Assembly: GCA_039180865.1 (NCBI GenBank)
Contig: JBCDCZ010000001.1
Coordinates: 5,492-69,491 of the forward strand
Direction of reading: 5' to 3'
From: Pseudomonadota bacterium
GTDB taxonomy: Bacteria > Pseudomonadota > Alphaproteobacteria > Rhizobiales > JACESI01
Length of the DNA: 64,000 nt
Shown here: piece by piece, positions 1 through 64,000 of the stretch
Layout: the number at the start of each line of letters is the position of its first letter
Position numbering within the stretch: the first letter of the stretch is position 1
Program-made: the position numbers and the translations under genes
The notes under the pieces: generated by a model
The model's input: the letters and a program-made list of their open reading frames with translations, nothing else
The model's database searches: none
What the model was told of the DNA's origin: nothing

Positions 1-765
1 TGCGGATACGGCGCGCTTGTTCGGCTTGGCGGAGGCAGCCTGAAAAGCCTGATGACCGTCCTGGTTCTGGGGCTTGCCGCCCTTTCGACCCAGCGGGGGC
101 TTTTAGCCCTCGGGCGAACGCAGACAACAGACCGGGCCGTTGTTGATTTTTCCGAAGCAGGCGATCAGTCCATTCCGAGTCTTCTGTCTCATTTCGTGGG
201 CTTCAACCTCACCTTGCCAGTAACGATCCTCATCGTTGCTGCTCTCCTATACTGGATCTTCAAGGACAGTGCATTTCGCGCCAACAAATCCGGTGTTTCG
301 ACCGGTCTCATTGTCGGTTTCATCATCGCGAGCGGCTGGTGGATCACGTCTTATTTGAGCGGCCAATCCTTTCACCCCGTTCAGGTGGAATCGGCGAGCT
401 TCGTCGCGCCCATTTCAGACGTGATAATGCAATTCGGCATCGTCACGGGTATCGGCCCGGATTACGGCGTCGGCATGGTTGCAGGCGTCGTCTTGGGCTC
501 GGCGATTGCTGCGCGTTTGGCAGATAATGTGCGTTGGGAGGCTTGCGATGATGCCCGCGAATTGAGCCGCCATATCCTCGGCGCGCTTCTAATGGGCTTC
601 GGCGGTGTGCTCGCGATTGGCTGTACCATTGGCCAGGGGATCAGCGCCGCTTCGCTCCTCGCCGTGTCAGTTCCAATTACCATGGGGTCGATCCTGATCG
701 GTGCCCGGATCGGTCTTGCCTGGCTCCTTGAGGGGGATATCAGCTCAGTCTTCAGGATGGGTTGA
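1..765 (+). CDS. YeeE/YedE-family (sulfur-compound transport-like) membrane protein, 5' end beyond window edge
   Basis: The frame is open from nt 1 (CGYGALVRLGGGSLKSL precedes the ATG at 52). Polytopic membrane protein with a GCTIGQG motif typical of the YeeE/YedE family. Confidence 0.6.
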   Translation, partial: CGYGALVRLGGGSLKSLMTVLVLGLAALSTQRGLLALGRTQTTDRAVVDFSEAGDQSIPSLLSHFVGFNLTLPVTILIVAALLYWIFKDSAFRANKSGVSTGLIVGFIIASGWWITSYLSGQSFHPVQVESASFVAPISDVIMQFGIVTGIGPDYGVGMVAGVVLGSAIAARLADNVRWEACDDARELSRHILGALLMGFGGVLAIGCTIGQGISAASLLAVSVPITMGSILIGARIGLAWLLEGDISSVFRMG

Positions 766-1711
766 AGCGATAGCCTTTGGCCGTTTTATCAACGCGTCCG
801 ACGCCCTCATTCGGAAGGTGATATCCAACAAATCTCATCGCGTCGGCGCTGAGTTGATCAAGGAGTGCCTTACGGGTCTTCATACCTTGTTCGGGATCAT
901 GATCTGTACCGGACGGCCATTCGGGCTTTTCAAATGAAATGATATAGTTCGTCAGTGCGTCACCGAGCACCATAACGGGGTCGCCCACACCATGGATCAC
1001 GAAAGACGTATGGCCCGGTGTATGCCCATTGGTGTCGACCGCTTCCACGCCTGCGACGATTTCCGCTCCCGGTTCAAACAGTTTCACCTGTTCCGCAATC
1101 GCATCAAGGCGATTCTTGGCTCCAACCGCGAAGGGTTTTCGCGCCTCCGGCATCAGATCGAGCGTTTCGGGGTTCCTCCAGAAATCAAACTCCGCGCGCG
1201 ATATATGAAGGTCCGCTTCGGAGAAAAGAATATCGTCGAAGTCATCGAGAATGCCCCATAGATGGTCAGGATGAGCGTGAGTGAACACCACATCGGTGAT
1301 TTCATCGGGCGCAACGCCGATGGCATCAAGATTGTCTGCCAGATCTCCGGCGCTCGGTATGAAATTAGATCCTGACCCTGCGTCGAATAGAACAAGCCTG
1401 TTCTCGCTTCGCATGAGCGTCAGATTGAGAGCATTTTCCACAAACTCGCCATCGACGATGAGATCGCCCAGCGCCTCGTTGAGGTCCTCTTGCGCGATAT
1501 CGGGAAAGATGAACGACAACGGAAGGCGCAGATACCCATCGCTGATAGTCACGATTTCCAGACCGTTTCCCTTTGCGACCACTTTGGCGCTGACGCTTCT
1601 CACCATGTCGGGCAACGCAAGAGACGTGCCCATGGCGATTGAGAGTTTAAGTAGAGTGCGTCTGTTCATCCCATTCCTCCGTGGGCGTGGCTTGCCTCCA
1701 AGGCTGCTCAT
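752..1711 (-). CDS. Exported metallo-beta-lactamase-fold hydrolase
   Basis: 319-aa ORF with a twin-arginine signal (NRRTLLKLSIAMGTSLALP) and the HAHPDH metal-binding motif of the MBL fold. Confidence 0.75.
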   Translation of the reverse strand: MSSLGGKPRPRRNGMNRRTLLKLSIAMGTSLALPDMVRSVSAKVVAKGNGLEIVTISDGYLRLPLSFIFPDIAQEDLNEALGDLIVDGEFVENALNLTLMRSENRLVLFDAGSGSNFIPSAGDLADNLDAIGVAPDEITDVVFTHAHPDHLWGILDDFDDILFSEADLHISRAEFDFWRNPETLDLMPEARKPFAVGAKNRLDAIAEQVKLFEPGAEIVAGVEAVDTNGHTPGHTSFVIHGVGDPVMVLGDALTNYIISFEKPEWPSGTDHDPEQGMKTRKALLDQLSADAMRFVGYHLPNEGVGRVDKTAKGYRFNPS

Positions 1712-1959
1712 GCAGCCACTTTGCGCGCATACATCGGAGCATTCATAGCAACTGGGCCGCGCTTCCCATCACAAATGGGAAGGCTTATTTCCAACACATA
1801 TGAAAAATACTATGTTTTAAAAATTACAGCGTTTCCAAAGCGAGTCAATAAACATTCGATTTTTTGAATGTTTGAGTTTCAATTTCAATTTAAGAGACTT
1901 AAGTTTCCGCAGGTACGCAAATCGTGCGCACCCAAGGCCTCGAAAGAGAGGAGAACACT

Positions 1960-3492
1960 ATGTCCGTAACGCTCCTTTATTCTCGCCTTGTCCTTCCGGT
2001 CACACTGATGCTTGTGTCAGCAGCATCAATGGCCTTGGAAATCGTCGCTGGCCGGGCGCTGGCCCCCTATGTGGGGATGTCGCTCTATTCCTGGACCGTT
2101 ATCATCGCGGTCGTCCTTGCCGGGCTTTCAATCGGCCACTGGCTGGGAGGATCGATCGCTGACCGCTACACCGCCCTCAGGATCTGGGTCGCCGGAACCC
2201 TTGCGGTTGCAACGATCACTACTCTCGCAAGCCTCGGACTTTTGAAAGTGATCGAGCCGGCTGTTTCCGGCTCAGATCCGATCAGCCATGTGGCCTGGCT
2301 TTCCATGGGCGCCTTTTTCGCCCCGAGCGCACTTGCCGGGATTATCTCTCCGGTGCTCACCAAAATCGCACTGGATGAAACCGAACCGAACCGGCATGGC
2401 CGGGTCCTGGGTCTGATGTTTGCCCTCGGGGCCTTCGGTGCAATTGTCGGCACGCTGCTTGCCGGATTGGTGTTCATTTCCTGGATCGGAACCGCCGGTT
2501 CCGTCATCGTGATTGCAGCGCTTTACGGTCTGTTATCACTGGCGTTCTTGCCGGGTGTTTTCAAGGCTGCGGCCAGCGTTGCTTTGGTGGTCGTAACCCT
2601 CCTGGCATTCTATCAACCGCAACGCCTTGGACTTGCTACCTCTTGCCTTGAGGAGACTTCGTACTTCTGTGTCAGGGTGGATGACGTTGTCTTCAACGGT
2701 CGTCAATCCAGGTTGATGGCGCTCGATCATCTCGCCCATGGAATCAATGATGCTCAAGATCCCGAATTGCTCTTGAGCGCCTATGTCCAAGGGGTGGACG
2801 AGATCGTACGGACACGCTTCCCGAACCCAGACATCAGCGCTTTTTTCATGGGTGGAGGCGCCTATACCTTGCCGCGCGCCTGGCAATCAGCCTATCCGGA
2901 AGGTCGTTTCACCATTGCGGAAATTGATCCGGCGGTCACGCGGATTGCCGATGAGGAATTCTGGTTTGATCCTGGCGCAAATACCAGGATTCTCCATGGC
3001 GATGCGCGCCGGATCTTGTTCGAGCTGCCGCAAAGAGAAACCTTTGACGTAATCTTTGGCGACGCCTTCCATGACATTACCATCCCGCCCCACCTCGTCT
3101 CTGACGAGTTCCACGCGCTGGTAAAATCAAGATTGAATGATGGCGGGATTTACGTGGTGAATGTACTGGAACGTTTTGGTCAGCCGGCCCTCTTGCTGTC
3201 GCTCGTGAAAACGCTGCAAGCCCGCTTTAACACCGTCGAACTCTGGCTTGACCTCGATTCGGTTCCTGAAGTCGATGCGCGGGTGACATGGATTGTCGTA
3301 GCAACCGATATCCCGACACCCACCGGCACCTTTGAAGCGAAGAATGGATTTTATCGTCAATGGGCGCGCGCCCCGATCCAGCGCATGGGGGAGATCGTTG
3401 GAGAGGATAAGCTCGTCTTTCTCACTGATGATTATGCACCGGTTGACCGACTGTTATCCGGCGTACTCCTAGATGCTCGATTGAGCGAGTGA
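1960..3492 (+). CDS. Fused polytopic membrane / spermidine-synthase-like protein
   Basis: ORF 1924..3492. The ATG at 1960 follows a GAGGAG RBS. The N-terminal ~200 aa are multi-TM. The C-terminal part shows spermidine-synthase-type methyltransferase-fold motifs (GGGAYTLPR, IAEIDPAV, FGDAFHD). Confidence 0.65.
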   Translation: MSVTLLYSRLVLPVTLMLVSAASMALEIVAGRALAPYVGMSLYSWTVIIAVVLAGLSIGHWLGGSIADRYTALRIWVAGTLAVATITTLASLGLLKVIEPAVSGSDPISHVAWLSMGAFFAPSALAGIISPVLTKIALDETEPNRHGRVLGLMFALGAFGAIVGTLLAGLVFISWIGTAGSVIVIAALYGLLSLAFLPGVFKAAASVALVVVTLLAFYQPQRLGLATSCLEETSYFCVRVDDVVFNGRQSRLMALDHLAHGINDAQDPELLLSAYVQGVDEIVRTRFPNPDISAFFMGGGAYTLPRAWQSAYPEGRFTIAEIDPAVTRIADEEFWFDPGANTRILHGDARRILFELPQRETFDVIFGDAFHDITIPPHLVSDEFHALVKSRLNDGGIYVVNVLERFGQPALLLSLVKTLQARFNTVELWLDLDSVPEVDARVTWIVVATDIPTPTGTFEAKNGFYRQWARAPIQRMGEIVGEDKLVFLTDDYAPVDRLLSGVLLDARLSE

Positions 3493-3519
3493 TAAGCGCA
3501 TACGCCAGTGAAAACGAAC

Positions 3520-3783
3520 CTAGACTTTTCTCATAAGGTTCACGATCGACCAGCCGACCACCGACGTCGCGCCGATCCAAATGACGAGGGCGGCATAACC
3601 GCCAAACATCAGAACCAAACTAATTGGCGGAACGATAAGGCATAGCCGTGACAAAAAACCGAATAGTGATGAGCCTTCGGTTTTGGATTTCAGTGCGCGG
3701 TGACGCTTGGGATCCGCAAAACAAAGGTAAGCCAACCCAAGGAAACTGATCAGGACAGCGGCAAAAGAGAGTAATGCCGTCAT
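3520..3783 (-). CDS. Small membrane protein, DUF3325-like partner of PepSY-TM proteins
   Basis: 87-aa hydrophobic ORF with an ATGA start/stop overlap with the upstream PepSY remnant. Paralogous to the frameshifted gene at 19154..19539 (AALVIWIGATSVVGWS vs AAFAIWIGAILVIGWS). Confidence 0.55.
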   Translation of the reverse strand: MTALLSFAAVLISFLGLAYLCFADPKRHRALKSKTEGSSLFGFLSRLCLIVPPISLVLMFGGYAALVIWIGATSVVGWSIVNLMRKV

Positions 3784-4540
3784 TCCTCCGGCTCCCCAGC
3801 CGCGATGGGCGCCCGTTTTTTCAAAACCAGTCTCCCAAGAACTGCAAGCCCGATTGCCACCAGAATGAAATCAATTCCGACCACAGTGAATTGTGCGTTT
3901 TCCAGCGATTCTAACCAACTCGATCCAGTTGTGGCTTGTCTGGTGATTGGCAAGGCAAAGCAGAGTAAACCTGCCAATGCTTGAAAGGCTGCGGTCGCGT
4001 AGGGAACGAGTAATCCGAAGGGGACGAGTAGGCACGCGGAGATTACAAACCCTGCTGGCGTCCACCAGGATGCGGTTCCACTTGAAACGGTCAGGAAATA
4101 AAAAACCGCTGTCGATAGGACTGCGAGCGGAAGTCCCCAAACCATTGTATCGATCGCTCGTCCATACATGCGCCATGAAAGATTTTGTTCCCGTCGACGG
4201 ACCCAGAGCTGCAATCCGCTAGCAACACCGAATGCCATGCCGAGCCCAAGCGCCAACCAAGAAACTCTGGACGCTAATCCTGCAAAATCACCGAAATGTA
4301 ACGGACCCATAAGGCTGAAGGCGGCAGACCCCGCTGACGGAGCCGTCCCCAACGACGGTCTTTCCCCGACGAAAGTGCCATCCGTTCCGTTAAAAGCCAA
4401 TTGCTTTCCTGCACTGTATCCTGAAACCCTACACGTGCCAGCTTGGTACTATAACATCTGCGGCTCTACCAAGAGTGTCGCAGGTGCCGTAAAAAACTCT
4501 ATCTGCCGTTTGAGCTGTGGGGCGAAGAAGTGAGGGTCCG
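3780..4540 (-). pseudogene. 5'-truncated remnant of a PepSY-associated TM-helix protein
   Basis: The ORF 3780..4400 (TTG start) aligns to roughly the C-terminal 200 aa of the intact 526-aa paralogue at 19536..21116 (FNG.DG.F.G, PLHFGDF.GLAS, LALGLGMAF, LQ.WVRRR). Homology continues upstream (SAGKQLAFNG vs LTGQQMAFNG) across an in-frame stop at 4449..4451. About 270-320 N-terminal codons are missing. Confidence 0.65.
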
Positions 4541-4572
4541 AAAACAGGGGCTGGGTGCGTAGAGGATCCTTG

Positions 4573-6924
4573 TCAAAATGAAATGGTCCCGGCAATGCCA
4601 AACGTGCGCGGTCGCCCTACAGTCACTGTGCTATCGCCAAAATTTTCGGTGATAAACCGGTTATCCGCTACATTGTTGATAAACCCGTCTATTCGACCGA
4701 CGACCCTGTCGCTGATACTGTATTCGTAGCCGGCGGCGAGGTCGACCACCACGTAGCTATCAAGGTCTGGTACGTCTATATCGACGAAAGTTGAGCCCAC
4801 AAATCGCGCGTTAACCGAGGCGGAAAAACCGGAATCGGACGTATAAGAAAGGCTGCCATTTGCCGTTACTCCCGGTGCACGAGGAAGATCAGCACCTTGC
4901 AACTCTGTGACAACCGGGCCGGCGTCGGTAATCTCCGTGTCGAGCAAGCCGAGCCCCGCACTCAGTGTCAGACCATCCAGTATTTCAAAACTCCCGTCGA
5001 GTTCCAATCCAATACCGCGGGCCACGGGCACATTTCCGATGAGGATGGCGCCGGGAGGATTGTCAGGGGCAGCGCCACCAACCTGAGCGTCCAAGAACCT
5101 ATAATAAAAGGCACTAGCATTCAGATTCAGCCTGCCATCCAATTGCTGAGTTTTCAGGAAAATCTCATGTTGCCTCAAGCGCTCGGAGCCAAACTCTGAA
5201 ATTGCCCCACTCGGAGTGAAGATATCAAAATCAGTACCACCTGGACGAAACCCTTGAGAATAGGTGTATCCAATGCCGAGATTATCATCGAAATCGTATC
5301 TCAGACCGACCTTTGGAATAAAAGCAGTTTCGCTGACTGAAGTATCACTCACATTGGGCGTGGGTAAGCCAAAGGGCGTAAACGAGATAAAACGATCTCT
5401 ATCGTCAATCTCGACGCGCGCCCCCGCTATCAGGGTGAGCTTATCAGTTATGTCAAATTCAGCCTCTCCAAATATACCAATATTGTTGATTTCGGCATCA
5501 AGAGTGAGTGGCAAGAAAAACGGAGTATTTTCGCCCTCATCCGCCTGGTTTTCATAAGCGACACCAAACAGACCTTTGGATAGTCGACCAAAATCCTGAA
5601 ATCTAACAAATCCCTCAGCGACAATCGTTTCAGTGCTTTGTTCAAAATCAAAGAAGAAGTTCAGTCCAGAAGGAAAGATAAATGTGTTGTCAAGAAAAGC
5701 CGCCTTTGCTTCAAACACAATTCTGTCGGACAATTCATATTTGATAGAGCCGGAATAAGTGCGTTGGTCAATTTCGTCCGCTGTTGAGTCAGGGTTGAAG
5801 GTTGATAATTCCAGCGCATCGCCCGGGGCATCGACTTCACCAGGTATTGACAGACCAGATCTTGTCGTATCATCGACACTGAATTTCACTTCCAAGCCAG
5901 GCACAGCCGTCGGTGTAAAGAGTATTTTCCCGCGGAACCGGCGAAATTCCTCATCCTCTACGAAAGCGGCACTTTCAGCCGACAGGCCGAAAGGGGGAGG
6001 AGCCGCAATTGGCAAAACCTCGACAAATGACTCGCCGTCGGACGCCTCAGCCGTAAAACGAATTGCAAGTTGTTCATCAACGATCGGTACATTGAAAAGG
6101 AGAGCCCCTCCAACGGTTCCGTCCTGATTGAAGTAGTTCAAGCGTGCTTTGCCCTCCAATTTGTTGGTTGGGTCTTTTGTTTGCACGCGCACGGCACCTG
6201 CAAAAGCGTTCCTGCCCGTGGTGGTGGCTTGCGGTCCCCGTGCAACCTCAATCGCCTCGACATCCCACACGCTGTTCAATGAGGGACCAGCATTGACTGT
6301 CAGCGGTCGGGGGACCCCGTCGACAATAATCGGTACCCGCGGCTGAGCGCCGGTCGAAAACGCGCTCGCATTTCCGACAGGCGATCCATCAATACCTCTG
6401 ATCGATGGCAGGTCAGCTCCTTCCTCATTCAAAACATTTGGTATTCCCTGGATTGCTTCCCGCTGATCGAAATTTTGTGGCCGGTCAACATCGTCGCTCA
6501 AAACAACAATGCTGGGCGTGATCTCCTGTAGGCTCCGCCCAATCTTTTCGCCTTCGACAATCACGACTTCATCGAGCAGAAAGTCGTTGTCCTGCGACGA
6601 CCCGACGCCCTGCCGATTGTTTTCTGTTAAAGCGAAACTGCGGTCCGCGAGTTCCAGAAAAGACAAGCCGGAGCCGGCCACCATGGACTTCAAAGCTTCA
6701 TCGACGGTCAGTTTACCCCTAACCGATTTGCTTGTCTTGCCGTGAACGAGGCGCGCATCTGCAAGGATTGCGTGTCCCGTCTCCCGACTCAATTCATCAA
6801 TTGCCGCCGCAAGCGGCTGAGCCGGTACATCGATTGATTGAGCCTCTTGTGCCGCACCCTGTACGGTTCCCACTACTCCGAACGCGACGGACATTGCTGT
6901 CGTCATCAGCTTGTTTTTGAACAC
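4573..6924 (-). CDS. TonB-dependent transducer (receptor with N-terminal STN signalling domain), cassette 1
   Basis: 783 aa. Signal peptide, then an STN-like segment (DVPAQPLAAAIDELSRETG...GKLTVDEALKSMVAGSGL), a plug (IEVARGPQATTTGRNA) and a beta-barrel ending in ...GTISF. It lies downstream of a sigma/FecR pair. Confidence 0.9.
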   Translation of the reverse strand: MFKNKLMTTAMSVAFGVVGTVQGAAQEAQSIDVPAQPLAAAIDELSRETGHAILADARLVHGKTSKSVRGKLTVDEALKSMVAGSGLSFLELADRSFALTENNRQGVGSSQDNDFLLDEVVIVEGEKIGRSLQEITPSIVVLSDDVDRPQNFDQREAIQGIPNVLNEEGADLPSIRGIDGSPVGNASAFSTGAQPRVPIIVDGVPRPLTVNAGPSLNSVWDVEAIEVARGPQATTTGRNAFAGAVRVQTKDPTNKLEGKARLNYFNQDGTVGGALLFNVPIVDEQLAIRFTAEASDGESFVEVLPIAAPPPFGLSAESAAFVEDEEFRRFRGKILFTPTAVPGLEVKFSVDDTTRSGLSIPGEVDAPGDALELSTFNPDSTADEIDQRTYSGSIKYELSDRIVFEAKAAFLDNTFIFPSGLNFFFDFEQSTETIVAEGFVRFQDFGRLSKGLFGVAYENQADEGENTPFFLPLTLDAEINNIGIFGEAEFDITDKLTLIAGARVEIDDRDRFISFTPFGLPTPNVSDTSVSETAFIPKVGLRYDFDDNLGIGYTYSQGFRPGGTDFDIFTPSGAISEFGSERLRQHEIFLKTQQLDGRLNLNASAFYYRFLDAQVGGAAPDNPPGAILIGNVPVARGIGLELDGSFEILDGLTLSAGLGLLDTEITDAGPVVTELQGADLPRAPGVTANGSLSYTSDSGFSASVNARFVGSTFVDIDVPDLDSYVVVDLAAGYEYSISDRVVGRIDGFINNVADNRFITENFGDSTVTVGRPRTFGIAGTISF

Positions 6925-6998
6925 GCTTTTTCCCCATTTCCTGTCCCCGAGAGAATGCGTCTCTCATTGACCTAACAATCGGGATTGCGTTTTTTTCC

Positions 6999-7024
6999 AA
7001 AAAAAACTGACTTTTTTTATCAAG
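6999..7024 (-). promoter_or_regulatory. Conserved A/T-tract box upstream of transducer 1 (candidate ECF-dependent promoter element)
   Basis: On the sense strand it reads GATAAAAAAAGTCAGTTTTTTTT, 75-100 bp upstream of the transducer start. Equivalent boxes lie at the same distance in cassettes 2 and 3. Confidence 0.3.
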
Positions 7025-7030
7025 TTCAGC

Positions 7031-7948
7031 TCACTGCTCAGAAACGATCGTTACAAAAGGCGAAGCAGATCGAACTGTGCCGCCGGTGGTCGCGGCAACT
7101 GCTCTGAGTGCATCAATGGGACTTGAGAGGTTGAAGCGGCCCGCTGCTTCTCTGTTTGCAAGGTCCGCGCTTACCACGATCACCGGGCCCGGAAGTCTGC
7201 GGTCGATCATGGCGATCACCTCCCCAAATGTCATTCCTTCCGCAAGGATCAGATCCTCGCGCCAAGCGCCGACTGTCTTAATATCACCCCGTTCAAGGCT
7301 TGGTATTCCATCATCGGACCATCTGAATTGATCACCCGCTTCCAGACGCCAGATCCGCTCCTTTATGCGAACAATTACCTCTCCCACTGAAACACCGACG
7401 AGCAGTTGATCGTCAAGCATTGCGACTTCGAACTCGGTCCCGAGGACCTCAACTGAAACGTCATCGGCGGCGACAACAAACGGACGACTGTCTTCCTGAA
7501 CGTCAAAGTAGACTGCGCCTTGCAAAAGGGTCACATGGCGGATGTCGGCGGCGGAATTGTCAATCACAGCGGAAGATGCATCAAGGATGGCGATGTCGCC
7601 CGACGCAAGCATGATCGACCTTGTTTCGAACCGGGTCTTTTCATCGGCAAGCAGATAAATGGAAACGGGCTGGTAGAGCACATAGAGCAGAGCGCTCACG
7701 ATGATGAACACCAAGATGGACACCGAAGGCGGCCCTTTGGGCTTGGGCTTCAGTGCAAGTTTTGCCGCCTGAACTGCCTTTGCAACCTGATTGTATGCTT
7801 CACGTTCGGCTTCTCCGCGTGCGAGAAAGGCATCCCTGTCGCGTTGAGCCTGCAAATCGTCGGGATTTTCGTCGAGCCGCTCGAAAATATAAGCAGCTTC
7901 TTCAATGCGACGCGAATGGTCAGGATCCGACCCGTCCTTATCTGACAT
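7031..7948 (-). CDS. FecR-family anti-sigma factor / sigma regulator, cassette 1
   Basis: 305 aa with a cytoplasmic N-terminus, a single TM (SVSILVFIIVSALLYVLY) and a periplasmic FecR-type segment (VTLLQGAVYFDV...RPFVV...VEVLGTEFEV). Confidence 0.85.
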   Translation of the reverse strand: MSDKDGSDPDHSRRIEEAAYIFERLDENPDDLQAQRDRDAFLARGEAEREAYNQVAKAVQAAKLALKPKPKGPPSVSILVFIIVSALLYVLYQPVSIYLLADEKTRFETRSIMLASGDIAILDASSAVIDNSAADIRHVTLLQGAVYFDVQEDSRPFVVAADDVSVEVLGTEFEVAMLDDQLLVGVSVGEVIVRIKERIWRLEAGDQFRWSDDGIPSLERGDIKTVGAWREDLILAEGMTFGEVIAMIDRRLPGPVIVVSADLANREAAGRFNLSSPIDALRAVAATTGGTVRSASPFVTIVSEQ

Positions 7949-8019
7949 CAGGCGTCTTCCCGGTTTTCAGTGCCATCTACACCTATAACAATCAGCGGCA
8001 CGGAATTTTCCGAAAAAAC

Positions 8020-8499
8020 TTAACCGTTGAGGACTTTGGTGAGCCTGATCAGCGTGTCCATCACAAGGCCGTGCGCCTGCGAGAGTGACATATCGAGCCG
8101 TTTACTAATCTCGGCGAAGGTTAAACCATCAATGAACCGCATATGAAACGCCCGAACAGTACGATCAGGCAACGTTTCCAGAAAGCCGATCACTCTTTTG
8201 AGCTCCTCGCGCGCAATGACAATACGCTCAGAATCGAAATCGACATCTTCGAGAAGCTTCAGGTCCGATAAGATCCCGTGTTCCGTCTGCCGCGCTTTGA
8301 GCCAGTTCTTGGCAAGATTTGAGACAATCCTGCTGAAAATCGGTAACGCCTTGTCTGACGGATAGCTTTTGGTTGCCCAACGCAGCCAACTATCCTGAAC
8401 AAGCTCTTCTGCAATTGCGCGGCTTTTCACCATGCGTAAGGCGATTGCAATCAGACGTTCGCGTTCCGCTATAAAGGTTGTGAGGGCTGGATCCGCCAT
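8020..8499 (-). CDS. ECF (FecI-type) RNA polymerase sigma factor, cassette 1
   Basis: 159 aa. Region 2 (AEELVQDSWLRW) and the region 4 HTH (DGLTFAEISKRLDMSLSQAH) are present. It sits directly upstream of the FecR and transducer genes. Confidence 0.9.
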   Translation of the reverse strand: MADPALTTFIAERERLIAIALRMVKSRAIAEELVQDSWLRWATKSYPSDKALPIFSRIVSNLAKNWLKARQTEHGILSDLKLLEDVDFDSERIVIAREELKRVIGFLETLPDRTVRAFHMRFIDGLTFAEISKRLDMSLSQAHGLVMDTLIRLTKVLNG

Positions 8500-8634
8500 A
8501 TTCCCACCAATGCGACTGTAGAGGTGACAGCAACTTCAAGGTAGTCTTCAGAATGCCCACATATCGAGACACCAAACGAAAGTGTTTTGGACGATACCGG
8601 CATTTTGAGAATTCACTCTAGAAGTGGCGACACA

Positions 8635-8663
8635 CTGGCTGGCTCATAGATTTGGCTGGCTGG
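8635..8663. promoter_or_regulatory. CTGGCT direct-repeat box upstream of ECF sigma 1
   Basis: CTGGCTGGCTC-N10-CTGGCTGG, about 136 bp upstream of the sigma start. The same box is found at the equivalent position of the two paralogues. Confidence 0.5.
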
Positions 8664-8848
8664 TGCCGCATTAGTGCGCGGTCCCCCTTGGTGGTCAACC
8701 CGGACGGGTTTCAGCAAAGGATCTCTTCCCGCGACTGTGTTACCGCTGCAACATTCGTTCCAAGGGGCTCATCACGACGCGAGATGGTTTTTTACCTCTT
8801 CATCGTGGATATAAGCGGAATACAACACGGAATGGTAGTCCGGATGCG

Positions 8849-11188
8849 TCAAAACGAAATGGTTCCCGAAATGCCGAAAGTCCGCGGACGGCCAACGATA
8901 AATCCTGAACCCGTCGTGGATGTGACAAATCGATTATCGGCCAGGTTGTTTATGAACCCGTCTATTCGCGTGAACACGCCGTCTCGCACTTCGTGTTCAT
9001 AACCTGCTGCAATATCGACGACAACATAGTTCTCTAATTCCACATCTCCAAGACCTGGTGTTTGCGCACCAACAAATCTTGCATCCACCGAAGCCGAGAA
9101 CCCAAAATCGGATGCGTAGGACAAGCCTGCACTTGCAGTAACACGCGGCGCTCTCGGCAATTCTGCACCATCAAATTCTGGAATGATCGGACCGGCATCC
9201 GTGATCTCTGTATCGAGAAGTCCGAGTCCCGCTGTTAGTTTCACACCCTCAAAAATTTCGAAGCTCCCATCCAGCTCAAAACCTATACCGCGTGCTTCCG
9301 GAACATTGCCAAACAGAAAGGCGTCAGGATCAGGAACGTCCGCTGCACCAAGTGTTTGAGCGTCATCAAATGTGTAAAAGAAAGCACTTGCATTGAGCGC
9401 CAAGCGATTTTCAATCCAATTCGTCCTGGCAAAAACCTCATGTTGCCGTAGCCGTTCTGAATCAAACTCGACGAATACGGTGGGATCGAAAATATTGAAA
9501 TCGACGCCACCAGGTCGGAAGCCCTCAGAATATGTGTATCCGATGCGGACATCCTCGGTCACCTCATAGCGCAAACCAATTTTTGGGATAAAGGCGGTTT
9601 CTTCTACCAGCGTATCACTGCCAGCTCCCGCCGCTGTAACCAACCGCTCACGGCTATCAATTTCAATACGAGCACCGGCTATAAGTGTCAAACGCTCGAA
9701 AACATCGACTTCGACTTCCCCAAAGATACCTATGTTCTCAATATCGGCATCGAGAGTAAAGGGACCGAGAAATCCATCAACATTCTCTCCTTCGTCCTTT
9801 TGGTTTTCATACGCAACACCGAACAAACCTTTCGAAAGTCGGCCAAAGTCCTTTACCCTAACGAAACCTTCTGCCGTGATCGTTTCCGTATCCTGGACGA
9901 AATCGAACAGCGGATTGGTTGGTTGGATTGCAAATACGTTATTCAGGAACCCTGCCTTTGCTTCAAATATGATCCGGTCCGAAAGCTCATAAATTGCTGA
10001 GCCGGAATAGACGATCTGCTCGTTATCATCCACTGACTCTGAATCAAAAAAAGTCGCTAATTCCAACGCGTCAATAGGTTCGCTAACGTTACCAGGCTGA
10101 AACAAGCGAATACTGGACGTGTCGTCCACACTAAACTTCAAAGAGAGTCCAGGCACTGCATCTGGCGTGAAAAGGACCTTTCCCCGAAAGCGGCGAAACT
10201 CTTCATCCTCAATAAGGTCTGCCGCCTCCGGGGTTAAAGGTGGAAAAAACCCGGGGAAGGCCGACGCCGCCCCAGGGAGAACTTCAACAAAGCTCTCACC
10301 GTCTGACGCCTCGGCAGTGAAGCGAATAGCTAGTTGATCATCAACGATGGGAACGTTGACAAGAAATGCGCCACCAATCGTTCCATCCTGATTGAAATAG
10401 CTGAGCCGAGCTTTGGACTCAAACTCGTTACTTGGATCTTTTGTTTGAACTCGGATAGCGCCACCCAGTGCGTTGCGTCCGGTCGTCGTTGCCTGGGGTC
10501 CGCGCGCCACTTCTATTGTTTCGACATCCCAAACGCTATTAATAGATGGTGTGGCGCTGAGTGTCAGCGGGCGAGGAACGCCATCAACAATAACCGGCAC
10601 ACGTGGCTGAGAACCCGCTGTTAGGGAAGTGCTACCGATCGAACCGCCACTGCCATCTATTCCTCGAATCGAGGGAAGCTGGGGACCTTCTTCATTGAGT
10701 ACGTTCGGTATGCCCTGGATTGCCTCCCGTTGATCAAAATTCTGAGGCCGATCAGCAGTGTCGTTCAGAACAACAATACTGGGCGTAATCTCCTGAAGGT
10801 TCCGTCCGATTTTCTCCCCTTCGACAATCACGACTTCGTCGAGCAGGAAATCGCTATCTTGAGACGAACCGACACCTTGCTGCCCGCTTTCTGTCAGCGC
10901 GAAGCTTCTGTCCGGGAGTTGAAGAAAAGATAAGCCCGTTCCTTCGACCATTGACGCCAAAGCCTGTTTTGGCGTCAGCTGACCTTTGACGGCCCGGCTT
11001 GTTTTTCCGCGAACCAGACTGCTCTTTACGATTATCGCCCGACCGGTTTCCGAGCTGAGCTCGTTGATTGCGGCATCAAGCGGCTGCGCCGGGACATCAA
11101 TATCGCGGACCTCCTGCGCCTCAACCTTTGCTGTAACCGTGACTATCAAAGCGGCAGACAGTGCTGTTGTCATCAGCTTATTTTTCAT
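8849..11188 (-). CDS. TonB-dependent transducer with STN domain, cassette 2
   Basis: 779 aa, colinear paralogue of 4573..6924. Long shared runs include LLDEVVIVEGEKIGR, REAIQGIPNVLNEEG and IEVARGPQATTTGRNA. Confidence 0.9.
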   Translation of the reverse strand: MKNKLMTTALSAALIVTVTAKVEAQEVRDIDVPAQPLDAAINELSSETGRAIIVKSSLVRGKTSRAVKGQLTPKQALASMVEGTGLSFLQLPDRSFALTESGQQGVGSSQDSDFLLDEVVIVEGEKIGRNLQEITPSIVVLNDTADRPQNFDQREAIQGIPNVLNEEGPQLPSIRGIDGSGGSIGSTSLTAGSQPRVPVIVDGVPRPLTLSATPSINSVWDVETIEVARGPQATTTGRNALGGAIRVQTKDPSNEFESKARLSYFNQDGTIGGAFLVNVPIVDDQLAIRFTAEASDGESFVEVLPGAASAFPGFFPPLTPEAADLIEDEEFRRFRGKVLFTPDAVPGLSLKFSVDDTSSIRLFQPGNVSEPIDALELATFFDSESVDDNEQIVYSGSAIYELSDRIIFEAKAGFLNNVFAIQPTNPLFDFVQDTETITAEGFVRVKDFGRLSKGLFGVAYENQKDEGENVDGFLGPFTLDADIENIGIFGEVEVDVFERLTLIAGARIEIDSRERLVTAAGAGSDTLVEETAFIPKIGLRYEVTEDVRIGYTYSEGFRPGGVDFNIFDPTVFVEFDSERLRQHEVFARTNWIENRLALNASAFFYTFDDAQTLGAADVPDPDAFLFGNVPEARGIGFELDGSFEIFEGVKLTAGLGLLDTEITDAGPIIPEFDGAELPRAPRVTASAGLSYASDFGFSASVDARFVGAQTPGLGDVELENYVVVDIAAGYEHEVRDGVFTRIDGFINNLADNRFVTSTTGSGFIVGRPRTFGISGTISF

Positions 11189-11262
11189 TGCGCCCCATTC
11201 CCCATTGCTTGCGAAAAGACCTCTTTCACTACCTCAACGGATGGGGTTGGGGATTGTCCTAT

Positions 11263-11284
11263 GAAAAATGACATTTTTTATCGG
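11263..11284 (-). promoter_or_regulatory. Conserved A/T-tract box upstream of transducer 2
   Basis: Sense strand CCGATAAAAAATGTCATTTTTC, 75-96 bp upstream of the start. Confidence 0.3.
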
Positions 11285-11362
11285 AATTTTGCTCGCGATC
11301 GACCCGGAAACGAATATGCGGACCCAAACGCCCCATAAATCAGCAAGTTTGTGACTGGGACG

Positions 11363-12280
11363 TTAGCGGTTTGAAACAAGCGTTCCGAGCGGTCCTGCTG
11401 ATCTAACCGTTGCTCCGCTTGTTGCGGCGAGTGCCCTGAGCGCATCCATGGGACTTGTGAGATTAAGTCGTCCCGAAACGCGTGTTCCCGCGAGTTCCGC
11501 GCCGATGATGATGACCGGGCCTGGAAGTCTGCGCTCAAGCACATCGACCACTTCGCCGAAGGTCATCCCATCTGCGACAAGAAAGCCTTCCCGCCACGTT
11601 GCAATCGTATCCAAATCAATAATCTCGAGAACAGGGTCCTCATCGTCCGGCAATTGAAGGCTTTCACCAGGGCTAAGACTAAAGACACGCCCGTCACGCC
11701 TGACATCCACCGCGCCCTCAGCAACTGCGACAAGAATCTTGTCGTCAATCTTTGCGACTTCAAATGCCGTTCCGGTCACCTCGATAGCGGTTTCGTCTAC
11801 GTCCACCACAAACCGCTTGCCGTTACTTTGGACTTCGAAAAAGGCGGCGCCTTTTAACAGCGTCACGCGGCGAATCTCTAAGTCTGATGCGTCGACCAGA
11901 GCGGTCGAAGCATCAAGATGCGTCCTATCACCGGAGGCGAGAGCTAATTGCTGCATATCAAGGGCTGTGATTGCATCTGCACGCCAATAAATCGAAACCG
12001 GCTCATAGGCGGCGTAGAGGACAGTACCAGCCACTATTGCAACAAGGATCGAGAGATAAGGCGGCTTTTTTGGTTTTGGCTTCAGCGCAAGTTTCGCGGT
12101 TCTGACGGCGCGCAGGACGCGTGCATAAGTCTTTCGTTCTGCCTCACCACGCGCGAGGAATGCCTCCTTTTCCCGTTGCGCCTGCAAATCATCGGGATCT
12201 TCGTCAAGGCGTCGAAAAATCTTTGCGGCCTCCTCGGCGCGCTGCAGTTCTTCCGGGTCCGGGTCATCTGGGTCGGACAT
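11363..12280 (-). CDS. FecR-family anti-sigma factor, cassette 2
   Basis: ORF 11363..12313. The ATG at 12280 (MSDPDDPDPEE...) matches the N-termini of the two paralogues. Same TM plus FecR-domain layout. Confidence 0.85.
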   Translation of the reverse strand: MSDPDDPDPEELQRAEEAAKIFRRLDEDPDDLQAQREKEAFLARGEAERKTYARVLRAVRTAKLALKPKPKKPPYLSILVAIVAGTVLYAAYEPVSIYWRADAITALDMQQLALASGDRTHLDASTALVDASDLEIRRVTLLKGAAFFEVQSNGKRFVVDVDETAIEVTGTAFEVAKIDDKILVAVAEGAVDVRRDGRVFSLSPGESLQLPDDEDPVLEIIDLDTIATWREGFLVADGMTFGEVVDVLERRLPGPVIIIGAELAGTRVSGRLNLTSPMDALRALAATSGATVRSAGPLGTLVSNR

Positions 12281-12352
12281 GTTTGCCGGTTCCATTCGCC
12301 GTTCTCTTCTCACTTACATAACGAACGGGAACGGCAAATTGCCTGAAAAAAA

Positions 12353-12832
12353 TCAGTCGCTGAGGACACAAGTGATCGCAATGATGGTCTCTTCGACAAG
12401 ACCGTGCGCGCGGGACCGTGACATTTCCAATCGCTTCCCGATATCTGCGAATGTGAGACCATCAACAAAGCGCATGTGAAAGGCTGCGACGGTTCTCTTC
12501 GGGAGTTTTTCAAGTGCACGCACCACGCGCGCGAGTTCCTGGCGGGCAATTAAGACCCGTTCGCTATCGAACTCCACGTCCTCAAAGAGCATTAATTCCG
12601 ATAGAGTCTGCTCTTCGGTTTGGCGTGAGCGAGACCAGTCCAAAGCGAGGTTGGTAACAATACGTTTGAAGATTGGCAGTGCTTTTTCGGATGGGTATGC
12701 CTTTTTATCCCATCTGAGCCAGCTGTCTTGCACCAGTTCCTCAGCTATCGCGCGGCTTTTCACCATCTGGAGCGCAATGCCAATAAGGCGTTCTCTTTCA
12801 TTAACAAACGTCGAAAGCGCAGGATCTGCCAT
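12353..12832 (-). CDS. ECF (FecI-type) sigma factor, cassette 2
   Basis: 159 aa. Same length as, and clearly paralogous to, 8020..8499 and 25034..25513 (MADPAL.TF..ERE.LI..AL..V.SRA.AEELVQDSWLRW). Confidence 0.9.
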   Translation of the reverse strand: MADPALSTFVNERERLIGIALQMVKSRAIAEELVQDSWLRWDKKAYPSEKALPIFKRIVTNLALDWSRSRQTEEQTLSELMLFEDVEFDSERVLIARQELARVVRALEKLPKRTVAAFHMRFVDGLTFADIGKRLEMSRSRAHGLVEETIIAITCVLSD

Positions 12833-12965
12833 TCTTTTACCGACCGGGTTTAAAGAGCTGTTTATCGCACCCTAACCGGCGGTCGAACAGAATACTCAAT
12901 TGTGAGAATTTGAGTTTTCCGGGCGAACCGAGCGAGCGTGGATAGGCTCCTGAATTGCAATCTGA

Positions 12966-12993
12966 TGGCTGGCTTCGCACGCGTGGCTGGCTG
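12966..12993. promoter_or_regulatory. CTGGCT direct-repeat box upstream of ECF sigma 2
   Basis: TGGCTGGCTTCGCACGCGTGGCTGGCTG, about 134 bp upstream of the sigma start. Nearly identical to the box at 25642. Confidence 0.5.
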
Positions 12994-13283
12994 ATGTGAA
13001 TTCAACTGAGCCCATCAATTGTTGATGGTCAAGCCGACCACTATTCTAAGAACTCGGTTTTGCGAAAGAGTGTTCCTGATGCAACATCTGATAAAGTGAA
13101 AACGATATGAAATTAGAAATCAGTAGTTATATGCATCCAATCAGTTCAGGTGATTTAAATAAATAGTATTGGGTGAAATCGCATAAGCAGCTGCCTCAAC
13201 AATACATATGGAATAGCTTTATGATCGAAGGACCCTACGTGTCCTTCGATCCCGCGACCGTTTTGGGTATTCAGAAAATCGAT

Positions 13284-14354
13284 TTACCCACGAACGCGGA
13301 CTGGAATAACAAAATTCCGGCGGGCGCCAGATGGCGGTTTCGGAAAAGGGGCTGCCCGACGGACAAGATCAAGAGCCGCCTTATCCACCTCAGACGAACC
13401 TGAACTCCTGGCAACGGAAATGCTTGAAATCCGTCCGCTCTGGGAAATGACAAATCGGATGCGTGCGGTACCCTTCCCTCCCACACGTTTCGCTCTCGTT
13501 CGCGCTATGCGTCTTTGAACCTTTCCAGGATAATTTGAGACCGCAGCATTACCGGCTTTCGCTTTGCGACGGTTTCCTTTTGCGCTCTTTTCGTCAGATT
13601 TTCCTTTAGCCTGTCCGTCTGAGCGACCTTTTTTTCTGTTCGCCGTCGAGTTTGCGTCTTTGCGCCCCTGGTTCCTTTCGGTTCTCTTCTTTTGAACCTT
13701 CTTTTTCTGAGGCGGTTTCTTCTTGGTTGCCGCTTTCGGAGGTGCTGGTGGTTTTGGCTTAGTGACGGGTGCAGGGGTTGCTTCGCGTTCAGGCAAAGGC
13801 TCGAGGCTTTCAACCGGTTCAATCGCCTCTAAGGGCTCGATTAGAACTGGCGCCAGTGCCGCAATTTCCCGAGGTGTCTCAGTCGGCTCGGGAGGCGGCG
13901 TCTCGAGCGGAACTGGGTTCAGGGGATCTGGTATTGGTAGCGCTTCGGCCCGCATTGGAGGGACGACCTCCGTTGGCCTTACCTGGTCCATCCGCTCCGG
14001 ATCGACTTCGACGACGTCCTCAATCTTTTGATCAGGTTGTGTTTCTGTCGGTGTTTCGGTATCGGTCACCTGTTCAAGGTCAGTATCCGGTTCCATCCGG
14101 TCGGGTTCAACCGGTTCCGTTTCCGACACTTCGGCATCATCTTCAGCCACGACAGGGTCCATTGGTTCAAGCTGATCACCTTCCGCGACCATGTCTTCGA
14201 AATCGTTGCCAAGCATCGCAACTTCTGTTGTCGCTCCGCCGGCGATTTCCGCTTTTTCTTCTGCCAGACTGAAGTAAACAAGAGCGCCAAGGTGTATGAC
14301 CGCCGACGCCGCTAGCGCAAGAAGCGCTTTCGATAGAGTGCTTTGTGGCATCAC
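13284..14354 (-). CDS. tonB: Energy transducer TonB
   Basis: 356 aa. N-terminal TM anchor, a long Pro/Glu- then Lys-rich spacer, and a C-terminal TonB domain (YPGKVQRR...GTARIRFVISQSGRISSISVARSSGSSEVDKAALDLVRRAAPFPKPP). Last gene of an exbB-exbD-exbD operon. Confidence 0.85.
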   Translation of the reverse strand: MMPQSTLSKALLALAASAVIHLGALVYFSLAEEKAEIAGGATTEVAMLGNDFEDMVAEGDQLEPMDPVVAEDDAEVSETEPVEPDRMEPDTDLEQVTDTETPTETQPDQKIEDVVEVDPERMDQVRPTEVVPPMRAEALPIPDPLNPVPLETPPPEPTETPREIAALAPVLIEPLEAIEPVESLEPLPEREATPAPVTKPKPPAPPKAATKKKPPQKKKVQKKRTERNQGRKDANSTANRKKGRSDGQAKGKSDEKSAKGNRRKAKAGNAAVSNYPGKVQRRIARTRAKRVGGKGTARIRFVISQSGRISSISVARSSGSSEVDKAALDLVRRAAPFPKPPSGARRNFVIPVRVRG

Positions 14355-14773
14355 AGACCCCGTTCCGTCACGACAACGACCCGAGCGGCCCCTTTGGACC
14401 GCAATTCATTGGAAAGCGCGACCAAATCACGCGCTGGTAACTCTTTATCCGGCACAATTCGGACGATCAGCGCGTTCTCATCCTCTTCAAATGCACTATC
14501 GATCGCTTCGTCGCGTCGATATGAAAGATGGTCATCGATCGTTGTGTCGGTTCCGCGAAAACTCAGCCGCTTATCCGAAAAAATAAGCAGTGCATCGGGC
14601 GGTTCTTTACCATCAAGGCTGGAGAGTTTGACAAGGGACAGATCACGATCAATTGGAGCTGCGAGCGTTCCGGCGATGAGAAAGAAGATCAGCATCAGGA
14701 ATACAATGTTAATCAGCGCAATGGTTGGTTCGGCTTTTTTCCGGGGAGCCCGCGATGTGAGTCTGCCTGCCAT
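14351..14773 (-). CDS. exbD: Biopolymer transport protein ExbD/TolR
   Basis: 140 aa with a single N-terminal TM (INIVFLMLIFFLIAGTL). 4-nt overlap with tonB. Confidence 0.85.
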   Translation of the reverse strand: MAGRLTSRAPRKKAEPTIALINIVFLMLIFFLIAGTLAAPIDRDLSLVKLSSLDGKEPPDALLIFSDKRLSFRGTDTTIDDHLSYRRDEAIDSAFEEDENALIVRIVPDKELPARDLVALSNELRSKGAARVVVVTERGL

Positions 14774-14774
14774 A

Positions 14775-15158
14775 TCACTGAACCAGAGTTATGCGAACAG
14801 GAGCTGCACGGGTCAAAGAGACCATCGTTTCTATCAGGACCTGGGACGTCAACGTCTCACCGATCGAGAGTATGACGATATCCGCCCCCTTCTCATGCAA
14901 CTCAGCCACCTCTGTCTCCGCTTCTTCCAGTGTTCGTATCTGCCCGTTGACCGTTAGAGTTTCAGCGTCACGTTTTATAAAGATTGGCGGTTCTTGCGAT
15001 CTTGTTGCACCGGCTGAGCCACTGGCTGTTACAAGATCGATCTCACCGAATTTCGAGAATGTCGATGAGAGCATAAAAAAGAGAAGCAGGAGAAAAATGA
15101 CATCGATCAAAGATGTCATCGAGAGGGTCCTGCGCCGAAATTTCTTCCTTGCAAGCAT
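14775..15158 (-). CDS. exbD: Biopolymer transport protein ExbD/TolR (second copy)
   Basis: 127 aa with the ExbD signature N-terminus (MTSLIDVIFLLLLFFM). Confidence 0.85.
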   Translation of the reverse strand: MLARKKFRRRTLSMTSLIDVIFLLLLFFMLSSTFSKFGEIDLVTASGSAGATRSQEPPIFIKRDAETLTVNGQIRTLEEAETEVAELHEKGADIVILSIGETLTSQVLIETMVSLTRAAPVRITLVQ

Positions 15159-15169
15159 ACTTCCCTCCG

Positions 15170-15874
15170 CTACTGAGCCGCTACGGCCTCTCTGGGTTCA
15201 GCTTGCCTTTGGGTGCTTTGAAGAGGTGCGCCGACCGGGTGAGGCCCAAGAAGGCGGCTTATGATTAATTCGGCGGCTTGTCTTTCCCGCGCAACCCGGC
15301 TCTCGAAGTAGGTCAAAAAGAGAGATGTTGGCATGGCCACGGCGAGACCGACAGCGGTCGTCAGCAGAGCGACCCAGATGCCGCCTGCAAGAATGGACGG
15401 ATCGACCGCATTCCCTGCGTTTTGCAGTGTCTGGAAGGCTTCAATCATTCCGAGAACGGTTCCAAAGAGGCCGAGCAGCGGTGCAATTTGTGCGATTGAA
15501 TCGAGGATCCGAAAACCGCGCTCAAGCCGCGAAAGGTTCTGGTCCGCCTCGACACTAAGATAATTTTCCAGCTGGCTTACATCAGGTTTTTGAAGACGCT
15601 GCGCATGTAGAGATCTCATCGCGTCATGGGCAATACGATCACTGAGGGATTTGCGGTCGGAGACTGATGCAATCGCTTTTGTTTCGTGCCCCGATGCCCA
15701 ATCGGCAACAGCGTCCATAGCCCGTTTACGGCTTCCGACACCCAGAATGATGAACTGAACCGCTTTGTAGAGCGCAACAGCGAGAGATATGACTGACAGG
15801 ACTAAAAGTATGGCAACGACCGGGCCGCCAAGGTCAACAATATTCTGAAATTGCTCTGTAATCGCCGCAATCAT
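15170..15874 (-). CDS. exbB: MotA/TolQ/ExbB proton-channel protein
   Basis: 234 aa, 3 TM, conserved LLGLFGTVLGMIEAF segment. Confidence 0.85.
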   Translation of the reverse strand: MIAAITEQFQNIVDLGGPVVAILLVLSVISLAVALYKAVQFIILGVGSRKRAMDAVADWASGHETKAIASVSDRKSLSDRIAHDAMRSLHAQRLQKPDVSQLENYLSVEADQNLSRLERGFRILDSIAQIAPLLGLFGTVLGMIEAFQTLQNAGNAVDPSILAGGIWVALLTTAVGLAVAMPTSLFLTYFESRVARERQAAELIISRLLGPHPVGAPLQSTQRQAEPREAVAAQ

Positions 15875-15879
15875 GATCC

Positions 15880-16350
15880 CTATCCAATAAGCTCAAGCTT
15901 GGTTTTGGTTTCAAGTTTGAGTTCGTTTTCGCATAGGGAAGCGTCTGCGCCGGCTACCTTACAGACGGAGGTACCGTTAATGAGAATGCGGCCCAAGTCA
16001 GCACAAGGTGTCTTAGGAACTGCAAATTGGCGGACCCTCGGTCGTCCATTCGGCAGTTCTTTGAAGTCGAACAGAGTAAGACGCAGGAAAGTTCCGCCTG
16101 CGTCAAAAAGGACCGTTTCGAGAGAGAGACTGTCGATGTCTTGGCCAGTTGCATTGGTTGCAAGAAAAACCAGACGGCACCGTTCTCCATCTTGCTGCGC
16201 TGCATTGAGCTCGATTGAGAGAGATTTCTGAGCAGCGTCTTCCGCAAATGCCGCCTGGGGCAGTCCGAAGGGTACCAGCATCAGCAATGCAACCAGAAAA
16301 GTGAACAATCGGTTTTTTGATGCGTTGACGTGGCTCGATGCTCGAAACAT
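15880..16350 (-). CDS. Exported protein of unknown function, first gene of the exbB operon
   Basis: 156 aa with a signal peptide (LLMLVPFGLPQAAFA) and four Cys. Only a 5-nt gap to exbB. I do not recognise the family. Confidence 0.5.
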   Translation of the reverse strand: MFRASSHVNASKNRLFTFLVALLMLVPFGLPQAAFAEDAAQKSLSIELNAAQQDGERCRLVFLATNATGQDIDSLSLETVLFDAGGTFLRLTLFDFKELPNGRPRVRQFAVPKTPCADLGRILINGTSVCKVAGADASLCENELKLETKTKLELIG

Positions 16351-16384
16351 AGACGATTCCCAATAAGAAGCGATTCAAGACACG

Positions 16385-16411
16385 ACTGGCTTGCTCACAA
16401 GGGCTGGCTGG
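16385..16411. promoter_or_regulatory. CTGGCT direct-repeat box in the exbB-operon / receptor divergent region
   Basis: ACTGGCTTGCTCACAAGGGCTGGCTGG has the same CTGGCTT-N11-CTGGCTG architecture. It lies 35-61 bp upstream of the ORF starting at 16350. Confidence 0.45.
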
Positions 16412-16571
16412 CATCTTATCCTGAGTTTTTCGCTCAGAATAACAATCGCTGTCAACGCAAAAATGGTGCAGAGCAAAATGGCTGTTGCGAAAAAACAACC
16501 ATATGTTGCGAAAAGTAAATTGGGTTGAAATTTTGTTGACTGAATCAGTCAGCAATTAAAAGGTAAAACAA

Positions 16572-16610
16572 AGCCAGCCATTCGGTGTGGGGTAATCCGA
16601 TAGCCAGCCA
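16572..16610. promoter_or_regulatory. Two inverted-orientation copies of the TGGCTGGCT 9-mer upstream of the receptor gene
   Basis: AGCCAGCCA at 16572..16580 and 16602..16610 is the reverse complement of TGGCTGGCT. The copies lie 60-125 bp upstream of the receptor start. Confidence 0.4.
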
Positions 16611-16666
16611 ACATAATCATGTGTGGCGTGACGGCTGGGTTTCTCTCATAAAATACGACCAGCTCT

Positions 16667-19018
16667 ATGCGTCCGGACCCTGGAATGGATGGGACAATGG
16701 GCTGGGTAAAAACGACTGTTTCTTCAATTGCTCTTATTGCGGCGCTTTCGGGACACGACGCAGTTGCGCAAACTGCGACGGATGGAGATGATTTCGAGCT
16801 GGATCTGGTGACAATCACCACCCGCCGCACACTGGAAGATTTGCAGGATGTTCCCGGCAGTGTGACCGTCCTCTCGGAAGAAAGACTGGAGCGGTCAAAT
16901 ATCAACAACACCGATGATGTGATCCTCAACACGCCCGGTGTCAGCTTCACTGAAAACGCAAGCCCGATAGACCTGAATGTTTCTATCCGCGGGATCACGG
17001 ATCTTGTTGGCGCTTCGGGCACGGGACCAACAAACGGCATCTTCCTCGACGGCTTTCTTTTAAACCCGACCGGTGGCGCTGCGTCAATCAATCCGGAACT
17101 CGTCGACCTCGAACAAGTGGAAGTCGCGTTCGGTCCACAGGGAACGGCGTTCGGACGAGGTACGCTTGGCGGTGCCATTAACTTCAGAACCAAGAAACCG
17201 ACCGATGAGGTTGAATACTCTTTGGAATTGGAAGCTGGATCCTTTGCAGATGGGCGGGGTGTTGCGATTGCGAATCTGCCGATTTTTGAAGATGGTCTCC
17301 TTTCCACCCGGTTTGTTGTTTTCGGTGAAATTTCAGATGGATTCATCGATTTTGCATCATTGACTGACAACGATTCAATTGGGAGTGATAATGCCGGTGG
17401 GCGGTTCAGCCTGCGCTCGCAACCGACGGATCGTCTGACGTTCGATTTCGGCATATCTTTCGACAGGACCAACCAGGACGATTCGTTTTCCGCGACACAA
17501 GAGAGCGTTGCCGCCGGAGATCCGATCAACGAAGCAAATGTTGCCGAGGGGCTGAACCTCGATCGCCTGGTGACCACTGCCAACATTGTTTACGAGAGCG
17601 ATATTGGAGCGTTTAAATCCAATACCGGCTTTCTGGATACGGATGTTTTCTCTGATGAGTCGGATACCGATGGCACGGCTATCGATTTTCTTTCGTCGAC
17701 CGCTGCTTTTAACGAACAATCCATTTCCCAGGAGTTCAGATTCGAAAGTGATGAATTTGCTCTTCCGGAAGGATTTGGGAAGGTATCATTCAATATCGGC
17801 ACAAGTTTTAGTTTCAGCGAAGATGGACTTGAATCGGTAATTTTGCCGGGGACAGATACACTGCCCACATTCGCGGGCGGGCTGCCGCTTGCTACCCAAG
17901 CTGGTCTCTTGGTCGGCGCAGGTCTCCTCGAAGCATCCGTATTTGGCTTAATGCCAGCGGATCTTGCAGCAGAGGTCGCCGGCGCGTTAGCTACTCCGCC
18001 TGAATTTCTGGGCACCTCCGATACCATTTCATCCACGAGCGTCAACAATTTCGGGGTCTTCGGAGATATTCGCTTCCGGCCGATCGATAAGCTGGAACTT
18101 GCCGTTGGGGCGAGGTTCCACCGCGACTCGGTGACGGTTGAATCAACAACGGCGTTATCCGGCGTTTTCGCAATACCCACTCTTGGCTTCACGGCATCAG
18201 ACTTTGAATCGACAGAGGTTTTCACAGCGGTCACACCGAATGCATCGATCAAATATGATTGGACCGACGACTTCTCGACTTATGTTGCGTTTTCGACAGG
18301 ATACCGCCCGGGTGGCGTATTCGCTTCATCAGTCAGCATCGACGCGTTTGATGAGGAACGGGTGCGGTCCATTGAGGGCGGATTTAAATCCACATGGTTC
18401 GACAATCGTCTGCTCGTCAACGCAAGCGGTTACTTCATCGACTATGAGGATATTCAGGTCGCGATCGTGGAAGCGGTCAGCACGCCGACGGGAACCCTCG
18501 CGGTTACCACTGTCGACAATGCGGCCTCGGCGCGCAGTGTCGGCTCCGAAATCACCATAGCCGCGCTGCCGTTTGATGGATTGCGGCTCGATGCCGGTAT
18601 TGGCGTGAATTTCGCCACGTTCACGGATTTTACCGATTCTCCCTTCGGAGACCTGACGGGAACGCGGCTTCCGAACGCGCCTGTGAATACTTTCTCACTC
18701 ACGGCGGATTATGAGCACCCGGAACCGGTATATAAAGATCTCAAAGCCTTTGTACGGGCTGAATATAATTTCCGCACTGACTTCTCCAATTTGCTGGATC
18801 CATCCTTGATTACATTCGACGGCTTCGATGTCGCAAACTTCCGGGCAGGGTTAAGAGGGGAGAGTATGTCTATTACAGCCTTCGTCGAAAATGCATTCAA
18901 TGAAGTCTATGCGACCGGATCAACATCACTGCTTGCCGCAGGTTTCGTTGGCGCAGACGTGAATGTTGATGTCGGTGCAACGCGCCGTTTCGGTGTTGTC
19001 GGCAGTATCAAGTTTTAG
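16667..19018 (+). CDS. TonB-dependent receptor without STN domain
   Basis: 783-aa ORF. The likely true start is the ATG at 16697 (MGWVKTTVSSIALIAALSGHDAVAQ signal peptide). A plug (LEDLQDVPGSVTVL) follows directly. The barrel ends in GSIKF. Confidence 0.9.
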   Translation: MRPDPGMDGTMGWVKTTVSSIALIAALSGHDAVAQTATDGDDFELDLVTITTRRTLEDLQDVPGSVTVLSEERLERSNINNTDDVILNTPGVSFTENASPIDLNVSIRGITDLVGASGTGPTNGIFLDGFLLNPTGGAASINPELVDLEQVEVAFGPQGTAFGRGTLGGAINFRTKKPTDEVEYSLELEAGSFADGRGVAIANLPIFEDGLLSTRFVVFGEISDGFIDFASLTDNDSIGSDNAGGRFSLRSQPTDRLTFDFGISFDRTNQDDSFSATQESVAAGDPINEANVAEGLNLDRLVTTANIVYESDIGAFKSNTGFLDTDVFSDESDTDGTAIDFLSSTAAFNEQSISQEFRFESDEFALPEGFGKVSFNIGTSFSFSEDGLESVILPGTDTLPTFAGGLPLATQAGLLVGAGLLEASVFGLMPADLAAEVAGALATPPEFLGTSDTISSTSVNNFGVFGDIRFRPIDKLELAVGARFHRDSVTVESTTALSGVFAIPTLGFTASDFESTEVFTAVTPNASIKYDWTDDFSTYVAFSTGYRPGGVFASSVSIDAFDEERVRSIEGGFKSTWFDNRLLVNASGYFIDYEDIQVAIVEAVSTPTGTLAVTTVDNAASARSVGSEITIAALPFDGLRLDAGIGVNFATFTDFTDSPFGDLTGTRLPNAPVNTFSLTADYEHPEPVYKDLKAFVRAEYNFRTDFSNLLDPSLITFDGFDVANFRAGLRGESMSITAFVENAFNEVYATGSTSLLAAGFVGADVNVDVGATRRFGVVGSIKF

Positions 19019-19025
19019 GAGCGCA

Positions 19026-19121
19026 ATGATTGCGATCCTGCTGACCGTCCTTCTATTTCTGGCGGCACTTTCAGCATTCGTTTGCGTCAGCCCGTCGCGC
19101 TGGTTAAACAGCTTCCGCTAG
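19026..19121 (+). CDS. Possible 31-aa hydrophobic peptide
   Basis: The ATG is 4 nt after an AGGAG that overlaps the receptor stop codon. MIAILLTVLLFLAALSAFVCVSPSRWLNSFR resembles the N-terminal helix of the DUF3325-like proteins. It is too short to be sure. Confidence 0.25.
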   Translation: MIAILLTVLLFLAALSAFVCVSPSRWLNSFR

Positions 19122-19153
19122 AGCTGGACGTAGCTGAATGCGCAGGAAGCGGG

Positions 19154-19539
19154 TCATGTGCCCGTTTTCATCGGCGGACCTTGATCAAAAGCGCAGCGAA
19201 GGACCGGAACGAACTCAAGGCAGAATTGCCCCCTTCCTGTGACGAGGGTGGGCCGGGATACAAACCGACGGTTTTCCTGATAATCCGACATAAGCTTTGT
19301 CACCGACCATCCGATGACCAGAATTGCTCCGATCCAAATCGCGAACGCTGCAATATTGTGAAAGGACGAGTGCGACTGCCAAAGGGGGGCATCAGGCAAC
19401 ATATCGATATCCAGGAAAGATGGATGGATGCTCTTGTTTCAGATTGATGGCGTTTAATGCGCCTTGGATTGGCGTAACAGAAATAGCTGGGCCCCGACGC
19501 GCTCATGAGGATTGCGACAGTTGTCACAAATGGGGTCAC
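19154..19539 (-). pseudogene. DUF3325-like small membrane protein gene, interrupted by a frameshift in a homopolymer run
   Basis: The GTG at 19539 overlaps the PepSY stop codon (GTGA). The N-terminal half lies in one frame (VTPFVTTVAILMSASGPSYFCYANPRRIKRH..CCLMPP). The C-terminal half lies in another (LWQSHSSFHNIAAFAIWIGAILVIGWS). The switch maps to the G6 run at 19384..19389. Confidence 0.6.
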
Positions 19540-21116
19540 TCGGCGGGTTTCCCTGCGGTTTTGCGTGGCATCCAGTTTTGATAAGTCTTCGCTAACAGTG
19601 TTACGCCGCAGGTTATCAGTATAGCATCCACCGCAATCACGGTGAGCTGAACATTCTGGATCAGTGTTATCCAATCTGCACCCGTTATGGATTGCCTAAG
19701 AATTGGCAATGATATGCAGAGCGCCATCATCAGACTTCGCATCAATGAGCCTGCTGAACGGAAGGACAGGCCGACCGGGACGAGGATCAAGGCGGTGATC
19801 ACAAATCCGGCGGGCGTCCAGAACGACGCGGCGCCGCTCGGTATGCTCACAAAATACGCCGACGCGCTGACAAGCATGCAGATCGGCAGCCCCCATATCA
19901 GGGTATCAATTGCCTTTTCGTAGAGAAGCCAACCTTGACTGTCTGCCCGACGGCGCACCCAGAATTGCAGTCCGCTTGCAACCGTGAAGGCCATACCAAG
20001 TCCGAGCGCAAACCACGTTATCTTCGATGCCAATCCGGAAAAATCACCGAAATGCAAAGGGCTCATGAGATCGATAGCTGCGGAACCAAGCGAAGGGCTC
20101 TTACCGAACGACGGTATCTGACCCATGAACGAACCGTCGACGCCATTGAACGCCATTTGTTGACCCGTCAAATCGCCATCCTGCGGGTTGTGCATTGTTG
20201 TCAGTTCCATGGCAGATGTGCCCCAGTTCTCGATGGTGAGCAGAGTGGGAGCAGTTCCGATCCGCGCTGTTGCATCCTGAAGGACGGTGTCAATGTTCAC
20301 GCCATGATGCGGTATTGTCTCGCCGGCATGCTCATGCCCGAAGAGGGTCTCCATCATCGCCATTTGATCACCCTTAAACGCAACGGTGGCGACGACCGGC
20401 AGACCGATTGATTCTGCGAAACTGAAGAAAGCGCCGGTAAATCCAAGCACAAGACTGAACGGCAACAACCACGTACTGACCAGCGTATGGCGATCGCGCA
20501 TATCAACGAGCCTGAGGAGCGTTTTGGGCGCGTAGAAGATGTCCCGGAACATATGACGATGCATCAAAAAGCCTGAGACCGATGCAGCAAGTACGAGGAG
20601 ACCAAGAACGCCGGTAAGGATAAGGCCCCAGGGTTCCGGAATATAGAGCCGCACATGCAGATCAACCAGAAAACGCTCCAGTGCGTTGCTCGGATCAGCA
20701 TTCCGTAACCAGGAGCCAAAGCCTTCCTTTCGTGCCAGCGTTTCGCCGGTTTCCGGATTGAGGTCGATATCGACACCATAATCGTCTATCTGCCCTGTCT
20801 CCGGGTTCTGTTTATGGGTATGGAAGAAGACGGTGAGTGTTCCGTCTGTTCCCTTCCAGATGCTGATCTCCTCAAAAAATCCTTGATCAACGGTCGCTGC
20901 GACTTTGCGAACATGGGCATCGATCGGCTCGGTGAGCGTGGCGCTGTATTTCTCTCCGCCTTGGGACCACAAGCCAATCTCATGGGCGAAAACGGCAACC
21001 GCCCCGGTGACGATCACAACGTACAGGAGAAGTCCCAGAATAGTGCCCGACCAACCATGGATCGCGACCAGACGTTTCATGCGTGATTGTGAGATCGCGA
21101 CCATCTGCTTCTCCAA
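19536..21116 (-). CDS. PepSY-associated TM-helix domain protein (PiuB-like)
   Basis: 526 aa. An N-terminal KRLVAIHGWSGTILGLLLYVVIVTG helix, several further TM helices and PLHFGDFSGLASK motifs typical of this family. It lies downstream of transducer 3. Confidence 0.75.
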   Translation of the reverse strand: MEKQMVAISQSRMKRLVAIHGWSGTILGLLLYVVIVTGAVAVFAHEIGLWSQGGEKYSATLTEPIDAHVRKVAATVDQGFFEEISIWKGTDGTLTVFFHTHKQNPETGQIDDYGVDIDLNPETGETLARKEGFGSWLRNADPSNALERFLVDLHVRLYIPEPWGLILTGVLGLLVLAASVSGFLMHRHMFRDIFYAPKTLLRLVDMRDRHTLVSTWLLPFSLVLGFTGAFFSFAESIGLPVVATVAFKGDQMAMMETLFGHEHAGETIPHHGVNIDTVLQDATARIGTAPTLLTIENWGTSAMELTTMHNPQDGDLTGQQMAFNGVDGSFMGQIPSFGKSPSLGSAAIDLMSPLHFGDFSGLASKITWFALGLGMAFTVASGLQFWVRRRADSQGWLLYEKAIDTLIWGLPICMLVSASAYFVSIPSGAASFWTPAGFVITALILVPVGLSFRSAGSLMRSLMMALCISLPILRQSITGADWITLIQNVQLTVIAVDAILITCGVTLLAKTYQNWMPRKTAGKPAE

Positions 21117-21125
21117 GCCGTGGTT

Positions 21126-21413
21126 TCAAAAAAGCGCCAGACCGATGACAGCGGCATTGATAACGAAAAGGACCACCAGAATGGCGCCTGCGCGAACCAT
21201 GTTTTCCTCAAGAACAACATAGAAGAAAATAACGGCCCAGATTGCCGGAAGAAGGATCAGAGGGAAGACGAGATGGTCAATCCCGGCGTTGCCCTGCGGC
21301 AAAAATAACGGCATCGCAGCCATCATCGCGACTGACAAAATGATTGCGACAGGACCCGCGAGGAGCCACCGCATCACCCTGTTTCTACCCCATCGCCCCG
21401 TCGCACCCATCAA
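21126..21413 (-). CDS. Small 3-TM membrane protein (positionally like DUF3649-type genes)
   Basis: 95-aa hydrophobic ORF between transducer 3 and the PepSY-TM gene, with a 9-nt gap to the latter. The family assignment is by position only. Confidence 0.45.
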   Translation of the reverse strand: MMGATGRWGRNRVMRWLLAGPVAIILSVAMMAAMPLFLPQGNAGIDHLVFPLILLPAIWAVIFFYVVLEENMVRAGAILVVLFVINAAVIGLALF

Positions 21414-21561
21414 ACCATCCTGGTAAAGTCAGTGACGCAGCACCCAATACCCTTGCGGCATGGAAATCCTGCCTTATCATCCTTGCCAAATGTCCGCCGG
21501 ACAGGCGATCCCTTGCCGTGCGATACCGGTCATATTCAAAGCTTGAAACGGCAGCCAAGCT

Positions 21562-23886
21562 TCAAAACGACACGGTACCCGATATGCCGAAAGTACGGGG
21601 GCGACCAACGACAACAAAGCCGTCTGCGAATTCATCCGTGATATAACGATTATCAGCAACGTTGTTGATGAACCCGTCGATCCTACCAACCACCCGATCA
21701 CCGATTCTGTGCTCATAGCCCGCAGCAAGATCGACGACGACATAACTGTCTATCTCGGGAAATCCCACACCCGTGACGTTTGAACCCACGAAGCGCGCAT
21801 TGACCGATGCGGACAGGCCGAAATCGGTTACATAGGAAAGGCCCCCATTTGCCGTCACACTCGGTGCATCGGGAAGATCCGAACCAAGGGAAGCGGCCGT
21901 TGCACCGACTGTACCCGTTACATCTGTGATTTCAGTGTTCAGCAAGCCGAGACCGGCTCTCAAGAACAAACCGTCTAAGATCTCAAAGCTGCCATCGAGT
22001 TCCAAGCCAAAACCACGGGCCTCCGGAATGTTTCCGACGAGCCCGAACAGAGAGGACATCTCGGATTCCGGCGCCGCCCCGACTTCTTGAGCATCCATTA
22101 GTTTGTAGTAAAAGGCACTGGCATTCAGACGCAATCTGCCATCCAGTTGCTCAGTTTTGACGAAAACTTCGTGCTGATTCAGGCGCTCTGAATCAAATTC
22201 CACGACCAGTCCTGTTGGATCAAAAAAATCAAAATCGACGCCGCCTGGACGAAAGCCCTGGGAATAGGTGTAGCCAACGCCGAGGTCGTCATTGATATCA
22301 TATCTGAGGCCGACTTTTGGAATGAAGGCGGTCTCACTGATTGATGTATCCGTTCCCACTCCGGCAAAAGCGAAAAAACGATCACGACTGTCAATCTCAA
22401 CGCGTGCGCCGGCTATAAGGGTCAGCTTGTCAGTGATGTCGAATTCAGCCTCACCGAAGATACCGATATTTTTGATGTCGCCATCCACATCAATGTCCAG
22501 AAACGTCTCGTTTGCGGCTTCATCAACCTGGTTCTCAAAGGCGACACCGAAAAGGCCCTTGGAAAATCGGCCAAGGTCTTTGAACGTGACAAAACCTTCG
22601 GCGGTGACTGTTTCCGTGCTTTGTTCGAGATCAAAAAGATCACTCAGCCCCGGCGGAAACTGGAATGTGTTGTCCAGAAAAGCCGCTCTGCCTTCAACGG
22701 TGATATGGTCCGATACCTCGTACTTGACGGAGCCCGAATAAACAATCTGGTCGTTTTCCTCGAACTCCGGGCTAAGGAGAAAACTCGAACGCACCAGCGG
22801 ATCGCCGGGCACGTCGACGACACCGGGCGTTTCAAGCCCGGAACTTGATGTGTTGTCGACAGTGAACTTCAATTCCAGTCCGGGCACGGCCTCCGGTGTG
22901 AAAAGCACTTTACCGCGAAAACGACGGAACTCTTCATCCTCGATGATGTCGGCTGCTTCCGCTGAAACATCTCCTCCGAGCGCAAACGGCAAAACCTCGA
23001 CAAAGGCCTCGCCATCGGATGCTTCCGCCGTGAAACGAACCGCGAGCTGATCATCAACGATCGGCACGTTAAGTAGGAAAGCACCACCAATAGTGCCATC
23101 CTGATTGAAATAATTCAGGCGTGCTTTGGCCTCCAGTTCGTTGGTCGGATCTTTTGTCTGGATGCGAACAGCCCCGGCAAGAGCATTTCGGCCGGTTGTC
23201 GTTGCTTGCGGGCCACGCGCGACCTCAATTGCGTCAACATCCCAAACGCTCGCTAGTGAAGGTATGGCGCTGCCGACCAATGGCCGTGGCACGCCATCAA
23301 TGATTACGGGTACGCGCGGTTGAGACCCTGTCGAAAGAGCCGGCCCTCCGATGATGTTCGTTCCTTGGACACCCCTGATCGATGGGAGAGAATCGCCCTC
23401 CTCATTAAGGACGTTTGGAATGCCTTGAATGGCTTCCCGTATATCAAAGTTTTTCGGTGTGTCCGCTTCGTCCCCGAGGACCACAATACTGGGGGTGACT
23501 TCTTGCAGGCTTCGACCGATTTTCTCGCCCTCCACGATGACAACTTCATCAAGTAGGACATCTCCATCCTGCGAAGATGCGGCTTCGGTTAGCGTGAAAG
23601 TGCGATCTGGAAGTTCAACAATGGAGAGGCCGGAACCTTCAACCATCATTTGCAGCGCCTGGTAGGTTGTTAACTCGCCTGCAACAGCGCGACTGGTCTT
23701 CCCCAACGTCAAGCGCCGGCTGCCGACAATCGCCCGGCCGGTTTCAGAACTCAGCTCGCTGATTGCGTTGTTGAGCGGTTGTGCGGGCACATCGATTGGT
23801 TGCGTGTCTTGCGAGAGCCCGTGCGCGGTTCCTATCATAACCAGACTCAATGACAGCGTTGTTGTCATCAGCGTATTTCTTAGCAT
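21562..23886 (-). CDS. TonB-dependent transducer with STN domain, cassette 3
   Basis: 774 aa, colinear paralogue of the transducers at 4573 and 8849, with the same STN, plug and barrel motifs. Confidence 0.9.
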   Translation of the reverse strand: MLRNTLMTTTLSLSLVMIGTAHGLSQDTQPIDVPAQPLNNAISELSSETGRAIVGSRRLTLGKTSRAVAGELTTYQALQMMVEGSGLSIVELPDRTFTLTEAASSQDGDVLLDEVVIVEGEKIGRSLQEVTPSIVVLGDEADTPKNFDIREAIQGIPNVLNEEGDSLPSIRGVQGTNIIGGPALSTGSQPRVPVIIDGVPRPLVGSAIPSLASVWDVDAIEVARGPQATTTGRNALAGAVRIQTKDPTNELEAKARLNYFNQDGTIGGAFLLNVPIVDDQLAVRFTAEASDGEAFVEVLPFALGGDVSAEAADIIEDEEFRRFRGKVLFTPEAVPGLELKFTVDNTSSSGLETPGVVDVPGDPLVRSSFLLSPEFEENDQIVYSGSVKYEVSDHITVEGRAAFLDNTFQFPPGLSDLFDLEQSTETVTAEGFVTFKDLGRFSKGLFGVAFENQVDEAANETFLDIDVDGDIKNIGIFGEAEFDITDKLTLIAGARVEIDSRDRFFAFAGVGTDTSISETAFIPKVGLRYDINDDLGVGYTYSQGFRPGGVDFDFFDPTGLVVEFDSERLNQHEVFVKTEQLDGRLRLNASAFYYKLMDAQEVGAAPESEMSSLFGLVGNIPEARGFGLELDGSFEILDGLFLRAGLGLLNTEITDVTGTVGATAASLGSDLPDAPSVTANGGLSYVTDFGLSASVNARFVGSNVTGVGFPEIDSYVVVDLAAGYEHRIGDRVVGRIDGFINNVADNRYITDEFADGFVVVGRPRTFGISGTVSF

Positions 23887-23961
23887 GCCCCAAACCCTTG
23901 TTGATCATGTGAAAATGACTGCTTTTCACTGAGTCAACGTATGAGGCATCCGAATGTGTTG

Positions 23962-23986
23962 CTAAAAATTGATTTTTTTTCTCAGG
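23962..23986 (-). promoter_or_regulatory. Conserved A/T-tract box upstream of transducer 3
   Basis: Sense strand CCTGAGAAAAAAAATCAATTTTTAG, 76-100 bp upstream of the start. Confidence 0.3.
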
Positions 23987-24045
23987 TTTGAAACTCCCGC
24001 CAACACAAGCCATGAGGTTACCGGCGCAAACAGGGAGGATCGGCG

Positions 24046-24963
24046 TTAGTTCTTCCTCACAATTGTTACAACCGGTGATGCTGATGTGACGGTTGCGCCG
24101 CTGCCAATTGCCAGGGCCTCAAGAGCACCAAGCGGATTTCTAAGGTCCAAGCGACCATCAAATTCTTCGTTGGCAAGGTCATTATCAAGAATGATCACGG
24201 GCCCTGGAATGCGCCGATTAAGGATTTCGACTACCTCTTGAAACGACATGCCATCGGTCACGATGAGGCCGTCCCGCCATGTCGCCATATCAGAAATCGG
24301 GAGTTCGTCGGTAACGGGTTCGAGACCGTCCCGGTATCTGAGCCGGTCGCCAGCCTCAAGGCGCACAGGGGCGTTGTCGACGAGAACATCAACGGTTCCC
24401 TCTGCAACAGAAATCACAAGCTGATCTTCGAATCTGGTCACCTCAAATTCCGTGCCCACCACCTCAACAACGATGTCATCAATCCGAACGCGGAATGGTT
24501 TGGCTCGCTGCTCAACCTGAAAATAAGCTGCTCCTTTGAGAAGGGTAATCTGACGTCGAATATCGTTGGTCTGGTCGATAATCGCGCTGGAGGCATCAAG
24601 CGTGATGGTATCGCCGGATGCAAGGTCGACCGTCATAATTTCAATCCCGGTGATGTGATCCGCGCGCAGATAGACTGAGATGGGCTCGAACATCATGTAA
24701 AGAAACGCACCCAGTATTACCGCCAATAGAATTGAAACACGCGGCGGACTTTTGGGTTTTCGGCCAAGCGCTTTTGATACGAGGCCGACACCCTTGAGTA
24801 AGCGGGCGTAGGTGTCGCGTTCGGCTTCGCCTCTTGCAAGAAAGGCGTCGCGGTCGCGTTGAGCCTGCTGGTCGTTCGGGTCGTCTTCGAGGCGTTGATG
24901 AATATCGGCCGCCTCTATCGCCCGCTTGAACTCTTCTGGATCCAGGTCATCTTGATCCGCCAT
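24046..24963 (-). CDS. FecR-family anti-sigma factor, cassette 3
   Basis: 305 aa, paralogue of 7031..7948 (ITLLKGAAYFQV...KPFRV...VEVVGTEFEV). Confidence 0.85.
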   Translation of the reverse strand: MADQDDLDPEEFKRAIEAADIHQRLEDDPNDQQAQRDRDAFLARGEAERDTYARLLKGVGLVSKALGRKPKSPPRVSILLAVILGAFLYMMFEPISVYLRADHITGIEIMTVDLASGDTITLDASSAIIDQTNDIRRQITLLKGAAYFQVEQRAKPFRVRIDDIVVEVVGTEFEVTRFEDQLVISVAEGTVDVLVDNAPVRLEAGDRLRYRDGLEPVTDELPISDMATWRDGLIVTDGMSFQEVVEILNRRIPGPVIILDNDLANEEFDGRLDLRNPLGALEALAIGSGATVTSASPVVTIVRKN

Positions 24964-25033
24964 TGATTCGGGCCCCGGTCTTCAACGTCTTTTACCTGGG
25001 TAACGTACATCGCAGCGAAATGTTTTGCGAAAA

Positions 25034-25513
25034 TCAGTCTTTCAGGACGCAGGTCACGACAGCGAGCGCATGTTTAACAAGGGCGTGTGCCCGAAAACGG
25101 GAGAGATTTAATCGCATGCCGATTTCTGTGAATGTCAGGCCGTCCACCAGTCGAAGCCGGAACGCGGTAACGGTTTTATCCGGCAGGCTTTCAAGGACCC
25201 TGACCACGCGAAGAAGCTCCTGGCGGGCAATGATAATGCGCTCCGAGTCGATATCGACATCTTCATAAAGCTTCAGATCAGAGAGGATTTGTCCTTCTGT
25301 CCGACTTGAACGGGTCCAGTCTCTTGCAAGGTTCGACACGATGCGCCGGAAAATCGGAAGGGCTTTGTCGGACGGATAATCTTTGTGCGCCCAGCGCAGC
25401 CAGCTATCCTGTACGAGTTCTTCAGCAACGGCTCTGCTCCGGACGACCCTAAGGGCGACCGAGATCAGGGTTTCGCGTTCTTTGATAAAGGTTGTAAGGG
25501 CCGGATCTGCCAT
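25034..25513 (-). CDS. ECF (FecI-type) sigma factor, cassette 3
   Basis: 159 aa, paralogue of the other two sigma genes. Confidence 0.9.
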   Translation of the reverse strand: MADPALTTFIKERETLISVALRVVRSRAVAEELVQDSWLRWAHKDYPSDKALPIFRRIVSNLARDWTRSSRTEGQILSDLKLYEDVDIDSERIIIARQELLRVVRVLESLPDKTVTAFRLRLVDGLTFTEIGMRLNLSRFRAHALVKHALAVVTCVLKD

Positions 25514-25641
25514 CTATTCGCTACCATGGTTTCAAGAGCGATGGGTCTTAGTCGTTTTCCGGTTTCCTGAATGTCTTTACTGGCATATTTACATGCAGTC
25601 AGACGGAAAGCAGGGTCTCGCTCTTGAAGATGTTTTTCGAT

Positions 25642-25669
25642 TAGCTGGCTTCGCATGCGTGGCTGGCTG
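25642..25669. promoter_or_regulatory. CTGGCT direct-repeat box upstream of ECF sigma 3
   Basis: TAGCTGGCTTCGCATGCGTGGCTGGCTG, about 129 bp upstream of the sigma start. Confidence 0.5.
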
Positions 25670-26228
25670 ACTCTTGCGTATTTAGCTTTCAAGGCCGATT
25701 GACCGTCAAGGTCTCTGCAAGGTGACACCGGCAGCTATCGGAACCACTGTGTTTTCAATGCAACACTTTCCTATGCGGCAAATGGGTGTCGCCATTGCCA
25801 GCCTTTAAATACCGGGTTTCGAAACTCATCGGCCCAACAACCTTCGCGTTCCTTTCCATTTTTGATAGGTCTTTGGTGCTGATGAAGCAGCGTAGGCAAA
25901 CTGGTAACGGTATTGGGCAAAAGAAGAAACTGTGCGTAGGAAACGGAGCCCTTTGGGCAACCGCAAACGAACAGGTTTTGTCCCTTTGATAAATGCGGTT
26001 TTGCGGATCTCTGCCTCACGCATGAATACCTCAATAATCACCGGTTTGACGCGGATATGAGCACCTATCCAACCATTTTTGACATCTATGCGGCCTGTAT
26101 GGAATTTCCCGCGTTTGAACAGGCTGCGCCGGAAAATCAGCCCGATGCACTTTGGCGGGGCTACAATCGACGAAAAGGACCACAGTGATTACACAAGCCA
26201 ATCATTAACCGCACTGTGATCTTTAAGC

Positions 26229-26288
26229 ATTTGAAATTATTGGTGACCCCGACAGGATTCGAACCTGTGACCTGCGGATTAGGAATCC
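26229..26288 (-). repeat. Direct repeat of the 3' 48 nt of tRNA-Arg(CCT) plus 12 nt of 3' flank (att-like remnant)
   Basis: 26241..26288 matches 46638..46685 at 47 of 48 nt, covering the CCA end, T-arm, variable loop and anticodon loop. The preceding 12 nt match at 10 of 12. Same orientation as the intact tRNA. Confidence 0.8.
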
Positions 26289-26479
26289 CTGAGGAGGTCG
26301 ACAGCTGATTGCTGCGCCCTACCGCCAGCTAGGGCAAAACAAAAAATTAGGTCCAATCTCACACTGTGTGATGTCAAACATAACGCTGATACTTGTCTAC
26401 ATCATGCTTACCTGACAAATGTAGAAATACGGCTCTTCAGTCCTGTCTGGGTTTCTTAAGACCCTTTGTCATTCCTTGT

Positions 26480-26508
26480 AAAAAAACTGAGCAGGCCAGT
26501 CTCCTGCC
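26480..26508 (-). terminator. Possible rho-independent terminator after the algD-like gene
   Basis: On the minus strand it reads GCAGG-AGACTGG-CCTGC followed by TCAGTTTTTTT. The stem is short, so this is weak. Confidence 0.35.
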
Positions 26509-26588
26509 GGAAGAAAAAGAAAATACCGGACAGGCCATTCACACGCCCACCCGGTTTAACCTAGCCGACCATTGTTAGGCCCGCATCC

Positions 26589-27995
26589 CTACCAGCCAAT
26601 TCCCTGATAGCTCTTAGCCTTGGGCTGTTCCCTGAAAAGCCGCGTTAGATCGACGACATCATGCGCCTCCAGACAGGCGGCAAGTGCGGCAAGCCAATAT
26701 CGACCCGGCTGTGTTGTCACAACGACTTCCGAGCAGGCGAGAAGCTCGCTCACATGTGCAGTCACCCGACCGGAAAGCTTGCGGAGTGTGAGGGCGTCCT
26801 CATGATAATGGTGACGTAGCATCGCCACCTGCCGCATCATGCTCGCCGCATCCGGATAATTCGGATCGTTTATTGAGACCTCAAAACCAAGTTCAATCAG
26901 GCGTCCGGCAAGACGCAGAGACGGGCTTTCACGCAAGTCATCCGTATCGGGCTTGAAGCTAAGGCCACAAAGCCCGACCCGTTTCTTGCCCGTTGCGGCG
27001 ATGAGACGTACAGCTTGTTCGATCTGACAATCATTTGTGTGCGGGAGGCTTTCGATCATTGGCAATTGAAGCCCGCATCGTTCCGCCAGGTGATTGACGG
27101 CGCGGACTTCTTTTGGAAGGCACGATCCGCCATAGGCAAAGCCGGGTTTCAGATAGTGCGGGGAGATGTTGAGGACCGTATCCTGGCAGAAGATCTCCAT
27201 CACTTCGTGGCCGTCGATTTCAAGATGCTGACAGATCCGTCCGATTTCATTACCGAAGCAGACTTTCGCCGCGTGCCAGACATTGTCGGCGTACTTCACC
27301 ATTTCGGCGGCATCGAGTGTGGTGGAGATCGGCATCGGATCAACCGGATCCAGAATACCGGCCAAGGCTGCGGATGCCCTCGCATCGGTCGCACCAATCA
27401 CCGTCTTCGGAGGATTGCGGAAATCATCGATTGCGGTGCTTTCGCGCAAGAATTCCGGATTGAAACACATTCCGAAATCAACCCCTGCCGCCTTCCCTGA
27501 GTGCTCCTCAACAAGGGGCAAGAAAACCTTACGGGTCGTTCCAGGCGGCACTGAACAGCGAAGAACGATTACATGGTAATCGCCTTTATGCCTTAGGGCC
27601 TCGCCGATGCCGGCTGCTACCGCGCGGATCGCCGTCATATCGCAGGACCCGTCTTCCGCAGTTGGCGTGTTTACGGAGACGAACGTGATATCCGAACCGA
27701 GAATGGCAGCGTTCAAATTGGTCGTTGCTTTGATGCGGCCGGCCCCTGCCCCCTTTTCCAGCAGATGATCGAGACCCGGCTCAACAATCGGAGAAACGCC
27801 CGCGCCGAGTTTCCCGATTTTATCTTCGTCGATATCGACACCGATCACATCATGTCCGAGATCCGAAAGGCATGCGGCGGATACAACACCGACATAACCA
27901 AGCCCGATAATACTGATGGCTGGTTTAAAAAAGGTGAGTTCTCTTTCGCCGGCGATATCGGTGGCAAGAAGCGGTGACTTAAGATGAACGTTCAT
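26589..27995 (-). CDS. algD: GDP-mannose 6-dehydrogenase-like enzyme (UDP-glucose/GDP-mannose dehydrogenase family)
   Basis: 468 aa. Rossmann N-terminus IIGLGYVGVVSAACL, an AlgD-like GVSPIVEPGLDHLL segment and the catalytic-Cys motif GFAYGGSCLPKEV. Confidence 0.7.
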   Translation of the reverse strand: MNVHLKSPLLATDIAGERELTFFKPAISIIGLGYVGVVSAACLSDLGHDVIGVDIDEDKIGKLGAGVSPIVEPGLDHLLEKGAGAGRIKATTNLNAAILGSDITFVSVNTPTAEDGSCDMTAIRAVAAGIGEALRHKGDYHVIVLRCSVPPGTTRKVFLPLVEEHSGKAAGVDFGMCFNPEFLRESTAIDDFRNPPKTVIGATDARASAALAGILDPVDPMPISTTLDAAEMVKYADNVWHAAKVCFGNEIGRICQHLEIDGHEVMEIFCQDTVLNISPHYLKPGFAYGGSCLPKEVRAVNHLAERCGLQLPMIESLPHTNDCQIEQAVRLIAATGKKRVGLCGLSFKPDTDDLRESPSLRLAGRLIELGFEVSINDPNYPDAASMMRQVAMLRHHYHEDALTLRKLSGRVTAHVSELLACSEVVVTTQPGRYWLAALAACLEAHDVVDLTRLFREQPKAKSYQGIGW

Positions 27996-28033
27996 GGCGA
28001 ACCTCTTGATTGAAACTAGGATACCCTCCTCGT

Positions 28034-28049
28034 TCCAAGGATCGTGCCA
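28034..28049 (-). promoter_or_regulatory. Possible sigma54-type promoter for the algD-like gene
   Basis: The minus strand reads TGGCACGATCCTTGGA. The -24 element and the spacing are perfect, but the -12 element is TTGG rather than TTGC. It lies about 40 nt upstream of the ATG at 27995. Confidence 0.35.
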
Positions 28050-28123
28050 CGTCGTAAGTCACTGTAAATATTAATTTTTCAAAAATCCAATATAGATCCG
28101 GTCCGCAAATAGGGAATTGGAAA

Positions 28124-28140
28124 TTGCATTTTGCAAATGG
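28124..28140. promoter_or_regulatory. TTGCA-N-TTGCAAATGG motif in the algD-like / kinase divergent region
   Basis: TTGCATTTTGCAAATGG closely resembles the motifs at 34597 and 37987. Confidence 0.35.
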
Positions 28141-28243
28141 ATACCGTTCACGACCAAAACCCGCATGAATACGCGGGAATGTGAGAAGCCCGGGTAATCG
28201 TTTCGCAGTATATTGCTGATAACGTTCTCACCGGGATCAGGTC

Positions 28244-31200
28244 ATGGAACCAGTAATGTCAGAGCGCAAATCCGATTATCGGAAAAGGTTGATCAGGCAC
28301 CTGCTCTCGATTGCTGGCCTTGCAACCAGTATTGGAATTCTGACAGTCTTGCTGATTGACCACCAGTTGGAACGTCAACAGTTCCGACTGATGGTGGAAA
28401 GTGCCGAAAATCAGTCGCGCACAATAACGGCATTTCGAAGCTACTATACGCAGGAAGTCGTTCCGAAAATCCTTGAAAATTCCGATGATCTAACCTTCTC
28501 ACATGACTACCGGGAAAGCAGAAAGACGCTACCGCTTCCAGCGACAGTTACAATCGACATGGGTGCGCTACTTGCTAACACAGAAGGCGATACCGCCTTT
28601 AATCTCATCAGTGACTTTCCGTTCGAGAACCGAAAGGGACGAGTACTAAGTGCTTTCGAGAAGGAAGCCCTCTTGGGGATCATCACCCGCAAAGAAGAGA
28701 CCATCACAGATCTCGATGAAGGCGAGGACGGAAGCCGCATCCTCCAATATGCGGAACCGGTGGTGATGATGCCAGCTTGTGTGGCGTGCCATAACACGCA
28801 TCCCCTATCGCAGAAGAAAGATTGGAAGGTTGGCGATGTTCGCGGCATTCAGACCGTCACCATCAGGGCCACTCCGGAAGCCTTTCGTTCTCTAGAAGAT
28901 TGGTATCCGCTGATTGGATTTTACAGCCTGACGATACTGGGCGTTCTCGCGGCCGTTGCCGGACTATCGGTTCGAAACCAAAGATACATAACCGAGCTGC
29001 AGGACAATGCTGAAAGAGAAAAACAAAGCCGCGCAGATCTGAAAGACATCACCCGGCAATTCATCGAGCTTGAAGAGACGCTGAGCGATGCGATCGCCTC
29101 GCTGCCGGATGGGTTCGTCATCTACGATCGCAACGACCGCCTCGTTATGTGCAACGAGAAATACCGAGAGTTTTACAGTAAGAGCGCAGATCTACTCGTT
29201 CCAGGGCGCACTTTTGAGGAGATCATCCGGCGCGGGGTCGAACGCGGCCAGTATCCGGAAGCGGACGGGCAGGAAGATTCCTGGATTTCCGAACGGCTTG
29301 AGATCCACAAAAGCCCCGTCGCACCGATCGAGCAGAGGCTTGATGATGGTCGATGGCTAAGGATTTTTGAGAGACCAACCAAGCAGGGAGGGATCGTCGG
29401 TTTCCGCGTCGATATTACCGAGCTCAAGCGGCGTGAAATCCAACTTCAAGCCCAACGCGCGCAGTTGGCAGCAACAATCGACACGGCACTCGATGCGATC
29501 ATCATCATTGATTCAAACGGTGTGATCATAGAGTTCAATCCGGCGGCGACGGCCATATTCGGTTACACGCGTGACGAATGCGTTGGGCAGAAGATGAGTG
29601 ATCTGATTGTGCCCGACCGGCATAAAGATGCTCATGAAGCCGGGATGGACAGGTTCAGGCGCACAAGGATCGGCAAGATCCTTGGAACCCGTGTGACGAT
29701 TGAGGCGATTTGCAAGGATGGTTCGGAGATCACAATCGAACTTGCGATCAATCCCGCCGAGGGCGATTCCGGCACGATTTTTGTCGGCTATATGCGAGAC
29801 ATCACGGACGATCTTGCCCAAAAGAAAGCGCTCGAAGAGGCAAAAGAAGCGGCAGAACAAGCGACACAGACAAAAGCGGCCTTTCTCGCCGTCGTGAGCC
29901 ATGAAATCCGCACGCCGCTCAACGGCGTTCTCGGTCTCCTAGATCTGATTGACAGTTCAACGAAAGATGAAAAGGTCAAGAATTACGCAAAAACAGCGAT
30001 TGAGAGCGCTGACGCCCTGGCAACGCTGCTGAACGATATCCTCGATTATACAAAGCTCGAAGAAGGCGAAATCACCGTCATGCAGACGGCTTTCAACTTT
30101 CGCACCTTCGCAGAAGGAACTCTGGATTTGATGCGTCCCCTGGCGCATGAGAAAAACCTCGTCCTCGGTCTGGAGATTGACGAGGCAGTTCCGGCATTCA
30201 TCGTCGAGGACCAGGTCCGCTTGCGGCAGATCGTTCTCAACCTCATCGCGAACGCGATCAAGTTTACCGAGACCGGCAGCGTGCAACTGCGGGCCAAACT
30301 GCTTGATGACGAAGAAGTGCCCCTTCTGTCAATCGAGGTGGAAGATACCGGCATCGGTATCGACGATGAGCATCTTCCTTTGGTCTTCGAGCAGTTCAAA
30401 ACACTGGATACCTCCTATGAACGCAAGGAGGGTGGAACCGGTCTTGGCCTTGCGATTTCCAGAGGTCTTTCCAACTTGTTGGGCGGTCAGCTCAGGGCAA
30501 ACAGCAAACCAGGCGAAGGCAGTACTTTCTCGCTAACACTACCAATATCGAAACCTGATCAAACGCCCGAGGAAGCACATGCCTCCAACATTGGCGAGAT
30601 CAAATTCCGGCTTCTCGAAGGGAGGAAAGTTCTGCTCGCTGAAGACAATCTCACCAACAATCTTGTGATGTCGGATATGCTCGAAAATGAGGGGGCCAGC
30701 GTCACGTCAGTTGCCAACGGCAAAGACGCCTTGATGGAGTGCGAAAAGACCGCATTCGACCTCATTATACTGGATATCTCCATGCCGGTAATGGATGGCA
30801 AAAAATCAGTAAAATTGCTTCGTGAAAAGGGGCACAAAGAACCAATCCTGGCGTTTACCGCCTACACCCAGTCCGAACTCCGCCCGAGTTTCATTGAAGC
30901 AGGCTTCACCGATATCCTGCTGAAGCCGGCGCGGAGGCGGGACCTTGAAGAAGTCATTATGACACTCCACGAGAGCGATCTTTTTGGTCAGCAAGCAAAG
31001 ACGGATGACAACGATAAAAAATCGCCAAGCCCCGAACCTGGCGACATTGATATGACGGAATTTGAACGCGTCATCGCCAGCACATCCGGCGAAATTAGAC
31101 ACCGATTGATTGAAGCCTGCATTGCGGATCTCCAATCCCATACAGAACAAGCAATGAGTGCGGCAGGTGGCGGCAGAACCGAGGATATCAGCCGTCATGC

Positions 31201-31426
31201 CCATGCTATCAAAGGGGTGGCGGCGACCTTCGGGTTTGCGCAGCTCCAGGAGGCGGCAGCGCGTTTGTCAGACGGAACGGTTCACCTGGCACCAAGTGAG
31301 TGGGTCGCGGAAACTCAACACATGTCAGAGATCACGGAAAGAACACGCAATGCGATCAGCACATGGTTTTCGACCAAAAACACTGCATTAGAAGACACAT
31401 CCGATTTTGAGAGCACTTTGTCATGA
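28244..31426 (+). CDS. Hybrid sensor histidine kinase with a periplasmic CxxCH (haem-c type, DUF3365-like) domain, PAS, HisKA, HATPase, REC and Hpt modules
   Basis: 1060 aa. TM1, then a ~180-aa periplasmic segment containing PACVACHNTHP, then TM2. Two PAS-like regions follow, then the H-box (VVSHEIRTPLNG), G-boxes (GTGLGLAIS), a receiver (LLAEDN...DLIILDISMP) and an Hpt (HAHAIKGVAATFG). Confidence 0.85.
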   Translation: MEPVMSERKSDYRKRLIRHLLSIAGLATSIGILTVLLIDHQLERQQFRLMVESAENQSRTITAFRSYYTQEVVPKILENSDDLTFSHDYRESRKTLPLPATVTIDMGALLANTEGDTAFNLISDFPFENRKGRVLSAFEKEALLGIITRKEETITDLDEGEDGSRILQYAEPVVMMPACVACHNTHPLSQKKDWKVGDVRGIQTVTIRATPEAFRSLEDWYPLIGFYSLTILGVLAAVAGLSVRNQRYITELQDNAEREKQSRADLKDITRQFIELEETLSDAIASLPDGFVIYDRNDRLVMCNEKYREFYSKSADLLVPGRTFEEIIRRGVERGQYPEADGQEDSWISERLEIHKSPVAPIEQRLDDGRWLRIFERPTKQGGIVGFRVDITELKRREIQLQAQRAQLAATIDTALDAIIIIDSNGVIIEFNPAATAIFGYTRDECVGQKMSDLIVPDRHKDAHEAGMDRFRRTRIGKILGTRVTIEAICKDGSEITIELAINPAEGDSGTIFVGYMRDITDDLAQKKALEEAKEAAEQATQTKAAFLAVVSHEIRTPLNGVLGLLDLIDSSTKDEKVKNYAKTAIESADALATLLNDILDYTKLEEGEITVMQTAFNFRTFAEGTLDLMRPLAHEKNLVLGLEIDEAVPAFIVEDQVRLRQIVLNLIANAIKFTETGSVQLRAKLLDDEEVPLLSIEVEDTGIGIDDEHLPLVFEQFKTLDTSYERKEGGTGLGLAISRGLSNLLGGQLRANSKPGEGSTFSLTLPISKPDQTPEEAHASNIGEIKFRLLEGRKVLLAEDNLTNNLVMSDMLENEGASVTSVANGKDALMECEKTAFDLIILDISMPVMDGKKSVKLLREKGHKEPILAFTAYTQSELRPSFIEAGFTDILLKPARRRDLEEVIMTLHESDLFGQQAKTDDNDKKSPSPEPGDIDMTEFERVIASTSGEIRHRLIEACIADLQSHTEQAMSAAGGGRTEDISRHAHAIKGVAATFGFAQLQEAAARLSDGTVHLAPSEWVAETQHMSEITERTRNAISTWFSTKNTALEDTSDFESTLS

Positions 31427-32913
31427 TGGATAAGCACATGAACAATAAACGCGTCCTGATCGTCGAAGATACGCCGACGCTTGCAATGATCTACCAAGAC
31501 CAACTCGAGAAAGCAGGGTTTGAAACTGACCTGGCTGAGACAGCCGAGCAGGCACTCAAACGATTGCAAGAGGATGACTTTGTAGTGATGCTTCTCGATC
31601 TCCAATTGCCCGATAGTGATGGTTGCACCGTGCTGGATAGGCTAAGCGAAAGCAAACGCTCACCGGCAACAATCATCATCACCGCACATGGTTCAATCAA
31701 CAAAGCGGTCGAGGCCATGCGGCTCGGCGCGCAGAATTTTCTTATGAAGCCGGTCTCGGAAGCAAAACTCATCGCAGCGGTTGAAAACGCCATCGAGGCG
31801 GATCGGATCGTTCGGACAAGCGACCAAGTCGCGATTACCGAGGCCAGTCCAAAGAAGACTGTTTCCGGACTAATCGGCGACGCACCCGTGATGCAGAATC
31901 TCTCCGCAATGATCGGCTCCATGGCACCGTCCATGGCTCCAGTATTCATTACCGGTGAAAGCGGTACGGGGAAGGAAGTCTGCGCGGAAGCCATCCATCG
32001 CTCCAGTCCCCGTGCCAAAGGCCCTTTCATGGCCGTCAACTGCGCAGCCATTCCGAAAGACCTGATCGAGTCAGAGCTTTTCGGGCACAAGAAAGGATCC
32101 TTCACCGGAGCCACATCCGACCGCAAGGGCGCTGTCATGAGCGCAAGTGGCGGGACTTTGTTTCTCGACGAAATCTGCGAGATGGACATCTCCTTGCAAG
32201 CAAAGCTGCTTCGCTTCCTTCAAACCGGTCAGATCCAACGGGTCGGCGACGATGCAGTCTTCGATGCCGATGTCAGAATCGTCTGCGCGACCAACCGCAT
32301 ACCCGTCACCGAGGTTGCAGAAGGTCGTTTCCGCGAAGACCTCTATTATCGCCTGCACGTTTTGGCTCTTCAGCTTCCAGCTCTCAGAGAACGCGGCAAT
32401 GATGTTGTTAAACTTGCCCAACACTTTCTGAGACGCGCTGCCGAGGTGGAAGGTAAAGCTTTCAACGCCTTCTCTACAGAGGCTCAAGAATGGCTCTTGA
32501 AGCATCCCTGGCCCGGCAATGTGCGGCAGCTTGAAAACCTGATCCGCGCCGTGGTCGTTCTGAACACAGGCGATGCCATCACTGAGGAGATGCTCTCTCG
32601 TGCAATGCCGCCGATACCGCTTGCATCGCAAAACAATCTGGTCGGAACGCCCGGTTTCATCGTGCCACAAAACAGCTCTTCCGCAGCGGGTATTCATGCA
32701 AACTCTGCGAACAGCACCACGCTCACTGATACCAGCATGGTAATCGACTTCGCGCGCCCGTTTCAGGATATCGAGCGCGATATTATCGAGCGGGCGATCG
32801 ACTATTGCCAAGGTTCGTTGCCGAACGCGGCACGATTACTTGGTATGAGCCCGTCAACGCTTTATCGAAAACGTGAAGCATGGGAAAAGGCGCCCGACAA
32901 AGCAAGCGCCTGA
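31423..32913 (+). CDS. NtrC-family sigma54-dependent response regulator (AlgB-like)
   Basis: 496 aa. REC (VLIVEDT...LLDLQLPD), AAA+ with GESGTGKE and the GAFTGA-type loop (ESELFGHKKGSFTGA), and a C-terminal Fis-type HTH (AARLLGMSPSTLYRK). ATGA overlap with the kinase gene. Confidence 0.9.
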   Translation: MMDKHMNNKRVLIVEDTPTLAMIYQDQLEKAGFETDLAETAEQALKRLQEDDFVVMLLDLQLPDSDGCTVLDRLSESKRSPATIIITAHGSINKAVEAMRLGAQNFLMKPVSEAKLIAAVENAIEADRIVRTSDQVAITEASPKKTVSGLIGDAPVMQNLSAMIGSMAPSMAPVFITGESGTGKEVCAEAIHRSSPRAKGPFMAVNCAAIPKDLIESELFGHKKGSFTGATSDRKGAVMSASGGTLFLDEICEMDISLQAKLLRFLQTGQIQRVGDDAVFDADVRIVCATNRIPVTEVAEGRFREDLYYRLHVLALQLPALRERGNDVVKLAQHFLRRAAEVEGKAFNAFSTEAQEWLLKHPWPGNVRQLENLIRAVVVLNTGDAITEEMLSRAMPPIPLASQNNLVGTPGFIVPQNSSSAAGIHANSANSTTLTDTSMVIDFARPFQDIERDIIERAIDYCQGSLPNAARLLGMSPSTLYRKREAWEKAPDKASA

Positions 32914-32924
32914 TACTTTGATGC

Positions 32925-34415
32925 TTAAGCTGCGGCCGTTTTTTCGGCATCCGGATGATCGGTCCGATTGCGACCATAGACATCTTCAAGGCGGATGATG
33001 TCGTCTTCGCCGAAGTATGTCCCGGTCTGAACCTCAATCATAACGATTGGATCGCTGCCGAAGTTCTCCAGCCGGTGCACAGCTCCAAGTGGAATATGGA
33101 CATGGCCACCCGCTTTCAGATGTTGAACATCATCATCAATGGTGACCGTCGCCTCTCCCTGAACGATAATCCAATGCTCGGCACGATATTGGTGCTTTTG
33201 TAATGACAGGCGACCGCCGGGATTAACTTCGATCATCTTCACCTGATGCTGGGTACCATTGTGTAGCGGCGCGAAGCGACCCCACGGGCGCACTTCACCG
33301 GGATGCTTCAAGACCTCAGGCGTCTGCTCGTCTATCATGTGTTGGACACATGTTTTCAACTCGCCCACCCGATCTTTACTGGTCACCAGAACGGCATCTT
33401 TGGTCGAGACAACGATGCAGTCCTCCATCCCAACGACAGTGGTGAGACGATCCGGGCTGTGAACATGGCAATTGCGGTTTTCGTGACCCACCACATTACC
33501 GTGAGTTGAATTGCCGAGATCATCTTTCTCGACCTGGCCCGCAACCGCATCCCAGGTCCCGAGATCGTCCCAGTCGCACTCAAATGGAACGACTGCAACC
33601 CGGCTACTTAACTCCATAACCGCATAATCGATCGAGATCTTGGCAACGGACGCAAAGAATTGCTTGTTTGGTCGAACAATGTGGCCCGCGATTTCGGCTT
33701 TCGAGAGCGCGTTTCGCGTGCCACGAAACAGATCCGGACAAAGCCATGCCGTCTCCCGGAGAAAACTTCTGACCGGGAAGAGAAACATACCGCTGTTCCA
33801 AAAATAATCGCCGCTTGCAAGGAAAGCTTTTGCAACATCTGCAATCGGCTTTTCGATGAAACTTGCCACCTTGTTTGCGGGCAAACTGAAAAGCTGCCTG
33901 CCGCGTTTGATGTAGCCATACTCGGTGGCCGCACGGGTCGGCGTAATTCCAAAGGTAACCAGACGGTTGACTTGCTGAGCCGTGTGCATACCAGACCGGA
34001 CCATCGCATGAAATGCGTCCTGATCACTGATGACCTGATCGCTTGGGAAAACCGCCATAAGATCACTGTCGCGTAAAAAGTCCGAACAATAGTGGGCGGC
34101 GATCACGATAGCAGCAGCCGTATCACGCGAACACGGTTCCGCAATGATCACTCGTGGTTCAATACCGATCTCCGCAAGCTGCGCCTCGGCAAGCATGCGA
34201 TGCCCTTCACCGACGACGACAACTGGACACTCGAAAAGCTCCGGCTCAGAGCAACGCTTCACCGTGTGCTGAAAAAGCGAAAGTGCGCCATCAAGCTTGA
34301 TAAAGGGCTTCGGACAATCGGGTCGGGACACCGGCCAAAGCCGGACGCCGGACCCACCTGCAAGAATGACTGGAACAATTCTAGCCGTCTGTTTTGAGCT
34401 TGTTGAATTGATCAT
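32925..34415 (-). CDS. Bifunctional mannose-1-phosphate guanylyltransferase / mannose-6-phosphate isomerase (AlgA/ManC type)
   Basis: ORF 32925..34457. The ATG at 34415 follows an AGGAGG RBS. It has the IVPVILAGGSGVRLWPVSR nucleotidyltransferase motif and a C-terminal type II PMI cupin (RPWGRF...GRLSLQKHQYRAEHWIIVQGEA). Confidence 0.85.
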   Translation of the reverse strand: MINSTSSKQTARIVPVILAGGSGVRLWPVSRPDCPKPFIKLDGALSLFQHTVKRCSEPELFECPVVVVGEGHRMLAEAQLAEIGIEPRVIIAEPCSRDTAAAIVIAAHYCSDFLRDSDLMAVFPSDQVISDQDAFHAMVRSGMHTAQQVNRLVTFGITPTRAATEYGYIKRGRQLFSLPANKVASFIEKPIADVAKAFLASGDYFWNSGMFLFPVRSFLRETAWLCPDLFRGTRNALSKAEIAGHIVRPNKQFFASVAKISIDYAVMELSSRVAVVPFECDWDDLGTWDAVAGQVEKDDLGNSTHGNVVGHENRNCHVHSPDRLTTVVGMEDCIVVSTKDAVLVTSKDRVGELKTCVQHMIDEQTPEVLKHPGEVRPWGRFAPLHNGTQHQVKMIEVNPGGRLSLQKHQYRAEHWIIVQGEATVTIDDDVQHLKAGGHVHIPLGAVHRLENFGSDPIVMIEVQTGTYFGEDDIIRLEDVYGRNRTDHPDAEKTAAA

Positions 34416-34448
34416 GACAAACCTCCTTGTTGGTTTGCCTAATGGTCC

Positions 34449-34463
34449 GCAATTCACAGGCCA
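34449..34463 (-). promoter_or_regulatory. sigma54-type (-24/-12) promoter for the algA-like gene
   Basis: The minus strand reads TGGCCTGTGAATTGC, with GG and GC at the canonical spacing. It lies about 34 nt upstream of the ATG at 34415. Confidence 0.5.
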
Positions 34464-34553
34464 GATCCCAGACGATCAAACGAATTGAAACTAAAGTATT
34501 GAAAATAAAAGGTTTTAAATCCTGCAACTCGAATCTGACTGCGTTTTTATCCA

Positions 34554-34568
34554 TTGCAAAACGCAAAT
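34554..34568. promoter_or_regulatory. TTGCA-type motif copy (degenerate)
   Basis: TTGCAAAACGCAAAT lies between the two divergent sigma54-type promoters. Confidence 0.3.
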
Positions 34569-34596
34569 CGGCCTCTCTCGACGTGTCGGACGATCC

Positions 34597-34609
34597 TTGC
34601 AAATTGCAA
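34597..34609. promoter_or_regulatory. TTGCAAATTGCAA palindromic motif (candidate activator or operator site)
   Basis: Two self-complementary TTGCAA hexamers separated by 1 nt, about 30 bp upstream of the -24 element at 34640. The same 13-mer recurs at 37987. Confidence 0.4.
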
Positions 34610-34639
34610 TTCTTGCGCCCGCAAAGACGCGAAAATTTC

Positions 34640-34655
34640 TGGCATGGCGTTTGCT
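34640..34655 (+). promoter_or_regulatory. sigma54-type (-24/-12) promoter for the alg44-like operon
   Basis: TGGCATGGCGTTTGCT compared with the consensus TGGCACG-N4-TTGCW. It lies about 65 nt upstream of the ATG at 34721. Confidence 0.6.
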
Positions 34656-34720
34656 GATCTAAGGGCGAAGTCATTCTGCAACACGGCCCTGAAAACGCCG
34701 TGAAAGCGAAAGAGGCTGTT

Positions 34721-36334
34721 ATGAAAATCATACGGGAAAAGCCCTGCCAAAGGCGCCATCACCGGGTTACCGCACCGTTGAAGGTGACTCTGTATGAAGG
34801 CCGTTCCTACATGGCGACCGATTGGAGCTTGGGTGGCCTTCGGATCGATAATATTGAAGGCGAACTGCCAGAGGTGGAGAGCCCGCTAGACCTTGAACTG
34901 GAATTGCCGTTTCAAGGGTTCGACATCTCATTTTCAGTTAAATCCAAGGTCGTTCGGAGAGATCGCGATCGCGGAATGATCGCGGTCGAGTTCACCGAGT
35001 TATCGGAGCGTGGCAGAGATCTCCTCAGTCATTTCATCGAAGATCTGATCCGCGGAAAGATGGGCAGTGTTGAAGACGCTATCTGCCGGATCGATATTCC
35101 CGTCACTCCGATCTCGACCAAACCGGACGTCAATCCAAGCGCGGATGTTCCAACAAGGCGGTGGCCAATCAAGACAATCGTGATGACCGGCTTTTACATC
35201 ACCTTTGGCTTGGCGGTCTTTGGCTATGCGGCTTTGCTGACCTACAGCACTGTGATGCGTCTTGAAGTGAAGAGCGCAGTTTTATCGGCACCGCTCACCA
35301 CCTTGAAGATGCCGGTTGATGGTTTTCTGGTTCCCGTTTCCCTTGAAGAGGGTCAGACAGTCAGAAAAGGCGACCTGATCGCCCGCATTGAAAACCCCGC
35401 GCTTAATCAACGCATCGAGGAAACCCGTCTGCGCGTCGCCCGGGCCCGCGATAGTCTCTTTCACAAGGAACAAAAGGTTCGGATCGAGAAAGAGCGTATG
35501 AAGCTCTATCGGTTGGTGAGCGATACCAACCACGAAATTGCCGCCGCGAAACTCGATGCCCATCGCGCAGAGATGAAAGCAGCCGATGGGCACTACCTGC
35601 GCATATCGAAGCTCGCAAAAGAAGGCTTTGCAACCACGGCAATGATATCGGAAGCCCGAAAAAGGCAGGAAGAGGCTGAAGCGAAAGTACGCGAAGCCGA
35701 ACTCATCCTCGAACGAACAACCGCCATGAAAAGGGTCTCGGGCCGAAGGCATTACAACCACAAAGTCTTCGTCTCCGATCTGGATATGATGCAAGTCGAG
35801 CTCAGTGAAGCACGCGCTCACCTGGAGACGGAAGAGACAAGACTGGCGCACCTTATGCGGGTGAGAACCGCGCAGATCATCCGGTCTCCTGCCAATGGCC
35901 AGATCGTCTCGATATTTCAATCTCCCGATGCGGCGGTGAGCCGCCATGATCCATTGATGACGATTGAAATCTCAGACCAACTCTCGGTAACAGCCTTCCT
36001 CGATCAAGAAGAGGTCCTGCAAGTGGGGCTTTCCGATGAAGCATCAATCTACATACCTGGCCTGAATGAACATCTCACCGCAAAGGTCACAGCGATCGAC
36101 AGAAACGCAGCCTTTCTAGACCCGCAGGCAAACCACTACACATGGCGTGCGGAGGACGCCCGCACAGCGGCTGTTTCACTCAAGTTTACAGCTACTCCGC
36201 AGCAGATCGAGGACATGAGAGCGGGCCTTCCCGCCGTGGTCATCTTCTCAAAACGCACCACGAATGACATCTACGGTCGTTTGAGCCGGCTTTTCTCGCG
36301 CGGTGAAGAGATTAGAGATGGCACGGACATCTGA
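34721..36334 (+). CDS. alg44: Alg44-like co-polymerase: N-terminal PilZ (c-di-GMP receptor) + TM + HlyD-type periplasmic adaptor
   Basis: ORF 34700..36334. The ATG at 34721 follows an AAGAGG RBS. PilZ motifs are RRHHR (RxxxR) and DWSLGG (DxSxxG). A TM (IVMTGFYITFGLAVFGYAALL) and a long coiled-coil/barrel-sandwich region follow. Confidence 0.75.
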   Translation: MKIIREKPCQRRHHRVTAPLKVTLYEGRSYMATDWSLGGLRIDNIEGELPEVESPLDLELELPFQGFDISFSVKSKVVRRDRDRGMIAVEFTELSERGRDLLSHFIEDLIRGKMGSVEDAICRIDIPVTPISTKPDVNPSADVPTRRWPIKTIVMTGFYITFGLAVFGYAALLTYSTVMRLEVKSAVLSAPLTTLKMPVDGFLVPVSLEEGQTVRKGDLIARIENPALNQRIEETRLRVARARDSLFHKEQKVRIEKERMKLYRLVSDTNHEIAAAKLDAHRAEMKAADGHYLRISKLAKEGFATTAMISEARKRQEEAEAKVREAELILERTTAMKRVSGRRHYNHKVFVSDLDMMQVELSEARAHLETEETRLAHLMRVRTAQIIRSPANGQIVSIFQSPDAAVSRHDPLMTIEISDQLSVTAFLDQEEVLQVGLSDEASIYIPGLNEHLTAKVTAIDRNAAFLDPQANHYTWRAEDARTAAVSLKFTATPQQIEDMRAGLPAVVIFSKRTTNDIYGRLSRLFSRGEEIRDGTDI

Positions 36335-37940
36335 TTTCGAAGCCCGTCTTGAGGCACTGAAGCTCGAGCAAACCACCAGCATCGACGATCCGACGGACTG
36401 GCGCGGAGGATGGCACAAGTGGACACCTTTGGTGCTGTTGAAGGTCGCAATCTACTTTGCCTGTTGCCTGATCGGCATTCTGACCATCCCCAATGTGATA
36501 TGGGACATCGAGGCGAAAGTGTTCACACTCGTCATCGGCGGCCTTGGAATATGGCGCTATGGCTGGTGGTTCACTCATGCCGTTCGCGCTTTCATTTACG
36601 GACGGTTTGTCTATCCGAAAATGCGCGAAGCTGCCCATGAGATCTGGGATCGCGGGTGGCGGCCGCGGCACCTCCACTTCATGATGACAACCTACAAAGA
36701 GCACCGCACGATCACCGAAATGGTTGTGAGATCCATCGTAAACGAGATCACGGAATCGGGGGTGCCCGGAACGATCTGGCTCGGCTCATCGGACCGTTTC
36801 GACGAAGACATCATCTCAGACTTTCTCTTGCGCGAGGCGCAGGACGTGGATGTGACTTTGCGGATCATCCGCCAAAATATTTCCGGAAAACGCGCTGCTA
36901 TCGGCCTGGTCCTTCGGGCGATGAACAGGCTGCCGGTCGATAAGGATGACCTCGTCATTTTCATGGATGGCGACTTTATTCTTGATCAGGGCGCGGTCAG
37001 CCGCTGCTTGCCGCTTTTCAAGCTTTACCCGGACCTGCAGGCCTGCACGACGGATGAGGAGGTCATCTGCATCGGTCCGCGGTGGATCGAAAACTGGCTG
37101 AAGATGCGGTTTGCACAAAGACGCCTGGCCATGCAGTCGCATGCCTTATCGGGCCGTGTCCTGACCTTGACTGGCCGGATGTCCGTCTTCCGCGCAAGAC
37201 ACTTGCTTAGGCTTGAATTCATCCGTCTCCTGGAAGCCGATCACCTGTCGCACTGGCTTTGGGGCACATTCCGCTTCTTGTCCGGCGATGACAAAAGCAC
37301 CTGGTACTACATGATGAAGCACAAGGCCCATATGCGCTACGTCCCAGATGCCATGGGCTACACTGTCGAAGTCATCGAAGGGTCCGGCCTGGAGCGCATG
37401 GTCCAGAACTTCCGGCGCTGGTCTGGCAACATGCTGAGAAACGGCGCCCGCGCAATCGCACTTGGCCCGCGTCACATGCCCTTTTTCATCTGGTGGTGCC
37501 TGATCGATCAGCGCCTTTCCATGTGGACTATGCTTGTCAGTCCGGTGCTTGCGGTTTCTGCGACCTTTATCGTCGGTCCCGCATATCTTCTATCTTATGT
37601 GATCTTCATAGCTGTCAGCCGCATGTTGCTGTCATTGTTCCTCTTTAGCTATTCGCGGCGGGTCATTCTCCATTATCCGTGGATCCTTTATTTCAATCAG
37701 CTCATAAATGCGGCCGTAAAAGTCTATTGCATCTTCCGACTATCGAAACAGAGATGGTCAAACAGGGGCAACCAGAGTGCCGGTCTCGATGGTGGATCGC
37801 TTGTCGAGCTCGCACGCAATACAATGGCACAATGGTGCACGGCCGTGGCGGTCGCTCTGCTCTTCCTCGGCACGATCCATTACACGCGTCTGATCGATCC
37901 GCCTTCTTTTAAAATGCTCGCAGATATCACCGGCCTCTGA
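36318..37940 (+). CDS. alg8: Alg8-like family-2 glycosyltransferase (processive polysaccharide synthase)
   Basis: ORF 36303..37940, overlapping the alg44-like stop. Segments recalled as Alg8-typical are GIWRYGWW, MRFAQRRLAMQSHALSGRVLTLTGRMSVFRA, FLSGDDKSTW, RRWSGNMLRN, LIDQRLSMWT and YFNQLINAAVKVYCIFRLSKQRW. Confidence 0.75.
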   Translation: MARTSDFEARLEALKLEQTTSIDDPTDWRGGWHKWTPLVLLKVAIYFACCLIGILTIPNVIWDIEAKVFTLVIGGLGIWRYGWWFTHAVRAFIYGRFVYPKMREAAHEIWDRGWRPRHLHFMMTTYKEHRTITEMVVRSIVNEITESGVPGTIWLGSSDRFDEDIISDFLLREAQDVDVTLRIIRQNISGKRAAIGLVLRAMNRLPVDKDDLVIFMDGDFILDQGAVSRCLPLFKLYPDLQACTTDEEVICIGPRWIENWLKMRFAQRRLAMQSHALSGRVLTLTGRMSVFRARHLLRLEFIRLLEADHLSHWLWGTFRFLSGDDKSTWYYMMKHKAHMRYVPDAMGYTVEVIEGSGLERMVQNFRRWSGNMLRNGARAIALGPRHMPFFIWWCLIDQRLSMWTMLVSPVLAVSATFIVGPAYLLSYVIFIAVSRMLLSLFLFSYSRRVILHYPWILYFNQLINAAVKVYCIFRLSKQRWSNRGNQSAGLDGGSLVELARNTMAQWCTAVAVALLFLGTIHYTRLIDPPSFKMLADITGL

Positions 37941-37986
37941 GAACCACTTCGCCGTTCGCAGTATGGGAAGTGCAAGCAGCCACCTC

Positions 37987-38003
37987 TTGCAAATTGCAAA
38001 TGG
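37987..38003. promoter_or_regulatory. TTGCAAATTGCAAATGG motif in the alg8-like / SGNH intergenic region
   Basis: Exact repeat of the 13-mer at 34597 and closely similar to 28124..28140. It lies in a 159-bp gap inside the otherwise tightly packed operon. Confidence 0.4.
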
Positions 38004-38099
38004 CACGAAGCCACACTCAGAAATAATCCAAATATTTCAATGAATTAAATCTGGCTCACCCTTTGCACACCTGAACCTAAAAGCGATTTGAGGTGTGCC

Positions 38100-39389
38100 A
38101 TGCGAAAATCGATAAAACGAGGCCGACTTTATTCGGCAATGCTTCTGACAGCCTTCTGCGCGGGATTTATGCCATTCATCTTCAACGTCGTTGTCGACCC
38201 CTACGACATGAATGATGTGGTCGATCTCGACCTGGACAAGTTCAAGGTGAGCGAACCTGCCCATTATCCGCTTTGGAAGATGATTCATTTTCCGAAGAAA
38301 GGCCACGAGGCCGTGGTGCTCGGCGACAGTCGCGCCCGGGCTCTCAGGGAAAAACTCTGGCGCAGTCTGGGTGCAGACACATACAACTTCGCCTATGGCG
38401 GGGCGACGATCTACGAGATCTTCGACACATTCGAGCATGTCAAAGATACGCCCAACCTGAAAACGCTTGTCGTCGGATTGCCGTTGCGCAGTTTCGATCC
38501 GGCACACCGCCGTGGCCTCAATCGAGTGCCGGAGGCAATCGAACTCTCAAGAAATCCTTTTGCCTACTACAAGAGCTGGTTTGTCGCGAAAATCGGTTGG
38601 CGCAATCTTGAAAGGCGCTATCCGGAGAATGTCGCGAGGCTTAGGAACTTAGCCTCTCCCATCTTCGCGGAAGCGAAGGCTTTCGGTCTTAAGGATCCTG
38701 CAAAAGCACCTCTTACAGATTTACTGAACCCGGACGTCTGCGAAGGATGTGATCTGCCGGATCACGTCAAGGCAGTTCCCCATCCAATTGTTGCGAGGCG
38801 GCTCAACTTCGGAACCGGTCGCGGCCTTGGTCTGTGGGACGAAGCATGGCCTCCGATTGCGATTTCGCGGGAGCTGCCAAGGAAATTTGAAAGGCAGGTC
38901 CGCAAGAACGGCCGGAACGACTGGGAAGGTTTCAAGTTTTCCGAGGAGCTGTTTGCCAAAATCGCAGCGATTGCAGAATGGAGCAAAGCCAACAACGTCA
39001 AACTGGTTTTTGTCATCCCGCCAACAATTCCGGAGATGCAGGAGCGCATGTCCAGATATGGTTGGTCCGGGCTGAACAACCGGTTCCGCCTTCGTTTGGC
39101 TGAGCTTGCACCGGTTTTCGATTTCGATTTCGACAGCCCCCTTACGCGCGACCTGTCCCAGTTCACCGACGCCTATCATTTTAAAGGTAAAGCCGCCAAA
39201 GCGATGGTCGGCGAGATCCTTCAATTGGTGTCCGATGACCGCAAGGTCGTCGCCAGAGCGCGTAAGAGGCGCTCGGAAATTGTCTGCCCCATATCGGAAA
39301 GCGACCAGGTCACCGACCAGGTGAGCGATGGGATCGTTGAGATGAAACAGGGCGTCTCCTGCCGCATTTGGAGGTGGAGCCATGACTAG
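38100..39389 (+). CDS. Membrane-anchored SGNH-like protein (AlgJ/AlgX/DltD-type O-acetylation partner)
   Basis: ORF 38088..39389. The ATG at 38100 follows a GAGGTG RBS. N-terminal TM, a GDS block (AVVLGDSRARAL) and a DxxH block (FTDAYHF). It lies close upstream of an MBOAT gene (one gene, the Sel1-repeat gene, intervenes). Confidence 0.55.
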   Translation: MRKSIKRGRLYSAMLLTAFCAGFMPFIFNVVVDPYDMNDVVDLDLDKFKVSEPAHYPLWKMIHFPKKGHEAVVLGDSRARALREKLWRSLGADTYNFAYGGATIYEIFDTFEHVKDTPNLKTLVVGLPLRSFDPAHRRGLNRVPEAIELSRNPFAYYKSWFVAKIGWRNLERRYPENVARLRNLASPIFAEAKAFGLKDPAKAPLTDLLNPDVCEGCDLPDHVKAVPHPIVARRLNFGTGRGLGLWDEAWPPIAISRELPRKFERQVRKNGRNDWEGFKFSEELFAKIAAIAEWSKANNVKLVFVIPPTIPEMQERMSRYGWSGLNNRFRLRLAELAPVFDFDFDSPLTRDLSQFTDAYHFKGKAAKAMVGEILQLVSDDRKVVARARKRRSEIVCPISESDQVTDQVSDGIVEMKQGVSCRIWRWSHD

Positions 39390-40590
39390 ACGTGCCAGAA
39401 ATCGCCTCCTCGCAATCAGCGTTGCAATCTTGTTTGCCGGGGGAGCAGGCCTGTGGGCTGCGTCTCATGTTGAAGGCGACAACGAAAGTGTCCGCTACCC
39501 GCCAAATGATCCGAAAATCGTTCGCGCGGTCCGCAAAGCGCGATCCTTGCAAAAGTCCGGGCAACTTAAAGATGCGGTCATTGAACTGGAACGCCTCGTC
39601 ACACGAGGGGATCCGACCGCAATGTATTATTTGGCGATGGCCCACGAGAAAGGCTGGGGGATCTCTCCTGATCTAGAAGAGATGCGAACCCTTCTGCAGG
39701 CGGCGGTGGAATATGAGTTCGACCTCCGCGGTCAGACTGCCTACAAGCTTGGGCGTCTCTATCAATTGGCAAGTGAAGCGGACTGTCAGAAAATCGCCGT
39801 CGCGTGGTTCCAGAAGGCCCTACAGTGGAACTACCCAAAGGCACATATGCAATTGGCCAGCCACTACGAACGTGGGATTGGGATCAAGCAGGATCTGGAT
39901 CTTGCAATTTACCACTTCGAAGAGGCGGCAGACGCAGGGTTCGAAACCGCGTCTCTTTCTTTCGCTCGATCCCTGGTCAAAGGGCGCTTCAAGAAGCGTT
40001 ATGACGCGTCTCGTGCCCTCGCCTTGGCAAACCGTGCAGTCCTTGCCTACGAGATCAAAGCTTCGAACGGCTCTGGCACTGCTGCGAAAGTTCTCGGTCG
40101 TTTGTATCGAGATGGCGAATTCGTCGATCAGAACGATGCGCAGGCACTCTACTGGTTTCGTCGCTCAAGCTTACTTGGCGACACCGGCGGCATGCATGAA
40201 CTCGGCCTTTTTCTCATCGCTGTCTCAACTACGCTTGAGACCGATGCTAGATGGAACGAAGGCCTGAGTTGGCTTGAGAAAGCCGCTTCGCTCAGCCACG
40301 GCGGCGCGATGACGGCGCTCGGACGCCTCCACCTCAAGGAAGAGCGCGATCTCAAAAAAGACGACGCCCCCCAATGGTTCGAAAAAGGGGTGGCGACCGG
40401 TCATGGCGGATCGATGGAAGAGCTCGCCAGGCTCAAGGCGGCAGGTGAACTCGTCCCTCACGATTTACCAGGTGCAATAGTCCTTGCGGAAAAGGGCGCC
40501 AATCTCGGTCACGCCGGGTCGCGCAAACTCTTGAAGAAGCTACAGGCGGCTGAGGAAACCAAGCCCCTGTCTCTTCTGAAAAAATCCTGA
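39382..40590 (+). CDS. Sel1-like repeat (SLR/TPR) protein, AlgK-like
   Basis: 402 aa with an N-terminal signal-anchor and at least 6 Sel1-type repeats (e.g. GDPTAMYYLAMAHEKGWGI, YPKAHMQLASHYERGIGI, GGMHELG, HGGAMTALGRLH). 8-nt overlap with the previous gene. Confidence 0.7.
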   Translation: MTRRARNRLLAISVAILFAGGAGLWAASHVEGDNESVRYPPNDPKIVRAVRKARSLQKSGQLKDAVIELERLVTRGDPTAMYYLAMAHEKGWGISPDLEEMRTLLQAAVEYEFDLRGQTAYKLGRLYQLASEADCQKIAVAWFQKALQWNYPKAHMQLASHYERGIGIKQDLDLAIYHFEEAADAGFETASLSFARSLVKGRFKKRYDASRALALANRAVLAYEIKASNGSGTAAKVLGRLYRDGEFVDQNDAQALYWFRRSSLLGDTGGMHELGLFLIAVSTTLETDARWNEGLSWLEKAASLSHGGAMTALGRLHLKEERDLKKDDAPQWFEKGVATGHGGSMEELARLKAAGELVPHDLPGAIVLAEKGANLGHAGSRKLLKKLQAAEETKPLSLLKKS

Positions 40591-40616
40591 CAATCGAGTG
40601 AGTAAGGAGAAGCGCA

Positions 40617-42119
40617 ATGGTCTTCAGTTCGCTTGAATTTATCTACCTGTTCTTACCTCCGGTTCTCACAGGTTTTTTGATCTTAAGGTGGCTCGGAACC
40701 GAAAAGGGAATCATATGGTGGCTGATCGCTGCATCGCTCGCATTTTACGCGTGGTGGAGCCCGATCCACCTTGTCCTCCTGATGGCGTCGGTCGCTTCCA
40801 ATTTCGCGCTCCACAAGATCATCCTGAAGACTAAGAGTACCACAGTGCTTGCGGTCGGGATTATCGGTAATCTCGCAACCCTCGCTTACTTCAAATACGC
40901 TGATTTTCTAATCGGCAGTTTAAATCCGGTCCTTGGCACGGATCTCGCGATGATGAACATCGTCCTGCCGCTCGCGATTTCGTTCTTCACCTTCCAGCAG
41001 ATATCGTTTCTGTACGATACCTATCGGGGTGACATCGCCGATTGTGGTTTCGCGAAATATTGCCTTTTCGTTGTCTTCTTTCCGCAATTGATCGCCGGTC
41101 CGATCGTACTGCAGAAGGACACAATCCCGCAATTCCGGCTCGCGATCTTTCAAAGCCGGGTCTTCGTGAACCTTTCGGTTGGCGGCACCCTATTCGTCAT
41201 AGGCCTCTTCAAGAAAATCGTTTTCGCTGACGGCGTTGCGCCAGTCGCCAACACGGTTTTCGGTCTTGCAGATAGCGGCGAAGCCGTCCCGCTAGAAGCG
41301 GCCTGGATCGGTGCCCTCGCCTATACACTGCAGATCTATTTCGACTTTTCGGGTTATTGCGATATGGCGCTGGGCCTTGCACGCATGTTCGGCATCCGTT
41401 TGCCGATCAATTTCAACTCCCCCTATAAGTCAAAATCTATTGTCGAATTCTGGCGCCGCTGGCACATCACGCTCTCCCGCTTTTTGCGCGACTACCTGTA
41501 CATTCCGCTCGGCGGAAACAAGCAGGGCAAAGGGCGCCGCTACTTCAACCTGATGGCGACGATGGTCCTTGGCGGGCTCTGGCACGGTGCAGCCTGGACC
41601 TTTGTCTTCTGGGGGCTCCTGCACGGCTTCTACCTCATCATCAATCACGCCTGGAGCGCCATCTCGCGCGACTTCGAGGAGCTTGCCGTCATCCCGCGAC
41701 CAGTCCGCGTCCTCTTTGCCCAAAGCCTCACCATGCTGGCCGTCGTCGTCGCTTGGGTTTTCTTCAGAGCGGAAACTTTCGGCGGCGCGCTTTCGATCCT
41801 TCAGGGCATGACCGGACTAACAGACGGCGTGAATAAGGCGCTTTGGAAAGACCTGATGCTTCAAAGCGCAAACCACTGGGCGGTTATCGCATGTTTGTTT
41901 GCTGTCGTCTTTGTCGCGCCGAACAGCATCGAGATTTTGCGCAACTACCGTCCTGTCACCGAGTTGAGAGCCGCGCTCCAAAATGCCGGCAAAGTCCGGC
42001 GGATTGTCTGGCGCGCCTCACCTGGATGGGGGCTTGTCGCGGCGGGCCTGACGCTTGTTGCGGTGATCCAGGTCTACCGTCTCGAGAACATGACGGAGTT
42101 CATCTACTTCAATTTCTAA
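40617..42119 (+). CDS. algI: MBOAT-family O-acyltransferase (AlgI/DltB type)
   Basis: 500 aa, polytopic. Signature FWRRWHITLSRFLRDYLYIPLGGN containing the conserved His. Confidence 0.85.
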   Translation: MVFSSLEFIYLFLPPVLTGFLILRWLGTEKGIIWWLIAASLAFYAWWSPIHLVLLMASVASNFALHKIILKTKSTTVLAVGIIGNLATLAYFKYADFLIGSLNPVLGTDLAMMNIVLPLAISFFTFQQISFLYDTYRGDIADCGFAKYCLFVVFFPQLIAGPIVLQKDTIPQFRLAIFQSRVFVNLSVGGTLFVIGLFKKIVFADGVAPVANTVFGLADSGEAVPLEAAWIGALAYTLQIYFDFSGYCDMALGLARMFGIRLPINFNSPYKSKSIVEFWRRWHITLSRFLRDYLYIPLGGNKQGKGRRYFNLMATMVLGGLWHGAAWTFVFWGLLHGFYLIINHAWSAISRDFEELAVIPRPVRVLFAQSLTMLAVVVAWVFFRAETFGGALSILQGMTGLTDGVNKALWKDLMLQSANHWAVIACLFAVVFVAPNSIEILRNYRPVTELRAALQNAGKVRRIVWRASPGWGLVAAGLTLVAVIQVYRLENMTEFIYFNF

Positions 42120-42133
42120 GGGCATGAATAAAA

Positions 42134-44116
42134 ATGAAAACTCGCATGTCCTTAGCGAGGGCGAGCGCTTGGCACATCTTGATGCTCGCCCTCATCCTCA
42201 GTCCTTACTGTTCACCCGTAGGGGCTGAGGACAGTTTACCCGGCTACGAAATTGCGCTCAAAGGCAAGAAAACAAGCTTCAATACCCATACTGGAAAACT
42301 AACAATCCGCGGCATCAGCCGCAAAGGACTGGTATCCGCCCAACGTCGGAGCAATCTCCTTCTCAGCCGCTATTTCGAAGACGGTGGCTTTCGCGAGACC
42401 GTTGAGCTTAATGGAGAGATACTCGTTGACGGTCGAGATACGAGCGACATAGCCCGGGTATCCGGGTTTCGCACCGATCGCGACGGTTCCTTCGTCTACG
42501 TCCGAATAACAAAAGGGCCGGACGGCCAGGTGACGCTTGTGCAGGATGGCGATCCGGTACTGACCTGGCGACGAAACAGTCGGATCAGCATCCTGTCTTA
42601 TGACCGCAAGAGCCTCGTTACGGCCGAATATGATCAGGCCCGCCAGCGTACCGTTTTTTTGCGCTATATGCGCCTTGAGAACGGTCGAATATCATCTGAG
42701 CCCCAGCCAATTGGCGCTTTAGAAGACTGCGCTTTGTTGGGTGCGCGGATCACGAAAACGTCTATCATCGCTCAAACCTATTGCGACCCATCAAAGGGAA
42801 GTGACCTCGTCGAGATTAGCCTTGAGACGGGGGAGCAGAGCGGGATCGCTGCGGGTTCCGCCGATGAGATGATATCTCCGATCAGGCCACGCGAAAAAGG
42901 CGCAATCTCCGTTCTTACGATTGATGGCAATCCCAATGGCAAGCAAGCCTTTCATGCAATAGCAGGACTTTTCCTTTCCTCGCTTGGAGAACCGATGTCA
43001 CTTGCCTCTGACGAGGCCGGGCGCCAGAGCTGGGCGCAAAGCTACCGGACAAGAACACTCGGACTGCTCTTTGAGAAGACCGGGCACCCAGTGTTCGCAT
43101 CACTCGCGACTCGCGCGATGACCAACACGCTCATGCAGGATAACCGAAGGCTGGGCCTGACAGGCCCATTCAATCCGTCTTGCGCATGGGCGTCCCGGAT
43201 TTACTCACAAGACGGCAAGTCACCGGTTTCATTCCTCGTCAATCAGGCGATGATTGCCTCAGCCCTGACACGTACCTGCGAACGCCTTGGTACGTCCTGT
43301 CCATCGAAGCTTAAAGCGGCCATTGAACGAAAAAACCGTTGTCTGATCGCGGCCTATGAACCGCATTTCGATCACAAGCACGGACTCTACCGGATACAAT
43401 ATGGCGCACCCTTTCGGTTCGATGGGATATGGGCGCCCTGGAACTGGCAAATGAGCCTGCTACCGGTCCTTGTGAACGTTGCCCGTTCTCAGGAAAACGA
43501 CACTCTAAAAAACCGTGCTGCAAGTATCGCAAACCGGTTCGTTGAGAGCTGGAGCGAGCAAGAAAACGGTGTCACTTGGCGTTATTGGCCTCGCCCCTAT
43601 TACGACGGATGGCAGAGCGAAGACCGAATATCGCAGAACAGACCGGAGCAACGAACACACATTCCGAAACGGTTCGAAGACACCAACCATGCCGGGATTA
43701 GTCTGCTTGGGCTGGCGGATTCGGGGTATCGAAACGCACTACCTGAATCGATGGCAGACGGGCTCACCAGACGGATCGATACGCTGATTGAAGCCGTTCC
43801 GGGAAGCCCACGTGATCTCGACGGGCAAGGACCGAGGAGCCCGCAATGGATTCCGGGTGGGGGCTTCGCGGCATTTGCTACGGACGAATTGGATAAACTC
43901 TATGCAGCGAAGTTACCTGCAAGCGTTTCATCGGATCAGCATCTTGCCTATGCCATGCTTTTCGATCCGAAAGAACCGTTCGATCTTAGGATAGAACTGC
44001 GCCAGTGCGATGAGACTGGATGCTCGACACGAGTCGATAAGCGCTACAATTCCGTTTCAGATTTTCTGTCCGACAACCCGCTCTTTACAATCCGTCGCCT
44101 TAAAACCGGACGATAA
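42134..44116 (+). CDS. Secreted 660-aa protein of unknown function, last gene of the EPS operon
   Basis: Signal peptide (ILMLALILSPYCSPVGAED). No motif I can assign. The 14-nt gap after the MBOAT gene implies co-transcription. Confidence 0.6.
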   Translation: MKTRMSLARASAWHILMLALILSPYCSPVGAEDSLPGYEIALKGKKTSFNTHTGKLTIRGISRKGLVSAQRRSNLLLSRYFEDGGFRETVELNGEILVDGRDTSDIARVSGFRTDRDGSFVYVRITKGPDGQVTLVQDGDPVLTWRRNSRISILSYDRKSLVTAEYDQARQRTVFLRYMRLENGRISSEPQPIGALEDCALLGARITKTSIIAQTYCDPSKGSDLVEISLETGEQSGIAAGSADEMISPIRPREKGAISVLTIDGNPNGKQAFHAIAGLFLSSLGEPMSLASDEAGRQSWAQSYRTRTLGLLFEKTGHPVFASLATRAMTNTLMQDNRRLGLTGPFNPSCAWASRIYSQDGKSPVSFLVNQAMIASALTRTCERLGTSCPSKLKAAIERKNRCLIAAYEPHFDHKHGLYRIQYGAPFRFDGIWAPWNWQMSLLPVLVNVARSQENDTLKNRAASIANRFVESWSEQENGVTWRYWPRPYYDGWQSEDRISQNRPEQRTHIPKRFEDTNHAGISLLGLADSGYRNALPESMADGLTRRIDTLIEAVPGSPRDLDGQGPRSPQWIPGGGFAAFATDELDKLYAAKLPASVSSDQHLAYAMLFDPKEPFDLRIELRQCDETGCSTRVDKRYNSVSDFLSDNPLFTIRRLKTGR

Positions 44117-44120
44117 GAAA

Positions 44121-44146
44121 GGGCCGGTCTCTTTCAAAACCGGCCC
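44121..44146. terminator. Bidirectional stem-loop between convergent genes
   Basis: GGGCCGGT-N10-ACCGGCCC, a perfect 8-bp GC-rich stem, 5 nt after the stop at 44116 and 29 nt after the stop at 44175. Confidence 0.6.
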
Positions 44147-44174
44147 GCTTAAGTTCGTGTTTGTCGCCAGAGGA

Positions 44175-46202
44175 TCAGGCAAACAGCAGCCAGTCTGCGC
44201 TCGTTAGATCCGCGACACTCACACCTTCAAAAAGAACGCTATCGTCGTGCATCGGATCTAGCGATGCGAAGTCAAGAAGCGCTCCGTCTTGAGTGTCACT
44301 TAAGGCCGCCTCATAATCTCCGAGGCTGTAACCATCCGACAGCGAGACAAGATCGGTTCCGACTTCAAAGTCGATGATGACATCATCGCCATCACCGAAT
44401 TCAAAGACGAAGGTGTCTTCAACCCCATCATTGCGACCGAGTTCCGCTCCATAAAGAACGTCATCTCCTTCACCGCCATCGATCAGGTCAGAGCCCTTGC
44501 CGCCGCGGAGCATGTCGGCACCTTCCCCACCGGAGAGTGTATCGGCACCGCTTCCACCATTGAGATAATCGTCACCGAATTCCCCGTTGAGAAGATCGTC
44601 ACCGGTATAGCCGATGAGCGTATCATCGCCGGCACCACCATCGATTTCATTCGCTAGGCGGCTCCCGATGATTTTGTCGTCGTACCCTGTGCCGATCATG
44701 TTCTCGATACTGATGAGCTCATCGGTCCCGTCACCTCTAACGGCACCGGTAAGGAGGTTCGCGGAAATCTTCTTCGTCCAGTTCGAGTAGTCGACGGTGT
44801 CAATGCCGGAGCCGCCATTGATCACATCATTACCGGTGCCACCGTCAATCAGATCGTCACCGCTGTTGCCATCGATCTGGTCGTTACCGGAACCGCCTCT
44901 GAGGACATCATCTCCACTGCCACCACTAAGAGTGTCATGACCACTCTCACCTTCGAGGATGTCATTGCCGCTGTTGCCTTCGAGGGAATCGTTGCCCTGG
45001 CCTCCCCTGACGATATCGTTATCGGAGCCGCCCTTCAGAGTGTCATTTCCGTGACCACCTTCGATCGTGTCGTCGCCGGAGCTCCCCTCCAGTAGGTCAT
45101 GACCATTTCCGCCAAAAAGCTGATCGTCTCCCGAATTGCCGAAGAGCTCATCATCACCACGCCCACCATCAAGGAGATCATTTCCAAGCCCACCGAAGAG
45201 TTCGTCATGGCCGTTCTCGCCATAAAGGACATCATTGCCGCGATGGCCGTAGAGCTCATCCGATCCGGTTCCGCCATAAAGGATATCGTCGTCCTTATAG
45301 TCGATCACGATCGGTGGGCCATCGCCCTGCTGGTTACCGGGATTGTCGAGGCCCAACGAAGTCCGGTAATGGGCATTGAGAAGGGTGGCATTCTCAGTCC
45401 CGATATCGACGGTAAAAACGCTGTCGTCGAAGTCGCGATCCCCACCATTATAGAGATCCTCAAATCCGAGCGTGATCGTCCCTTTCTGGGTTTTCAGGAT
45501 TCCGGTCGTATGAAGGATTCCATCCGGATTGAGATCAACCGTGTCGCCGTGCGCCGCCGTATGATAGGCGTGGTGCCTGACGGGCGTCGTCGTGCCATCA
45601 TTACCCTCAAAGACAAGTTGCGGGTTGATGCTCGAGAGCGTTGCCGTATCGCCGTTCGTGTCGATAAACGCGAAGCTACCGTCGTTGAAATTGGCAAAGT
45701 TGTTGTAGCTGTAGCCATTCGAAACGATGAAAAAGCCGAGTTGATCACCGGCCGACACATCGAGATATTCTCGTGTCTCGCCACCGATAAGATTGCCGCC
45801 GCTTCCTTGCAGCGAGGCATTCGGCCAGATGATAGAAACATCCTTGATTTCACCCGTCTCGGCATCGACTTTGTAATAGCCGAAGCTGTTCCGGTATCCG
45901 GCTGTTTCCCCTTCAAAGATCACACTGACCGGATAATCGTCTGTGACTGTGATGGACTGGACCTGTACGACATTGGGACCACCGGACCCGTAAAGCACAT
46001 CGTTGCCGTTGTTGCCGTAGAGCGTGTCGCTCCCGCGACCGCCCCAGACTTCATCATTTCCGTTCTGACCAGACATAACATCATCGCCAAGGCGACCTGA
46101 CATAACGTCTGAATGGACGGTCCCGGTAATCGTGTCGTCTTGATTTGTTCCGATAATCGGGTGTGTTGCCGGTAGGCTCCCCATATCAATTCTCCTGCTC
46201 AT
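44175..46202 (-). CDS. RTX-type calcium-binding repeat protein with a central DUF4114-like domain (probable T1SS substrate)
   Basis: 675 aa. GGxGxD nonapeptide repeats occur near the N-terminus and throughout the C-terminal half. The central segment YRNSFGYYKVD...GDRDFDDSVFTVDIG is DUF4114-like. No signal peptide, and an acidic C-terminus. Confidence 0.8.
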   Translation of the reverse strand: MSRRIDMGSLPATHPIIGTNQDDTITGTVHSDVMSGRLGDDVMSGQNGNDEVWGGRGSDTLYGNNGNDVLYGSGGPNVVQVQSITVTDDYPVSVIFEGETAGYRNSFGYYKVDAETGEIKDVSIIWPNASLQGSGGNLIGGETREYLDVSAGDQLGFFIVSNGYSYNNFANFNDGSFAFIDTNGDTATLSSINPQLVFEGNDGTTTPVRHHAYHTAAHGDTVDLNPDGILHTTGILKTQKGTITLGFEDLYNGGDRDFDDSVFTVDIGTENATLLNAHYRTSLGLDNPGNQQGDGPPIVIDYKDDDILYGGTGSDELYGHRGNDVLYGENGHDELFGGLGNDLLDGGRGDDELFGNSGDDQLFGGNGHDLLEGSSGDDTIEGGHGNDTLKGGSDNDIVRGGQGNDSLEGNSGNDILEGESGHDTLSGGSGDDVLRGGSGNDQIDGNSGDDLIDGGTGNDVINGGSGIDTVDYSNWTKKISANLLTGAVRGDGTDELISIENMIGTGYDDKIIGSRLANEIDGGAGDDTLIGYTGDDLLNGEFGDDYLNGGSGADTLSGGEGADMLRGGKGSDLIDGGEGDDVLYGAELGRNDGVEDTFVFEFGDGDDVIIDFEVGTDLVSLSDGYSLGDYEAALSDTQDGALLDFASLDPMHDDSVLFEGVSVADLTSADWLLFA

Positions 46203-46637
46203 TGAAACTGACTGCGCCGCAATCGCGGCCGCATGGTGTCAGCTCTCAATGGGCAAGAGAAATGCCAGAAAGGCTCAAGATTAGGCCACAATTAAGATAT
46301 TGATTTATAATGATTAAATTTAAAACGCTTAATTGGAGCGACGTGTATCTTTTGCACTTTGCGAAACCGGCTCGCTATATGCGAATTGAGAGGCGAACGG
46401 ATGATCACCAGATCCATGATGTGGAGGCCTTACGAGCCCGCCAGTTGAGAAGTCCTGGCTTTTTATCCTTGAAGGAACTGCAAAAATAACTGAGGCGCTG
46501 AAACCGCTCCTCACATATGGGTTGCTCAGCCCTACAAAAAAGACGGGTAAGTGATCAACGAAAAGGCTTAGGGCGCTTGCATAGTGCCTACAAAACAATT
46601 TGAATTCGTCTCGTGTCAACGAGCTATTTGAGATTTT

Positions 46638-46714
46638 TGGTGACCCCGACAGGATTCGAACCTGTGACCTACGGATTAGGAATCCGTCGCTCTATCCTGC
46701 TGAGCTACGGGGCC
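46638..46714 (-). tRNA. tRNA-Arg (anticodon CCT), CCA encoded
   Basis: The reverse complement folds as a cloverleaf: acceptor GGCCCCG/CGGGGTC, D-arm GCTC..GAGC, anticodon stem ACGGA/TCCGT with loop TTCCTAA, T-arm ACAGG-TTCGAAT-CCTGT, then ACCA. Confidence 0.9.
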
Positions 46715-46962
46715 ATTGCCTGATTGGTTTAGCCAATCTTGCGGCGCTAGGCCACCCGCTTTTCACAACGGTGCCCAACGCCACCCGGCCGGGCTGGCCG
46801 TCATGAGCCCGCCCGATGATCTTGGCATTCTCACTTTCAGGCATCGACGTCAATCGCTTCCATTTCAAGGAAAGCCTAGCAGATGGAATCATGTCACGGA
46901 ACTGGCGGGAAAATGACCGAACGGTTGAACGGACTGTGCCTGCGATCTTGAACACTTCACGT

Positions 46963-46995
46963 GAAAAGACCGGCCTTGATTAGGCTGGTCTTTTC
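46963..46995 (-). terminator. Stem-loop downstream of the lplT-aas fusion gene
   Basis: GAAAAGACCGGCC-TTGATTA-GGCTGGTCTTTTC, a 12-13-bp stem with one mismatch, 22 nt after the stop codon. Confidence 0.5.
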
Positions 46996-47016
46996 ATTTC
47001 CATAGATCGTTGAGGC

Positions 47017-50000
47017 TTAAGCAGCAGCCTCTCCCGCCGACGGCTGGGCTTTCACTGAAGATGTGCCCATCAAATCAGCCGCAAGCCGGTTGGCACCGCC
47101 AATGTCGAGTTTACCGGTTCCAAGAAGCGGGATCGCATCGACGCTGAACACGGTCTTTGCCACCATGATCTCGCCGATACCTTTCGACTTTGCGAAAGTG
47201 AGCAATGCCTTTGCGTTAATCGCATCATCGTTGCCCTCACAAAGAAGCACGATCTGTTCGCCCTTCTTTTCGTGCGGCAGGGCCACTGCGCAGCACGGTG
47301 TTTCCGGCCAGAGCTCGTTTGCAAGGCTTTCAACGGCGGTCAGCGAGACCATCTCACCACCGATCTTTGCAAAACGCTTGACGCGCCCTTTGATCGAGAT
47401 GAAGCCCTTGTCATCGATGCTCACGATGTCTCCCGTGTCGTGCCATCCATCGACGGGCGGTTGAATGACGCCAGGATTGTCAACTTTGAGATATCCCATC
47501 ATCACATTCGGCCCGGTGACATGAAGACGACCACCGTCCTCAACACCTGTCACGGGCTCAAGACGCGCTTCCATACCAGGCAGAAGGCGACCCACCGTGC
47601 CCGGCACATTGGCAAGCGGTGTGTTGATGGAAAGGACGGGAGCGGTTTCCGTCGTACCATAACCTTCCAGGACACGCAGACCGAATTTCTCCGACCAGAC
47701 CTGGCGGGTCTCGGGGCGCACGCGCTCAGCACCGGCAAACACATAGCGCAGCGAATAGAAATCGTAAGCATGAGCCATGCGCGCATATCCGCTCAAGAAT
47801 GTGTCCGTGCCGAACATCACGGTCGCGTTCGTATCGTAAGCAATCTCAGGCACGATACGGTAGTGAAGCGGCGACGGATAAAGGAAGGTCGGTACACCAC
47901 TCAGCAGGGGCAGAAGTGTCCCGGCCGTCAAGCCGAAAGAATGGAACATCGGCAATGCGTTCAACACCTTATCTTTCGGTGAGAAGTCAATCACCGACGA
48001 GACCTGATTGCGGTTTGCCTGAATGTTCGCATGGCTCAAAACGACGCCTTTCGGAAGCCCTTCGGAGCCGGATGTGAAGAGTATAACCGCTTTGTCTTCC
48101 GGCTTGGCTGAACCACCAGCCTGCATCCGGAAGGCAAGCTTCGGAAACTTCGCTTTGACGAAGCCGCGAACTTTGTCGAAGGTCGAGATCTCTTCGCGGA
48201 TGTCCTCAAGATAGACGACCTCTGCCATTTCACCGACAGCTTCGATCAGGGCATCGAGCTTTCCAAGGTCCACGAAACGCCGGGATGTGAAGACCGTCTT
48301 GATCTCCGCGGCCGTGATCGCGGCCTGAATGCCAGCGCGTCCTGCGGTAAAGTTCAGCATGGCGGGCGTGAACCCGTAAGCGTGGCATGCAAAGAAGCTC
48401 ACGACGCAGCCGTTCGAATTCGGTAGAAGAAGTCCGACCGTATCGCCAGCCTTTGCATGTTTCGTCATCTTGGCGCCAAGGATGAACGATCCCGCGATAA
48501 TCCGGTCATAGGAAATCGGGGTACGTTCCATATCCTCGAGGACGGCAGGCGTACCAAACGTGGTTTTCGCATCGATCAGGCTTTCAAAAAGCGTGGTCCG
48601 GGGCCGCTTCGTATCGAAGACCATTTGAGCCATCACTTCATGAAGCGCTGAGGCAGCAGCGGCCCGTTTCCTGCGCCCGACGAGACCGTCCGGAATGCTG
48701 ATTTCCTGCTTTTCAAGCACTGTCAGCGTGATCTCGGGAAACCACTTCGTCGGAAGCTTATCGTTCAGATAAGACACCTTCGAGAATTGCGCGCCTTCTA
48801 TATGGATCGGGATCAACGGTGCACCGGCTTTCTCGGCAATCATCGCCGGGCCATCATAGACCTTCATCAGTGCGCCCGTGCGTGTCAGACGTCCTTCAGG
48901 GAAAATGATCAGGCGGCGTTTTTCGTCACGCACCAGTTTCACCATTTTGCGCACGGAAAGCGGGCTCGTCGGATCGACTGTGACGAGATCAAAGAACAGG
49001 AAGGCCGGGCGCACCCACCATGCTTTCGCAATCTGGGTGTTGATCGCAAAGGCCGGACGTCCGGGCAGAAGGCATCCGAGCAGGACCGCATCAAGGTAGG
49101 ATACGTGGTTGGCGATAACGACGGCAGGCGCGTTCGGGTCACCATATCCTTCAAGGTTCTTGACGCGTGCCTTGAAGAGCGTGCGCAGGAGCGACGCACC
49201 GACGGATTTGATGACTTCTGAAGCAAGTTTCACGAATAGGTATCCGGCGAGGACAACCGAAAGAGCAGCAAAGCCGAACAACAAAGCCGGAAACTCGAAC
49301 CCGATCGCAAGCAACGCGGTTGCGGCGAGACTAACGGCAACCATAAGGAGCGAATTTAGAATGTTGCTTCCCGCGATCGCGGTTGAGCGGTTTTCGTCTT
49401 CGGTCACCGTCTGGAAGATCGCATAAAGCGGTACGGTAAAAACTGCCCCAAAGAAGGCAACGGCAACCATATCAAAGAGAATACGAACCCGATCCCAGGA
49501 TGCGAGGAGATCGGTCACACCAACAGCGGAAGCGGGGGGCGTATAGGCTTGCAGTGCGAAACCGAAATCTGCGAGGAACACTGCCATACCAAGGACACCA
49601 AATGGGACGTGCCGAGGTGAGATATCACCTTTCAGGAGCTTTGAGATCGCAAAGGTTCCCAGGCCAATCCCGATGACAAACGCCGCGACGAGGAGGTTTG
49701 CTGCGTTGGCAGTGAGATTGAGCATATCCTTCGCGACGCCCGGAAGCGTGCTGATCACCACAAGACCAATCGCCCAGAACCATGCAATCGCAAGCGTCGT
49801 TTGCAGAAGGGTCCGATTGCTGAGAACCGCTTTGACGGCTGTGATCGAACTCGTCACCGGGTTCTTGGAAAGCGTCGCACCGTCCTTCAGGAATGAAGGG
49901 ATAGACGGCAGTCGCAGGCTCGAAACATAGCTGAGAGCTGAACCGGCGATCAAAAGACCTGCCAACACACCAGTGTGACCGTTGCCGGCGAGATACCCAC

Positions 50001-50493
50001 CGACGAGAAGGCCAAGCAGGATCGCAATGAAAGTCGAGCTTTCGAAGAGTGCGTTGGCTGAAACCAAATGTTTGCGCGCCAACATTTGCGGCAAAATAGA
50101 GTATTTCGCCGGGCCGAAGACCGTCGATTGCACCGCGTAAAGGAAAAGGGTCAACAGGAGCAGAGGGCCTGATTGCGTAAAGAGCGCACCGGTTGCAAGG
50201 ACCGCCAGGCCGATTTCGACAAGACGTGTCCGCTGGACGATCGTTGCTTTGTCGTATTGATCGTTGAGCGCACCTGAGACACCGGAAAACAGGAGAAAGG
50301 GTGCGATATAGATGATCGCCCCAAGCATCAGGGCGATGTCGGTGGAGAGCCCAAAGAGAGACAGTCCGCCGAAAGCCACCAGGAAGGAGAATGCGCTCTT
50401 CAAGGTGTTGTCGGTAAACGCACCCAGGAATTGTGTGATGAAGAGCGGGAAGAACGTTTTGTCTTGGAAGAGTTCGTTACGCGGCAAAAACAT
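47017..50493 (-). CDS. aas: Triple fusion: MFS lysophospholipid transporter (LplT) + PlsC-type acyltransferase + acyl-ACP synthetase (Aas)
   Basis: ORF 47017..50565. The ATG at 50493 follows an AAGGA RBS. About 430 aa of 12-TM MFS, then the HX4D motif (NHVSYLDA), then the AMP-binding motif (ILFTSGSEGLPKGVVLSH). Confidence 0.8.
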   Translation of the reverse strand: MFLPRNELFQDKTFFPLFITQFLGAFTDNTLKSAFSFLVAFGGLSLFGLSTDIALMLGAIIYIAPFLLFSGVSGALNDQYDKATIVQRTRLVEIGLAVLATGALFTQSGPLLLLTLFLYAVQSTVFGPAKYSILPQMLARKHLVSANALFESSTFIAILLGLLVGGYLAGNGHTGVLAGLLIAGSALSYVSSLRLPSIPSFLKDGATLSKNPVTSSITAVKAVLSNRTLLQTTLAIAWFWAIGLVVISTLPGVAKDMLNLTANAANLLVAAFVIGIGLGTFAISKLLKGDISPRHVPFGVLGMAVFLADFGFALQAYTPPASAVGVTDLLASWDRVRILFDMVAVAFFGAVFTVPLYAIFQTVTEDENRSTAIAGSNILNSLLMVAVSLAATALLAIGFEFPALLFGFAALSVVLAGYLFVKLASEVIKSVGASLLRTLFKARVKNLEGYGDPNAPAVVIANHVSYLDAVLLGCLLPGRPAFAINTQIAKAWWVRPAFLFFDLVTVDPTSPLSVRKMVKLVRDEKRRLIIFPEGRLTRTGALMKVYDGPAMIAEKAGAPLIPIHIEGAQFSKVSYLNDKLPTKWFPEITLTVLEKQEISIPDGLVGRRKRAAAASALHEVMAQMVFDTKRPRTTLFESLIDAKTTFGTPAVLEDMERTPISYDRIIAGSFILGAKMTKHAKAGDTVGLLLPNSNGCVVSFFACHAYGFTPAMLNFTAGRAGIQAAITAAEIKTVFTSRRFVDLGKLDALIEAVGEMAEVVYLEDIREEISTFDKVRGFVKAKFPKLAFRMQAGGSAKPEDKAVILFTSGSEGLPKGVVLSHANIQANRNQVSSVIDFSPKDKVLNALPMFHSFGLTAGTLLPLLSGVPTFLYPSPLHYRIVPEIAYDTNATVMFGTDTFLSGYARMAHAYDFYSLRYVFAGAERVRPETRQVWSEKFGLRVLEGYGTTETAPVLSINTPLANVPGTVGRLLPGMEARLEPVTGVEDGGRLHVTGPNVMMGYLKVDNPGVIQPPVDGWHDTGDIVSIDDKGFISIKGRVKRFAKIGGEMVSLTAVESLANELWPETPCCAVALPHEKKGEQIVLLCEGNDDAINAKALLTFAKSKGIGEIMVAKTVFSVDAIPLLGTGKLDIGGANRLAADLMGTSSVKAQPSAGEAAA

Positions 50494-50561
50494 AATCTTT
50501 TCCTTTCGAAAGAAAGGAGGTCGACACTCTTCAATAAAAGAGAATATCGACCTCTTAACTA

Positions 50562-50843
50562 TCAAGCGGCCTCTTTACGGCCAATATCCATCAATAATTT
50601 TTCGGTTTTGGCATCCTCGATCCTATGGACAAGACGTTTAGATTCTTGTTCGTCACGGATCGTTTTTGTGACGGTAATTGCAGACTGAACGATCATAAGT
50701 GTTGCCATGGTTAAAAATCCCTTCGTTGCGAGATCAAGTGGCAAGAAGAAGATGCCAATTCCCATCATCGCCATTGATATTCCGAAGTTTGCGATCGTGA
50801 ATGTTTTCCAGGCTGCTGTATTTTGAATATTTGGTTCGGTCAT
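50562..50843 (-). CDS. YiaA/YiaB-like two-helix inner-membrane protein
   Basis: 93 aa with two TM helices followed by an amphipathic tail. It lies directly downstream of the pspA-like gene. Confidence 0.5.
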   Translation of the reverse strand: MTEPNIQNTAAWKTFTIANFGISMAMMGIGIFFLPLDLATKGFLTMATLMIVQSAITVTKTIRDEQESKRLVHRIEDAKTEKLLMDIGRKEAA

Positions 50844-50877
50844 TTTCGATCTCCGTTACTTGTGTGAGGTGATATTG

Positions 50878-51567
50878 CTATTTTTCAGAAGCAGTTAATC
50901 TTGATTTCAGACGAGCGAGCACATCGTCCGCACTTGTCTTGATCGCCGGACCACACCCGGCTTCGGCGAGTTTTTCAGCGACCTTTTCCGGGTCGACGGA
51001 TTGCGAGAATGTGTTGAGGGCATCCTCGGTCGCATCGATATGTTGCTGACGCGCTCTGAGGCGGTTGAGTGTCTCTTCCGCCTCCACGAGGGTGCTGAGA
51101 CCGGAGCCGGGAACGTCCTGACGAATACGGTGCGCTTTATCCGTCGCCGTTGCGATCCGCTGACCGCGACGCAAGTCCTTAAGACGCGTTTCAGCCGTCA
51201 GAACGTTTGTCCGCAGGCGCTGAATTTCTTTGGAAAAAGTGGCTTGCGCTTCTTCGCTGTCTTTATGCTCGGTCTCAAGGGTTGCGATCGTCTCTGCCGC
51301 TTCCTGAGCAAGATCAGACTTGTTGGTTTCCAACGCAGCAATCGCTCGTGTCTCCAGATCTTCGATCTGTTTACGCAGGCGTTCGCAGTGCGCTTTTTCC
51401 TGTTCGTTATGGGCGATCGCGACCGCAACAGCCTTGCGCGCGGCTTCTACGGCTTTCGCCCCATCGCGCATTTGCTGTTGAAGAATGAGCAGCGCATGTC
51501 GGTCGGTGATCTCTTCGGCGGCGTTATGACTGGCCGCTCGAAATAGCGTGAATAATTGTTTGAACAT
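50878..51567 (-). CDS. pspA: PspA/IM30-family protein
   Basis: ORF 50878..51591. The ATG at 51567 follows a GGAG RBS. The N-terminus MFKQLFTLFRA and the all-coiled-coil composition are typical of PspA/IM30. Confidence 0.75.
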   Translation of the reverse strand: MFKQLFTLFRAASHNAAEEITDRHALLILQQQMRDGAKAVEAARKAVAVAIAHNEQEKAHCERLRKQIEDLETRAIAALETNKSDLAQEAAETIATLETEHKDSEEAQATFSKEIQRLRTNVLTAETRLKDLRRGQRIATATDKAHRIRQDVPGSGLSTLVEAEETLNRLRARQQHIDATEDALNTFSQSVDPEKVAEKLAEAGCGPAIKTSADDVLARLKSRLTASEK

Positions 51568-51583
51568 TGCCGATACTCCATTT

Positions 51584-51598
51584 GTGAACATTGTTCAC
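51584..51598. promoter_or_regulatory. Palindromic operator GTGAACATTGTTCAC (copy 1)
   Basis: Perfect 7-1-7 inverted repeat in the pspA / tetR divergent region. Confidence 0.55.
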
Positions 51599-51638
51599 GA
51601 TTGAATTTACGCAAATCCTCGCTATAGTCAAGAATAAA

Positions 51639-51653
51639 ATGAACATTGTTCAC
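51639..51653. promoter_or_regulatory. Palindromic operator ATGAACATTGTTCAC (copy 2)
   Basis: A second copy lies 55 bp from the first. 16 of 17 nt are identical when the flanking GA is included. Confidence 0.55.
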
Positions 51654-51672
51654 GAAATGGAGGCGTTGGTTA

Positions 51673-52254
51673 ATGGCAGGAAAACGGGAAGCGCTTCGGC
51701 AGGATCTGACAAACCGTCTCATCGAAGCGGCCACAAACAGGATCACCACGTCCGGACTGAACGCGCTACGGGCACGGCAGATAGCGGAAGATGCGAAGTG
51801 TGCTCTTGGAACGATCTACAAGTGCTTTGCCGATTTCGACGACCTGATATTGCACGTGAATTCAAGAACGCTGGCCGCCCTTGGCGCAGCGCTCAAAAAA
51901 GCAATGTCCGAAAGTGGTGAAGGCGAAACACCGCTAGAGGTGTTAGCTGTCGCTTATATGCGCTTTGCGAAGGAGAACACGCATCTTTGGGCCGCGCTCT
52001 TCGAACATCGGATGCCGCAGAATGTGCCCGTTCCCGATTGGCATCTCGAAGAGCACGGCGCCTTATTTGATGACCTCTCGAGCATCATTTCCGGAAGCGC
52101 AGAGGGACTATCAGAAGAAGAGGCGAATGTGCGTGCCCGCACTTATTTCTCGGCAATCCACGGCATAGTCTCAATCAGCCTCCAGGACCGTTTTGTCGGT
52201 GTCCCTTTGGAAAGGCTGGAAAACGAAGTGCGCACATTTGCACGCGCGCTTTGA
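51673..52254 (+). CDS. TetR-family transcriptional regulator
   Basis: ORF 51646..52254. The ATG at 51673 follows a GGAGG RBS. N-terminal HTH: LRARQIAEDAKCALGTIYKCFADFDDLI. Confidence 0.8.
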   Translation: MAGKREALRQDLTNRLIEAATNRITTSGLNALRARQIAEDAKCALGTIYKCFADFDDLILHVNSRTLAALGAALKKAMSESGEGETPLEVLAVAYMRFAKENTHLWAALFEHRMPQNVPVPDWHLEEHGALFDDLSSIISGSAEGLSEEEANVRARTYFSAIHGIVSISLQDRFVGVPLERLENEVRTFARAL

Positions 52255-52295
52255 CCCTTCCCCGTAACGGCCATTGAACCAGCAGCTGAAAGCCC

Positions 52296-53945
52296 ATGTC
52301 ACCCATCAAGCGAAGCCTCCTTGCGGTTGCATTCATCATCGTTCTCGCAGCAAGCGCCGCATGGTTCTTTTCAGTCCACGAAACCCCATCGCTCACCAGA
52401 GCAAACAATATTGACGCGCTCGAAGGACCGGCCCGTGGCGGGGCAGTCTTTGAAGGCGCTGCCTTTGGCGGCATCAGCATGACGGCCCTTGAAACCCATG
52501 CTGTTCCATGGCGGCTTGTCGCAGCGGCTCTCGTTCTTGATGAGAATGCGCGCAATCCAGACGCCGAGGTTTCACAAGAAACACTCAATAGCATTCTTGC
52601 GCAGTTTGGCTTTCTGGTTGGGGCGACGCCCGTTAATCGGCCCGCCATTGTCTCACCATCGGAGAGCATCCTTCCACTTGGATTCACATACGGAAATCTC
52701 TCTCCGATCGGTGGGGCAAACATCTTGGCAGCCAATCTTGGATGTGCCGCCTGCCATGCCGGGGTTACTTATGATGAAAATGGTCGACCGCAACCGGATC
52801 GTGCCTGGCTGGGCATGCCGAACACATCGATCAATCTTGAAGCCTATGTCGCGTCGGTTTTCGAAGTGCTGGTCAGGCGAACGGAAGACACGGAAAAGCT
52901 CCTTATCACCGTTGGCGATCTCTTCCCGGAAATGGATGTCCGTGAAGCCCTCACCCTTCGATTCTTTGTCCTGCCGATCGTCAAAGATCGGCTTGCAGAA
53001 CTATCGGAGGTGCGGGCACCCCTGCCCTTTCCGAATGGCGTTCCAGGAAGCACGAATGGTGTAGCGGCCCTCAAATGGGCGTTGGGAACACCGCTTCTTG
53101 GCGACGGCCCTGACGATAACGGTATCGTATCGATCCCCGATCTCGGCCACCGGTCATGGCGGACAAGCCTCCTCGCAGACGGCGCTTATGCCCCTGTTGG
53201 AAAGAACCGCCAGCGTCCCATAGACAAAGAAGAAGTGACCAAAGGCCATCTTAACGATCTTGCAGCGATTACGACATTCTTCACGGTGCCAAGCATGGGC
53301 GTGGACTCCGGCACGGCGATTAATCATCTCGACAAGGCAACGGCGATTTTCGACTTTATCGAAAACGCTTACGCGCCGCAGGCATTTCCGGGTCCAATCG
53401 ATAAACTGGCTGCACAACGAGGTGCCCGTAGCTACAGCGAGACCTGTTCGGAATGCCACGGCACCTACGAATGGCAGGGCGAACAACCGATCCTTACGCT
53501 TTTCCCAAACTGGCTAGGTGATGTCGGAACCGATCCGCTACGCGCGCAGGCTTTCACTCCGAAACTGGCAGATGCGATTGGAAAAACATCGCACAAGGAC
53601 GTCCTGAGCGCCGTCTCAACCGGCAAATACGCAGCACCGCCGCTTACCGGTATCTGGGCTTCCGCGCCTTACCTTCACAACGGGTCGATTCCGACTATTC
53701 AAACGCTCCTCAACCCGAACCTTCGAACTACCCGCTTTCAGGTCGGCGGTCATGCAATCGACTTTCAACATCTTGGGATCGCACTTCAGACAAACGGCGC
53801 TTATCCGGATGGCTACGAGCCGTTTTCAGACCCTATCTGGTTTGACACGTCAATTGCGGGCTTTGGCAACGATGGTCATAAGTTCGGAAGCGATTTGAGT
53901 GACGATGAAAAACGCGATCTCATCGAATTCCTGAAGCTCTTGTAA
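52296..53945 (+). CDS. Exported di-haem c-type cytochrome (cytochrome c peroxidase/MauG-superfamily-like)
   Basis: 549 aa with an N-terminal signal-anchor, two CxxCH motifs (CAACH, CSECH) and an APYLHNGSIPT segment typical of di-haem peroxidase-like proteins. Confidence 0.6.
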   Translation: MSPIKRSLLAVAFIIVLAASAAWFFSVHETPSLTRANNIDALEGPARGGAVFEGAAFGGISMTALETHAVPWRLVAAALVLDENARNPDAEVSQETLNSILAQFGFLVGATPVNRPAIVSPSESILPLGFTYGNLSPIGGANILAANLGCAACHAGVTYDENGRPQPDRAWLGMPNTSINLEAYVASVFEVLVRRTEDTEKLLITVGDLFPEMDVREALTLRFFVLPIVKDRLAELSEVRAPLPFPNGVPGSTNGVAALKWALGTPLLGDGPDDNGIVSIPDLGHRSWRTSLLADGAYAPVGKNRQRPIDKEEVTKGHLNDLAAITTFFTVPSMGVDSGTAINHLDKATAIFDFIENAYAPQAFPGPIDKLAAQRGARSYSETCSECHGTYEWQGEQPILTLFPNWLGDVGTDPLRAQAFTPKLADAIGKTSHKDVLSAVSTGKYAAPPLTGIWASAPYLHNGSIPTIQTLLNPNLRTTRFQVGGHAIDFQHLGIALQTNGAYPDGYEPFSDPIWFDTSIAGFGNDGHKFGSDLSDDEKRDLIEFLKLL

Positions 53946-53951
53946 TCTGCT

Positions 53952-54956
53952 TCACACAGCATCCGATATGATGATGTGCTCGAGGGGCAGGCGCGCCCTC
54001 GCCGTGGTTTTATGTTTTGCTGCATGACTTACGAGCGGCTTTCCGAAAACGAAGGCTGTCAGGAGTTTTCGGTCGGAGGAAAGGCCCGCCTTTTTGTGAA
54101 GGACCGCACACGTTTCGGTGTCGTCGGTCAGCGCTGCCACGACCTGCGAAGAAAAACCTGCCTTTTCGATTTCGAGCCAATGGCGATAAAAGTGCCTGCC
54201 GCTATCAAGCGGTGTTTCCTCGACTGGTCTATGCACAAGAAGGAAACCAGCAGCGCGGGAATATCGCTTCGCCTCCGATACTAAAAAACCGGCGAGCCCA
54301 AGCTTGTGCAAGACGCCGAAGGTGCTGCCAAGGACGATGGAAGCTGCAAGGGCTTCAAATCCGCTCATATGCATTGCTTTGGCATTGAGACCATCGCGGG
54401 ACCAATGCGGATGAACGGGTTTAAACCGCATCCATGAGACCAGCTCTTCCCGAAAATCAGCATCGGCCATAAATCTCAGGCTCGCGTCATCGGCGAGGCA
54501 ACCAATCTGCCGGACGTTGTCTTCACGCGCAAAGACTGTGCAGGACGAACCGCCGATTGAAACAGCCCGCTCACGATCTACATCCGTCGCCGTTTCAAAT
54601 GGCCCGCGCCAGGAACGGCGGCTTTCGATAAAAGCTGCGAGATCGTCAGCCTCGCCACCGGAGCTAAAGTGCAAGGCGCCAAGGCGTTGATACGCGCCGC
54701 TCTCTGTAAGAGTCGTTTCAGTCTCAAATCGCGTCGAGAACCCTTGTCGCGACGCCGCAATCGCGGCGCCCTCGAGACAAGCGCCAACGCTGATCATCAC
54801 ATCGCGGTCAGTCGGGTCGCCATGCGGAAGGCGAACGCTTCGGTCCCGCATGAGGATAAGGCGGTCATTATCAAACGCCCAACGAACCGGCTGTATGTTG
54901 TGAACGCTCGGTGCAAGACTGGCTTCCGCAACAATCGAGTTGAGATCGGGTTTCAT
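53952..54956 (-). CDS. Two-domain nitroreductase-fold (Acg-like) flavoprotein
   Basis: ORF 53952..55049. The ATG at 54956 lies 1 nt after the upstream stop codon (TGAGATG). APSVHNIQPVRW motif. Confidence 0.6.
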   Translation of the reverse strand: MKPDLNSIVAEASLAPSVHNIQPVRWAFDNDRLILMRDRSVRLPHGDPTDRDVMISVGACLEGAAIAASRQGFSTRFETETTLTESGAYQRLGALHFSSGGEADDLAAFIESRRSWRGPFETATDVDRERAVSIGGSSCTVFAREDNVRQIGCLADDASLRFMADADFREELVSWMRFKPVHPHWSRDGLNAKAMHMSGFEALAASIVLGSTFGVLHKLGLAGFLVSEAKRYSRAAGFLLVHRPVEETPLDSGRHFYRHWLEIEKAGFSSQVVAALTDDTETCAVLHKKAGLSSDRKLLTAFVFGKPLVSHAAKHKTTARARLPLEHIIISDAV

Positions 54957-54957
54957 C

Positions 54958-56046
54958 TCACAGCGCCTTTTTGAAGAGGTGCAGCCGATGAAGTGGCTTC
55001 GCACCAAGTTTTTCCGCCTGGCGAAGGCTTGCCGCATTGATATCAGCAATCCACGTTAAACCGAGCTCCCGATACCCGGCGTTACGCAGCGCTTGAAGGG
55101 TGTGATCAAGCATCGCTCCCATAATGCCAAGTCCATGGCATTTTCGAGCCACCGAATAAAAAATGATCACCGCCCGCTTCCGGTTCAGCCGATAGCGCAA
55201 AAAGTGAAAGGGTGTCAGAAGACCGAAACGGGATTTCGTTGACCGTAAAAATCCATTGAGATCAGGGATGCAGATTACGACACCAACGGGCTCGTTGTCG
55301 CACAGAAGAACACTGGACAACCGCGGATCCAGGATCGTCATCATCTCGCCAGCCTGAAAGACAAAGTCCTCGTTCGACAAGGCGACAAACATCGGATTGT
55401 CGGCGAACCCGTCATTGAGCACGAGCCGCGCATCTTCCATACGCGCCGGAAAGCTTTTCTTTTCAATGGGCGCAAACGAATAAGAGGCGTCCGATGGCAA
55501 TGTCTTTCCGGTAGGCATCGCGGACGCAAGATCAAGCGCGAACGTTGTCATCGGGAAGTATGCTTCAAACCCGTTCGCTTCCAGAAGGCGCGGAATATGC
55601 GCGGGGTTTTGCACCATATCCGTGAAGCCCTGACGGTTGAAACCGTCGGTCTGAACACCGCATTGCTGCATCGCCGTCAGATTGAAATTCCCGCAAAGCA
55701 TGTCGAAACCGCGCGCCCTCGCCCATTGGGATGCCGCCTCGAGCAAAGCCCCTGCGACCTCTCCATTGTCTTCGCAATCGAAGAAACCGAAGCTTGCCTG
55801 ATTGGTCTTGTACAAAGCGTTCGAGGCCGCATGATTGTGGACCACGATCCGGCCCGTCGGACGACCGTTTCTAATAGCCGTAAAATACGTGAAATTCTCG
55901 TCGGATGGGAAAAGCGGGTTCACACCCGATGAAAGCATGCGCTTAAGGTCTGACCGCATCGGCGAGACATAGGGCTCGCTTGAAGGATAAGCGGCGAACG
56001 GAACCTCAAAGAAGTCGTCAAAAGTTCGCTCTCTGATTTCGACCAT
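54958..56046 (-). CDS. GNAT-like acyltransferase, ~360-aa two-lobed type
   Basis: 362 aa. The C-terminal acetyl-CoA-binding-type motif is RKCHGLGIMGAMLDHTLQALRNAGY. The start overlaps the upstream stop codon (TGATG). Confidence 0.55.
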   Translation of the reverse strand: MVEIRERTFDDFFEVPFAAYPSSEPYVSPMRSDLKRMLSSGVNPLFPSDENFTYFTAIRNGRPTGRIVVHNHAASNALYKTNQASFGFFDCEDNGEVAGALLEAASQWARARGFDMLCGNFNLTAMQQCGVQTDGFNRQGFTDMVQNPAHIPRLLEANGFEAYFPMTTFALDLASAMPTGKTLPSDASYSFAPIEKKSFPARMEDARLVLNDGFADNPMFVALSNEDFVFQAGEMMTILDPRLSSVLLCDNEPVGVVICIPDLNGFLRSTKSRFGLLTPFHFLRYRLNRKRAVIIFYSVARKCHGLGIMGAMLDHTLQALRNAGYRELGLTWIADINAASLRQAEKLGAKPLHRLHLFKKAL

Positions 56047-57239
56047 CAGACAGCCTCCGCCTTCGACATGATGTGAGACAGGCGCTGAACGACCGCGAGT
56101 TCGAGTTCAGCCCCGGGCGCATTTGCAATCGATGGCAGACTCAAAAGAACGATCCTCAGCGGATCTTCAGAGGCAAGCATCGCATGGGTTGCACCATACC
56201 GTTCGAAGAGCCAGGCAAGCTCCTCGTCGAGCAGTTCCTCTTTTAGATCAGTTCGATCCCCAGCCCTGAGGATCCTTTTGGTTTTCAAATGCGTTTTGAG
56301 ACCCGCGCCGAAGTCATCAAGATCTGCTTCCTCAAGAATGAGTGCGCCGGAGACCAACGGATGATCCTGAAGCCCGGTTAAAAATTCAATATGAGACTGC
56401 GGCGATGAATTTGCGATGTATGAGAGGAGGGTCGCCCGCTCCCCTTCCCGTTGCAAGGACCGCGCTTCTGTGAAGACCTGAAGGAGGAGCCCGGTACAAA
56501 GAATAATCGCCGCCGCCTGAACGGATTGTGTGAAGCTCAGGTCGGCCAGAAAGGAGATCGCACTCACCGCGACACAGACACTGACCGCGATGAGAGCAAA
56601 GTTCCCGAGAATATGAAACGTGTTGGTGCGAAGCCGATCAACGCTGAGCGACAACCAGCACAGAAACAGGATCGCGACCCCAGAAAGACGGGCAGGTGAG
56701 TCGATCAGCGCGCTTCTGAAATCGGTGATCGCAAACGGAATAATGAGAAGAAGCGACCAGGCAAGCCGGTCGATAATGCGGTTCTCCGCCGTGGTGAGAT
56801 CTGAGCGATCCCGGCCAATCACCCAGACCCCGATCAGGATAATCGAAACGATCTGGAAGGCGAGAAGACCTTGCCAGGGAATCGGACCATCAAACAGCGG
56901 CGCAAACGGTGCGAAAAGAATGAAAACCGCCACACCGGCTACGATACCGATTTTCAAGAGATGATGCGCATGGCGGCGCATCAGACCTTCGCAGAGGATA
57001 AGCATGGCAAGCGGTATAAGCGCTGCTGCGATCACGTTGATCACGACAAAATGGGCGTAACCGGTTGTCCAGAAAAACACGCGCGATGCGAGCATGGCGA
57101 CGAGGACGGAAATCGCAAAACTATAGCGCTGTGCTATCCACGGCATCCGGCTCGAACGCTTGATGCTCAAGCGGAGGATGAGCAAACCCGCAATCGCTGC
57201 AATAGAGACAAAACTGTCCGCAACCAGCGTCGCACCCAT
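56046..57239 (-). CDS. Polytopic membrane protein with a ~130-aa cytoplasmic C-terminal domain, unknown function
   Basis: 397 aa, roughly 8 predicted TM helices by eye. No recognisable motif. Confidence 0.55.
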   Translation of the reverse strand: MGATLVADSFVSIAAIAGLLILRLSIKRSSRMPWIAQRYSFAISVLVAMLASRVFFWTTGYAHFVVINVIAAALIPLAMLILCEGLMRRHAHHLLKIGIVAGVAVFILFAPFAPLFDGPIPWQGLLAFQIVSIILIGVWVIGRDRSDLTTAENRIIDRLAWSLLLIIPFAITDFRSALIDSPARLSGVAILFLCWLSLSVDRLRTNTFHILGNFALIAVSVCVAVSAISFLADLSFTQSVQAAAIILCTGLLLQVFTEARSLQREGERATLLSYIANSSPQSHIEFLTGLQDHPLVSGALILEEADLDDFGAGLKTHLKTKRILRAGDRTDLKEELLDEELAWLFERYGATHAMLASEDPLRIVLLSLPSIANAPGAELELAVVQRLSHIMSKAEAV

Positions 57240-57242
57240 TGC

Positions 57243-58118
57243 TCAGCCCGCCATCATATTTTTCAGGAAACGGCGGACAAGAGGACGTGCGATCGCCGCA
57301 AGGACAGCATTTTGCGGTCGCTCGACGCGCCCCTTATAGGGATTGAAGAACCACCCGCGATAATCGGCACCGTGGTGTCTCCCGAGAATGCCGTTAATTG
57401 CTTCATAAGCCATCAGCATACCAGTGGTCAGCACCATCGGCGCAAACGACATACGACTGCGTTTTCCAGCCGCCACCTCGCCTGCGAGATCAAGATCGAT
57501 GTAGTGACGCGATGAGGAATGCAGGATCACGTATTCGGCTTCACGCAGGAACGCTTCGCTCCGTTTCTCGTCATCCAACCGGTTCCACTCAGTGCCGAGC
57601 GTCGGGTAATTGAGCCGCTCTTCAGGGGACGGGTCGGTCGGGCCCGTTACATAGATTGAGGGGAGCGGCGAGGCATAGGCATCGATCACGGCCTTCTTCA
57701 AATTGCGCGCAGTCCGGTAGAGAAGGAGCGATGCCCCGAGATCGTCGGTTCCATTGACAACAATAGCACTCTGATCGATCGCGGCACTGACATGATCAGG
57801 CCATTCGGAGCGAAAAACCGTGATCTCGATGTCGGGGTTGATCGTGCGACAGATCTCGGCCGTTGCTTCCGCCTTATGCTTGCCAATCGTCTCGGCGAAA
57901 GCAAATGCCTGACGATTGAGATTCGAGACTTCGAATTCGTCGATATCAGCAAGGATCAAATGGCCGATTCCGGCACGGGCGAGCGCAAAAACACTGGCAC
58001 CGCCCATACCCCCGGTCCCGCATACGAAAACACAGGAATTGCGAAGGGTTTGCTGTTCGGTCTCAGTGACAAAACCCAGATTTCGTGTCGTGAATTCTTC
58101 ATAGGTGAATGCAGTCAT
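57243..58118 (-). CDS. ThiF/MoeB/HesA-family E1-like adenylyltransferase
   Basis: 291 aa. Nucleotide-binding motif VCGTGGMGGASVFALARAGIGHLILADIDEFEVSNLNRQ. No CxxC zinc or rhodanese module. Confidence 0.8.
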   Translation of the reverse strand: MTAFTYEEFTTRNLGFVTETEQQTLRNSCVFVCGTGGMGGASVFALARAGIGHLILADIDEFEVSNLNRQAFAFAETIGKHKAEATAEICRTINPDIEITVFRSEWPDHVSAAIDQSAIVVNGTDDLGASLLLYRTARNLKKAVIDAYASPLPSIYVTGPTDPSPEERLNYPTLGTEWNRLDDEKRSEAFLREAEYVILHSSSRHYIDLDLAGEVAAGKRSRMSFAPMVLTTGMLMAYEAINGILGRHHGADYRGWFFNPYKGRVERPQNAVLAAIARPLVRRFLKNMMAG

Positions 58119-59065
58119 GAGAGGCGCCCCCGCAGATCGCCCCAGGATCGGGAGGCGTCAAACCAATAGACAATGGGAAGTGCGACACGCTGCAGGAAAA
58201 CGAAAGCGCCCGCAAAGAGCAAGGTCAGAAATGAACCGGGCGGGACGGATTTCTGTAAATACGTCCGTGCCGCATTGAGATCGATTTCACCAAGCTGCAG
58301 CACGTCATCGCCACGATCATAATCAAGGGTATCTTCGCAAAACCGGTTGTAGATCTCGTCTCTGTGTTTCTGGGCTTCATTGAAGCTTTTTTTCAAATCA
58401 TCCGATCCGCCGGTATAGGCATTGGTGATCACGAAACGATCCTCATCAAATCCAGCATCGGAGCCGACACCGAACACATGACGGTGATCGCGCATGATAC
58501 GCCTTGCCAGAAGAAGATGCGTCAGGCTGAGCCGATTGCGGCACTCCGGCATCGGATAAACATTCGAGAACGTCTCAGAGACCATTCCAACAACAGCGGG
58601 CACCTGGGTGACATTGGATACCCAGACCGGGCGAAACCCGTTACGCACGAAGATCAGGATGCAGGTTAAACCATAAAGGACCCAGGAAAGCCCGCGCGAA
58701 CGCACATTCGGATCGACCATAACCAGGCCGAGGTGCAGCACGGTTTTCGGTTCCTGCCCGTACTCGACCTCCATGACAGCAAGAGCATTGAAGGCGATGG
58801 GCTGACCGGTTTCGCGATCACGAACAAGCGTAATGACGGTTCGCTCCAGCGCTTCCTGATCTTCGGAGAAGACGCCGTAGGTTAAAGCGCCCCGTGCGAT
58901 CGTTTTCGACGCGACATCAATGAGATCTTTCCGCAGGGCCGCAAGATCCTCTTCATCCATCCAGAGGGCTGGCCGCTCGAGAATCCGCGTTTCAAACCCG
59001 TCCGAGGTATTGAAGCGAAGATCCATGTGATCTTTGGATAGGGATTGTCTCAACGCAGCAAACAT
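58115..59065 (-). CDS. Hypothetical protein, possibly acyl-CoA N-acyltransferase-like
   Basis: 316 aa. VMVDPNVRSRGLSWVLYGL resembles the GNAT R/Q-x-x-G-x-G/A loop. ATGA overlap with the ThiF-like gene. Confidence 0.4.
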   Translation of the reverse strand: MFAALRQSLSKDHMDLRFNTSDGFETRILERPALWMDEEDLAALRKDLIDVASKTIARGALTYGVFSEDQEALERTVITLVRDRETGQPIAFNALAVMEVEYGQEPKTVLHLGLVMVDPNVRSRGLSWVLYGLTCILIFVRNGFRPVWVSNVTQVPAVVGMVSETFSNVYPMPECRNRLSLTHLLLARRIMRDHRHVFGVGSDAGFDEDRFVITNAYTGGSDDLKKSFNEAQKHRDEIYNRFCEDTLDYDRGDDVLQLGEIDLNAARTYLQKSVPPGSFLTLLFAGAFVFLQRVALPIVYWFDASRSWGDLRGRLS

Positions 59066-59110
59066 TTGTCTGGTTTAAAAGAGTTTTGTTGCGGATCGGT
59101 AAAATTGACT

Positions 59111-59128
59111 TTGCCGGATTACCGGCAA
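59111..59128. promoter_or_regulatory. Perfect inverted repeat TTGCCGG-ATTA-CCGGCAA in a divergent promoter region
   Basis: It lies 46-63 bp upstream of the start at 59065 and 78-95 bp upstream of the VOC gene. Confidence 0.35.
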
Positions 59129-59205
59129 ACGCAGCCCGGTCCTAATCAGCATATTGCAGACCAAACCCGGGCGCCGATAGTGTCTGACGAGCGGCAATAT
59201 AAGAA

Positions 59206-59580
59206 ATGGAGGTCAGAGTGGAAAAAGTGACAGGCATTGGTGGCGTTTTCTTCAAATCGAAAGACCCTGAAGTCCTCGCAAAGTGGTACGAAGAAACGCT
59301 CGGCGTCGACATTCAAGGAACGATCTGGACGCAGTCGGCTGGCCCGACGGTCTTCATGCCATTTGCCAAGGATACCGACTACTTTGATCGGCCGGAACAA
59401 CAATGGATGATCAATTTCCGCGTAGCCAACCTTGATGCCATGATTGCTCAACTGGACGCGCGCGGCATCGACGTCATCACCAATCCGGAATGGGATTCTG
59501 TTGCCGGGAGATTCGCGCGAATCCATGACCCCGAGGGCAATCCGATCGAACTATGGGAACCAGCGCAGCCAGCTCCGTGA
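59206..59580 (+). CDS. VOC (glyoxalase/bleomycin-resistance/dioxygenase) family protein
   Basis: 124 aa with typical ends (VTGIGGVFFKSKDP ... FARIHDPEGNPIELWEP). Confidence 0.75.
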   Translation: MEVRVEKVTGIGGVFFKSKDPEVLAKWYEETLGVDIQGTIWTQSAGPTVFMPFAKDTDYFDRPEQQWMINFRVANLDAMIAQLDARGIDVITNPEWDSVAGRFARIHDPEGNPIELWEPAQPAP

Positions 59581-59591
59581 TGGAAACGAAA

Positions 59592-59619
59592 GAGAAGGCT
59601 ACGAAGACGTAGCCTTCTC
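59592..59619. terminator. Bidirectional stem-loop between the VOC gene and nadV
   Basis: GAGAAGGCTACG-AAGA-CGTAGCCTTCTC, a perfect 12-bp stem. Confidence 0.65.
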
Positions 59620-59633
59620 ATGTGTTGCGAATA

Positions 59634-61034
59634 TCAAACGGCCTTCCGCAAAGCCTGATCGGCGTGGACGCGAACGTCTTCAAATGTCTGATGCGACAGG
59701 ATTTGCCCGTTACTGAACACCGGCCTTAAGAGATCTTCTTCCTCTGACACCTCATCAAGCCGTTTTGCCTTCAACGTCCCGTTAACTGAAACGACCGCCT
59801 GACGCCCCGCTTTCGATGCCTTTGCCGGGTCCGTAGCTGGCTGCTTCGACACATCCCGCCAGGTTCCGTCAGTGGTCTTCATTGCATTCGCCTTCATGGC
59901 AAATCGCAATGTGTCGCGATTGACCTGTTGGAGCAGTCCGCCTCCCATGCCGAACGCAATATTGTCGATCGACCACCCATCATGCACCAACTGCGTCACG
60001 AGTCTCTCAATCGTCTCGACGGTCATGCCGTCACCTTGAATGACACGTATGGCGTCATTGAGCACTCGATATCCTTTGGCGTTCTCACGCCCGCCATAGT
60101 GGCTCCAAAGCTTTTCAATGACCCTGATCGGTGTTGTGACCGGGTCTCCGGAATCGGGTCGGATAACCAGAGTTCCGCCTGTAGCAAGAACACGTTCGCG
60201 AAGTTCACCGCCCCACAATTTATCGACTGCATGGTCGAGATCATAGCTGTCGGAAACGACCGCAACGAGGCTCCCTTCACCGCCAAACTCATCGATCATG
60301 TTGGTATAAGCATCCACCTCGCGGGACGCCCCCCAACTGGTAATCGTTGAATGCTCTGCTGCCGGGATAGAAAAGCCAGGCATGTCAGCATCGTAAAAGT
60401 CGATTGCCGCGTTAAGCGCCTCCATTGTGTCGGTGCCTGAGAAGTTCACAAGATGCGCCATGCCGCCAAGTGCAGCACTTTCAGCCGATGAAACGCCACG
60501 TGCGCCAAAATCATGGAGCTTGAACTGTATCTGACCATCCGGGTCTTCACTGGTTTGAAGCAACCCTTTGTAAATCAGAGCTTTGCAACGAAAAGACAGC
60601 GTCGCAACAGTGCAGGGATACCAGACTGCGCGAAGCAGCGCCGTTTCGATGAACGTGGAAAGCCAGGATAATCGCTCATCGGTGTTCTCCACCTGGACAA
60701 GCGGCACGCCGTTCGGAACAAGCATTCCCTCGGGAAGGGCTTTTATCTCGACCGGTAAAAGACCGGAATGCTCACTGAGAATGATCTGCCAGCCCTCGTC
60801 GTTGAACGGCACACCATGACGGCCGCACAGCTTTTTTGCCTCGTCGATGTTCTCAGGGGTAATCGGTTGACTGAGCGATGCTTTCAAAAAGGCTTGCAGC
60901 CCGAAGAAGAGAACGCCATTCGAAAAGTCGTTCTCTCGCGCCTCGATGTAAGCTGAAATGCGCTTCGCTTCTGGTGGGTATTGCCGGAAATGGGATTGCT
61001 TATAGCTATCCGTTGCAAGAATCGGATTTGTCAT
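59634..61034 (-). CDS. nadV: Nicotinamide phosphoribosyltransferase
   Basis: 466 aa. N-terminus MTNPILATDSYKQSHFRQYP and overall NAMPT-like length and organisation. Confidence 0.85.
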   Translation of the reverse strand: MTNPILATDSYKQSHFRQYPPEAKRISAYIEARENDFSNGVLFFGLQAFLKASLSQPITPENIDEAKKLCGRHGVPFNDEGWQIILSEHSGLLPVEIKALPEGMLVPNGVPLVQVENTDERLSWLSTFIETALLRAVWYPCTVATLSFRCKALIYKGLLQTSEDPDGQIQFKLHDFGARGVSSAESAALGGMAHLVNFSGTDTMEALNAAIDFYDADMPGFSIPAAEHSTITSWGASREVDAYTNMIDEFGGEGSLVAVVSDSYDLDHAVDKLWGGELRERVLATGGTLVIRPDSGDPVTTPIRVIEKLWSHYGGRENAKGYRVLNDAIRVIQGDGMTVETIERLVTQLVHDGWSIDNIAFGMGGGLLQQVNRDTLRFAMKANAMKTTDGTWRDVSKQPATDPAKASKAGRQAVVSVNGTLKAKRLDEVSEEEDLLRPVFSNGQILSHQTFEDVRVHADQALRKAV

Positions 61035-61091
61035 TGTGAACTCCTCACGTGACGGTTGGTTTTTGACCGCAGGGCTCCCCTGCGACCGGTT

Positions 61092-62156
61092 TCAAAGGTC
61101 AGCCATCATATGAATGATTGACCAGTGATCTTCAAAAAACTGTTCGGGCCGCAAATCTCCAACACGATACCAATGGGCCGTCTTCGCGTCGTCGCCTCCT
61201 TTCACAGAAAACAGCTTTCGGCGCTCAGGAAGGCGGAACAGGTAAGCGTGTGTGATGATACGTCCACGCAAAGACCGGTTCGGCTGATCGAACACCCGGG
61301 TTCTCGTATCGTCGATAAAGGATGCCAGCATGGCTGGAGGGATCTCACCTTTATGGTCGCTGATCGCCGTCTCTTCTTTGAGTTCGCGGACGGCCGCATC
61401 CCGTATTGTCTCATCCGGATCGAGAAACCCTCCCGGAAGCGCCAGCAAGCCCTTGCCGGGCAAATTGCCGCGCTCGACGAGGAGAATATGGCCCGACTGA
61501 ATAACAACGGCATCTGCAGTCACAAACGGCCCGCGACCCCATTCCTGCGGATAGGCACGAAGATATTCGGCCTCCTCAAGGAGAGGACGGAAAGCATCGG
61601 TCATTTTGAAGGTGTCAAGCCATTCGCAAACGCCCTCTGACAGAACCGAGTTCGAAATGACCGGGATGCGCTGAAAGTATGTCTCACGGATATCAGTCGA
61701 AGAGAACGTTCCGAACTGGCTGTCGATCTGGATATTGTCCCACTCCGGGAAGAGCTTCAAATAATAGCTCGACTTGTCTTTGCCATAGCCTGTGAGTGCA
61801 GTTCTGACGTCTTTAAGACCATGAAGGACAACACCGGAATTGTTGTGCAGATCGAGGATGGTCGCGTTAACGCATCTTTGGACCTCAGCACACCAGGCCG
61901 TATCGGAATAGGGATGATCGGCAATCGGGCGCAGGATGATCCGGCCGGTCGCAATCTCATGCTTGAAGACCTTGTTGAAAATCTCAACCCGCTGTTCAAA
62001 GGTGAACGGATTGCGAGGGTCGGGCGCGTAATGGGCTGACCCGACGAGAACAATGAGCTTCTCTACCTGCTCAAGCGCGGAGCGGATTACGGCTTCATGT
62101 CCAATATGAAGGGGTTGAAAACGGCCTACGAAAACGCCGTAGTGATAGTCTGACAT
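61092..62156 (-). CDS. nadM: Bifunctional NMN adenylyltransferase / Nudix hydrolase
   Basis: ORF 61092..62237. The ATG at 62156 follows a GGAG RBS. Adenylyltransferase motif GVFVGRFQPLHIGH and Nudix box GGFLDPDETIRDAAVRELKEETAI. Confidence 0.85.
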   Translation of the reverse strand: MSDYHYGVFVGRFQPLHIGHEAVIRSALEQVEKLIVLVGSAHYAPDPRNPFTFEQRVEIFNKVFKHEIATGRIILRPIADHPYSDTAWCAEVQRCVNATILDLHNNSGVVLHGLKDVRTALTGYGKDKSSYYLKLFPEWDNIQIDSQFGTFSSTDIRETYFQRIPVISNSVLSEGVCEWLDTFKMTDAFRPLLEEAEYLRAYPQEWGRGPFVTADAVVIQSGHILLVERGNLPGKGLLALPGGFLDPDETIRDAAVRELKEETAISDHKGEIPPAMLASFIDDTRTRVFDQPNRSLRGRIITHAYLFRLPERRKLFSVKGGDDAKTAHWYRVGDLRPEQFFEDHWSIIHMMADL

Positions 62157-62329
62157 TCGACACTCCATCGAAATTCTGTGGTGCGCCAAACTCCTCGGCG
62201 CAGGCTTAAGGTAAGCGCTCAGGCAGTCATTGCACAAGGTCTTTTCAATGATGACGGCGAAGCTTGGTTAAGATCTTGAAGCTCTTTCGAACACAAGCCT
62301 GCGCAAAAACAAACGGCCGCTACTGCGCG

Positions 62330-63178
62330 TCAATTGAGGACATCAATCAGCGCCTGAACCTTGGGAGAGCGGACACCGCGGCGCCAGATCACGAATGTTC
62401 TCAGCATATTCTGACCCTCAGGTAGCGGATGCGCACTGACCTTGTCGCGTTCCGGGAAGGCGGCAAGTACGCTTGCTGGCATCAGGGCGATGCCCATTCC
62501 CGCAACAACCGATCCGAACATCGCATGATAGGAACCAAGTTCGATTGTTTTTGACGGGATATCATTACGCGCCTGATACCAGGCTTCCAGCTGGCGGCGA
62601 TGCGGACAGCCGTTTTCGAAAACGATAATCGTATCCGGGCTTGGTGTTTTGGCATCGATTTCTGGATAATCGCGCGGAGCAATCAAAACGAGCTTCTCTT
62701 CGAAGGCGAGCGCACTATCGAACTGTGCTTCAGCGATAGGTTCAGCGATCAAGGCCGCTTCCAATTCACCCGACATAACAGCCGTAGAGAGCTGCCGGGG
62801 ATTTCCAGTCCGCAGTTTCAAATCAACCTCGGGATAACGTTGATAGAACCGCGTGAGTGGACCTGGAAGGCGAACGGCAGCCGTGCTTTCCATAGCGCCG
62901 AGACTGAATTCGCCGCACGGTACATCGTCACGTAACGCGGCTTTCGCTTCCGCGGCAAGCGCCAGCAGACGCTCGGCATAACTTAACAGGACGCGCCCGT
63001 CCGGCGAGATCAGCATTTTCTTACCTTCGCGCAAAAACAGGTCCACACCGAGCTCCTGCTCAAGCTGTTTAATGCGCGCGGTAATGCTCGATTGCACCCT
63101 TCCGAGCTTTTCGGACGCACGGGTAATCCCGCCTTCCGATACAACAGCGCGAAACACTTCGAGGTCACGTAAGTCCAT
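62330..63178 (-). CDS. LysR-family transcriptional regulator
   Basis: 282 aa. N-terminal wHTH: LRDLEVFRAVVSEGGITRASEKLGRVQSSITARIKQLEQELG. Confidence 0.85.
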   Translation of the reverse strand: MDLRDLEVFRAVVSEGGITRASEKLGRVQSSITARIKQLEQELGVDLFLREGKKMLISPDGRVLLSYAERLLALAAEAKAALRDDVPCGEFSLGAMESTAAVRLPGPLTRFYQRYPEVDLKLRTGNPRQLSTAVMSGELEAALIAEPIAEAQFDSALAFEEKLVLIAPRDYPEIDAKTPSPDTIIVFENGCPHRRQLEAWYQARNDIPSKTIELGSYHAMFGSVVAGMGIALMPASVLAAFPERDKVSAHPLPEGQNMLRTFVIWRRGVRSPKVQALIDVLN

Positions 63179-63292
63179 ATTCGAAAAATCCGAACATTTT
63201 GATCTTTATTATTCATTTTACGAGAAAATTCTCGTGCCGTAAACCATCGCAATCGGGGCCGCAAACTGCGGCCTGCCAAATGCGAAAGGAGA

Positions 63293-63493
63293 ATGGATAT
63301 GTTCCGACAACGACTGAAACGTTTTTATTTCGGTGGCCGGAATTCAACCGTGTCACGGCAGCGCACAGTAAGAAAGCGGGCAATGCAACGGGCACTGCTC
63401 GGGCTGGACGATCACATATTGCAGGATATCGGGCTCACCCGCTCAGAAATCACTGACGAAAGAGCCGGCCAATTTCTCGATAATGACGAATAA
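63293..63493 (+). CDS. DUF1127-domain small protein
   Basis: 66 aa. The C-terminal LLGLDDHILQDIGLTRSEI is the DUF1127 signature. Confidence 0.6.
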   Translation: MDMFRQRLKRFYFGGRNSTVSRQRTVRKRAMQRALLGLDDHILQDIGLTRSEITDERAGQFLDNDE

Positions 63494-63505
63494 GGAGCAG
63501 GGGCA

Positions 63506-63943
63506 GTGATTGACCTTCCCACAGACACAATTGCAACCCTGCGCGAGAGTTGGCTTATGATCGCACCACACGGTGTAGACGTGGCTTCGATCTTTTATCA
63601 GCGCCTGTTCGATACCGACCCGTCGCTGAAGGCTCTCTTCGCGAGTACTGACATGGCAATGCAGAACGAAAAGCTGATTGGTGCCATTGCGGCCGTAATG
63701 GACGCTTTAGATGATCTCTCCGCTGTCGTCCCGGTACTTGAAAAACTCGGGCGCCGTCACGCTGAATTTGGAGTGACACGCGCGCAGTACGACATGGTCG
63801 GATCAGCACTATTGTGGACTTTTGCCAAGATCCTAAAGGACGCGTTCACGTCAAAAGTCAGAAGCGCTTGGACCCTGGCATACGCCTGGGTCGCGAGGAT
63901 AATGGCAGACGCAGCGGAGCTGGCAGATAGTTCCGTTGCCTGA
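63506..63943 (+). CDS. Single-domain globin-like protein
   Basis: 145 aa. LRESWLMIAPHGVDVASIFYQRLFDTDPSLKALF and LGRRHAEFGV are typical of bacterial globin domains. Confidence 0.6.
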   Translation: MIDLPTDTIATLRESWLMIAPHGVDVASIFYQRLFDTDPSLKALFASTDMAMQNEKLIGAIAAVMDALDDLSAVVPVLEKLGRRHAEFGVTRAQYDMVGSALLWTFAKILKDAFTSKVRSAWTLAYAWVARIMADAAELADSSVA

Positions 63944-64000
63944 GCCAGGAACTCCAAGGGCGCAAACCAACCGCGCTGGAAGGCGAAGTTAAGCCTTCCG

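Follow-up and report, generated by a model that had tools for sequence, protein, structure and literature searches.

CIMEs, first described in Streptococcus, are decayed ICEs or IMEs that have lost their integration and transfer genes and have kept attL and attR (PMC5704250). In the logic of Islander, a tRNA-linked island is recognised by a regenerated tRNA gene together with a displaced fragment of that gene, and Islander also demands a tyrosine integrase gene inside the island (PMC4383910). [quoted passage not shown]

Here we analysed a 64-kb window, by which we mean the whole stretch of DNA under study, from a metagenome-assembled contig and compared it with the closest available genome, the metagenome bin GCA_039181265.1 (about 88-90% nucleotide identity; hereafter the sister genome). 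The segment 26289..46637 is, with a probability of roughly 0.6, a genuine tRNA-linked, non-autonomous, CIME-like island that was inserted after the species split and whose cargo is native to the clade. Like a CIME, it has attL/attR-type direct repeats at a tRNA 3′ end (one mismatch in 48 nt) and consists of cargo only, without integration or transfer genes. It differs from CIMEs in showing neither an ICE/IME backbone remnant nor a tandem partner element, in its apparently clade-native cargo, an EPS locus of 11 genes with native composition, and in that mobilisation in trans is putative. With Islander islands it shares an intact tDNA whose cognate 3′ fragment has been displaced in the same orientation, a target regenerated by island sequence, a typical size (20 kb) and an empty site in a relative, but it lacks a tyrosine integrase gene and its composition is not anomalous.

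The footprint of the insertion comprises the following features.

46638..46714, minus strand: intact tRNA-Arg(CCT), the regenerated target gene, attL-type side (ARAGORN; Rfam RF00005, 72.1 bits)
26241..26288, minus strand: displaced 3′ fragment of tRNA-Arg(CCT), attR-type side (repeat search)
26229..26240, no strand: 12 nt of chromosomal 3′ flank, matching the island-internal flank 46626..46637 at 10 of 12 positions (repeat alignment)
46553..46637, no strand: flank of the intact tRNA inside the island, homologous in degenerate form to the chromosomal flank 3′ of the tRNA (local and three-way alignment)
26289..26588, no strand: left end of the island, non-coding, 48.3% GC, unique; homology to the sister EPS contig ends at 26587
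46203..46637, no strand: right end of the island, non-coding, 45.5% GC, the usual place for an integrase gene; no coding remnant detected

tRNA-Arg(CCT) is the single tRNA found in the window by ARAGORN and Rfam. Its displaced fragment corresponds to tRNA positions 30-77, lies on the same strand and in the same orientation 20,397 bp away, and is identical at 47 of 48 positions, the sole substitution being at tRNA position 44. When up to three mismatches were allowed, the 48-nt pattern occurred at two sites, 46638..46685 (exact) and 26241..26288 (one mismatch), and no third copy was found in the 64 kb; the number of chance matches expected from dinucleotide-preserving shuffles was 0.00. With the neighbouring nucleotides included, the repeat search aligned 26229..26288 with 46626..46685 (60 nt, 95% identity). 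Both the 48-nt copy and the further 12-nt match had been described in an initial annotation made from the sequence, and both were recovered here. The repeat begins at tRNA position 30, in the 5′ strand of its anticodon stem, and ends with the CCA; tyrosine integrases with their crossover in the anticodon loop typically use a stretch of this extent. As expected of a regenerated target in the sense of Islander, the intact gene scores 72.1 bits against Rfam and equals the sister tRNA in all 77 nt. Beyond the tRNA, the homology of 46553..46637 to the chromosomal flank is equally far from the tRNA end in both places, with a local alignment score of 30 against the sister flank (shuffles: mean 16.2, sd 2.2, maximum 27; z = 6.2). 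The island is 93% coding, with no space left for integrase, excisionase or transfer genes, and its biggest non-coding gap measures 435 bp. Its two ends had been called non-coding and AT-rich. They are indeed non-coding, but they are AT-rich in comparison with coding DNA only: GC content averages 48.5% across 16 other intergenic regions of the window.

The cargo invites comparison with the alginate cluster of Pseudomonas and Azotobacter, which has the gene order algD-8-44-K-E-G-X-L-I-J-F-A. The 11 genes of the island are listed below.

26589..27995, minus strand: GDP-mannose 6-dehydrogenase, AlgD-like (Pfam UDPG_MGDP_dh N, central and C domains)
28244..31426, plus strand: hybrid sensor histidine kinase with Tll0287-like, PAS, HisKA, HATPase, receiver and Hpt domains (Pfam)
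31423..32913, plus strand: NtrC-type sigma-54-dependent response regulator (Pfam)
32925..34457, minus strand: mannose-1-phosphate guanylyltransferase / mannose-6-phosphate isomerase, AlgA-like (Pfam; TIGR01479)
34700..36334, plus strand: Alg44-like co-polymerase with PilZ (c-di-GMP-binding) and HlyD-type membrane-fusion domains (Pfam, NCBIfam)
36303..37940, plus strand: family-2 glycosyltransferase in the position of an Alg8-like synthase (Glyco_tranf_2_3)
38088..39389, plus strand: 433-aa protein of no known family, member of a conserved six-gene core (conserved position)
39382..40590, plus strand: Sel1/TPR-repeat protein, AlgK-like (Pfam)
40617..42119, plus strand: MBOAT O-acyltransferase, AlgI-like (Pfam, NCBIfam)
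42134..44116, plus strand: 660-aa protein of no known family (AlphaFold2, pLDDT 92.8)
44175..46202, minus strand: RTX calcium-binding repeat protein with a DUF4114 domain (Pfam, NCBIfam)

Both enzymes that mark an alginate-type locus, AlgD and the GMP/PMI enzyme (AlgA), are present. The AlgD-like protein scores above the cut-off of TIGR03026 and has the P. aeruginosa GDP-mannose 6-dehydrogenase as its best PDB match (1mfz, E 6e-113), and the AlgA-like protein reaches 512.7 bits against the TIGR01479 equivalog (cut-off 373). The glycosyltransferase gene, the best conserved of the locus across relatives (61-82% amino acid identity), is adjacent to and overlaps the PilZ and HlyD gene; neither product matched an equivalog-level model or a PDB sequence. 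From these assignments, the cargo is predicted to be an alginate-like EPS locus that uses GDP-mannuronate in a synthase-dependent route, with c-di-GMP control and O-acetylation. With the alginate cluster it shares the GDP-mannose 6-dehydrogenase, the AlgA-type GMP/PMI, the Sel1/TPR protein, the MBOAT acetylase and a GT2 protein, the putative synthase, beside a PilZ and membrane-fusion partner. The gene order is unlike that of the alginate cluster, however, and the locus contains a hybrid kinase and an NtrC-type regulator of its own. AlgE, AlgG, AlgX, AlgL, AlgJ and AlgF were not recognised in the locus, the AlgK-like and AlgI-like proteins being the only ones of the periplasmic, outer-membrane and acetylation set, and the 433-aa, 660-aa and RTX/DUF4114 proteins stand in place of AlgG, AlgX, AlgL, AlgJ and AlgF. 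The 433-aa protein had no Pfam, NCBIfam or PDB sequence match, and a role in outer-membrane export would be only a guess. For the 660-aa protein, which has 77 homologues, none of them named, AlphaFold2 predicts an N-terminal beta-propeller-like domain followed by an (alpha/alpha)6-type barrel, with weak matches only in the PDB, to propellers and to GH/PL (alpha/alpha)6 barrels; the predicted fold suggests that it is probably a polysaccharide-modifying enzyme. The RTX/DUF4114 protein is presumably secreted. The description of a complete polysaccharide locus with its own regulators in the initial annotation thus agrees with the histidine kinase and NtrC-type regulator found by domain search. The locus is widespread in marine bacteria, with a conserved six-gene core.

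The flanks of the island could be aligned with the sister genome through the following features.

25034..25513, minus strand: ECF sigma factor, first gene of the conserved left flank, syntenic and directly next to the sister tRNA-Arg(CCT)
24046..24963, strand not given: FecR of the left flank, after the ECF sigma factor
21562..23886, strand not given: TonB-dependent receptor of the left flank, after FecR
46765..46847, minus strand: remnant of the hypE 3′ end on the 5′ side of the tRNA (comparison with the sister genome)
47017..50565, minus strand: MFS, acyltransferase and AMP-binding fusion protein, first conserved gene of the right flank (domain search)

On sister contig L081, tRNA-Arg(CCT) at 8635..8711 runs directly into the homologue of window positions 26288..19297 (87.5% identity), and the fragment 26241..26288 is continuous with the chromosomal flank that follows this intact tRNA. 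The junction, in which the tRNA is joined to window position 26240 and the sequence to its left, is a precise empty site. The initial annotation had read the repeat as an attL/attR-type footprint of insertion into the 3′ part of a tRNA gene and had proposed such a direct join as the structure to look for in a relative, and the sister genome carries exactly this join. On the other side, the fusion protein has 98% amino acid identity and synteny with the sister genome, and the hypE remnant marks the deletion of a 15.5-kb hyp/hup hydrogenase cluster in the window that the sister has kept at this place. Among 80 loci with relatives of the fusion gene, L001 alone was syntenic, and in none of the 80 did a tRNA lie beside the gene. 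An exact-protein look-up returned no record for the ECF sigma factor of the window or for homologue P0003, and P0004, placed on a 2-kb contig, was uninformative.

The sister genome also has the EPS locus, on a different contig, where it is collinear with window positions 26587..43548 (88.6-89.6%) and stops 300 bp short of an intact tRNA-Arg(ACG); a HATPase_c gene is seen at this tRNA site. The 300 bp past AlgD are entirely different in the two genomes, and the far end of the sister locus is missing, the contig ending inside the 660-aa gene. Because the sister copy has the opposite polarity relative to its tRNA, and the tRNA itself is a different one, a single integrase specificity cannot explain both positions.

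The initial annotation regarded the segment as horizontally acquired, and here the comparison points the other way. GC content is 53.7% in the island and 52.7% and 54.4% in the flanks, and the tetranucleotide distance of the island to either flank is no greater than that between the flanks, so that the compositional deviation suggested for checking was absent. Synonymous divergence (dS) between window and sister amounts to 0.32-0.61 for island genes and 0.26-0.50 for syntenic flank genes, with one left-flank receptor gene as an outlier at 1.08. Neither deviant composition nor divergence unlike that of core genes, the marks of a foreign island, was thus found. Since the composition equals that of the flanks, and an equally diverged locus lies at another site in the sister, the cargo appears native to the clade and would have been relocated or exchanged within it, not imported from afar. 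The displaced fragment allowed us to date the duplication: the non-coding spacer beside it differs between the two genomes by a JC distance of 0.235, which for 48 nt leads to an expectation of 5.6 changes per lineage (P = 0.024), and the synonymous rate leads to 9.6 (P = 0.0007). The single change observed indicates that the duplication arose after the two species had split.

Pfam detected no domain of an integrase, excisionase, transposase or conjugation protein in the 11 island genes, consistent with what the initial annotation had stated for the DNA between the repeats, and the rest of the 64-kb window was likewise free of such domains. A six-frame Pfam scan (E<=10) of both island ends yielded nothing relevant to an integrase remnant, and comparison of the ends with all fetched loci, phages and plasmids (tblastx, blastn) gave no match and no ICE/IME backbone remnant, a result compatible both with decay from an ICE or IME and with another origin. 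Island and window contain no integrase with relaxase or oriT, no type IV secretion system and no phage structural genes, by which an ICE, IME or prophage would be recognised. The 48-nt att-like sequence had no match in an exact scan of IMG/VR, the 660-aa protein had none in PLSDB (tblastn), and a degenerate pattern for the flank-tRNA joins of both species had none in JGI metagenomes. As a candidate cognate phage or provirus, a 165-kb viral contig of IMG/VR was dismissed as irrelevant, the 38-nt core matching just a tRNA array in it.

[quoted passage not shown] This DNA would have entered the chromosomal tRNA gene in a Campbell-type event. The catalyst would most likely have been a tyrosine integrase with its crossover in the anticodon loop. 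The copy borne by the island would have regenerated the tRNA at 46638..46714, and the original 3′ half would have been pushed 20.4 kb away, to 26241..26288. In the direction of the move that we infer, the insertion would have taken place in the lineage of the window, after its split from the sister species. The recombinase, a hypothetical enzyme, may have been supplied in trans, or its gene may have disappeared without trace from the 435-bp end beside the tRNA. The initial annotation suggested that the element was later immobilised, but with both att sites nearly intact an integrase acting in trans might move it even now. Some observations sit less well with this scheme: the 64 kb contain no visible integrase, composition and dS bear no sign of transfer, the sister copy stands in opposite polarity beside a different tRNA, and the diverged flank homologue 46553..46637 is not required by a pure att core and would equally suit a RecA-dependent insertion.

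Such an insertion would need no integrase, only circular or looped-out DNA of a related strain that carried the EPS locus together with the 3′ half of tRNA-Arg(CCT) and its downstream flank, and a single crossover within about 130 nt of shared sequence would have duplicated that sequence. The repeat similarity does continue past the tRNA end (10 of the next 12 nt), a 45-nt block about 40-85 nt downstream significantly resembles the chromosomal flank (z = 6.2), neither an integrase nor a remnant of one is present, and clade-native cargo makes it plausible that a donor had a homologous tRNA region. We nevertheless consider this route rather unlikely: the well-conserved part, just 48-60 nt, is short for an efficient RecA crossover, the inner boundary at the anticodon stem is expected of integrase att sites and not required by homology, and no genome known so far has the RTX end of the locus as a natural neighbour of tRNA-Arg(CCT). 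The island could instead be old and have been lost from the sister by recombination between the direct repeats, the EPS locus beside tRNA-Arg(ACG) then being a second or re-inserted copy. A deletion of this kind would yield exactly the L081 structure with its perfect tRNA, the equal dS of island and core places the locus before the split, and the same region suffered another deletion, that of the hyp/hup cluster, in the lineage of the window. A fragment drifting since before the split should, however, have accumulated about 6-10 changes and has one (P = 0.024 to 0.0007), and the completely different 300 bp after AlgD show that the sister copy did not arise by simply moving an element with these ends; we therefore hold an old island to be quite improbable. 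The count of changes would lose its force as an objection if gene conversion had kept the fragment clean.

That the contig is chimeric through the shared tRNA, or that the sister EPS contig stems from another organism, has to be considered because both genomes were binned from metagenomes, run X1 contains two related populations, and word depth rises to 200-1400 over the tRNA compared with 17-30 on the flanks, just where the Logan unitigs (k=31) break. The high depth is accounted for by the many species that share the tRNA sequence. The unitigs break within a shared 34-nt stretch, and the flank-to-fragment join lies beyond their phasing, but they span the two other joins at the depth of the window itself, fragment to island (26246..27153, depth 26.7) and island to tRNA (46367..46666, depth 19.7), so that the truncated fragment and the tRNA end carried by the island are real. 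Flank and island have similar depth, an artefact would need two independent chimeric joins, and repeat (60 nt) and tRNA (77 nt) are probably shorter than the final k of the assembler, going by the sister contigs, which are named k141. An error of assembly or binning is thus a very remote prospect. Loose unitig ends in the source run are cross-laid copies and speak neither for nor against excised or empty forms.

Across a survey of 49 loci, the accessory genes (AlgD, AlgA, the kinase-regulator pair and RTX) are generally shuffled. In the distant loci L088 and L091 the RTX and AlgD genes are adjacent, as they would be in a circularised island, and we discarded circular permutation as an explanation because, with accessory genes shuffled across the 49 loci, such adjacency is unspecific. 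A more far-reaching and speculative proposal, which we regard as unlikely, is that the EPS locus is a recurrent non-autonomous mobile unit in marine Alphaproteobacteria that moves between tRNA genes by means of the integrases of other elements. The tRNAs concerned would be Arg-CCT here, Arg-ACG in the sister and Ala-GGC in Coralliovum; in Coralliovum, no tRNA-Ala(GGC) repeat was found within 28 kb of the EPS locus. Were the proposal true, hitch-hiking on att sites would carry a pathway of native composition and housekeeping-like appearance to new places in the chromosome and from one close relative to another.

The island does not overturn the current understanding of genomic islands. It presents a clean and precisely mapped tRNA-targeted insertion whose cargo is a large, lineage-native pathway and which has no recombinase of its own, a kind of case that island finders requiring an integrase or an odd composition miss. 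The locus also reveals a conserved polysaccharide machine of six genes, and its two proteins of unknown family are worth characterising. Cases of this kind demonstrate that core-like gene clusters can be reshuffled through att-flanked relocation.

The segment between window positions 26289 and 46637 is a real, precisely bounded island at tRNA-Arg(CCT) that lacks an integrase. ARAGORN placed tRNA-Arg(CCT), the sole tRNA gene of the window, at 46638..46714 on the minus strand, and Rfam concurred (72.1 bits); a copy of its last 48 nt lies in the same orientation at 26241..26288. This pair, 47 of 48 nt identical, had been pointed out in the initial annotation and was recovered by the repeat search, and the similarity proposed for the 3′ flank was borne out as well, with the pair reaching 60 nt at 95% identity. 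The displaced copy corresponds to tRNA positions 30-77, from the 5′ strand of the anticodon stem through the entire anticodon loop to the encoded CCA, and differs from the intact gene only at position 44. Recurrence of the repeat elsewhere, a check proposed earlier, was not observed in the window: there are two copies, a search tolerating up to three mismatches returned no third, and 0.00 matches are expected from shuffled sequence. The sublocation rule for tRNA att sites is reportedly owed to Williams (2002).

Eleven genes cover 93% of the 20,349 bp of the island.

Genes of the island, assigned by domain search unless stated otherwise
26589-27995, minus strand: GDP-mannose 6-dehydrogenase (top PDB match P. 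aeruginosa AlgD, 1mfz, E 6e-113)
28244-31426, plus strand: hybrid PAS histidine kinase
31423-32913, plus strand: NtrC-type sigma-54 activator
32925-34457, minus strand: AlgA-type GMP/PMI (TIGR01479 above cut-off)
34700-36334, plus strand: PilZ and HlyD protein, Alg44-like
36303-37940, plus strand: GT2 synthase in the Alg8 position
38088-39389, plus strand: p433, 433 aa, no family in family and PDB searches
39382-40590, plus strand: Sel1-repeat protein, AlgK-like
40617-42119, plus strand: MBOAT acyltransferase, AlgI-like
42134-44116, plus strand: p660, 660 aa, no family in family and PDB searches
44175-46202, minus strand: RTX/DUF4114 protein

As first noted, no integrase, excisionase, transposase or transfer gene lies between the repeats: integrase, excisionase, transposase, relaxase and secretion-system domains are absent from the 11 genes and from the rest of the 64-kb window, and a six-frame Pfam scan of the ends, 26289..26588 and 46203..46637, was blank at E ≤ 10. 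Neither end matched any fetched locus, phage or plasmid. The ends are indeed non-coding, but the AT-richness noted earlier holds only against coding DNA: their GC contents of 48.3% and 45.5% are typical of intergenic sequence in the window (mean 48.5%).

An empty site is present in the closest available genome, the sister MAG GCA_039181265.1 (Pseudomonadota bin P01_G01_bin.24). It was reached through the right-flank gene at 47017..50565 (minus strand), whose 1182-aa fusion product combines an MFS transporter, an acyltransferase and an acyl-ACP synthetase-like AMP-binding domain; the sister protein is 98% identical, and the DNA 90.5% identical over 46837..60559. A homologue of the left-flank FecR lies on the same 75.8-kb sister contig as this gene. 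In sister locus L081, a tRNA-Arg(CCT) identical to that of the window (8635..8711) directly abuts a homologue of window 26288..19297 (87.5% identity), the junction anticipated for an unoccupied site, and a three-way alignment showed its 3′ flank to be orthologous to the left flank of the window. The repeat pair, the empty site and the absence of recombinase domains uphold the initial structural reading of a tRNA-bracketed island without an integrase.

Window and sister share 79.8% identity (JC distance 0.235) in the non-coding spacer that separates the tRNA end from the ECF sigma gene, so that about 5.6 changes would be expected in a neutral 48-nt fragment dating from the split, or 9.6 at the synonymous rate. 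The single change observed in the displaced fragment (P = 0.024 and P = 0.0007, respectively) argues that the duplication arose after the split and that the empty site of the sister is the ancestral state. Judged from these distances, the island would have been inserted after the split, unless gene conversion acted.

Window and sister alike derive from metagenome bins of a marine study, and the two species (or strains) share one sample: the source sequencing run contains the window-type population at a depth of 17-30 and the sister type at 8-13. This sister-type population, with roughly one third of the depth, is seen at window 46837 and 46993..47530, where its variants and hypF junction equal those of the sister MAG. 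A contig chimeric at the repeat is nevertheless highly improbable, since it would take two false joins, made independently and yet matched in depth. Logan unitigs (k = 31) confirmed the fragment-to-island and island-to-tRNA joins; they do not phase over the shared 34 nt, which places the flank-to-fragment join and present-day excision outside their reach.

A regenerated tRNA, a displaced direct-orientation 3′ fragment and an exact empty site form the signature used for mapping integrase-mediated islands (PMC4383910), and their co-occurrence here leads us to prefer tyrosine-integrase recombination over a RecA-dependent single crossover. The crossover draws support from the island-internal stretch 46553..46637 beside the intact tRNA: it is homologous, though diverged, to the chromosomal sequence 3′ of the tRNA (z = 6.2 against shuffles) and lies at equal distance from the tRNA end, for which a simple att core does not account. 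This homology suggests that the incoming DNA once lay beside tRNA-Arg(CCT) of another, more distant genome. We favour a tyrosine integrase that would have recombined at tRNA-Arg(CCT), having been supplied in trans or lost since. In its present state the island fits the definition of a CIME (PMC5704250); it is CIME-like or a decayed tRNA island, and hence of an already known type.

The horizontal, foreign origin initially proposed for the cargo found no support in either composition or divergence. GC content is 53.7% in the island, between 52.7% in the left and 54.4% in the right flank, and its tetranucleotide distances to the flanks (10.9 and 9.3) do not exceed that from flank to flank (11.4). 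The exopolysaccharide (EPS) locus also occurs in the sister, on another contig (JBCDCU010000027.1), where it runs collinear with window 26587..43548 and is 88.6-89.6% identical to it. Nei-Gojobori dS between window and sister is 0.32-0.61 for ten island genes, 0.26-0.50 for four left-flank and 0.31-0.46 for nine right-flank genes. Presence in both genomes with matching dS indicates that the locus predates the species split and sits at different sites. One left-flank TonB-dependent receptor (16667..19018) is an outlier with a dS of 1.08 (neighbours about 0.3-0.5), suggesting allelic replacement. The sister contig terminates within the p660 gene, so the comparison covers the AlgD-side boundary only: there homology ends 2 nt past the AlgD stop codon, followed by a 300-bp spacer, an intact tRNA-Arg(ACG) whose 3′ end points towards AlgD (L083 11711..11787) and an unrelated HATPase_c gene.

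The six-gene core, Alg44-Alg8-p433-AlgK-AlgI-p660 (window 34700..44116), keeps its order in about 55 loci from marine genomes and metagenomes (L084-L088, L091-L140), including Coralliovum pocilloporae, Pelagibius, Anderseniella, Rhodobiaceae bins and 49 JGI metagenome loci, with 61-82% identity of the GT2 synthase; AlgD, AlgA, the kinase-regulator pair and the RTX gene vary in placement around it. The cargo is a clade-native alginate-like EPS locus. Its polymer product, p433 and p660 appear uncharacterised so far. For p660, which had zero Pfam, NCBIfam or PDB sequence matches, AlphaFold2 (pLDDT 92.8, pTM 0.91) predicted an N-terminal beta-propeller-like domain and an (alpha/alpha)6-type barrel, with weak PDB fold neighbours (GH105, GH116, a polysaccharide lyase and YihS).

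Other tRNA genes adjoin the locus elsewhere, in surroundings unrelated to one another: tRNA-Ala(GGC) in Coralliovum (L084 11698..11773), 3′ end towards AlgD and without a repeat within 28 kb; in six metagenome loci (L100-L103, L105, L108), two tRNA-Arg(ACG) genes that lie downstream of p660 and are followed by tRNA-Ser(GCT) in all three whose contigs extend far enough; and tRNA-Met(CAT) in two (L138-L139). No second att footprint or displaced tRNA fragment was found at checkable loci. RTX/DUF4114 and AlgD, the end genes of the island, are adjacent in two distant relatives (L091 12806..16689, L088 7237..11143), a circular permutation relative to the window; L091 also has an HTH_Tnp_1 (IS) remnant between the two genes and an inverted kinase-regulator pair. 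Such adjacency is expected of a circularised island, but general accessory-gene shuffling explains it too, and it is no specific sign of one.

Among the flanking genes, the 1182-aa fusion is conserved in many Alphaproteobacteria (80 loci) and resembles a lysophospholipid transporter fused to a re-acylation enzyme. The left flank, rich in iron uptake, carries three paralogous ECF-sigma/FecR/TonB-dependent-receptor triplets (4573..8499, 8849..12832 and 21562..25513) besides TonB, ExbB and a fourth receptor (13284..15874 and 16667..19018). The sister has about 120 nt between hypE and the tRNA (L081 8467..8587) that are missing from the window (about 46761..46765), a second small deletion through which the tRNA promoter region differs between the two genomes. 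The larger deletion concerns a 15.5-kb hyp/hup [NiFe]-hydrogenase cluster, located in the sister between the tRNA 5′ side and the right-flank gene (L001 13729..23546; L081 1..8524) and bounded by the 11-bp direct repeat TCAGGCATTGA. The window lacks the cluster and has one copy of the repeat left, which points to loss by microhomology deletion on the tRNA 5′ side; 27 codons from the hypE 3′ end, SMPESENAKIIGRAHDGQPGRVALGTVV, persist as a remnant at 46765..46847 (minus strand). In the lineage of the window, both sides of the tRNA have therefore changed: the hydrogenase genes were deleted from one, and the EPS island was gained at the other.

Follow-up and report, generated by a model that had tools for sequence, protein, structure and literature searches.

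A probable tRNA-Arg-integrated island encoding an Alg8/Alg44-type exopolysaccharide system in an alphaproteobacterium

Can a locus that has an alginate-type synthase but not the usual porin, epimerase and lyase genes still be an alginate system, and what sets its borders and its control? A first-pass annotation of a 64,000-nt stretch of DNA (the window) had raised this question for positions 26589-44116, read there as an island-borne, alginate-style locus with a noncanonical gene set. All ten genes of this region were intact (Table 1), and the motifs quoted for them were present. As described there, the gene order does not follow algD-8-44-K-E-G-X-L-I-J-F-A, the precursor genes are divergently transcribed and a kinase/activator pair is inserted. 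Our analysis indicates that the locus is probably a 20.4-kb island, integrated at a tRNA-Arg gene, with a poly-uronic acid exopolysaccharide system of the Alg8/Alg44 type whose product is likely O-acetylated poly-beta-1,4-mannuronate.

Table 1. Features of the probable island and its borders (positions in the window)
Feature	Position	Strand	Remark
Left direct repeat (distal att-like site)	26229..26288	.	Orphan tRNA-Arg 3' fragment plus 12 nt of flank
GDP-mannose 6-dehydrogenase (AlgD-like)	26589..27995	-	45% identity over 442 aa to P. aeruginosa AlgD
Sigma-54-like -24/-12 element TGGCACGATCCTTGGA, upstream of algD-like	28034..28049	-	-12 GC replaced by GG
LuxO-type palindrome TTGCATTTTGCAA, algD/kinase intergenic region	28124..28136	.	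Candidate activator site
Hybrid histidine kinase	28244..31426	+	TM, periplasmic Tll0287-like domain with CVACH, TM, two PAS, HisKA, HATPase, REC, Hpt
Response regulator/sigma-54 enhancer-binding protein, LuxO/NtrC-like	31423..32913	+	REC, sigma-54 AAA+, HTH
Bifunctional mannose-1-phosphate guanylyltransferase/mannose-6-phosphate isomerase (GMP/PMI, AlgA-type)	32925..34457	-	TIGR01479
Two LuxO-type palindromes, upstream of alg44-like promoter	34554-34566 and 34597-34609	.	
Sigma-54 -24/-12 element TGGCATGGCGTTTGCT, for alg44-like/alg8-like	34640..34655	+	
Alg44-like co-polymerase	34700..36334	+	PilZ, one TM helix, HlyD-type membrane-fusion adaptor with long alpha-hairpin
Alg8-like family-2 glycosyltransferase (polymerase)	36303..37940	+	38% identity to P. 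aeruginosa Alg8
LuxO-type palindrome TTGCAAATTGCAA, upstream of second operon	37987..37999	.	
Sigma-54 -24/-12 element TGGCTCACCCTTTGCA, for 433-Sel1-MBOAT-660 genes	38052..38067	+	
Membrane-anchored periplasmic SGNH-type protein (DUF1574-like), 433 aa	38088..39389	+	Invariant GDS(R), DxxH
Sel1-repeat protein with N-terminal TM anchor	39382..40590	+	Sel1 E = 8.5e-25
MBOAT acyltransferase (AlgI/DltB-type)	40617..42119	+	PF03062 E = 4.8e-35
660-aa secreted periplasmic protein	42134..44116	+	Beta-propeller (~34-261), (alpha/alpha)6 toroid (~263-605)
RTX calcium-repeat protein with DUF4114 lectin-like domain	44175..46202	-	In island, outside 26589-44116
Sigma-54-like element TGGCATTTCTCTTGCC	46252..46267	-	49 nt upstream of RTX gene
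Right direct repeat	46626-46685		tRNA-Arg(CCT) 3' 48 nt plus 12 nt of flank
tRNA-Arg(CCT) gene, intact	46638-46714 (within 46626..46714)	-	

The proposed GDP-mannose dehydrogenase contains SPIVEPGL and GGSCLPKEV, with the catalytic GGSCLPK retained, and indeed grouped with AlgD and not with UDP-glucose dehydrogenases (E = 6e-113 to AlgD, PDB 1mfz, versus 2e-76 to the best UDP-glucose dehydrogenase). The assignment of the second precursor gene to the AlgA type also held, with a TIGR01479 match of 512 bits against a cutoff of 373. Among 81 related loci, an AlgD-type dehydrogenase gene lay less than 10 kb from the synthase gene in at least 36 and a GMP/PMI gene in at least 32; these counts are lower bounds, many contigs being truncated.

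The start of the glycosyltransferase gene overlaps the end of the PilZ-adaptor gene by 32 nt. The glycosyltransferase contains TGRMSVFRA, GDDKSTW and RRWSGNMLRN and aligned with P. aeruginosa Alg8 over 443 aa with 2 gaps at 38% identity, a value that fixes neither donor nor linkage (blastp E = 3e-98; hhalign E = 7e-85; DGD, GDDKS and RRW conserved). It reached no solved GT2 structure, BcsA included, at E < 0.01. The protein is thus a true Alg8 homologue with its catalytic motifs kept. An Alg8-family synthase might nevertheless make something other than mannuronan, such as another GDP-sugar-derived or mixed uronic polymer, or one epimerized by an enzyme other than AlgG (for example, the 660-aa protein), in which case only the machinery would be of the alginate type. 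The clade of the window branches deeply within a star-like family, with 37-38% identity to Pseudomonas Alg8 compared to 40-47% for other clades, family members carry varied fusions (e.g., to a PL14 lyase domain or to a region weakly matching a beta-helix) and the toroid domain of the 660-aa protein also resembles AGE-family sugar epimerases, all of which would suit a different polymer. We regard this as distinctly unlikely, since genes of the AlgD and GMP/PMI types consistently accompany the synthase gene, the shared catalytic motifs and an alignment almost free of gaps point to the same reaction as that of Alg8, and the PL14 fusion partner would itself act on polyuronates (alginate or glucuronan). 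We infer that the product is an acetylated, unepimerized mannuronan.

The Alg44-like protein, which likely starts at M8 (position 34721), matched the Alg44 family along its full length, as proposed (hhalign probability 99.4%, E = 1.6e-21). Its PilZ domain has RRHHR and DWSLGG, of which RxxxR and (D/N)xSxxG are conserved among relatives, and the only PilZ entries among the best 60 of 89 PDB matches were Alg44 chains. An extra coiled-coil hairpin of ~150 residues is inserted in the protein. This periplasmic region aligned with EmrA (PDB 4tko; E = 7e-16) and, like the EmrA/HlyD/MacA adaptors that work with TolC, carries RxxxLxxxxxxS/T at the hairpin tip (R301/L305/T312), the RLS motif that binds TolC (PMC3391258). 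This short motif varies at its third position (R in 60, L in 56 and S/T in 36 of 61 Alg44-like sequences). Unlike those adaptors, the island protein bears a cytoplasmic PilZ domain, its inner-membrane partner is a GT2 polysaccharide synthase and not an ABC, MFS or RND transporter, and no TolC-family gene is linked to the locus.

The SGNH partner claimed for the MBOAT protein could be traced to the 433-aa open reading frame. It had no Pfam match above threshold, but GDS(R) at residues 79-82 and DxxH at 361-364 were invariant in 24 orthologues, 16 of which gave weak matches to DUF1574 of the SGNH clan, a family without known function or structure (PMC9487903). Kinship with AlgJ/AlgX was considered and rejected (AlgX profile match probability, 5%). 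With its Ser/Asp/His triad, the protein is presumed to be the O-acetyltransferase partner of the MBOAT protein, which matched the DltB model with 157 bits, below the model cutoff. The pair shares a polytopic MBOAT and a membrane-anchored periplasmic SGNH-type protein with AlgI/AlgJ-X, WssH/WssI, PatA/PatB and DltB/DltD, and is set apart by an SGNH protein in or near DUF1574. The protein annotated as AlgK-like does have Sel1 repeats, but its likeness to AlgK rests on these shared repeats (hhalign probability 94%, with no more than 160 repeat columns aligned); it is TM-anchored and not a lipoprotein, and a lipobox was found in 1 of 61 orthologues. The 660-aa protein, left unassigned in the first-pass annotation, represents a new family that combines a beta-propeller with an (alpha/alpha)6 toroid: it had no family match, and its 77 homologues are all unnamed and without Pfam matches. 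In its AlphaFold model (pLDDT, 93.4), the C-terminal domain remotely resembled GH76, GH88, GH8 CMCax and AGE epimerases (TM score, 0.45 to 0.53; E, ~1e-3), matches that do not separate a hydrolase from a lyase, epimerase or binding protein. The protein is a candidate polymer-processing enzyme.

Homologues of AlgE, AlgG, AlgX and AlgL were found neither in the window nor in the 81 related loci, and intergenic gaps of only 0-248 nt leave no room for a further gene inside the locus. This bears out the reported lack of AlgE, AlgG, AlgL and AlgF. Since the window contains no outer-membrane component, the polymer could stay periplasmic or cell bound, as an envelope-associated glycan and not a free exopolysaccharide; alternatively, a porin could be encoded outside the island. 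Indeed, neither another conserved neighbour gene nor an outer-membrane protein gene was found in the island or in the ±10-kb flanks of the 81 loci, the accessory proteins are inner-membrane anchored and the Sel1 protein has no lipobox. We nonetheless consider these possibilities very unlikely in view of the TolC-binding motif on the Alg44-like hairpin and of the co-located secreted, lectin-like RTX protein, which suggests an extracellular target. DUF4114 reportedly binds sugars or mannose in a Ca-dependent way (PMC9109919, PMC11934332), and RTX/DUF4114 orthologues of the same architecture adjoin the cassette in 42 of the 81 loci. Moreover, export of the product is common to all related synthase-dependent systems (PMC7112194).

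The activator matched Sigma54_activat (E = 3e-67) and, with 531 bits, the LuxO model below its cutoff; it has GSFTGA at residue 225. CxxCH was kept in 24 of 33 orthologues of the kinase. Three promoter regions of the locus have sigma-54 boxes together with LuxO-type sites, both being conserved family-wide. A sigma-54 element precedes the Alg44-like gene in 64 of 75 related loci (background, 0.05 per 270 nt), equivalents of TGGCTCACCCTTTGCA were found in 38 of 66 and elements comparable to TGGCATTTCTCTTGCC in 20 of 43. The element TGGCACGATCCTTGGA is the weakest of the four. LuxO-type palindromes occurred 4 times in the window (0.52 expected), always in promoter regions of the locus, and such sites lie upstream of the Alg44-like gene in 30 of 74 loci (background, 0.018 per 300 nt).

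The locus turned out not to be a one-off. The cassette is conserved over many marine genera, being widespread in marine Alphaproteobacteria and present in some Gammaproteobacteria. Its order (Alg44-like, GT2, SGNH, Sel1 and MBOAT, the 660-aa gene being present or absent) was found in 63-76 of 81 loci, from Pelagibius, Cohaesibacter, Roseibium, Hoeflea, Colwellia and other genera. Since the same cassette recurs in at least 60 of 81 related loci, the observation is more than chance. In the window, 60-nt direct repeats of the tRNA-Arg 3' end (57 of 60 nt identical; spacing, 20,397 bp) flank the locus and the adjacent RTX/DUF4114 gene, with exactly the genes from algD-like to RTX between them. The 33-nt exact core of the repeat occurred twice, with 0 occurrences expected. 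It is thus the tRNA-Arg repeats that support the island; base composition is flat across the window and lends no such support. The flat GC content, the lack of an integrase gene or IS element in the island and the same gene order on a contig of the closest relative would also fit a locus ancestral to the lineage, with the repeat left behind by a local duplication of the tRNA or by another, now lost element. We consider this rather unlikely, because the repeat extends 12 nt past the tRNA 3' end, its copies enclose precisely the co-regulated gene set, the genes flanking the island in the window are absent from the cassette flanks in the other 81 genomes and cassettes of similar identity are found in Alpha- and Gammaproteobacteria alike. 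Integration at the tRNA-Arg gene remains our preferred reading for the window; in other genomes, tRNA genes near the cassette were no commoner than chance (5 of 49 loci).

With the alginate systems of Pseudomonas and Azotobacter, the island shares the Alg8 polymerase, the Alg44 PilZ-TM-adaptor protein, the AlgD and AlgA enzymes, an AlgI-class MBOAT acetylation component and a Sel1/TPR-type periplasmic protein. In contrast to them, it lacks the AlgE porin, AlgG epimerase, AlgL PL5 lyase, an AlgX/AlgJ homologue and AlgF, has the reversed order alg44-alg8 and divergent precursor genes, and encodes an Alg44 with the added hairpin, a Sel1 protein that is not a lipoprotein, an SGNH partner of DUF1574 type with the canonical S...DxxH order and, as extras, the propeller-toroid and RTX-DUF4114 genes. 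Sigma-54 promoters and the in-locus kinase/activator pair stand in place of AlgU, which controls the Pseudomonas algD promoter. "Atypical alginate operons" that lack genes for export or modification have already been catalogued computationally, one example being from an alphaproteobacterium (Bundalovic-Torma et al. 2020, PMC7112194). Such clusters, for example those of Dinoroseobacter shibae, Alcanivorax and Nitratiruptor, share with the island an Alg8 outside Pseudomonas and the absence of algK/E and of some modification genes; unlike the island, the D. shibae cluster is listed with AlgF/AlgJ/AlgX-type genes and no Alg44. In the searched text of that survey, which covers 1,733 genomes, the island cassette does not appear. 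None of the atypical clusters has been characterized experimentally. We found no characterization of the cassette in the literature.

In the mechanism that we propose, the AlgA-like and AlgD-like enzymes would supply GDP-mannuronic acid, which the Alg8-like enzyme would polymerize at the inner membrane together with the Alg44-like protein, in a c-di-GMP-dependent manner if the cytoplasmic PilZ domain binds the nucleotide. In the periplasm, the MBOAT and the membrane-anchored SGNH protein may acetylate the chain, the Sel1 protein could act as a scaffold and the propeller-toroid protein may trim or clear the polymer, a role taken by AlgL or BcsZ elsewhere. The Alg44-like hairpin with its RLS/RLT motif might couple the synthase to a TolC-family channel encoded elsewhere, no dedicated porin being encoded in the island, and the secreted RTX/DUF4114 protein, probably co-regulated, is likely to bind the polymer extracellularly. 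Transcription from the sigma-54 promoters would be driven by the LuxO/NtrC-like activator of the locus, phosphorylated by the hybrid kinase with its periplasmic c-type-haem sensor domain. The island would then be a variant of the machinery for the slime polysaccharide alginate that does without the customary pore in the outer membrane, the epimerase and the lyase, and brings its own sigma-54 switch.

The segment that the first-pass annotation had described as an alginate-type exopolysaccharide locus holds ten intact, closely packed ORFs with intergenic gaps of 0 to 248 nt, and all of the peptide motifs quoted in that annotation were found in them. Domains were assigned by using Pfam and NCBIfam, and the dehydrogenase, GMP/PMI, PilZ, GT2, Sel1, and MBOAT proteins that had been named were indeed recovered by these profiles, as listed in the table.

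Features of the exopolysaccharide island and its flanks (coordinates in the window)
Feature	Coordinates	Strand	Assignment
FecR/transducer cassettes	4573-12313 and 21562-25513		Three tandem FecR + TonB-dependent transducer cassettes
Genes near the left-flank cassettes	13284-21116		TonB, ExbB, PepSY_TM
Left direct repeat	26229-26288		
Ten-ORF locus	26589-44116		
AlgD-like dehydrogenase			UDPG/GDP-mannose-dehydrogenase family (Pfam/NCBIfam)
Hybrid histidine kinase	28244-31426		Tll0287-like, PAS, HisKA, HATPase, REC, Hpt (Pfam/NCBIfam)
Activator			REC, sigma-54 AAA+, HTH_8 (Pfam/NCBIfam)
GMP/PMI enzyme			TIGR01479, 512 bits, above cutoff
Alg44-like protein	34700-36334	+	PilZ and HlyD-type (Pfam/NCBIfam)
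Alg8-like polymerase	36303-37940	+	Family-2 glycosyltransferase, GT2 (Pfam/NCBIfam)
433-aa protein	38088-39389	+	No match (Pfam, NCBIfam)
Sel1-repeat protein			Sel1 repeats (Pfam/NCBIfam)
Acyltransferase			MBOAT (Pfam/NCBIfam)
660-aa protein	42134-44116	+	No match (Pfam, NCBIfam)
RTX/DUF4114 gene	44175-46202	-	Inside the tRNA repeats, outside the first-pass locus, divergently oriented
Right direct repeat	46626-46685		
Gene directly beyond tRNA-Arg	47017-50565	-	MFS transporter + acyltransferase + AMP-binding fusion
Five co-directional genes	53952-59065	-	ThiF-family enzyme, GNAT acetyltransferase, three without Pfam match

A single-sequence search of the PDB gave no match for the Alg44-like protein and none at E < 0.01 between the GT2 and solved GT2 structures (cellulose, chitin, and hyaluronan synthases). 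Assignment of both proteins required family profiles together with a reference locus of P. aeruginosa (L003), which came from a metagenome scan and whose AlgD is 100% identical to PDB 1mfz. In a blast comparison, the GT2 shared 38% identity with P. aeruginosa Alg8 over 443 aa with two gaps only (E = 3e-98 to 4e-99), and profile-profile comparison with hhalign gave a probability of 100% (E = 7e-85). The residues DGD (222-224), GDDKS (328-332), and RRW (371-373) aligned in register with those of Alg8, where mutagenesis has shown them to be essential. The dehydrogenase matched AlgD (1mfz) with an E value of 6e-113, whereas UDP-glucose dehydrogenases reached 2e-76 at best; its identity to AlgD is 45%, and the catalytic GGSCLPK is conserved. 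Thus, the assignments of the polymerase to the Alg8 type and of the dehydrogenase to the AlgD type rather than to the UDP-glucose dehydrogenases withstood both comparisons. With the AlgD-type dehydrogenase and the GMP/PMI enzyme, the enzymes for GDP-mannuronate supply are present. The genes are those of an Alg8/Alg44-type synthase with its own precursor supply, and the product is predicted to contain mannuronate.

Only 534 proteins among 1.84 billion representatives matched the Alg8 family at E ≤ 0.001, and therefore the Alg8 relatives form a small, well-separated family. The clade of the window GT2 is a deep branch of it, with 37 to 38% identity to the Pseudomonas cluster, compared to 40 to 47% for other clades. 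About 30 representatives of the family are 850 to 960 aa long and have C-terminal halves without assignment; the idea that they are Alg8-Alg44 fusions found no support in blast or Pfam. Fusions were seen among the Alg8-family representatives, with P0213 and P0202 as examples: some synthases carry a C-terminal PL14 polysaccharide-lyase domain (E = 9.5e-58), and one weakly matched a beta-helix of the pectate-lyase/epimerase kind.

In BLAST, the Alg44-like protein reached just 22% identity to Alg44, yet hhalign aligned the two family profiles at full length (probability of 99.4%, E = 1.6e-21). Alg44 chains were the sole PilZ entries among the 60 PDB matches listed, of 89 matched. An N-terminal PilZ domain is followed by one transmembrane helix and a periplasmic membrane-fusion domain, the architecture of a co-polymerase. 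The PilZ motifs RxxxR and (D/N)xSxxG are kept in 24 to 25 of 25 orthologues, and the domain is predicted to be the c-di-GMP gate of polymer synthesis. An insertion of approximately 150 residues (residues ~235 to 390) sets the window protein apart from P. aeruginosa Alg44; it could be aligned with the EmrA alpha-hairpin (PDB 4tko, E = 7e-16). The hairpin carries the motif RxxxLxxxxxxT at R301/L305/T312; of 61 sequences, 60 have the R, 56 the L, and 36 an S or T at the last position. Such an RLS/RLT motif is the TolC-binding tip in MacA, AcrA, and HlyD (PMC3391258). Because the hairpin bears it, we propose that a TolC-family channel encoded elsewhere serves the system and that the hairpin would couple the synthase to this channel, encoded outside the island. 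No outer-membrane protein gene was found within the island and no TolC-family gene within the window, and clustering of all ORFs in 81 neighbourhoods of related loci, meant to reveal any further conserved gene (a porin, for example), returned only shadow ORFs. Of all the steps in the model, the coupling to TolC is the least certain.

The first-pass annotation had found no AlgE, AlgG, AlgL, or AlgF, and the first three absences were borne out. AlgE, AlgG, AlgX, AlgK, and 342 residues of AlgL gave no tblastn match in the 64-kb window or in the 81 loci, and profile comparisons were negative too. The window and the 81 loci thus have neither an AlgG C5-epimerase nor an AlgL PL5 lyase; none of the proteins of the locus showed a lyase or a beta-helix domain in Pfam, and the locus leaves no space for an AlgF gene. 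An AlgK lipoprotein and an AlgE beta-barrel porin are likewise missing at the locus. The Sel1 protein had been called AlgK-like, and it does share the repeats with AlgK (hhalign probability of 94% over 160 columns, repeats only), but it has an N-terminal transmembrane helix, and a lipobox is present in only one of 61 orthologues, which rules out an AlgK-type outer-membrane lipoprotein.

The MBOAT had been paired with an SGNH partner. The 433-aa protein has an N-terminal anchor, and its GDS(R) (block I serine) and DxxH (block V) motifs are invariant, but kinship to AlgX was not found: hhalign to the AlgX family gave a probability of 5%, the profile had no meaningful PDB match, and the ALGX model of Pfam matched no locus protein, while the same model matched P. 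aeruginosa AlgX at 6.8e-81. Weak matches to DUF1574 were obtained for 16 of 24 family members (best E = 1.8e-4, below the gathering score). DUF1574 is an SGNH-clan family whose function and structure are not known (PMC9487903). Because of the motifs and the weak DUF1574 matches, we regard the 433-aa protein as a putative SGNH-type partner for the MBOAT and probably not as kin of AlgJ/AlgX.

For the 660-aa protein, an N-terminal beta-propeller and an (alpha/alpha)6 toroid were predicted (pLDDT of 93.4). Fold searches with the full-length model returned mostly generic beta-propellers, and a second model of the toroid only gave remote matches to carbohydrate-active six-hairpin enzymes (TM of 0.45 to 0.53, E of ~1e-3), among them GH76, GH88, GH105, the GH8 enzyme CMCax of the cellulose operon, and AGE epimerases. 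AlgL/PL5 was not among the top 50 matches, and profile comparison ruled out AlgE, AlgG, AlgK, and AlgX as identities for the protein. None of its 77 homologues is named. On the predicted fold, it is a candidate polymer-processing enzyme of the system.

Three of the four matches to TGGCAC-N5-TTGCW in the window lie just upstream of the algD-like, alg44-like, and 433-aa genes, and a fourth, weaker sigma-54-like element lies upstream of the RTX gene. When the family was scanned for the GG-N10-GC element with up to two mismatches, it was found upstream of the Alg44-like gene in 64/75 loci, upstream of the 433-aa gene in 38/66 loci, and upstream of the RTX gene in 20/43 loci, against a background of 0.05 per 270 nt. 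Furthermore, the palindrome TTGCA-W3-TGCAA, a sequence of the type bound by LuxO, has four matches in the window (0.52 expected), and each lies 30 to 90 nt upstream of a locus promoter. Family-wide, the palindrome is enriched at the same positions, being present in 30/74, 20/65, and 16/37 loci (background, 0.018 per 300 nt). The candidate activator site reads TTGCAAATTGCAA. The activator scored best to the LuxO model, below its cutoff, and carries GSFTGA. The locus thus has the parts of a sigma-54/enhancer-binding-protein regulon: -24 GG/-12 GC promoters, upstream sites, and a GAFTGA-type loop. Residues 38 to 219 of the kinase form a periplasmic Tll0287-like domain between two transmembrane helices; this domain contains a CVACH haem-c motif, which 24 of 33 orthologues have and which points to control of polymer production by a redox or gas signal. 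Since kinase, activator, promoters, and sites are all found at the locus, it would have its own phosphorelay-to-sigma-54 switch beside the PilZ gate.

The locus had also been claimed to lie on an island. Indeed, a 60-nt direct repeat (57/60 identical) flanks it; the right copy joins 48 nt from the 3' end of an intact tRNA-Arg(CCT) gene to 12 nt of flank, and the two copies, 20,397 bp apart, enclose exactly the ten genes and the RTX/DUF4114 gene. The 436 bp adjoining the tRNA are non-coding. This is the tRNA direct-repeat arrangement of a genomic island, but no integrase-like domain was detected among the island ORFs and no deviant base composition, the GC content being 0.51 to 0.56 throughout. 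Because the repeats come without an integrase and with flat GC, the signature fits an island that is old or has no integrase. A tRNA was present in 5/49 loci of other genomes, which is not above chance, and neither an unoccupied site nor a closely related strain was found by exact look-up of the flanking proteins. As for the flanks, one of the three FecR/transducer cassettes on the left has an identified ECF sigma factor gene, and together with the nearby TonB, ExbB, and PepSY_TM genes, the cassettes look like an iron/siderophore uptake cluster. The fusion beyond the tRNA is of the Aas-like lysophospholipid recycling type, and the five co-directional genes may form a cluster that modifies a small molecule or a peptide.

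GT2 patterns matched at least 571 stretches in a collection of species-representative genomes. Among the best 80, from which taxa were taken, the carriers were the alphaproteobacterial Pelagibius, Denitrobaculum, Cohaesibacter, Anderseniella, Hoeflea, Emcibacter, Sneathiella, and Roseibium/Labrenzia and the gammaproteobacterial Colwellia, Bermanella, and Kangiella; cultured type strains were among the alphaproteobacterial carriers. The nearest named relative is Coralliovum pocilloporae (Hyphomicrobiales). Several carriers are cultured Roseibium/Labrenzia species, and the literature describes some of these as coral and alga associated. The core gene order is kept, precursor and regulator genes shift position, and the genes that flank the locus in the window do not travel with the cassette in other genomes. 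Five minimal cassettes (L126, L136, L146, L151, and L154) consist of Alg44-like, GT2, AlgD, and RTX genes, in some with AlgA and the kinase/activator pair, and are without MBOAT, SGNH, Sel1, and 660-aa genes. These cassettes without acetylation genes imply an unacetylated product in some lineages.

RTX orthologues (for example, L144:6173-8068 and L151:13260-15194), in which DUF4114 stands between RTX repeats, adjoin the cassette in 42/81 loci, the minimal clusters without acetylation genes included, and often have a sigma-54-like element upstream. DUF4114 was proposed to be a Ca2+-dependent sugar-binding domain in PilY1.1 of M. xanthus, and in an Acanthamoeba adhesin it was shown to be the domain that binds mannose (PMC9109919, PMC11934332). 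The most economical reading is that the RTX protein would be a secreted, polymer-binding matrix protein.

Read jointly, the cassette could represent a porin-less class of synthase-dependent secretion, in which a c-di-GMP-gated GT2 would be tied directly, via the TolC-docking hairpin of an Alg44-type protein, to a shared TolC-family channel, with a new propeller-toroid polymer-processing enzyme, a dedicated secreted Ca2+-dependent lectin (RTX-DUF4114) organising a polymannuronate matrix, and a periplasmic haem-sensor phosphorelay as the switch, the whole moving among marine bacteria as a tRNA-targeting island. We offer this combination tentatively and consider it rather unlikely to hold in full. 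To a specialist in exopolysaccharides, the domain content would already suggest the core finding, and atypical alginate operons without algK/E and modification genes appear, with one alphaproteobacterial example, in a 2020 catalogue (PMC7112194). Specific to the variant are the hairpin-bearing Alg44, the missing porin, epimerase, and lyase, the DUF1574-type partner, the propeller-toroid protein, the RTX lectin, the sigma-54/LuxO-like control, and carriage on a tRNA island. Searches covering Roseibium, Labrenzia, Cohaesibacter, Pelagibius, and the roseobacters found no published account of the cassette or its product.

Bacterial alginate biology rests almost wholly on Pseudomonas and Azotobacter, and the cassette shows that marine Alphaproteobacteria commonly have a related polyuronate machine whose accessory set is smaller and differently composed. 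The in-locus kinase, activator, and sigma-54 promoters with defined sites make an experimental switch-on easy. How a synthase-dependent system works without a dedicated porin becomes testable with this locus, as do, in cultured strains, the roles of three uncharacterised families (DUF1574, DUF4114-RTX, and propeller-toroid). Should the product prove to be acetylated polymannuronate, the carriers would be an unrecognised marine source of an alginate-like polymer and a natural route to unepimerised mannuronan.

What the first reader, a model, noticed from the sequence alone, without database searches (positions are those of the whole stretch)
53952..59128. Translationally coupled 5-gene operon of unknown function: GNAT-like / ThiF-E1 / membrane protein / GNAT / Acg-type nitroreductase
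Five minus-strand genes are chained by overlapping or abutting stop and start codons: ATGA at 58115..58118, a 3-nt gap at 57240..57242, TGATG at 56044..56048 and TGAGATG at 54954..54960. This implies stoichiometric co-expression. The operon combines an adenylating E1-like enzyme lacking Cys/zinc or rhodanese modules, two acyltransferase-like proteins, a two-domain flavin nitroreductase fold and an 8-TM protein with a soluble tail. E1-like adenylation paired with flavin dehydrogenases and GNATs is reminiscent of peptide or nucleotide-peptide natural-product pathways (MccB/MccE-like, PaaA-like, TOMM SagB-like). However, no YcaO gene or obvious precursor-peptide gene is visible. A perfect palindrome TTGCCGGATTACCGGCAA (59111..59128) sits in its promoter region. 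I do not recognise this gene combination as a described system.
Basis: inference. Interest (0 to 1): 0.6.

Follow-up and report, generated by a model that had tools for sequence, protein, structure and literature searches.

The report
Oxazolone-type lipoamino-acid operon variant
This five-gene operon, conserved in hundreds of marine and soil Alphaproteobacteria, most likely makes a fatty-acyl amino acid and converts it into a dehydro/oxazolone lipid, but it uses an unannotated acyltransferase family and a seven-helix membrane partner that the described pathways lack.

Summary
The five minus-strand genes and their stop/start junctions are real. The same order and coupling recur in other species: 37 of the 80 best-matching genomes have all five genes confidently called, out of at least 590 with a gene-1 relative.

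An acyltransferase, a ThiF-like cyclase and a nitroreductase-superfamily flavin oxidase (FDO) form the acyl-oxazolone / N-acyl-dehydro-amino-acid pathway (OxzAB, TyzACB, TrzAS; 2021-2025).

This operon is a divergent variant of that pathway:
- **Acyltransferase slot:** it holds a 316-aa protein with no Pfam match. Its model has a GNAT fold and a C-terminal membrane helix. Distant relatives are fused to an OlsA-like lipid O-acyltransferase.
- **Invariant partner (78/80):** a 7-8-helix protein whose model resembles 7TM receptors.
- **Add-ons:** ThiF and FDO (about 60/80) and the 362-aa GNAT (43/80).
- **ThiF:** it keeps all adenylation residues but forms its own clade.

In 19-22 of the 80 loci the cluster adjoins a TetR-PspA-YiaAB-LplT/Aas membrane-stress module or a di-haem cytochrome c.

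The "perfect palindrome" is an 8+4+8 inverted repeat, conserved only within the genus. I found no precursor peptide or YcaO. The product is unknown.

This scan has already reported the same operon family on other DNA, with the same reading.

The parts
58115..59065 (-). Gene 1 (316 aa): membrane-anchored GNAT-fold acyltransferase of an unannotated family. It is the proposed N-acyl amino acid (lipoamino-acid) synthase and a core gene of the cluster.
   Evidence: - No Pfam, NCBIfam or PDB sequence hit.
- AF2 model pLDDT 82. GNAT fold: Foldseek NatD 2e-6; VIA Z 10-11, with AHL synthases RpaI 9.8 and LasI 9.1 among many GNATs.
- Strand 105-117, a DPNVRSRGLS loop, then helix 127-141 give a motif-A-like R-x-x-G-x-S.
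- C-terminal helix 276-302.
- More than 2600 homologues, all 'hypothetical'.
- It occupies the slot directly upstream of ThiF with a 4-nt overlap.
- Distant members are fused to an OlsA-like O-acyltransferase.
57243..58118 (-). Gene 2 (291 aa): ThiF/E1-like adenylating enzyme, the proposed ATP-dependent cyclase that activates a carboxylate.
   Evidence: - PF00899 3.4e-34.
- Best NCBIfam is NF006077/PRK08223 at 118 bits (cut-off 266, N-terminal half only). NF006077 is the family of the ThiFs next to NAS and FDO genes in canonical clusters, which score 336-448 bits.
- Invariant G34-x-G-G-x-G39, D60, R69-Q70, K82 and D125.
- It shares the N-terminal F-x-Y...R-N-I-G...E-Q signature with PRK08223 proteins but not with MoeB.
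- No CxxC or rhodanese.
- Present in 63/80 loci.
56046..57239 (-). Gene 3 (397 aa): 7-8-helix membrane protein with a C-terminal alpha/beta domain. It is the invariant partner of gene 1. Its role is unknown (receptor-like, export or scaffold).
   Evidence: - No Pfam or NCBIfam hit.
- AF2 model pLDDT 85.
- The top 50 VIA matches are nearly all 7TM receptors or GPCR-like folds, Z 11.5-14.8, within the range where helical bundles can match by arrangement alone.
- Atlas structural neighbours are HisKA_7TM+GAF sensor proteins, TM 0.64.
- 2/26 family members hit 7TMR-DISM_7TM weakly.
- Conserved cytosolic-face motif E84-G-x-x-R-R-H-A91.
- Present in 78/80 loci.
54958..56046 (-). Gene 4 (362 aa): two-lobed GNAT family N-acyl/acetyl-transferase, an accessory gene.
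   Evidence: - PF00583 8e-9 on residues 243-348.
- Belongs to a widespread family of about 370-aa GNATs with no characterised member.
- No PDB sequence match.
- Present in 43/80 loci, always between genes 3 and 5.
53952..54956 (-). Gene 5 (334 aa): tandem nitroreductase-fold flavin-dependent oxidase (FDO), the proposed C-alpha/C-beta desaturase.
   Evidence: - NF047509 Acg family 7e-41 (141 bits, cut-off 199).
- It also matches the FDO halves of Rv1355c/TrzS (1.9e-13) and PRK14851 (1.2e-12).
- Acg structure 2ymv 3e-4.
- It shares invariant P16-S-x-x-N20-x-Q22-P, R113, R117 and R322 with FDOs of canonical NAS-ThiF-FDO clusters.
- Present in 60/80 loci.
59110..59129 (.). Inverted repeat TTTGCCGG-TAAT-CCGGCAAA, 45 nt upstream of the gene 1 ATG, in the 140-bp divergent region shared with a glyoxalase/VOC gene. 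It may be an operator or a leader hairpin.
   Evidence: Read directly. 8-bp arms with a 4-nt spacer. Also scored as a terminator-like hairpin on the minus strand, downstream of a promoter-like site at 59224-59196. Conserved only in the same-genus genome L002.
52296..53945 (+). RoxA-like di-haem cytochrome c (549 aa), convergent, ending 6 nt from gene 5. It is a candidate accessory oxidase, and its membership in the system is uncertain.
   Evidence: PF21419 2e-19. A homologue sits convergently just after gene 5 in 22/80 loci and in Pacificoceanicola onchidii.

Best explanation
The operon encodes a membrane-associated pathway for a modified lipoamino acid. It is a divergent version of the acyl-oxazolone / N-acyl-dehydro-amino-acid pathway (Oxz/Tyz/Trz type).

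Proposed steps (all inferred; no product has been observed):
1. Gene 1 is a GNAT-fold acyltransferase held at the inner membrane by its C-terminal helix. It transfers a fatty acyl group from acyl-CoA or acyl-ACP to the amino group of an amino acid.
2. Gene 2 (ThiF-like) uses ATP to adenylate the free carboxylate. The amide oxygen then closes a 5(4H)-oxazolone ring.
3. Gene 5 is an FMN-dependent oxidase with a tandem nitroreductase fold. It desaturates the C-alpha/C-beta bond.
4. Gene 4, present in about half of the clusters, adds or exchanges a second acyl or acetyl group.
5. Gene 3, the invariant 7TM partner of gene 1, handles the lipid in the membrane (export, presentation or sensing).

What is shown: the genes, their coupling, their co-occurrence, the folds and the conserved catalytic residues.

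Genes 1 and 3 form the ancestral core, since 16-17 of the 80 genomes carry only these two. ThiF with FDO, and then the extra GNAT, are tailoring add-ons. The frequent adjacency to a TetR-PspA-YiaAB-LplT/Aas module suggests a role in envelope or membrane-lipid stress.
For: 1. Literature precedent. N-acyltransferase, ThiF-like cyclase and FDO make acyl-oxazolones or N-acyl-dehydrotyrosines in Pseudoalteromonas, Mycobacterium, Rhodococcus, Thalassotalea, Massilia and Stieleria. The genes are split or fused there in different ways.

2. Link between genes 2 and 5. Both match the two halves of the characterised fusion TrzS/Rv1355c (NF005901) and of PRK14851.

3. Canonical clusters fetched here from other Pseudomonadota (NAS PF13444, ThiF NF006077, FDO) show the same layout. 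Gene 2's best NCBIfam is that same NF006077, and it shares that family's N-terminal signature, which MoeB lacks. Gene 5 shares the invariant FMN-site residues of those FDOs.

4. Gene 1 has a GNAT fold with a motif-A-like loop and sits exactly where the NAS sits, overlapping ThiF by 4 nt.

5. Distant gene-1 relatives (P0212, P0280) carry an N-terminal OlsA-like lyso-ornithine-lipid O-acyltransferase domain (NF052552, 1e-24). That is the architecture of the aminolipid synthase OlsF, which has an O-acyltransferase N-terminus and an amino-acid N-acyltransferase C-terminus.

6. Co-occurrence in the 80 best-matching species genomes:
- g3 in 78.
- ThiF in 63.
- FDO in 60.
- GNAT in 43.
- The order is fixed and the coupling conserved.
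- A few database proteins join g1 to ThiF or g1 to g3.

7. Lipid and envelope context. TetR/PspA, YiaAB or LplT-PlsC-Aas lie within 10 kb in 17-19 of the 80 loci each. In Bosea, PspA, YiaAB and LplT/Aas lie co-directionally just upstream, with LplT/Aas ending about 33 nt before g1.
Against: - Gene 1 shows no sequence-profile similarity to PF13444/FeeM-type NAS enzymes (hhalign probability 0.4). Its fold match is to GNATs in general, not specifically to NAS or AHL synthases.
- Gene 2 scores below the NF006077 cut-off, and only its Rossmann half aligns. In a tree it forms its own clade and is not nested among oxazolone-cluster ThiFs. Its divergent C-terminal half could mean another substrate or another outcome of adenylation.
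- Gene 5 scores higher with the Acg-type model than with the TrzS FDO half.
- Sixteen or seventeen genomes keep genes 1 and 3 without ThiF or FDO, so the primary product need not be an oxazolone.
- The roles of genes 3 and 4 are guesses.
- No metabolite, transcript or mutant data exist for any member.
Confidence: 0.55

Rival explanations
1. Bulk membrane aminolipid synthesis. Gene 1 is an OlsB/OlsF-C-terminal analogue that makes a lyso-aminolipid. A second acyltransferase (gene 4 or an unlinked OlsA/PlsC) completes an acyloxyacyl lipid. ThiF and FDO only tailor the head group in some lineages. The purpose would be membrane remodelling under stress rather than a diffusible metabolite.
For: - OlsA-like fusions of the gene-1 domain and the OlsF architecture.
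- A core of genes 1 and 3 without ThiF or FDO in 16-17 genomes.
- Adjacency to PspA/YiaAB/LplT-Aas.
- The membrane anchor of gene 1.
Against: - No O-acyltransferase of the PlsC type lies in the operon.
- Gene 4 is a GNAT (an N-acyl type) and is absent from the two-gene loci.
- A ThiF/FDO pair is known only from oxazolone/dehydro pathways.
- Homology of gene 1 to the OlsF C-terminal domain itself was not tested.
Confidence: 0.2
2. Signal and receptor pair. Gene 1 (with the tailoring enzymes) makes an N-acyl amino acid or oxazolone signal. Gene 3, a 7TM receptor-like protein with a GAF-like cytosolic domain, is its dedicated sensor.
For: - The gene 3 model superposes on 7TM receptors (Z up to 14.8) and on HisKA_7TM+GAF sensor proteins.
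- The g1-g3 pairing is near-invariant.
- As a lead only, earlier notes of this scan report a 7TM sensor kinase travelling with CPR oxazolone cassettes.
Against: - Gene 3 has no output domain.
- No longer relatives with kinase or GGDEF domains were found by sequence.
- Pfam 7TM-sensor hits are marginal.
- Z values in this range can arise from helical-bundle geometry alone (note).
- Conservation is concentrated in cytosolic loops of the TM domain, not in the C-terminal domain. That fits an enzyme or transporter as well as a sensor.
Confidence: 0.12
3. Peptide or protein modification (RiPP-like or ubiquitin-like). ThiF adenylates the C-terminus or a side chain of a peptide or protein, and the GNATs and flavoenzyme tailor it.
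For: - Most characterised ThiF-like enzymes act on protein, peptide or tRNA carboxylates.
- PaaA and MccB appear among PDB sequence hits, at 1e-9 to 1e-8.
Against: - No YcaO, Ubl/ThiS-like, JAB or E2 gene lies in or next to the operon in the loci examined.
- The only small ORF in the 140-bp leader is a 40-aa TTG ORF that overlaps the inverted repeat. The inverted repeat it overlaps recurs only in the same-genus genome; conservation of the ORF itself was not tested.
- PDB hits to ThiF, MoeB and TcdA are stronger (5e-14) and cover only the Rossmann half.
Confidence: 0.05

Closest known systems
TyzA/TyzB/TyzC of Mycobacterium tuberculosis (Rv2336, Rv2338c, Rv2337c): N-acyl tyrazolone pathway (PMC10404671)
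   Same: - Separate genes for an acyltransferase of about 320 aa with no Pfam family and a GNAT/AHL-synthase-like fold, a stand-alone ThiF-like cyclase and a stand-alone FDO of about 340-370 aa.
- A lipid-type product linked to stress resistance.
   Different: - Gene 1 could not be compared with TyzA here.
- The ThiF is a separate clade.
- This operon adds a 7TM protein between ThiF and FDO and, in half the cases, a second GNAT.
- All five genes here are translationally coupled, whereas tyzA is divergent from tyzBC.
- The system is alphaproteobacterial, not actinobacterial.
OxzA/OxzB of Pseudoalteromonas rubra and TrzA/TrzS (Rv1356c/Rv1355c) of mycobacteria and Rhodococcus (bioRxiv 10.1101/2020.06.11.147165; PMC12856293)
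   Same: An N-acyltransferase gene lies immediately upstream of the ThiF and FDO functions. Genes 2 and 5 match the two halves of the Rv1355c family model.
   Different: - There ThiF and FDO are one polypeptide. Here they are split and separated by two genes.
- OxzA-type NAS enzymes are PF13444/FeeM-like, whereas gene 1 shows no similarity to them.
- The scores to NF005901 are weak (about 47-50 bits against a cut-off of 476).
Split NAS-ThiF(PRK08223)-FDO clusters of other Pseudomonadota (as in the thalassotalic and kyonggic acid producers, PMC12479983; examples fetched here as L104 and L106)
   Same: Three separate, tightly packed genes in the order acyltransferase, ThiF, FDO. The ThiF N-terminal signature and the FDO flavin-site residues are shared.
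   Different: - Those ThiFs pass the NF006077 cut-off (336-448 bits), while gene 2 scores 118 bits.
- Their NAS is PF13444.
- They have no 7TM partner and no second GNAT.
OlsF-type bifunctional aminolipid synthases (PMC12971839)
   Same: Distant gene-1 relatives (P0212, P0280; 572-580 aa) have an OlsA-like O-acyltransferase N-terminus followed by the gene-1-like domain. That mirrors the O-acyltransferase plus N-acyltransferase layout of OlsF.
   Different: - Gene 1 in the window is stand-alone.
- Direct homology to the OlsF C-terminal domain was not tested.
- Those fusion proteins gave no PF13444 hit.

Membership tests
Acyl-oxazolone / N-acyl-dehydro-amino-acid clusters (Oxz/Tyz/Trz type) | An amino-acid N-acyltransferase (NAS) gene adjacent to the ThiF gene | tested here: inconclusive
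   A GNAT-fold protein (gene 1) occupies the slot, with a 4-nt overlap. It has no Pfam hit and no profile similarity to PF13444/FeeM NAS enzymes from canonical clusters (hhalign probability 0.4). Comparison with TyzA was not possible because no sequence was at hand.
Acyl-oxazolone / N-acyl-dehydro-amino-acid clusters (Oxz/Tyz/Trz type) | A ThiF-like cyclase of the clade that holds OxzB, TyzB and TrzS, approximated here by the NCBIfam models NF006077 (PRK08223), PRK14851 and Rv1355c | tested here: inconclusive
   The best NCBIfam is NF006077 at 118 bits, below the 266 cut-off and covering the N-terminal half only. Canonical-cluster ThiFs score 336-448 bits. The N-terminal signature is shared with them and not with MoeB. 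In the tree the gene-2 family is its own clade and is not nested.
Acyl-oxazolone / N-acyl-dehydro-amino-acid clusters (Oxz/Tyz/Trz type) | A flavin-dependent oxidase of the nitroreductase superfamily (tandem fold) fused to or clustered with the ThiF | tested here: met
   - NF047509 7e-41, plus the FDO halves of NF005901 (1.9e-13) and NF011424 (1.2e-12).
- Conserved P-S-x-x-N-x-Q-P, R113, R117 and R322, shared with cluster FDOs.
- Co-located with ThiF in about 59 of the 63 loci that have ThiF.
- The score is below the subfamily cut-off of 199.
Acyl-oxazolone / N-acyl-dehydro-amino-acid clusters (Oxz/Tyz/Trz type) | The product is an N-acyl oxazolone or N-acyl dehydro-amino acid | not testable with these tools
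   Needs expression and LC-MS.
ThiF/MoeB/E1 superfamily (PF00899) | Rossmann adenylation domain with a Gly-rich loop, Arg/Gln, Lys and the Mg-binding Asp | tested here: met
   PF00899 at 118.5 bits against a cut-off of 28.1. G34-x-G-G-x-G39, D60, R69-Q70, K82 and D125 are invariant.
Housekeeping ThiF / MoeB / TcdA equivalogs | Score above the equivalog cut-off, in a sulfur-carrier or tRNA context | tested here: not met
   - ThiF NF006395: 90.9 against 159.
- MoeB NF004281: 85.7 against 266.
- TcdA: 60.5 against 304.
- A separate MoeB-type gene exists on contig C253.
- The neighbours are fixed and unrelated to ThiS/MoaD.
GNAT (acyl-CoA N-acyltransferase) superfamily, for gene 1 | GNAT fold with a beta4-loop-alpha3 acyl-CoA pyrophosphate-binding motif | tested here: met
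   Foldseek NatD 2e-6. VIA Z 10-11 over about 150-177 residues. The model has strand 105-117, an R122-x-x-G125-x-S127 loop and helix 127-141. This rests on fold and motif only; there is no sequence-family hit.
RiPP systems with E1-like enzymes (MccB, PaaA) or TOMM (SagB/YcaO) | A precursor peptide gene and, for TOMM, a YcaO cyclodehydratase | tested here: not met
   No YcaO or other RiPP gene in the operon or its neighbours. There is only a 40-aa TTG ORF in the leader, overlapping the inverted repeat; its conservation was not tested.
Bacterial 7TM sensor modules (HisKA_7TM / 7TMR-DISM), for gene 3 | Sequence membership in PF16927 or PF07695, and an attached output domain | tested here: inconclusive
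   - Structural resemblance only: Atlas TM 0.64 to HisKA_7TM+GAF proteins and VIA Z up to 14.8 to 7TM receptors.
- Pfam hits are marginal (PF07695, 0.0066, in 2 of 26 members).
- There is no output domain.

The most novel reading that the evidence does not exclude
The invariant pair of gene 1 and gene 3 could be a previously unrecognised two-component lipid module. A new family of membrane-anchored amino-acid N-acyltransferases would be coupled to a bacterial 7TM, GPCR-like protein that binds, flips or senses the lipoamino acid. ThiF and FDO would convert that lipid into a reactive oxazolone under membrane stress. If gene 3 is a true receptor for an N-acyl amino acid or oxazolone, this would be a bacterial counterpart of N-acyl-amide/GPCR signalling. 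It would also give the unexplained oxazolone lipids a physiological role.
Probability: 0.15. Interest if true: 0.8.

Novelty: new variant of a known kind. Interest (0 to 1): 0.55.

Why it matters
Acyl-oxazolones and N-acyl dehydro-amino acids were recognised as bacterial products only in 2021-2025, and their physiological role is still unknown.

This operon would extend that chemistry to hundreds of marine roseobacters, rhizobia and relatives, including a Rhizobium plasmid. It does so with a different, unannotated acyltransferase family and a fixed 7TM membrane partner.

Its recurrent linkage to a TetR-PspA-YiaAB-LplT/Aas membrane-stress module gives a concrete, testable hypothesis for what such lipids are for. 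It also assigns a probable function to two large 'hypothetical protein' families; the gene-1 family alone has more than 2600 database members.

Several carriers are cultivable (Ruegeria, Mesorhizobium, Bosea, Roseibium, Yoonia), so the idea can be tested directly.

Tried and rejected
- **Sequence searches of the PDB.** Gene 1 and gene 4, as single sequences and as profiles, gave nothing meaningful.
- **Profile-profile comparisons.** Gene 1 against canonical NAS, gene 4 against NAS, and gene 1 against gene 4 showed no similarity.
- **ThiF tree.** It did not resolve whether the gene-2 family is sister to the PRK08223 clade. There were long branches and low support.
- **Complex prediction of gene 3 with gene 1.** No verdict (score 0.18, below the mark). 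This is not evidence either way.
- **Longer relatives of gene 3 carrying output domains.** None found among the candidates scored, which is weak evidence.
- **Foldseek search of the PDB with the gene 3 model.** Nothing at E <= 0.001.
- **RNA evidence.** No RNA holder is listed for this stretch. The only holder is one marine metagenome run, probably the source sample. I did not lay reads.
- **The inverted repeat as a family-wide operator.** Rejected: it is absent upstream of the operon in other genera.
- **A precursor peptide in 59066-59205.** Rejected: only a 40-aa TTG ORF lies there, overlapping the repeat.
- **Housekeeping ThiF/TcdA orthology.** Rejected.
- **Two other FDO-like genes in the genome** (contigs C123 and C25). 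They lie next to an RND transporter fragment and a DUF1638 gene, not next to ThiF or acyltransferases, so I did not pursue them.
- **Comparison with TyzA, OxzA, OlsF and GlsB.** Not possible, because no reference sequence was available through the tools.

Full report
**Observation**

The region holds five minus-strand ORFs:

| Gene | Coordinates | Length |
|---|---|---|
| g1 | 58115-59065 | 316 aa |
| g2 | 57243-58118 | 291 aa |
| g3 | 56046-57239 | 397 aa |
| g4 | 54958-56046 | 362 aa |
| g5 | 53952-54956 | 334 aa from the ATG |

- Base composition is uniform with the flanks.
- The upstream gene (59206-59580, plus strand) is a divergent glyoxalase/VOC gene.
- Downstream, a RoxA-like di-haem cytochrome c (52296-53945, plus strand) converges on g5 with 6 nt between the two stop codons.
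- The 'perfect palindrome' is really TTTGCCGG-TAAT-CCGGCAAA at 59110-59129, with 8-bp arms and a non-palindromic 4-nt spacer.
- It also scores as a hairpin downstream of a promoter-like site.
- It recurs only in the one other species of the same genus, not upstream of the operon elsewhere.

**What the proteins are**

- **g2** is a ThiF-family protein (PF00899, 3e-34). It falls far below the cut-offs of every housekeeping equivalog (ThiF, MoeB, TcdA, MoeZ).
  - Its best NCBIfam is NF006077/PRK08223, at 118 bits against a cut-off of 266, and only its N-terminal half aligns.
- **g5** matches three models only: the Acg-family FMN oxidoreductase model (7e-41) and the C-terminal halves of the Rv1355c family and of PRK14851.
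  - g2 matches the N-terminal halves of the latter two. So g2 and g5 correspond to the two domains of known ThiF-nitroreductase fusion proteins.
- **g4** has a C-terminal GNAT domain (PF00583, 8e-9). It belongs to a widespread, uncharacterised family of about 370-aa GNATs.
- **g1 and g3** have no Pfam or NCBIfam match.

**Literature**

A full-text search showed that this enzyme trio is a described pathway.

- OxzA is an N-acyltransferase and OxzB a ThiF-nitroreductase fusion. Together they make N-acyl tyrosine-derived oxazolones in Pseudoalteromonas rubra (10.1101/2020.06.11.147165; reviewed in PMC12596934).
[quoted passage not shown] They make C12-tyrazolone (PMC10404671).
- TrzA and TrzS (Rv1355c) make N-acyl tryptazolones (PMC12856293).

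**Conservation**

- g1 has more than 2600 database homologues, all 'hypothetical' and mostly alphaproteobacterial.
- Among 41 relatives of this genome, only the same genus has it. Yet at least 590 species genomes encode a relative, so the distribution is patchy. One copy lies on a Rhizobium plasmid.
- In the 80 best loci, tblastn found g3 in 78, ThiF in 63, FDO in 60 and the g4 GNAT in 43, always in the same order.
- Confidently called architectures are 1-2-3-4-5 (37 loci), 1-2-3-5 (16) and 1-3 (16). Overlapping or abutting junctions occur almost everywhere.
- So g1 and g3 are the core, ThiF with FDO is an add-on, and g4 is a further add-on.
- A few database proteins join g1 to ThiF (P0127, P0129) or g1 to g3 (P0126, P0130, P0197, P0251). 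Because the genes overlap by 4 nt, some of these may be frameshift artefacts. I count them as weak support.

**Gene 1**

- The AF2 model (pLDDT 82) has a GNAT fold. Foldseek gives NatD at 2e-6. VIA gives Z of 10-11 to many GNATs, with the AHL synthases RpaI (9.8) and LasI (9.1) among them but not standing out.
- The loop DPNVRSRGLS lies between strand 105-117 and helix 127-141. It sits where GNAT motif A binds the acyl-CoA pyrophosphate, and G125 and S127 are (nearly) invariant.
- Helix 276-302 is a hydrophobic C-terminal anchor.
- A profile comparison with PF13444/FeeM-type NAS proteins, taken from canonical clusters that I fetched, found nothing. g1 is therefore a separate family.
- An exhaustive profile search found 530 representative clusters.
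- Two distant members, P0212 (572 aa) and P0280 (580 aa), carry an N-terminal domain that matches lyso-ornithine-lipid O-acyltransferase OlsA (1e-24) ahead of the g1-like domain.
- That is the layout of OlsF, whose C-terminal domain N-acylates the amino acid and whose N-terminal domain O-acylates the product (PMC12971839).
- This fusion is independent support for g1 as an amino-acid N-acyltransferase of lipid metabolism. Red-algal homologues also exist.

**Genes 2 and 5 against canonical clusters**

- A scan of 401 Pseudomonadota genomes with the PRK14851 model found ten with strong hits.
- Two of them (L104, L106) show the classical order: a PF13444 NAS of 266 or 273 aa, then ThiF, then FDO.
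- The ThiFs in the six regions fetched pass NF006077 (336-448 bits), and the three FDOs hit the same three NCBIfam models as g5.
- In an alignment, the g2 family shares the PRK08223 N-terminal signature (F-x-Y ... R-N-I-G ... E-Q), which the genome's own MoeB lacks. It keeps every adenylation residue, but its C-terminal half is different.
- A maximum-likelihood tree puts the g2 family in its own clade and does not nest it in PRK08223. There were long-branch warnings, so clade membership stays open.
- g5 shares the invariant flavin-site residues of the cluster FDOs.

**Gene 3**

- The model (pLDDT 85) is a 7-8-helix bundle followed by an alpha/beta domain at 283-397.
- The 50 best VIA matches are nearly all 7TM receptors or GPCR-like folds, Z 11.5-14.8. 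The tool's own note warns that helical bundles can reach this range by geometry alone.
- The ESM Atlas model's structural neighbours are HisKA_7TM+GAF sensor proteins (TM 0.64).
- Pfam support is marginal, and no longer relatives with output domains were found.
- Conservation is concentrated in cytosolic-face motifs of the membrane domain, such as E84-G-x-x-R-R-H-A91.
- Its role (sensor, exporter, scaffold or enzyme) is open. A complex prediction with g1 gave no verdict.

**Context**

- In the window, the operon is followed by the di-haem cytochrome, a TetR gene, PspA, YiaAB and an LplT-PlsC-Aas fusion (47017-52254).
- The same genes lie within 10 kb of the cluster in other families:
  - TetR/PspA in 19 of 80 loci.
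  - YiaAB in 19.
  - LplT-PlsC-Aas in 17.
  - The cytochrome in 22.
  - These loci come from Mesorhizobium, Bradyrhizobium, Bosea, Ensifer/Rhizobium, Ruegeria and Mesobacterium.
- In Bosea, PspA, YiaAB and LplT/Aas lie co-directionally just upstream, with LplT/Aas ending about 33 nt before g1.
- This recurrent linkage points to envelope or membrane-lipid stress.

**Interpretation**

- The best-supported reading is a membrane-associated lipoamino-acid pathway that works like the Oxz/Tyz/Trz systems. g1 N-acylates an amino acid, g2 adenylates the carboxylate and closes the oxazolone, and g5 desaturates.
- g4 would be an optional second acyl/acetyl-transferase and g3 the membrane partner.
- What is shown: gene structure, coupling, co-occurrence, folds and conserved residues. 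The chemistry is inferred.
- The operon fails or leaves open two membership tests (NAS family and ThiF clade). I therefore file it as a new variant that probably works like the known pathway, not as a member of it.
- Rivals are a bulk aminolipid pathway, a signal-receptor pair, and peptide modification, which is the weakest.

**Earlier notes of this scan**

After I had reached this reading, look-ups showed that the same operon family had already been reported on other DNA with the same interpretation (e1-2319654, e1-4171053). Fused or extended variants include a di-haem cytochrome (e1-1425308, e1-4368661). CPR oxazolone cassettes are reported to travel with a 7TM sensor kinase. These are unchecked AI notes and not independent evidence. 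They agree with what I tested here.

**Source**

The only sequencing run that holds the stretch is a marine metagenome. The genome has 449 contigs, so it may be a metagenome-assembled draft.

Noticed in passing
window 47017-52254: A TetR gene (51646-52254, +) is divergent from PspA (50878-51591, -), YiaAB (50562-50843, -) and an LplT-PlsC-Aas fusion of 1182 aa (47017-50565, -). The same module lies next to the g1 cluster in Mesorhizobium, Bradyrhizobium, Bosea, Ensifer, Rhizobium, Ruegeria and Mesobacterium. In Bosea it is co-directional with the cluster and directly upstream of g1.
   Followed up: partly
window 52296-53945: A RoxA-like di-haem cytochrome c (PF21419) is convergent on gene 5, with 6 nt between the stop codons. 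A homologue holds the same position in 22 of 80 loci, so it may be a functional accessory of the cluster.
   Followed up: partly
window 59206-59580: A glyoxalase/VOC-family gene (124 aa) is divergent from the operon and shares its 140-bp control region. A homologue near the cluster was seen in only 1 of 80 loci, so the pairing looks local.
   Followed up: partly
P0257/P0291, P0244, P0233: The gene-1 family has eukaryotic relatives in red algae (Cyanidioschyzon merolae CMI080C, Cyanidium caldarium, Hildenbrandia rubra). They are 360-507 aa with N-terminal extensions of unknown nature.
   Followed up: no
L110 4017-5759 (metagenome contig): P0280 is an OlsA-like domain joined to a g1-like domain (580 aa). 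It lies beside a 483-aa unknown, an esterase, a small nitroreductase and PlsB. It may be a third type of bifunctional aminolipid synthase, distinct from OlsF by its N-acyltransferase domain.
   Followed up: partly
G000 contigs C123:5822-6631 and C25:16963-17862 (L008, L009): The genome holds two further Acg/FDO-type tandem nitroreductases (384 and 381 aa). One follows an RND transporter gene and the other follows a DUF1638 gene. Neither is near a ThiF or an acyltransferase.
   Followed up: partly
L013, L016, L022, about 36-38 nt upstream of g1: In Roseibium and a Rhizobiaceae MAG, a different inverted repeat (CTGAA-N-TTCAG) lies just upstream of g1. It may be a lineage-specific operator, unrelated to the repeat in the window.
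   Followed up: no
PMC11580390 (literature): Roseobacters make N-acyl alanine methyl esters whose synthase gene is unknown ('no candidate genes ... found'). The g1 family is common in Roseobacteraceae and could be tested as a candidate. I did not check whether Roseovarius tolerans EL-164 carries it.
   Followed up: no
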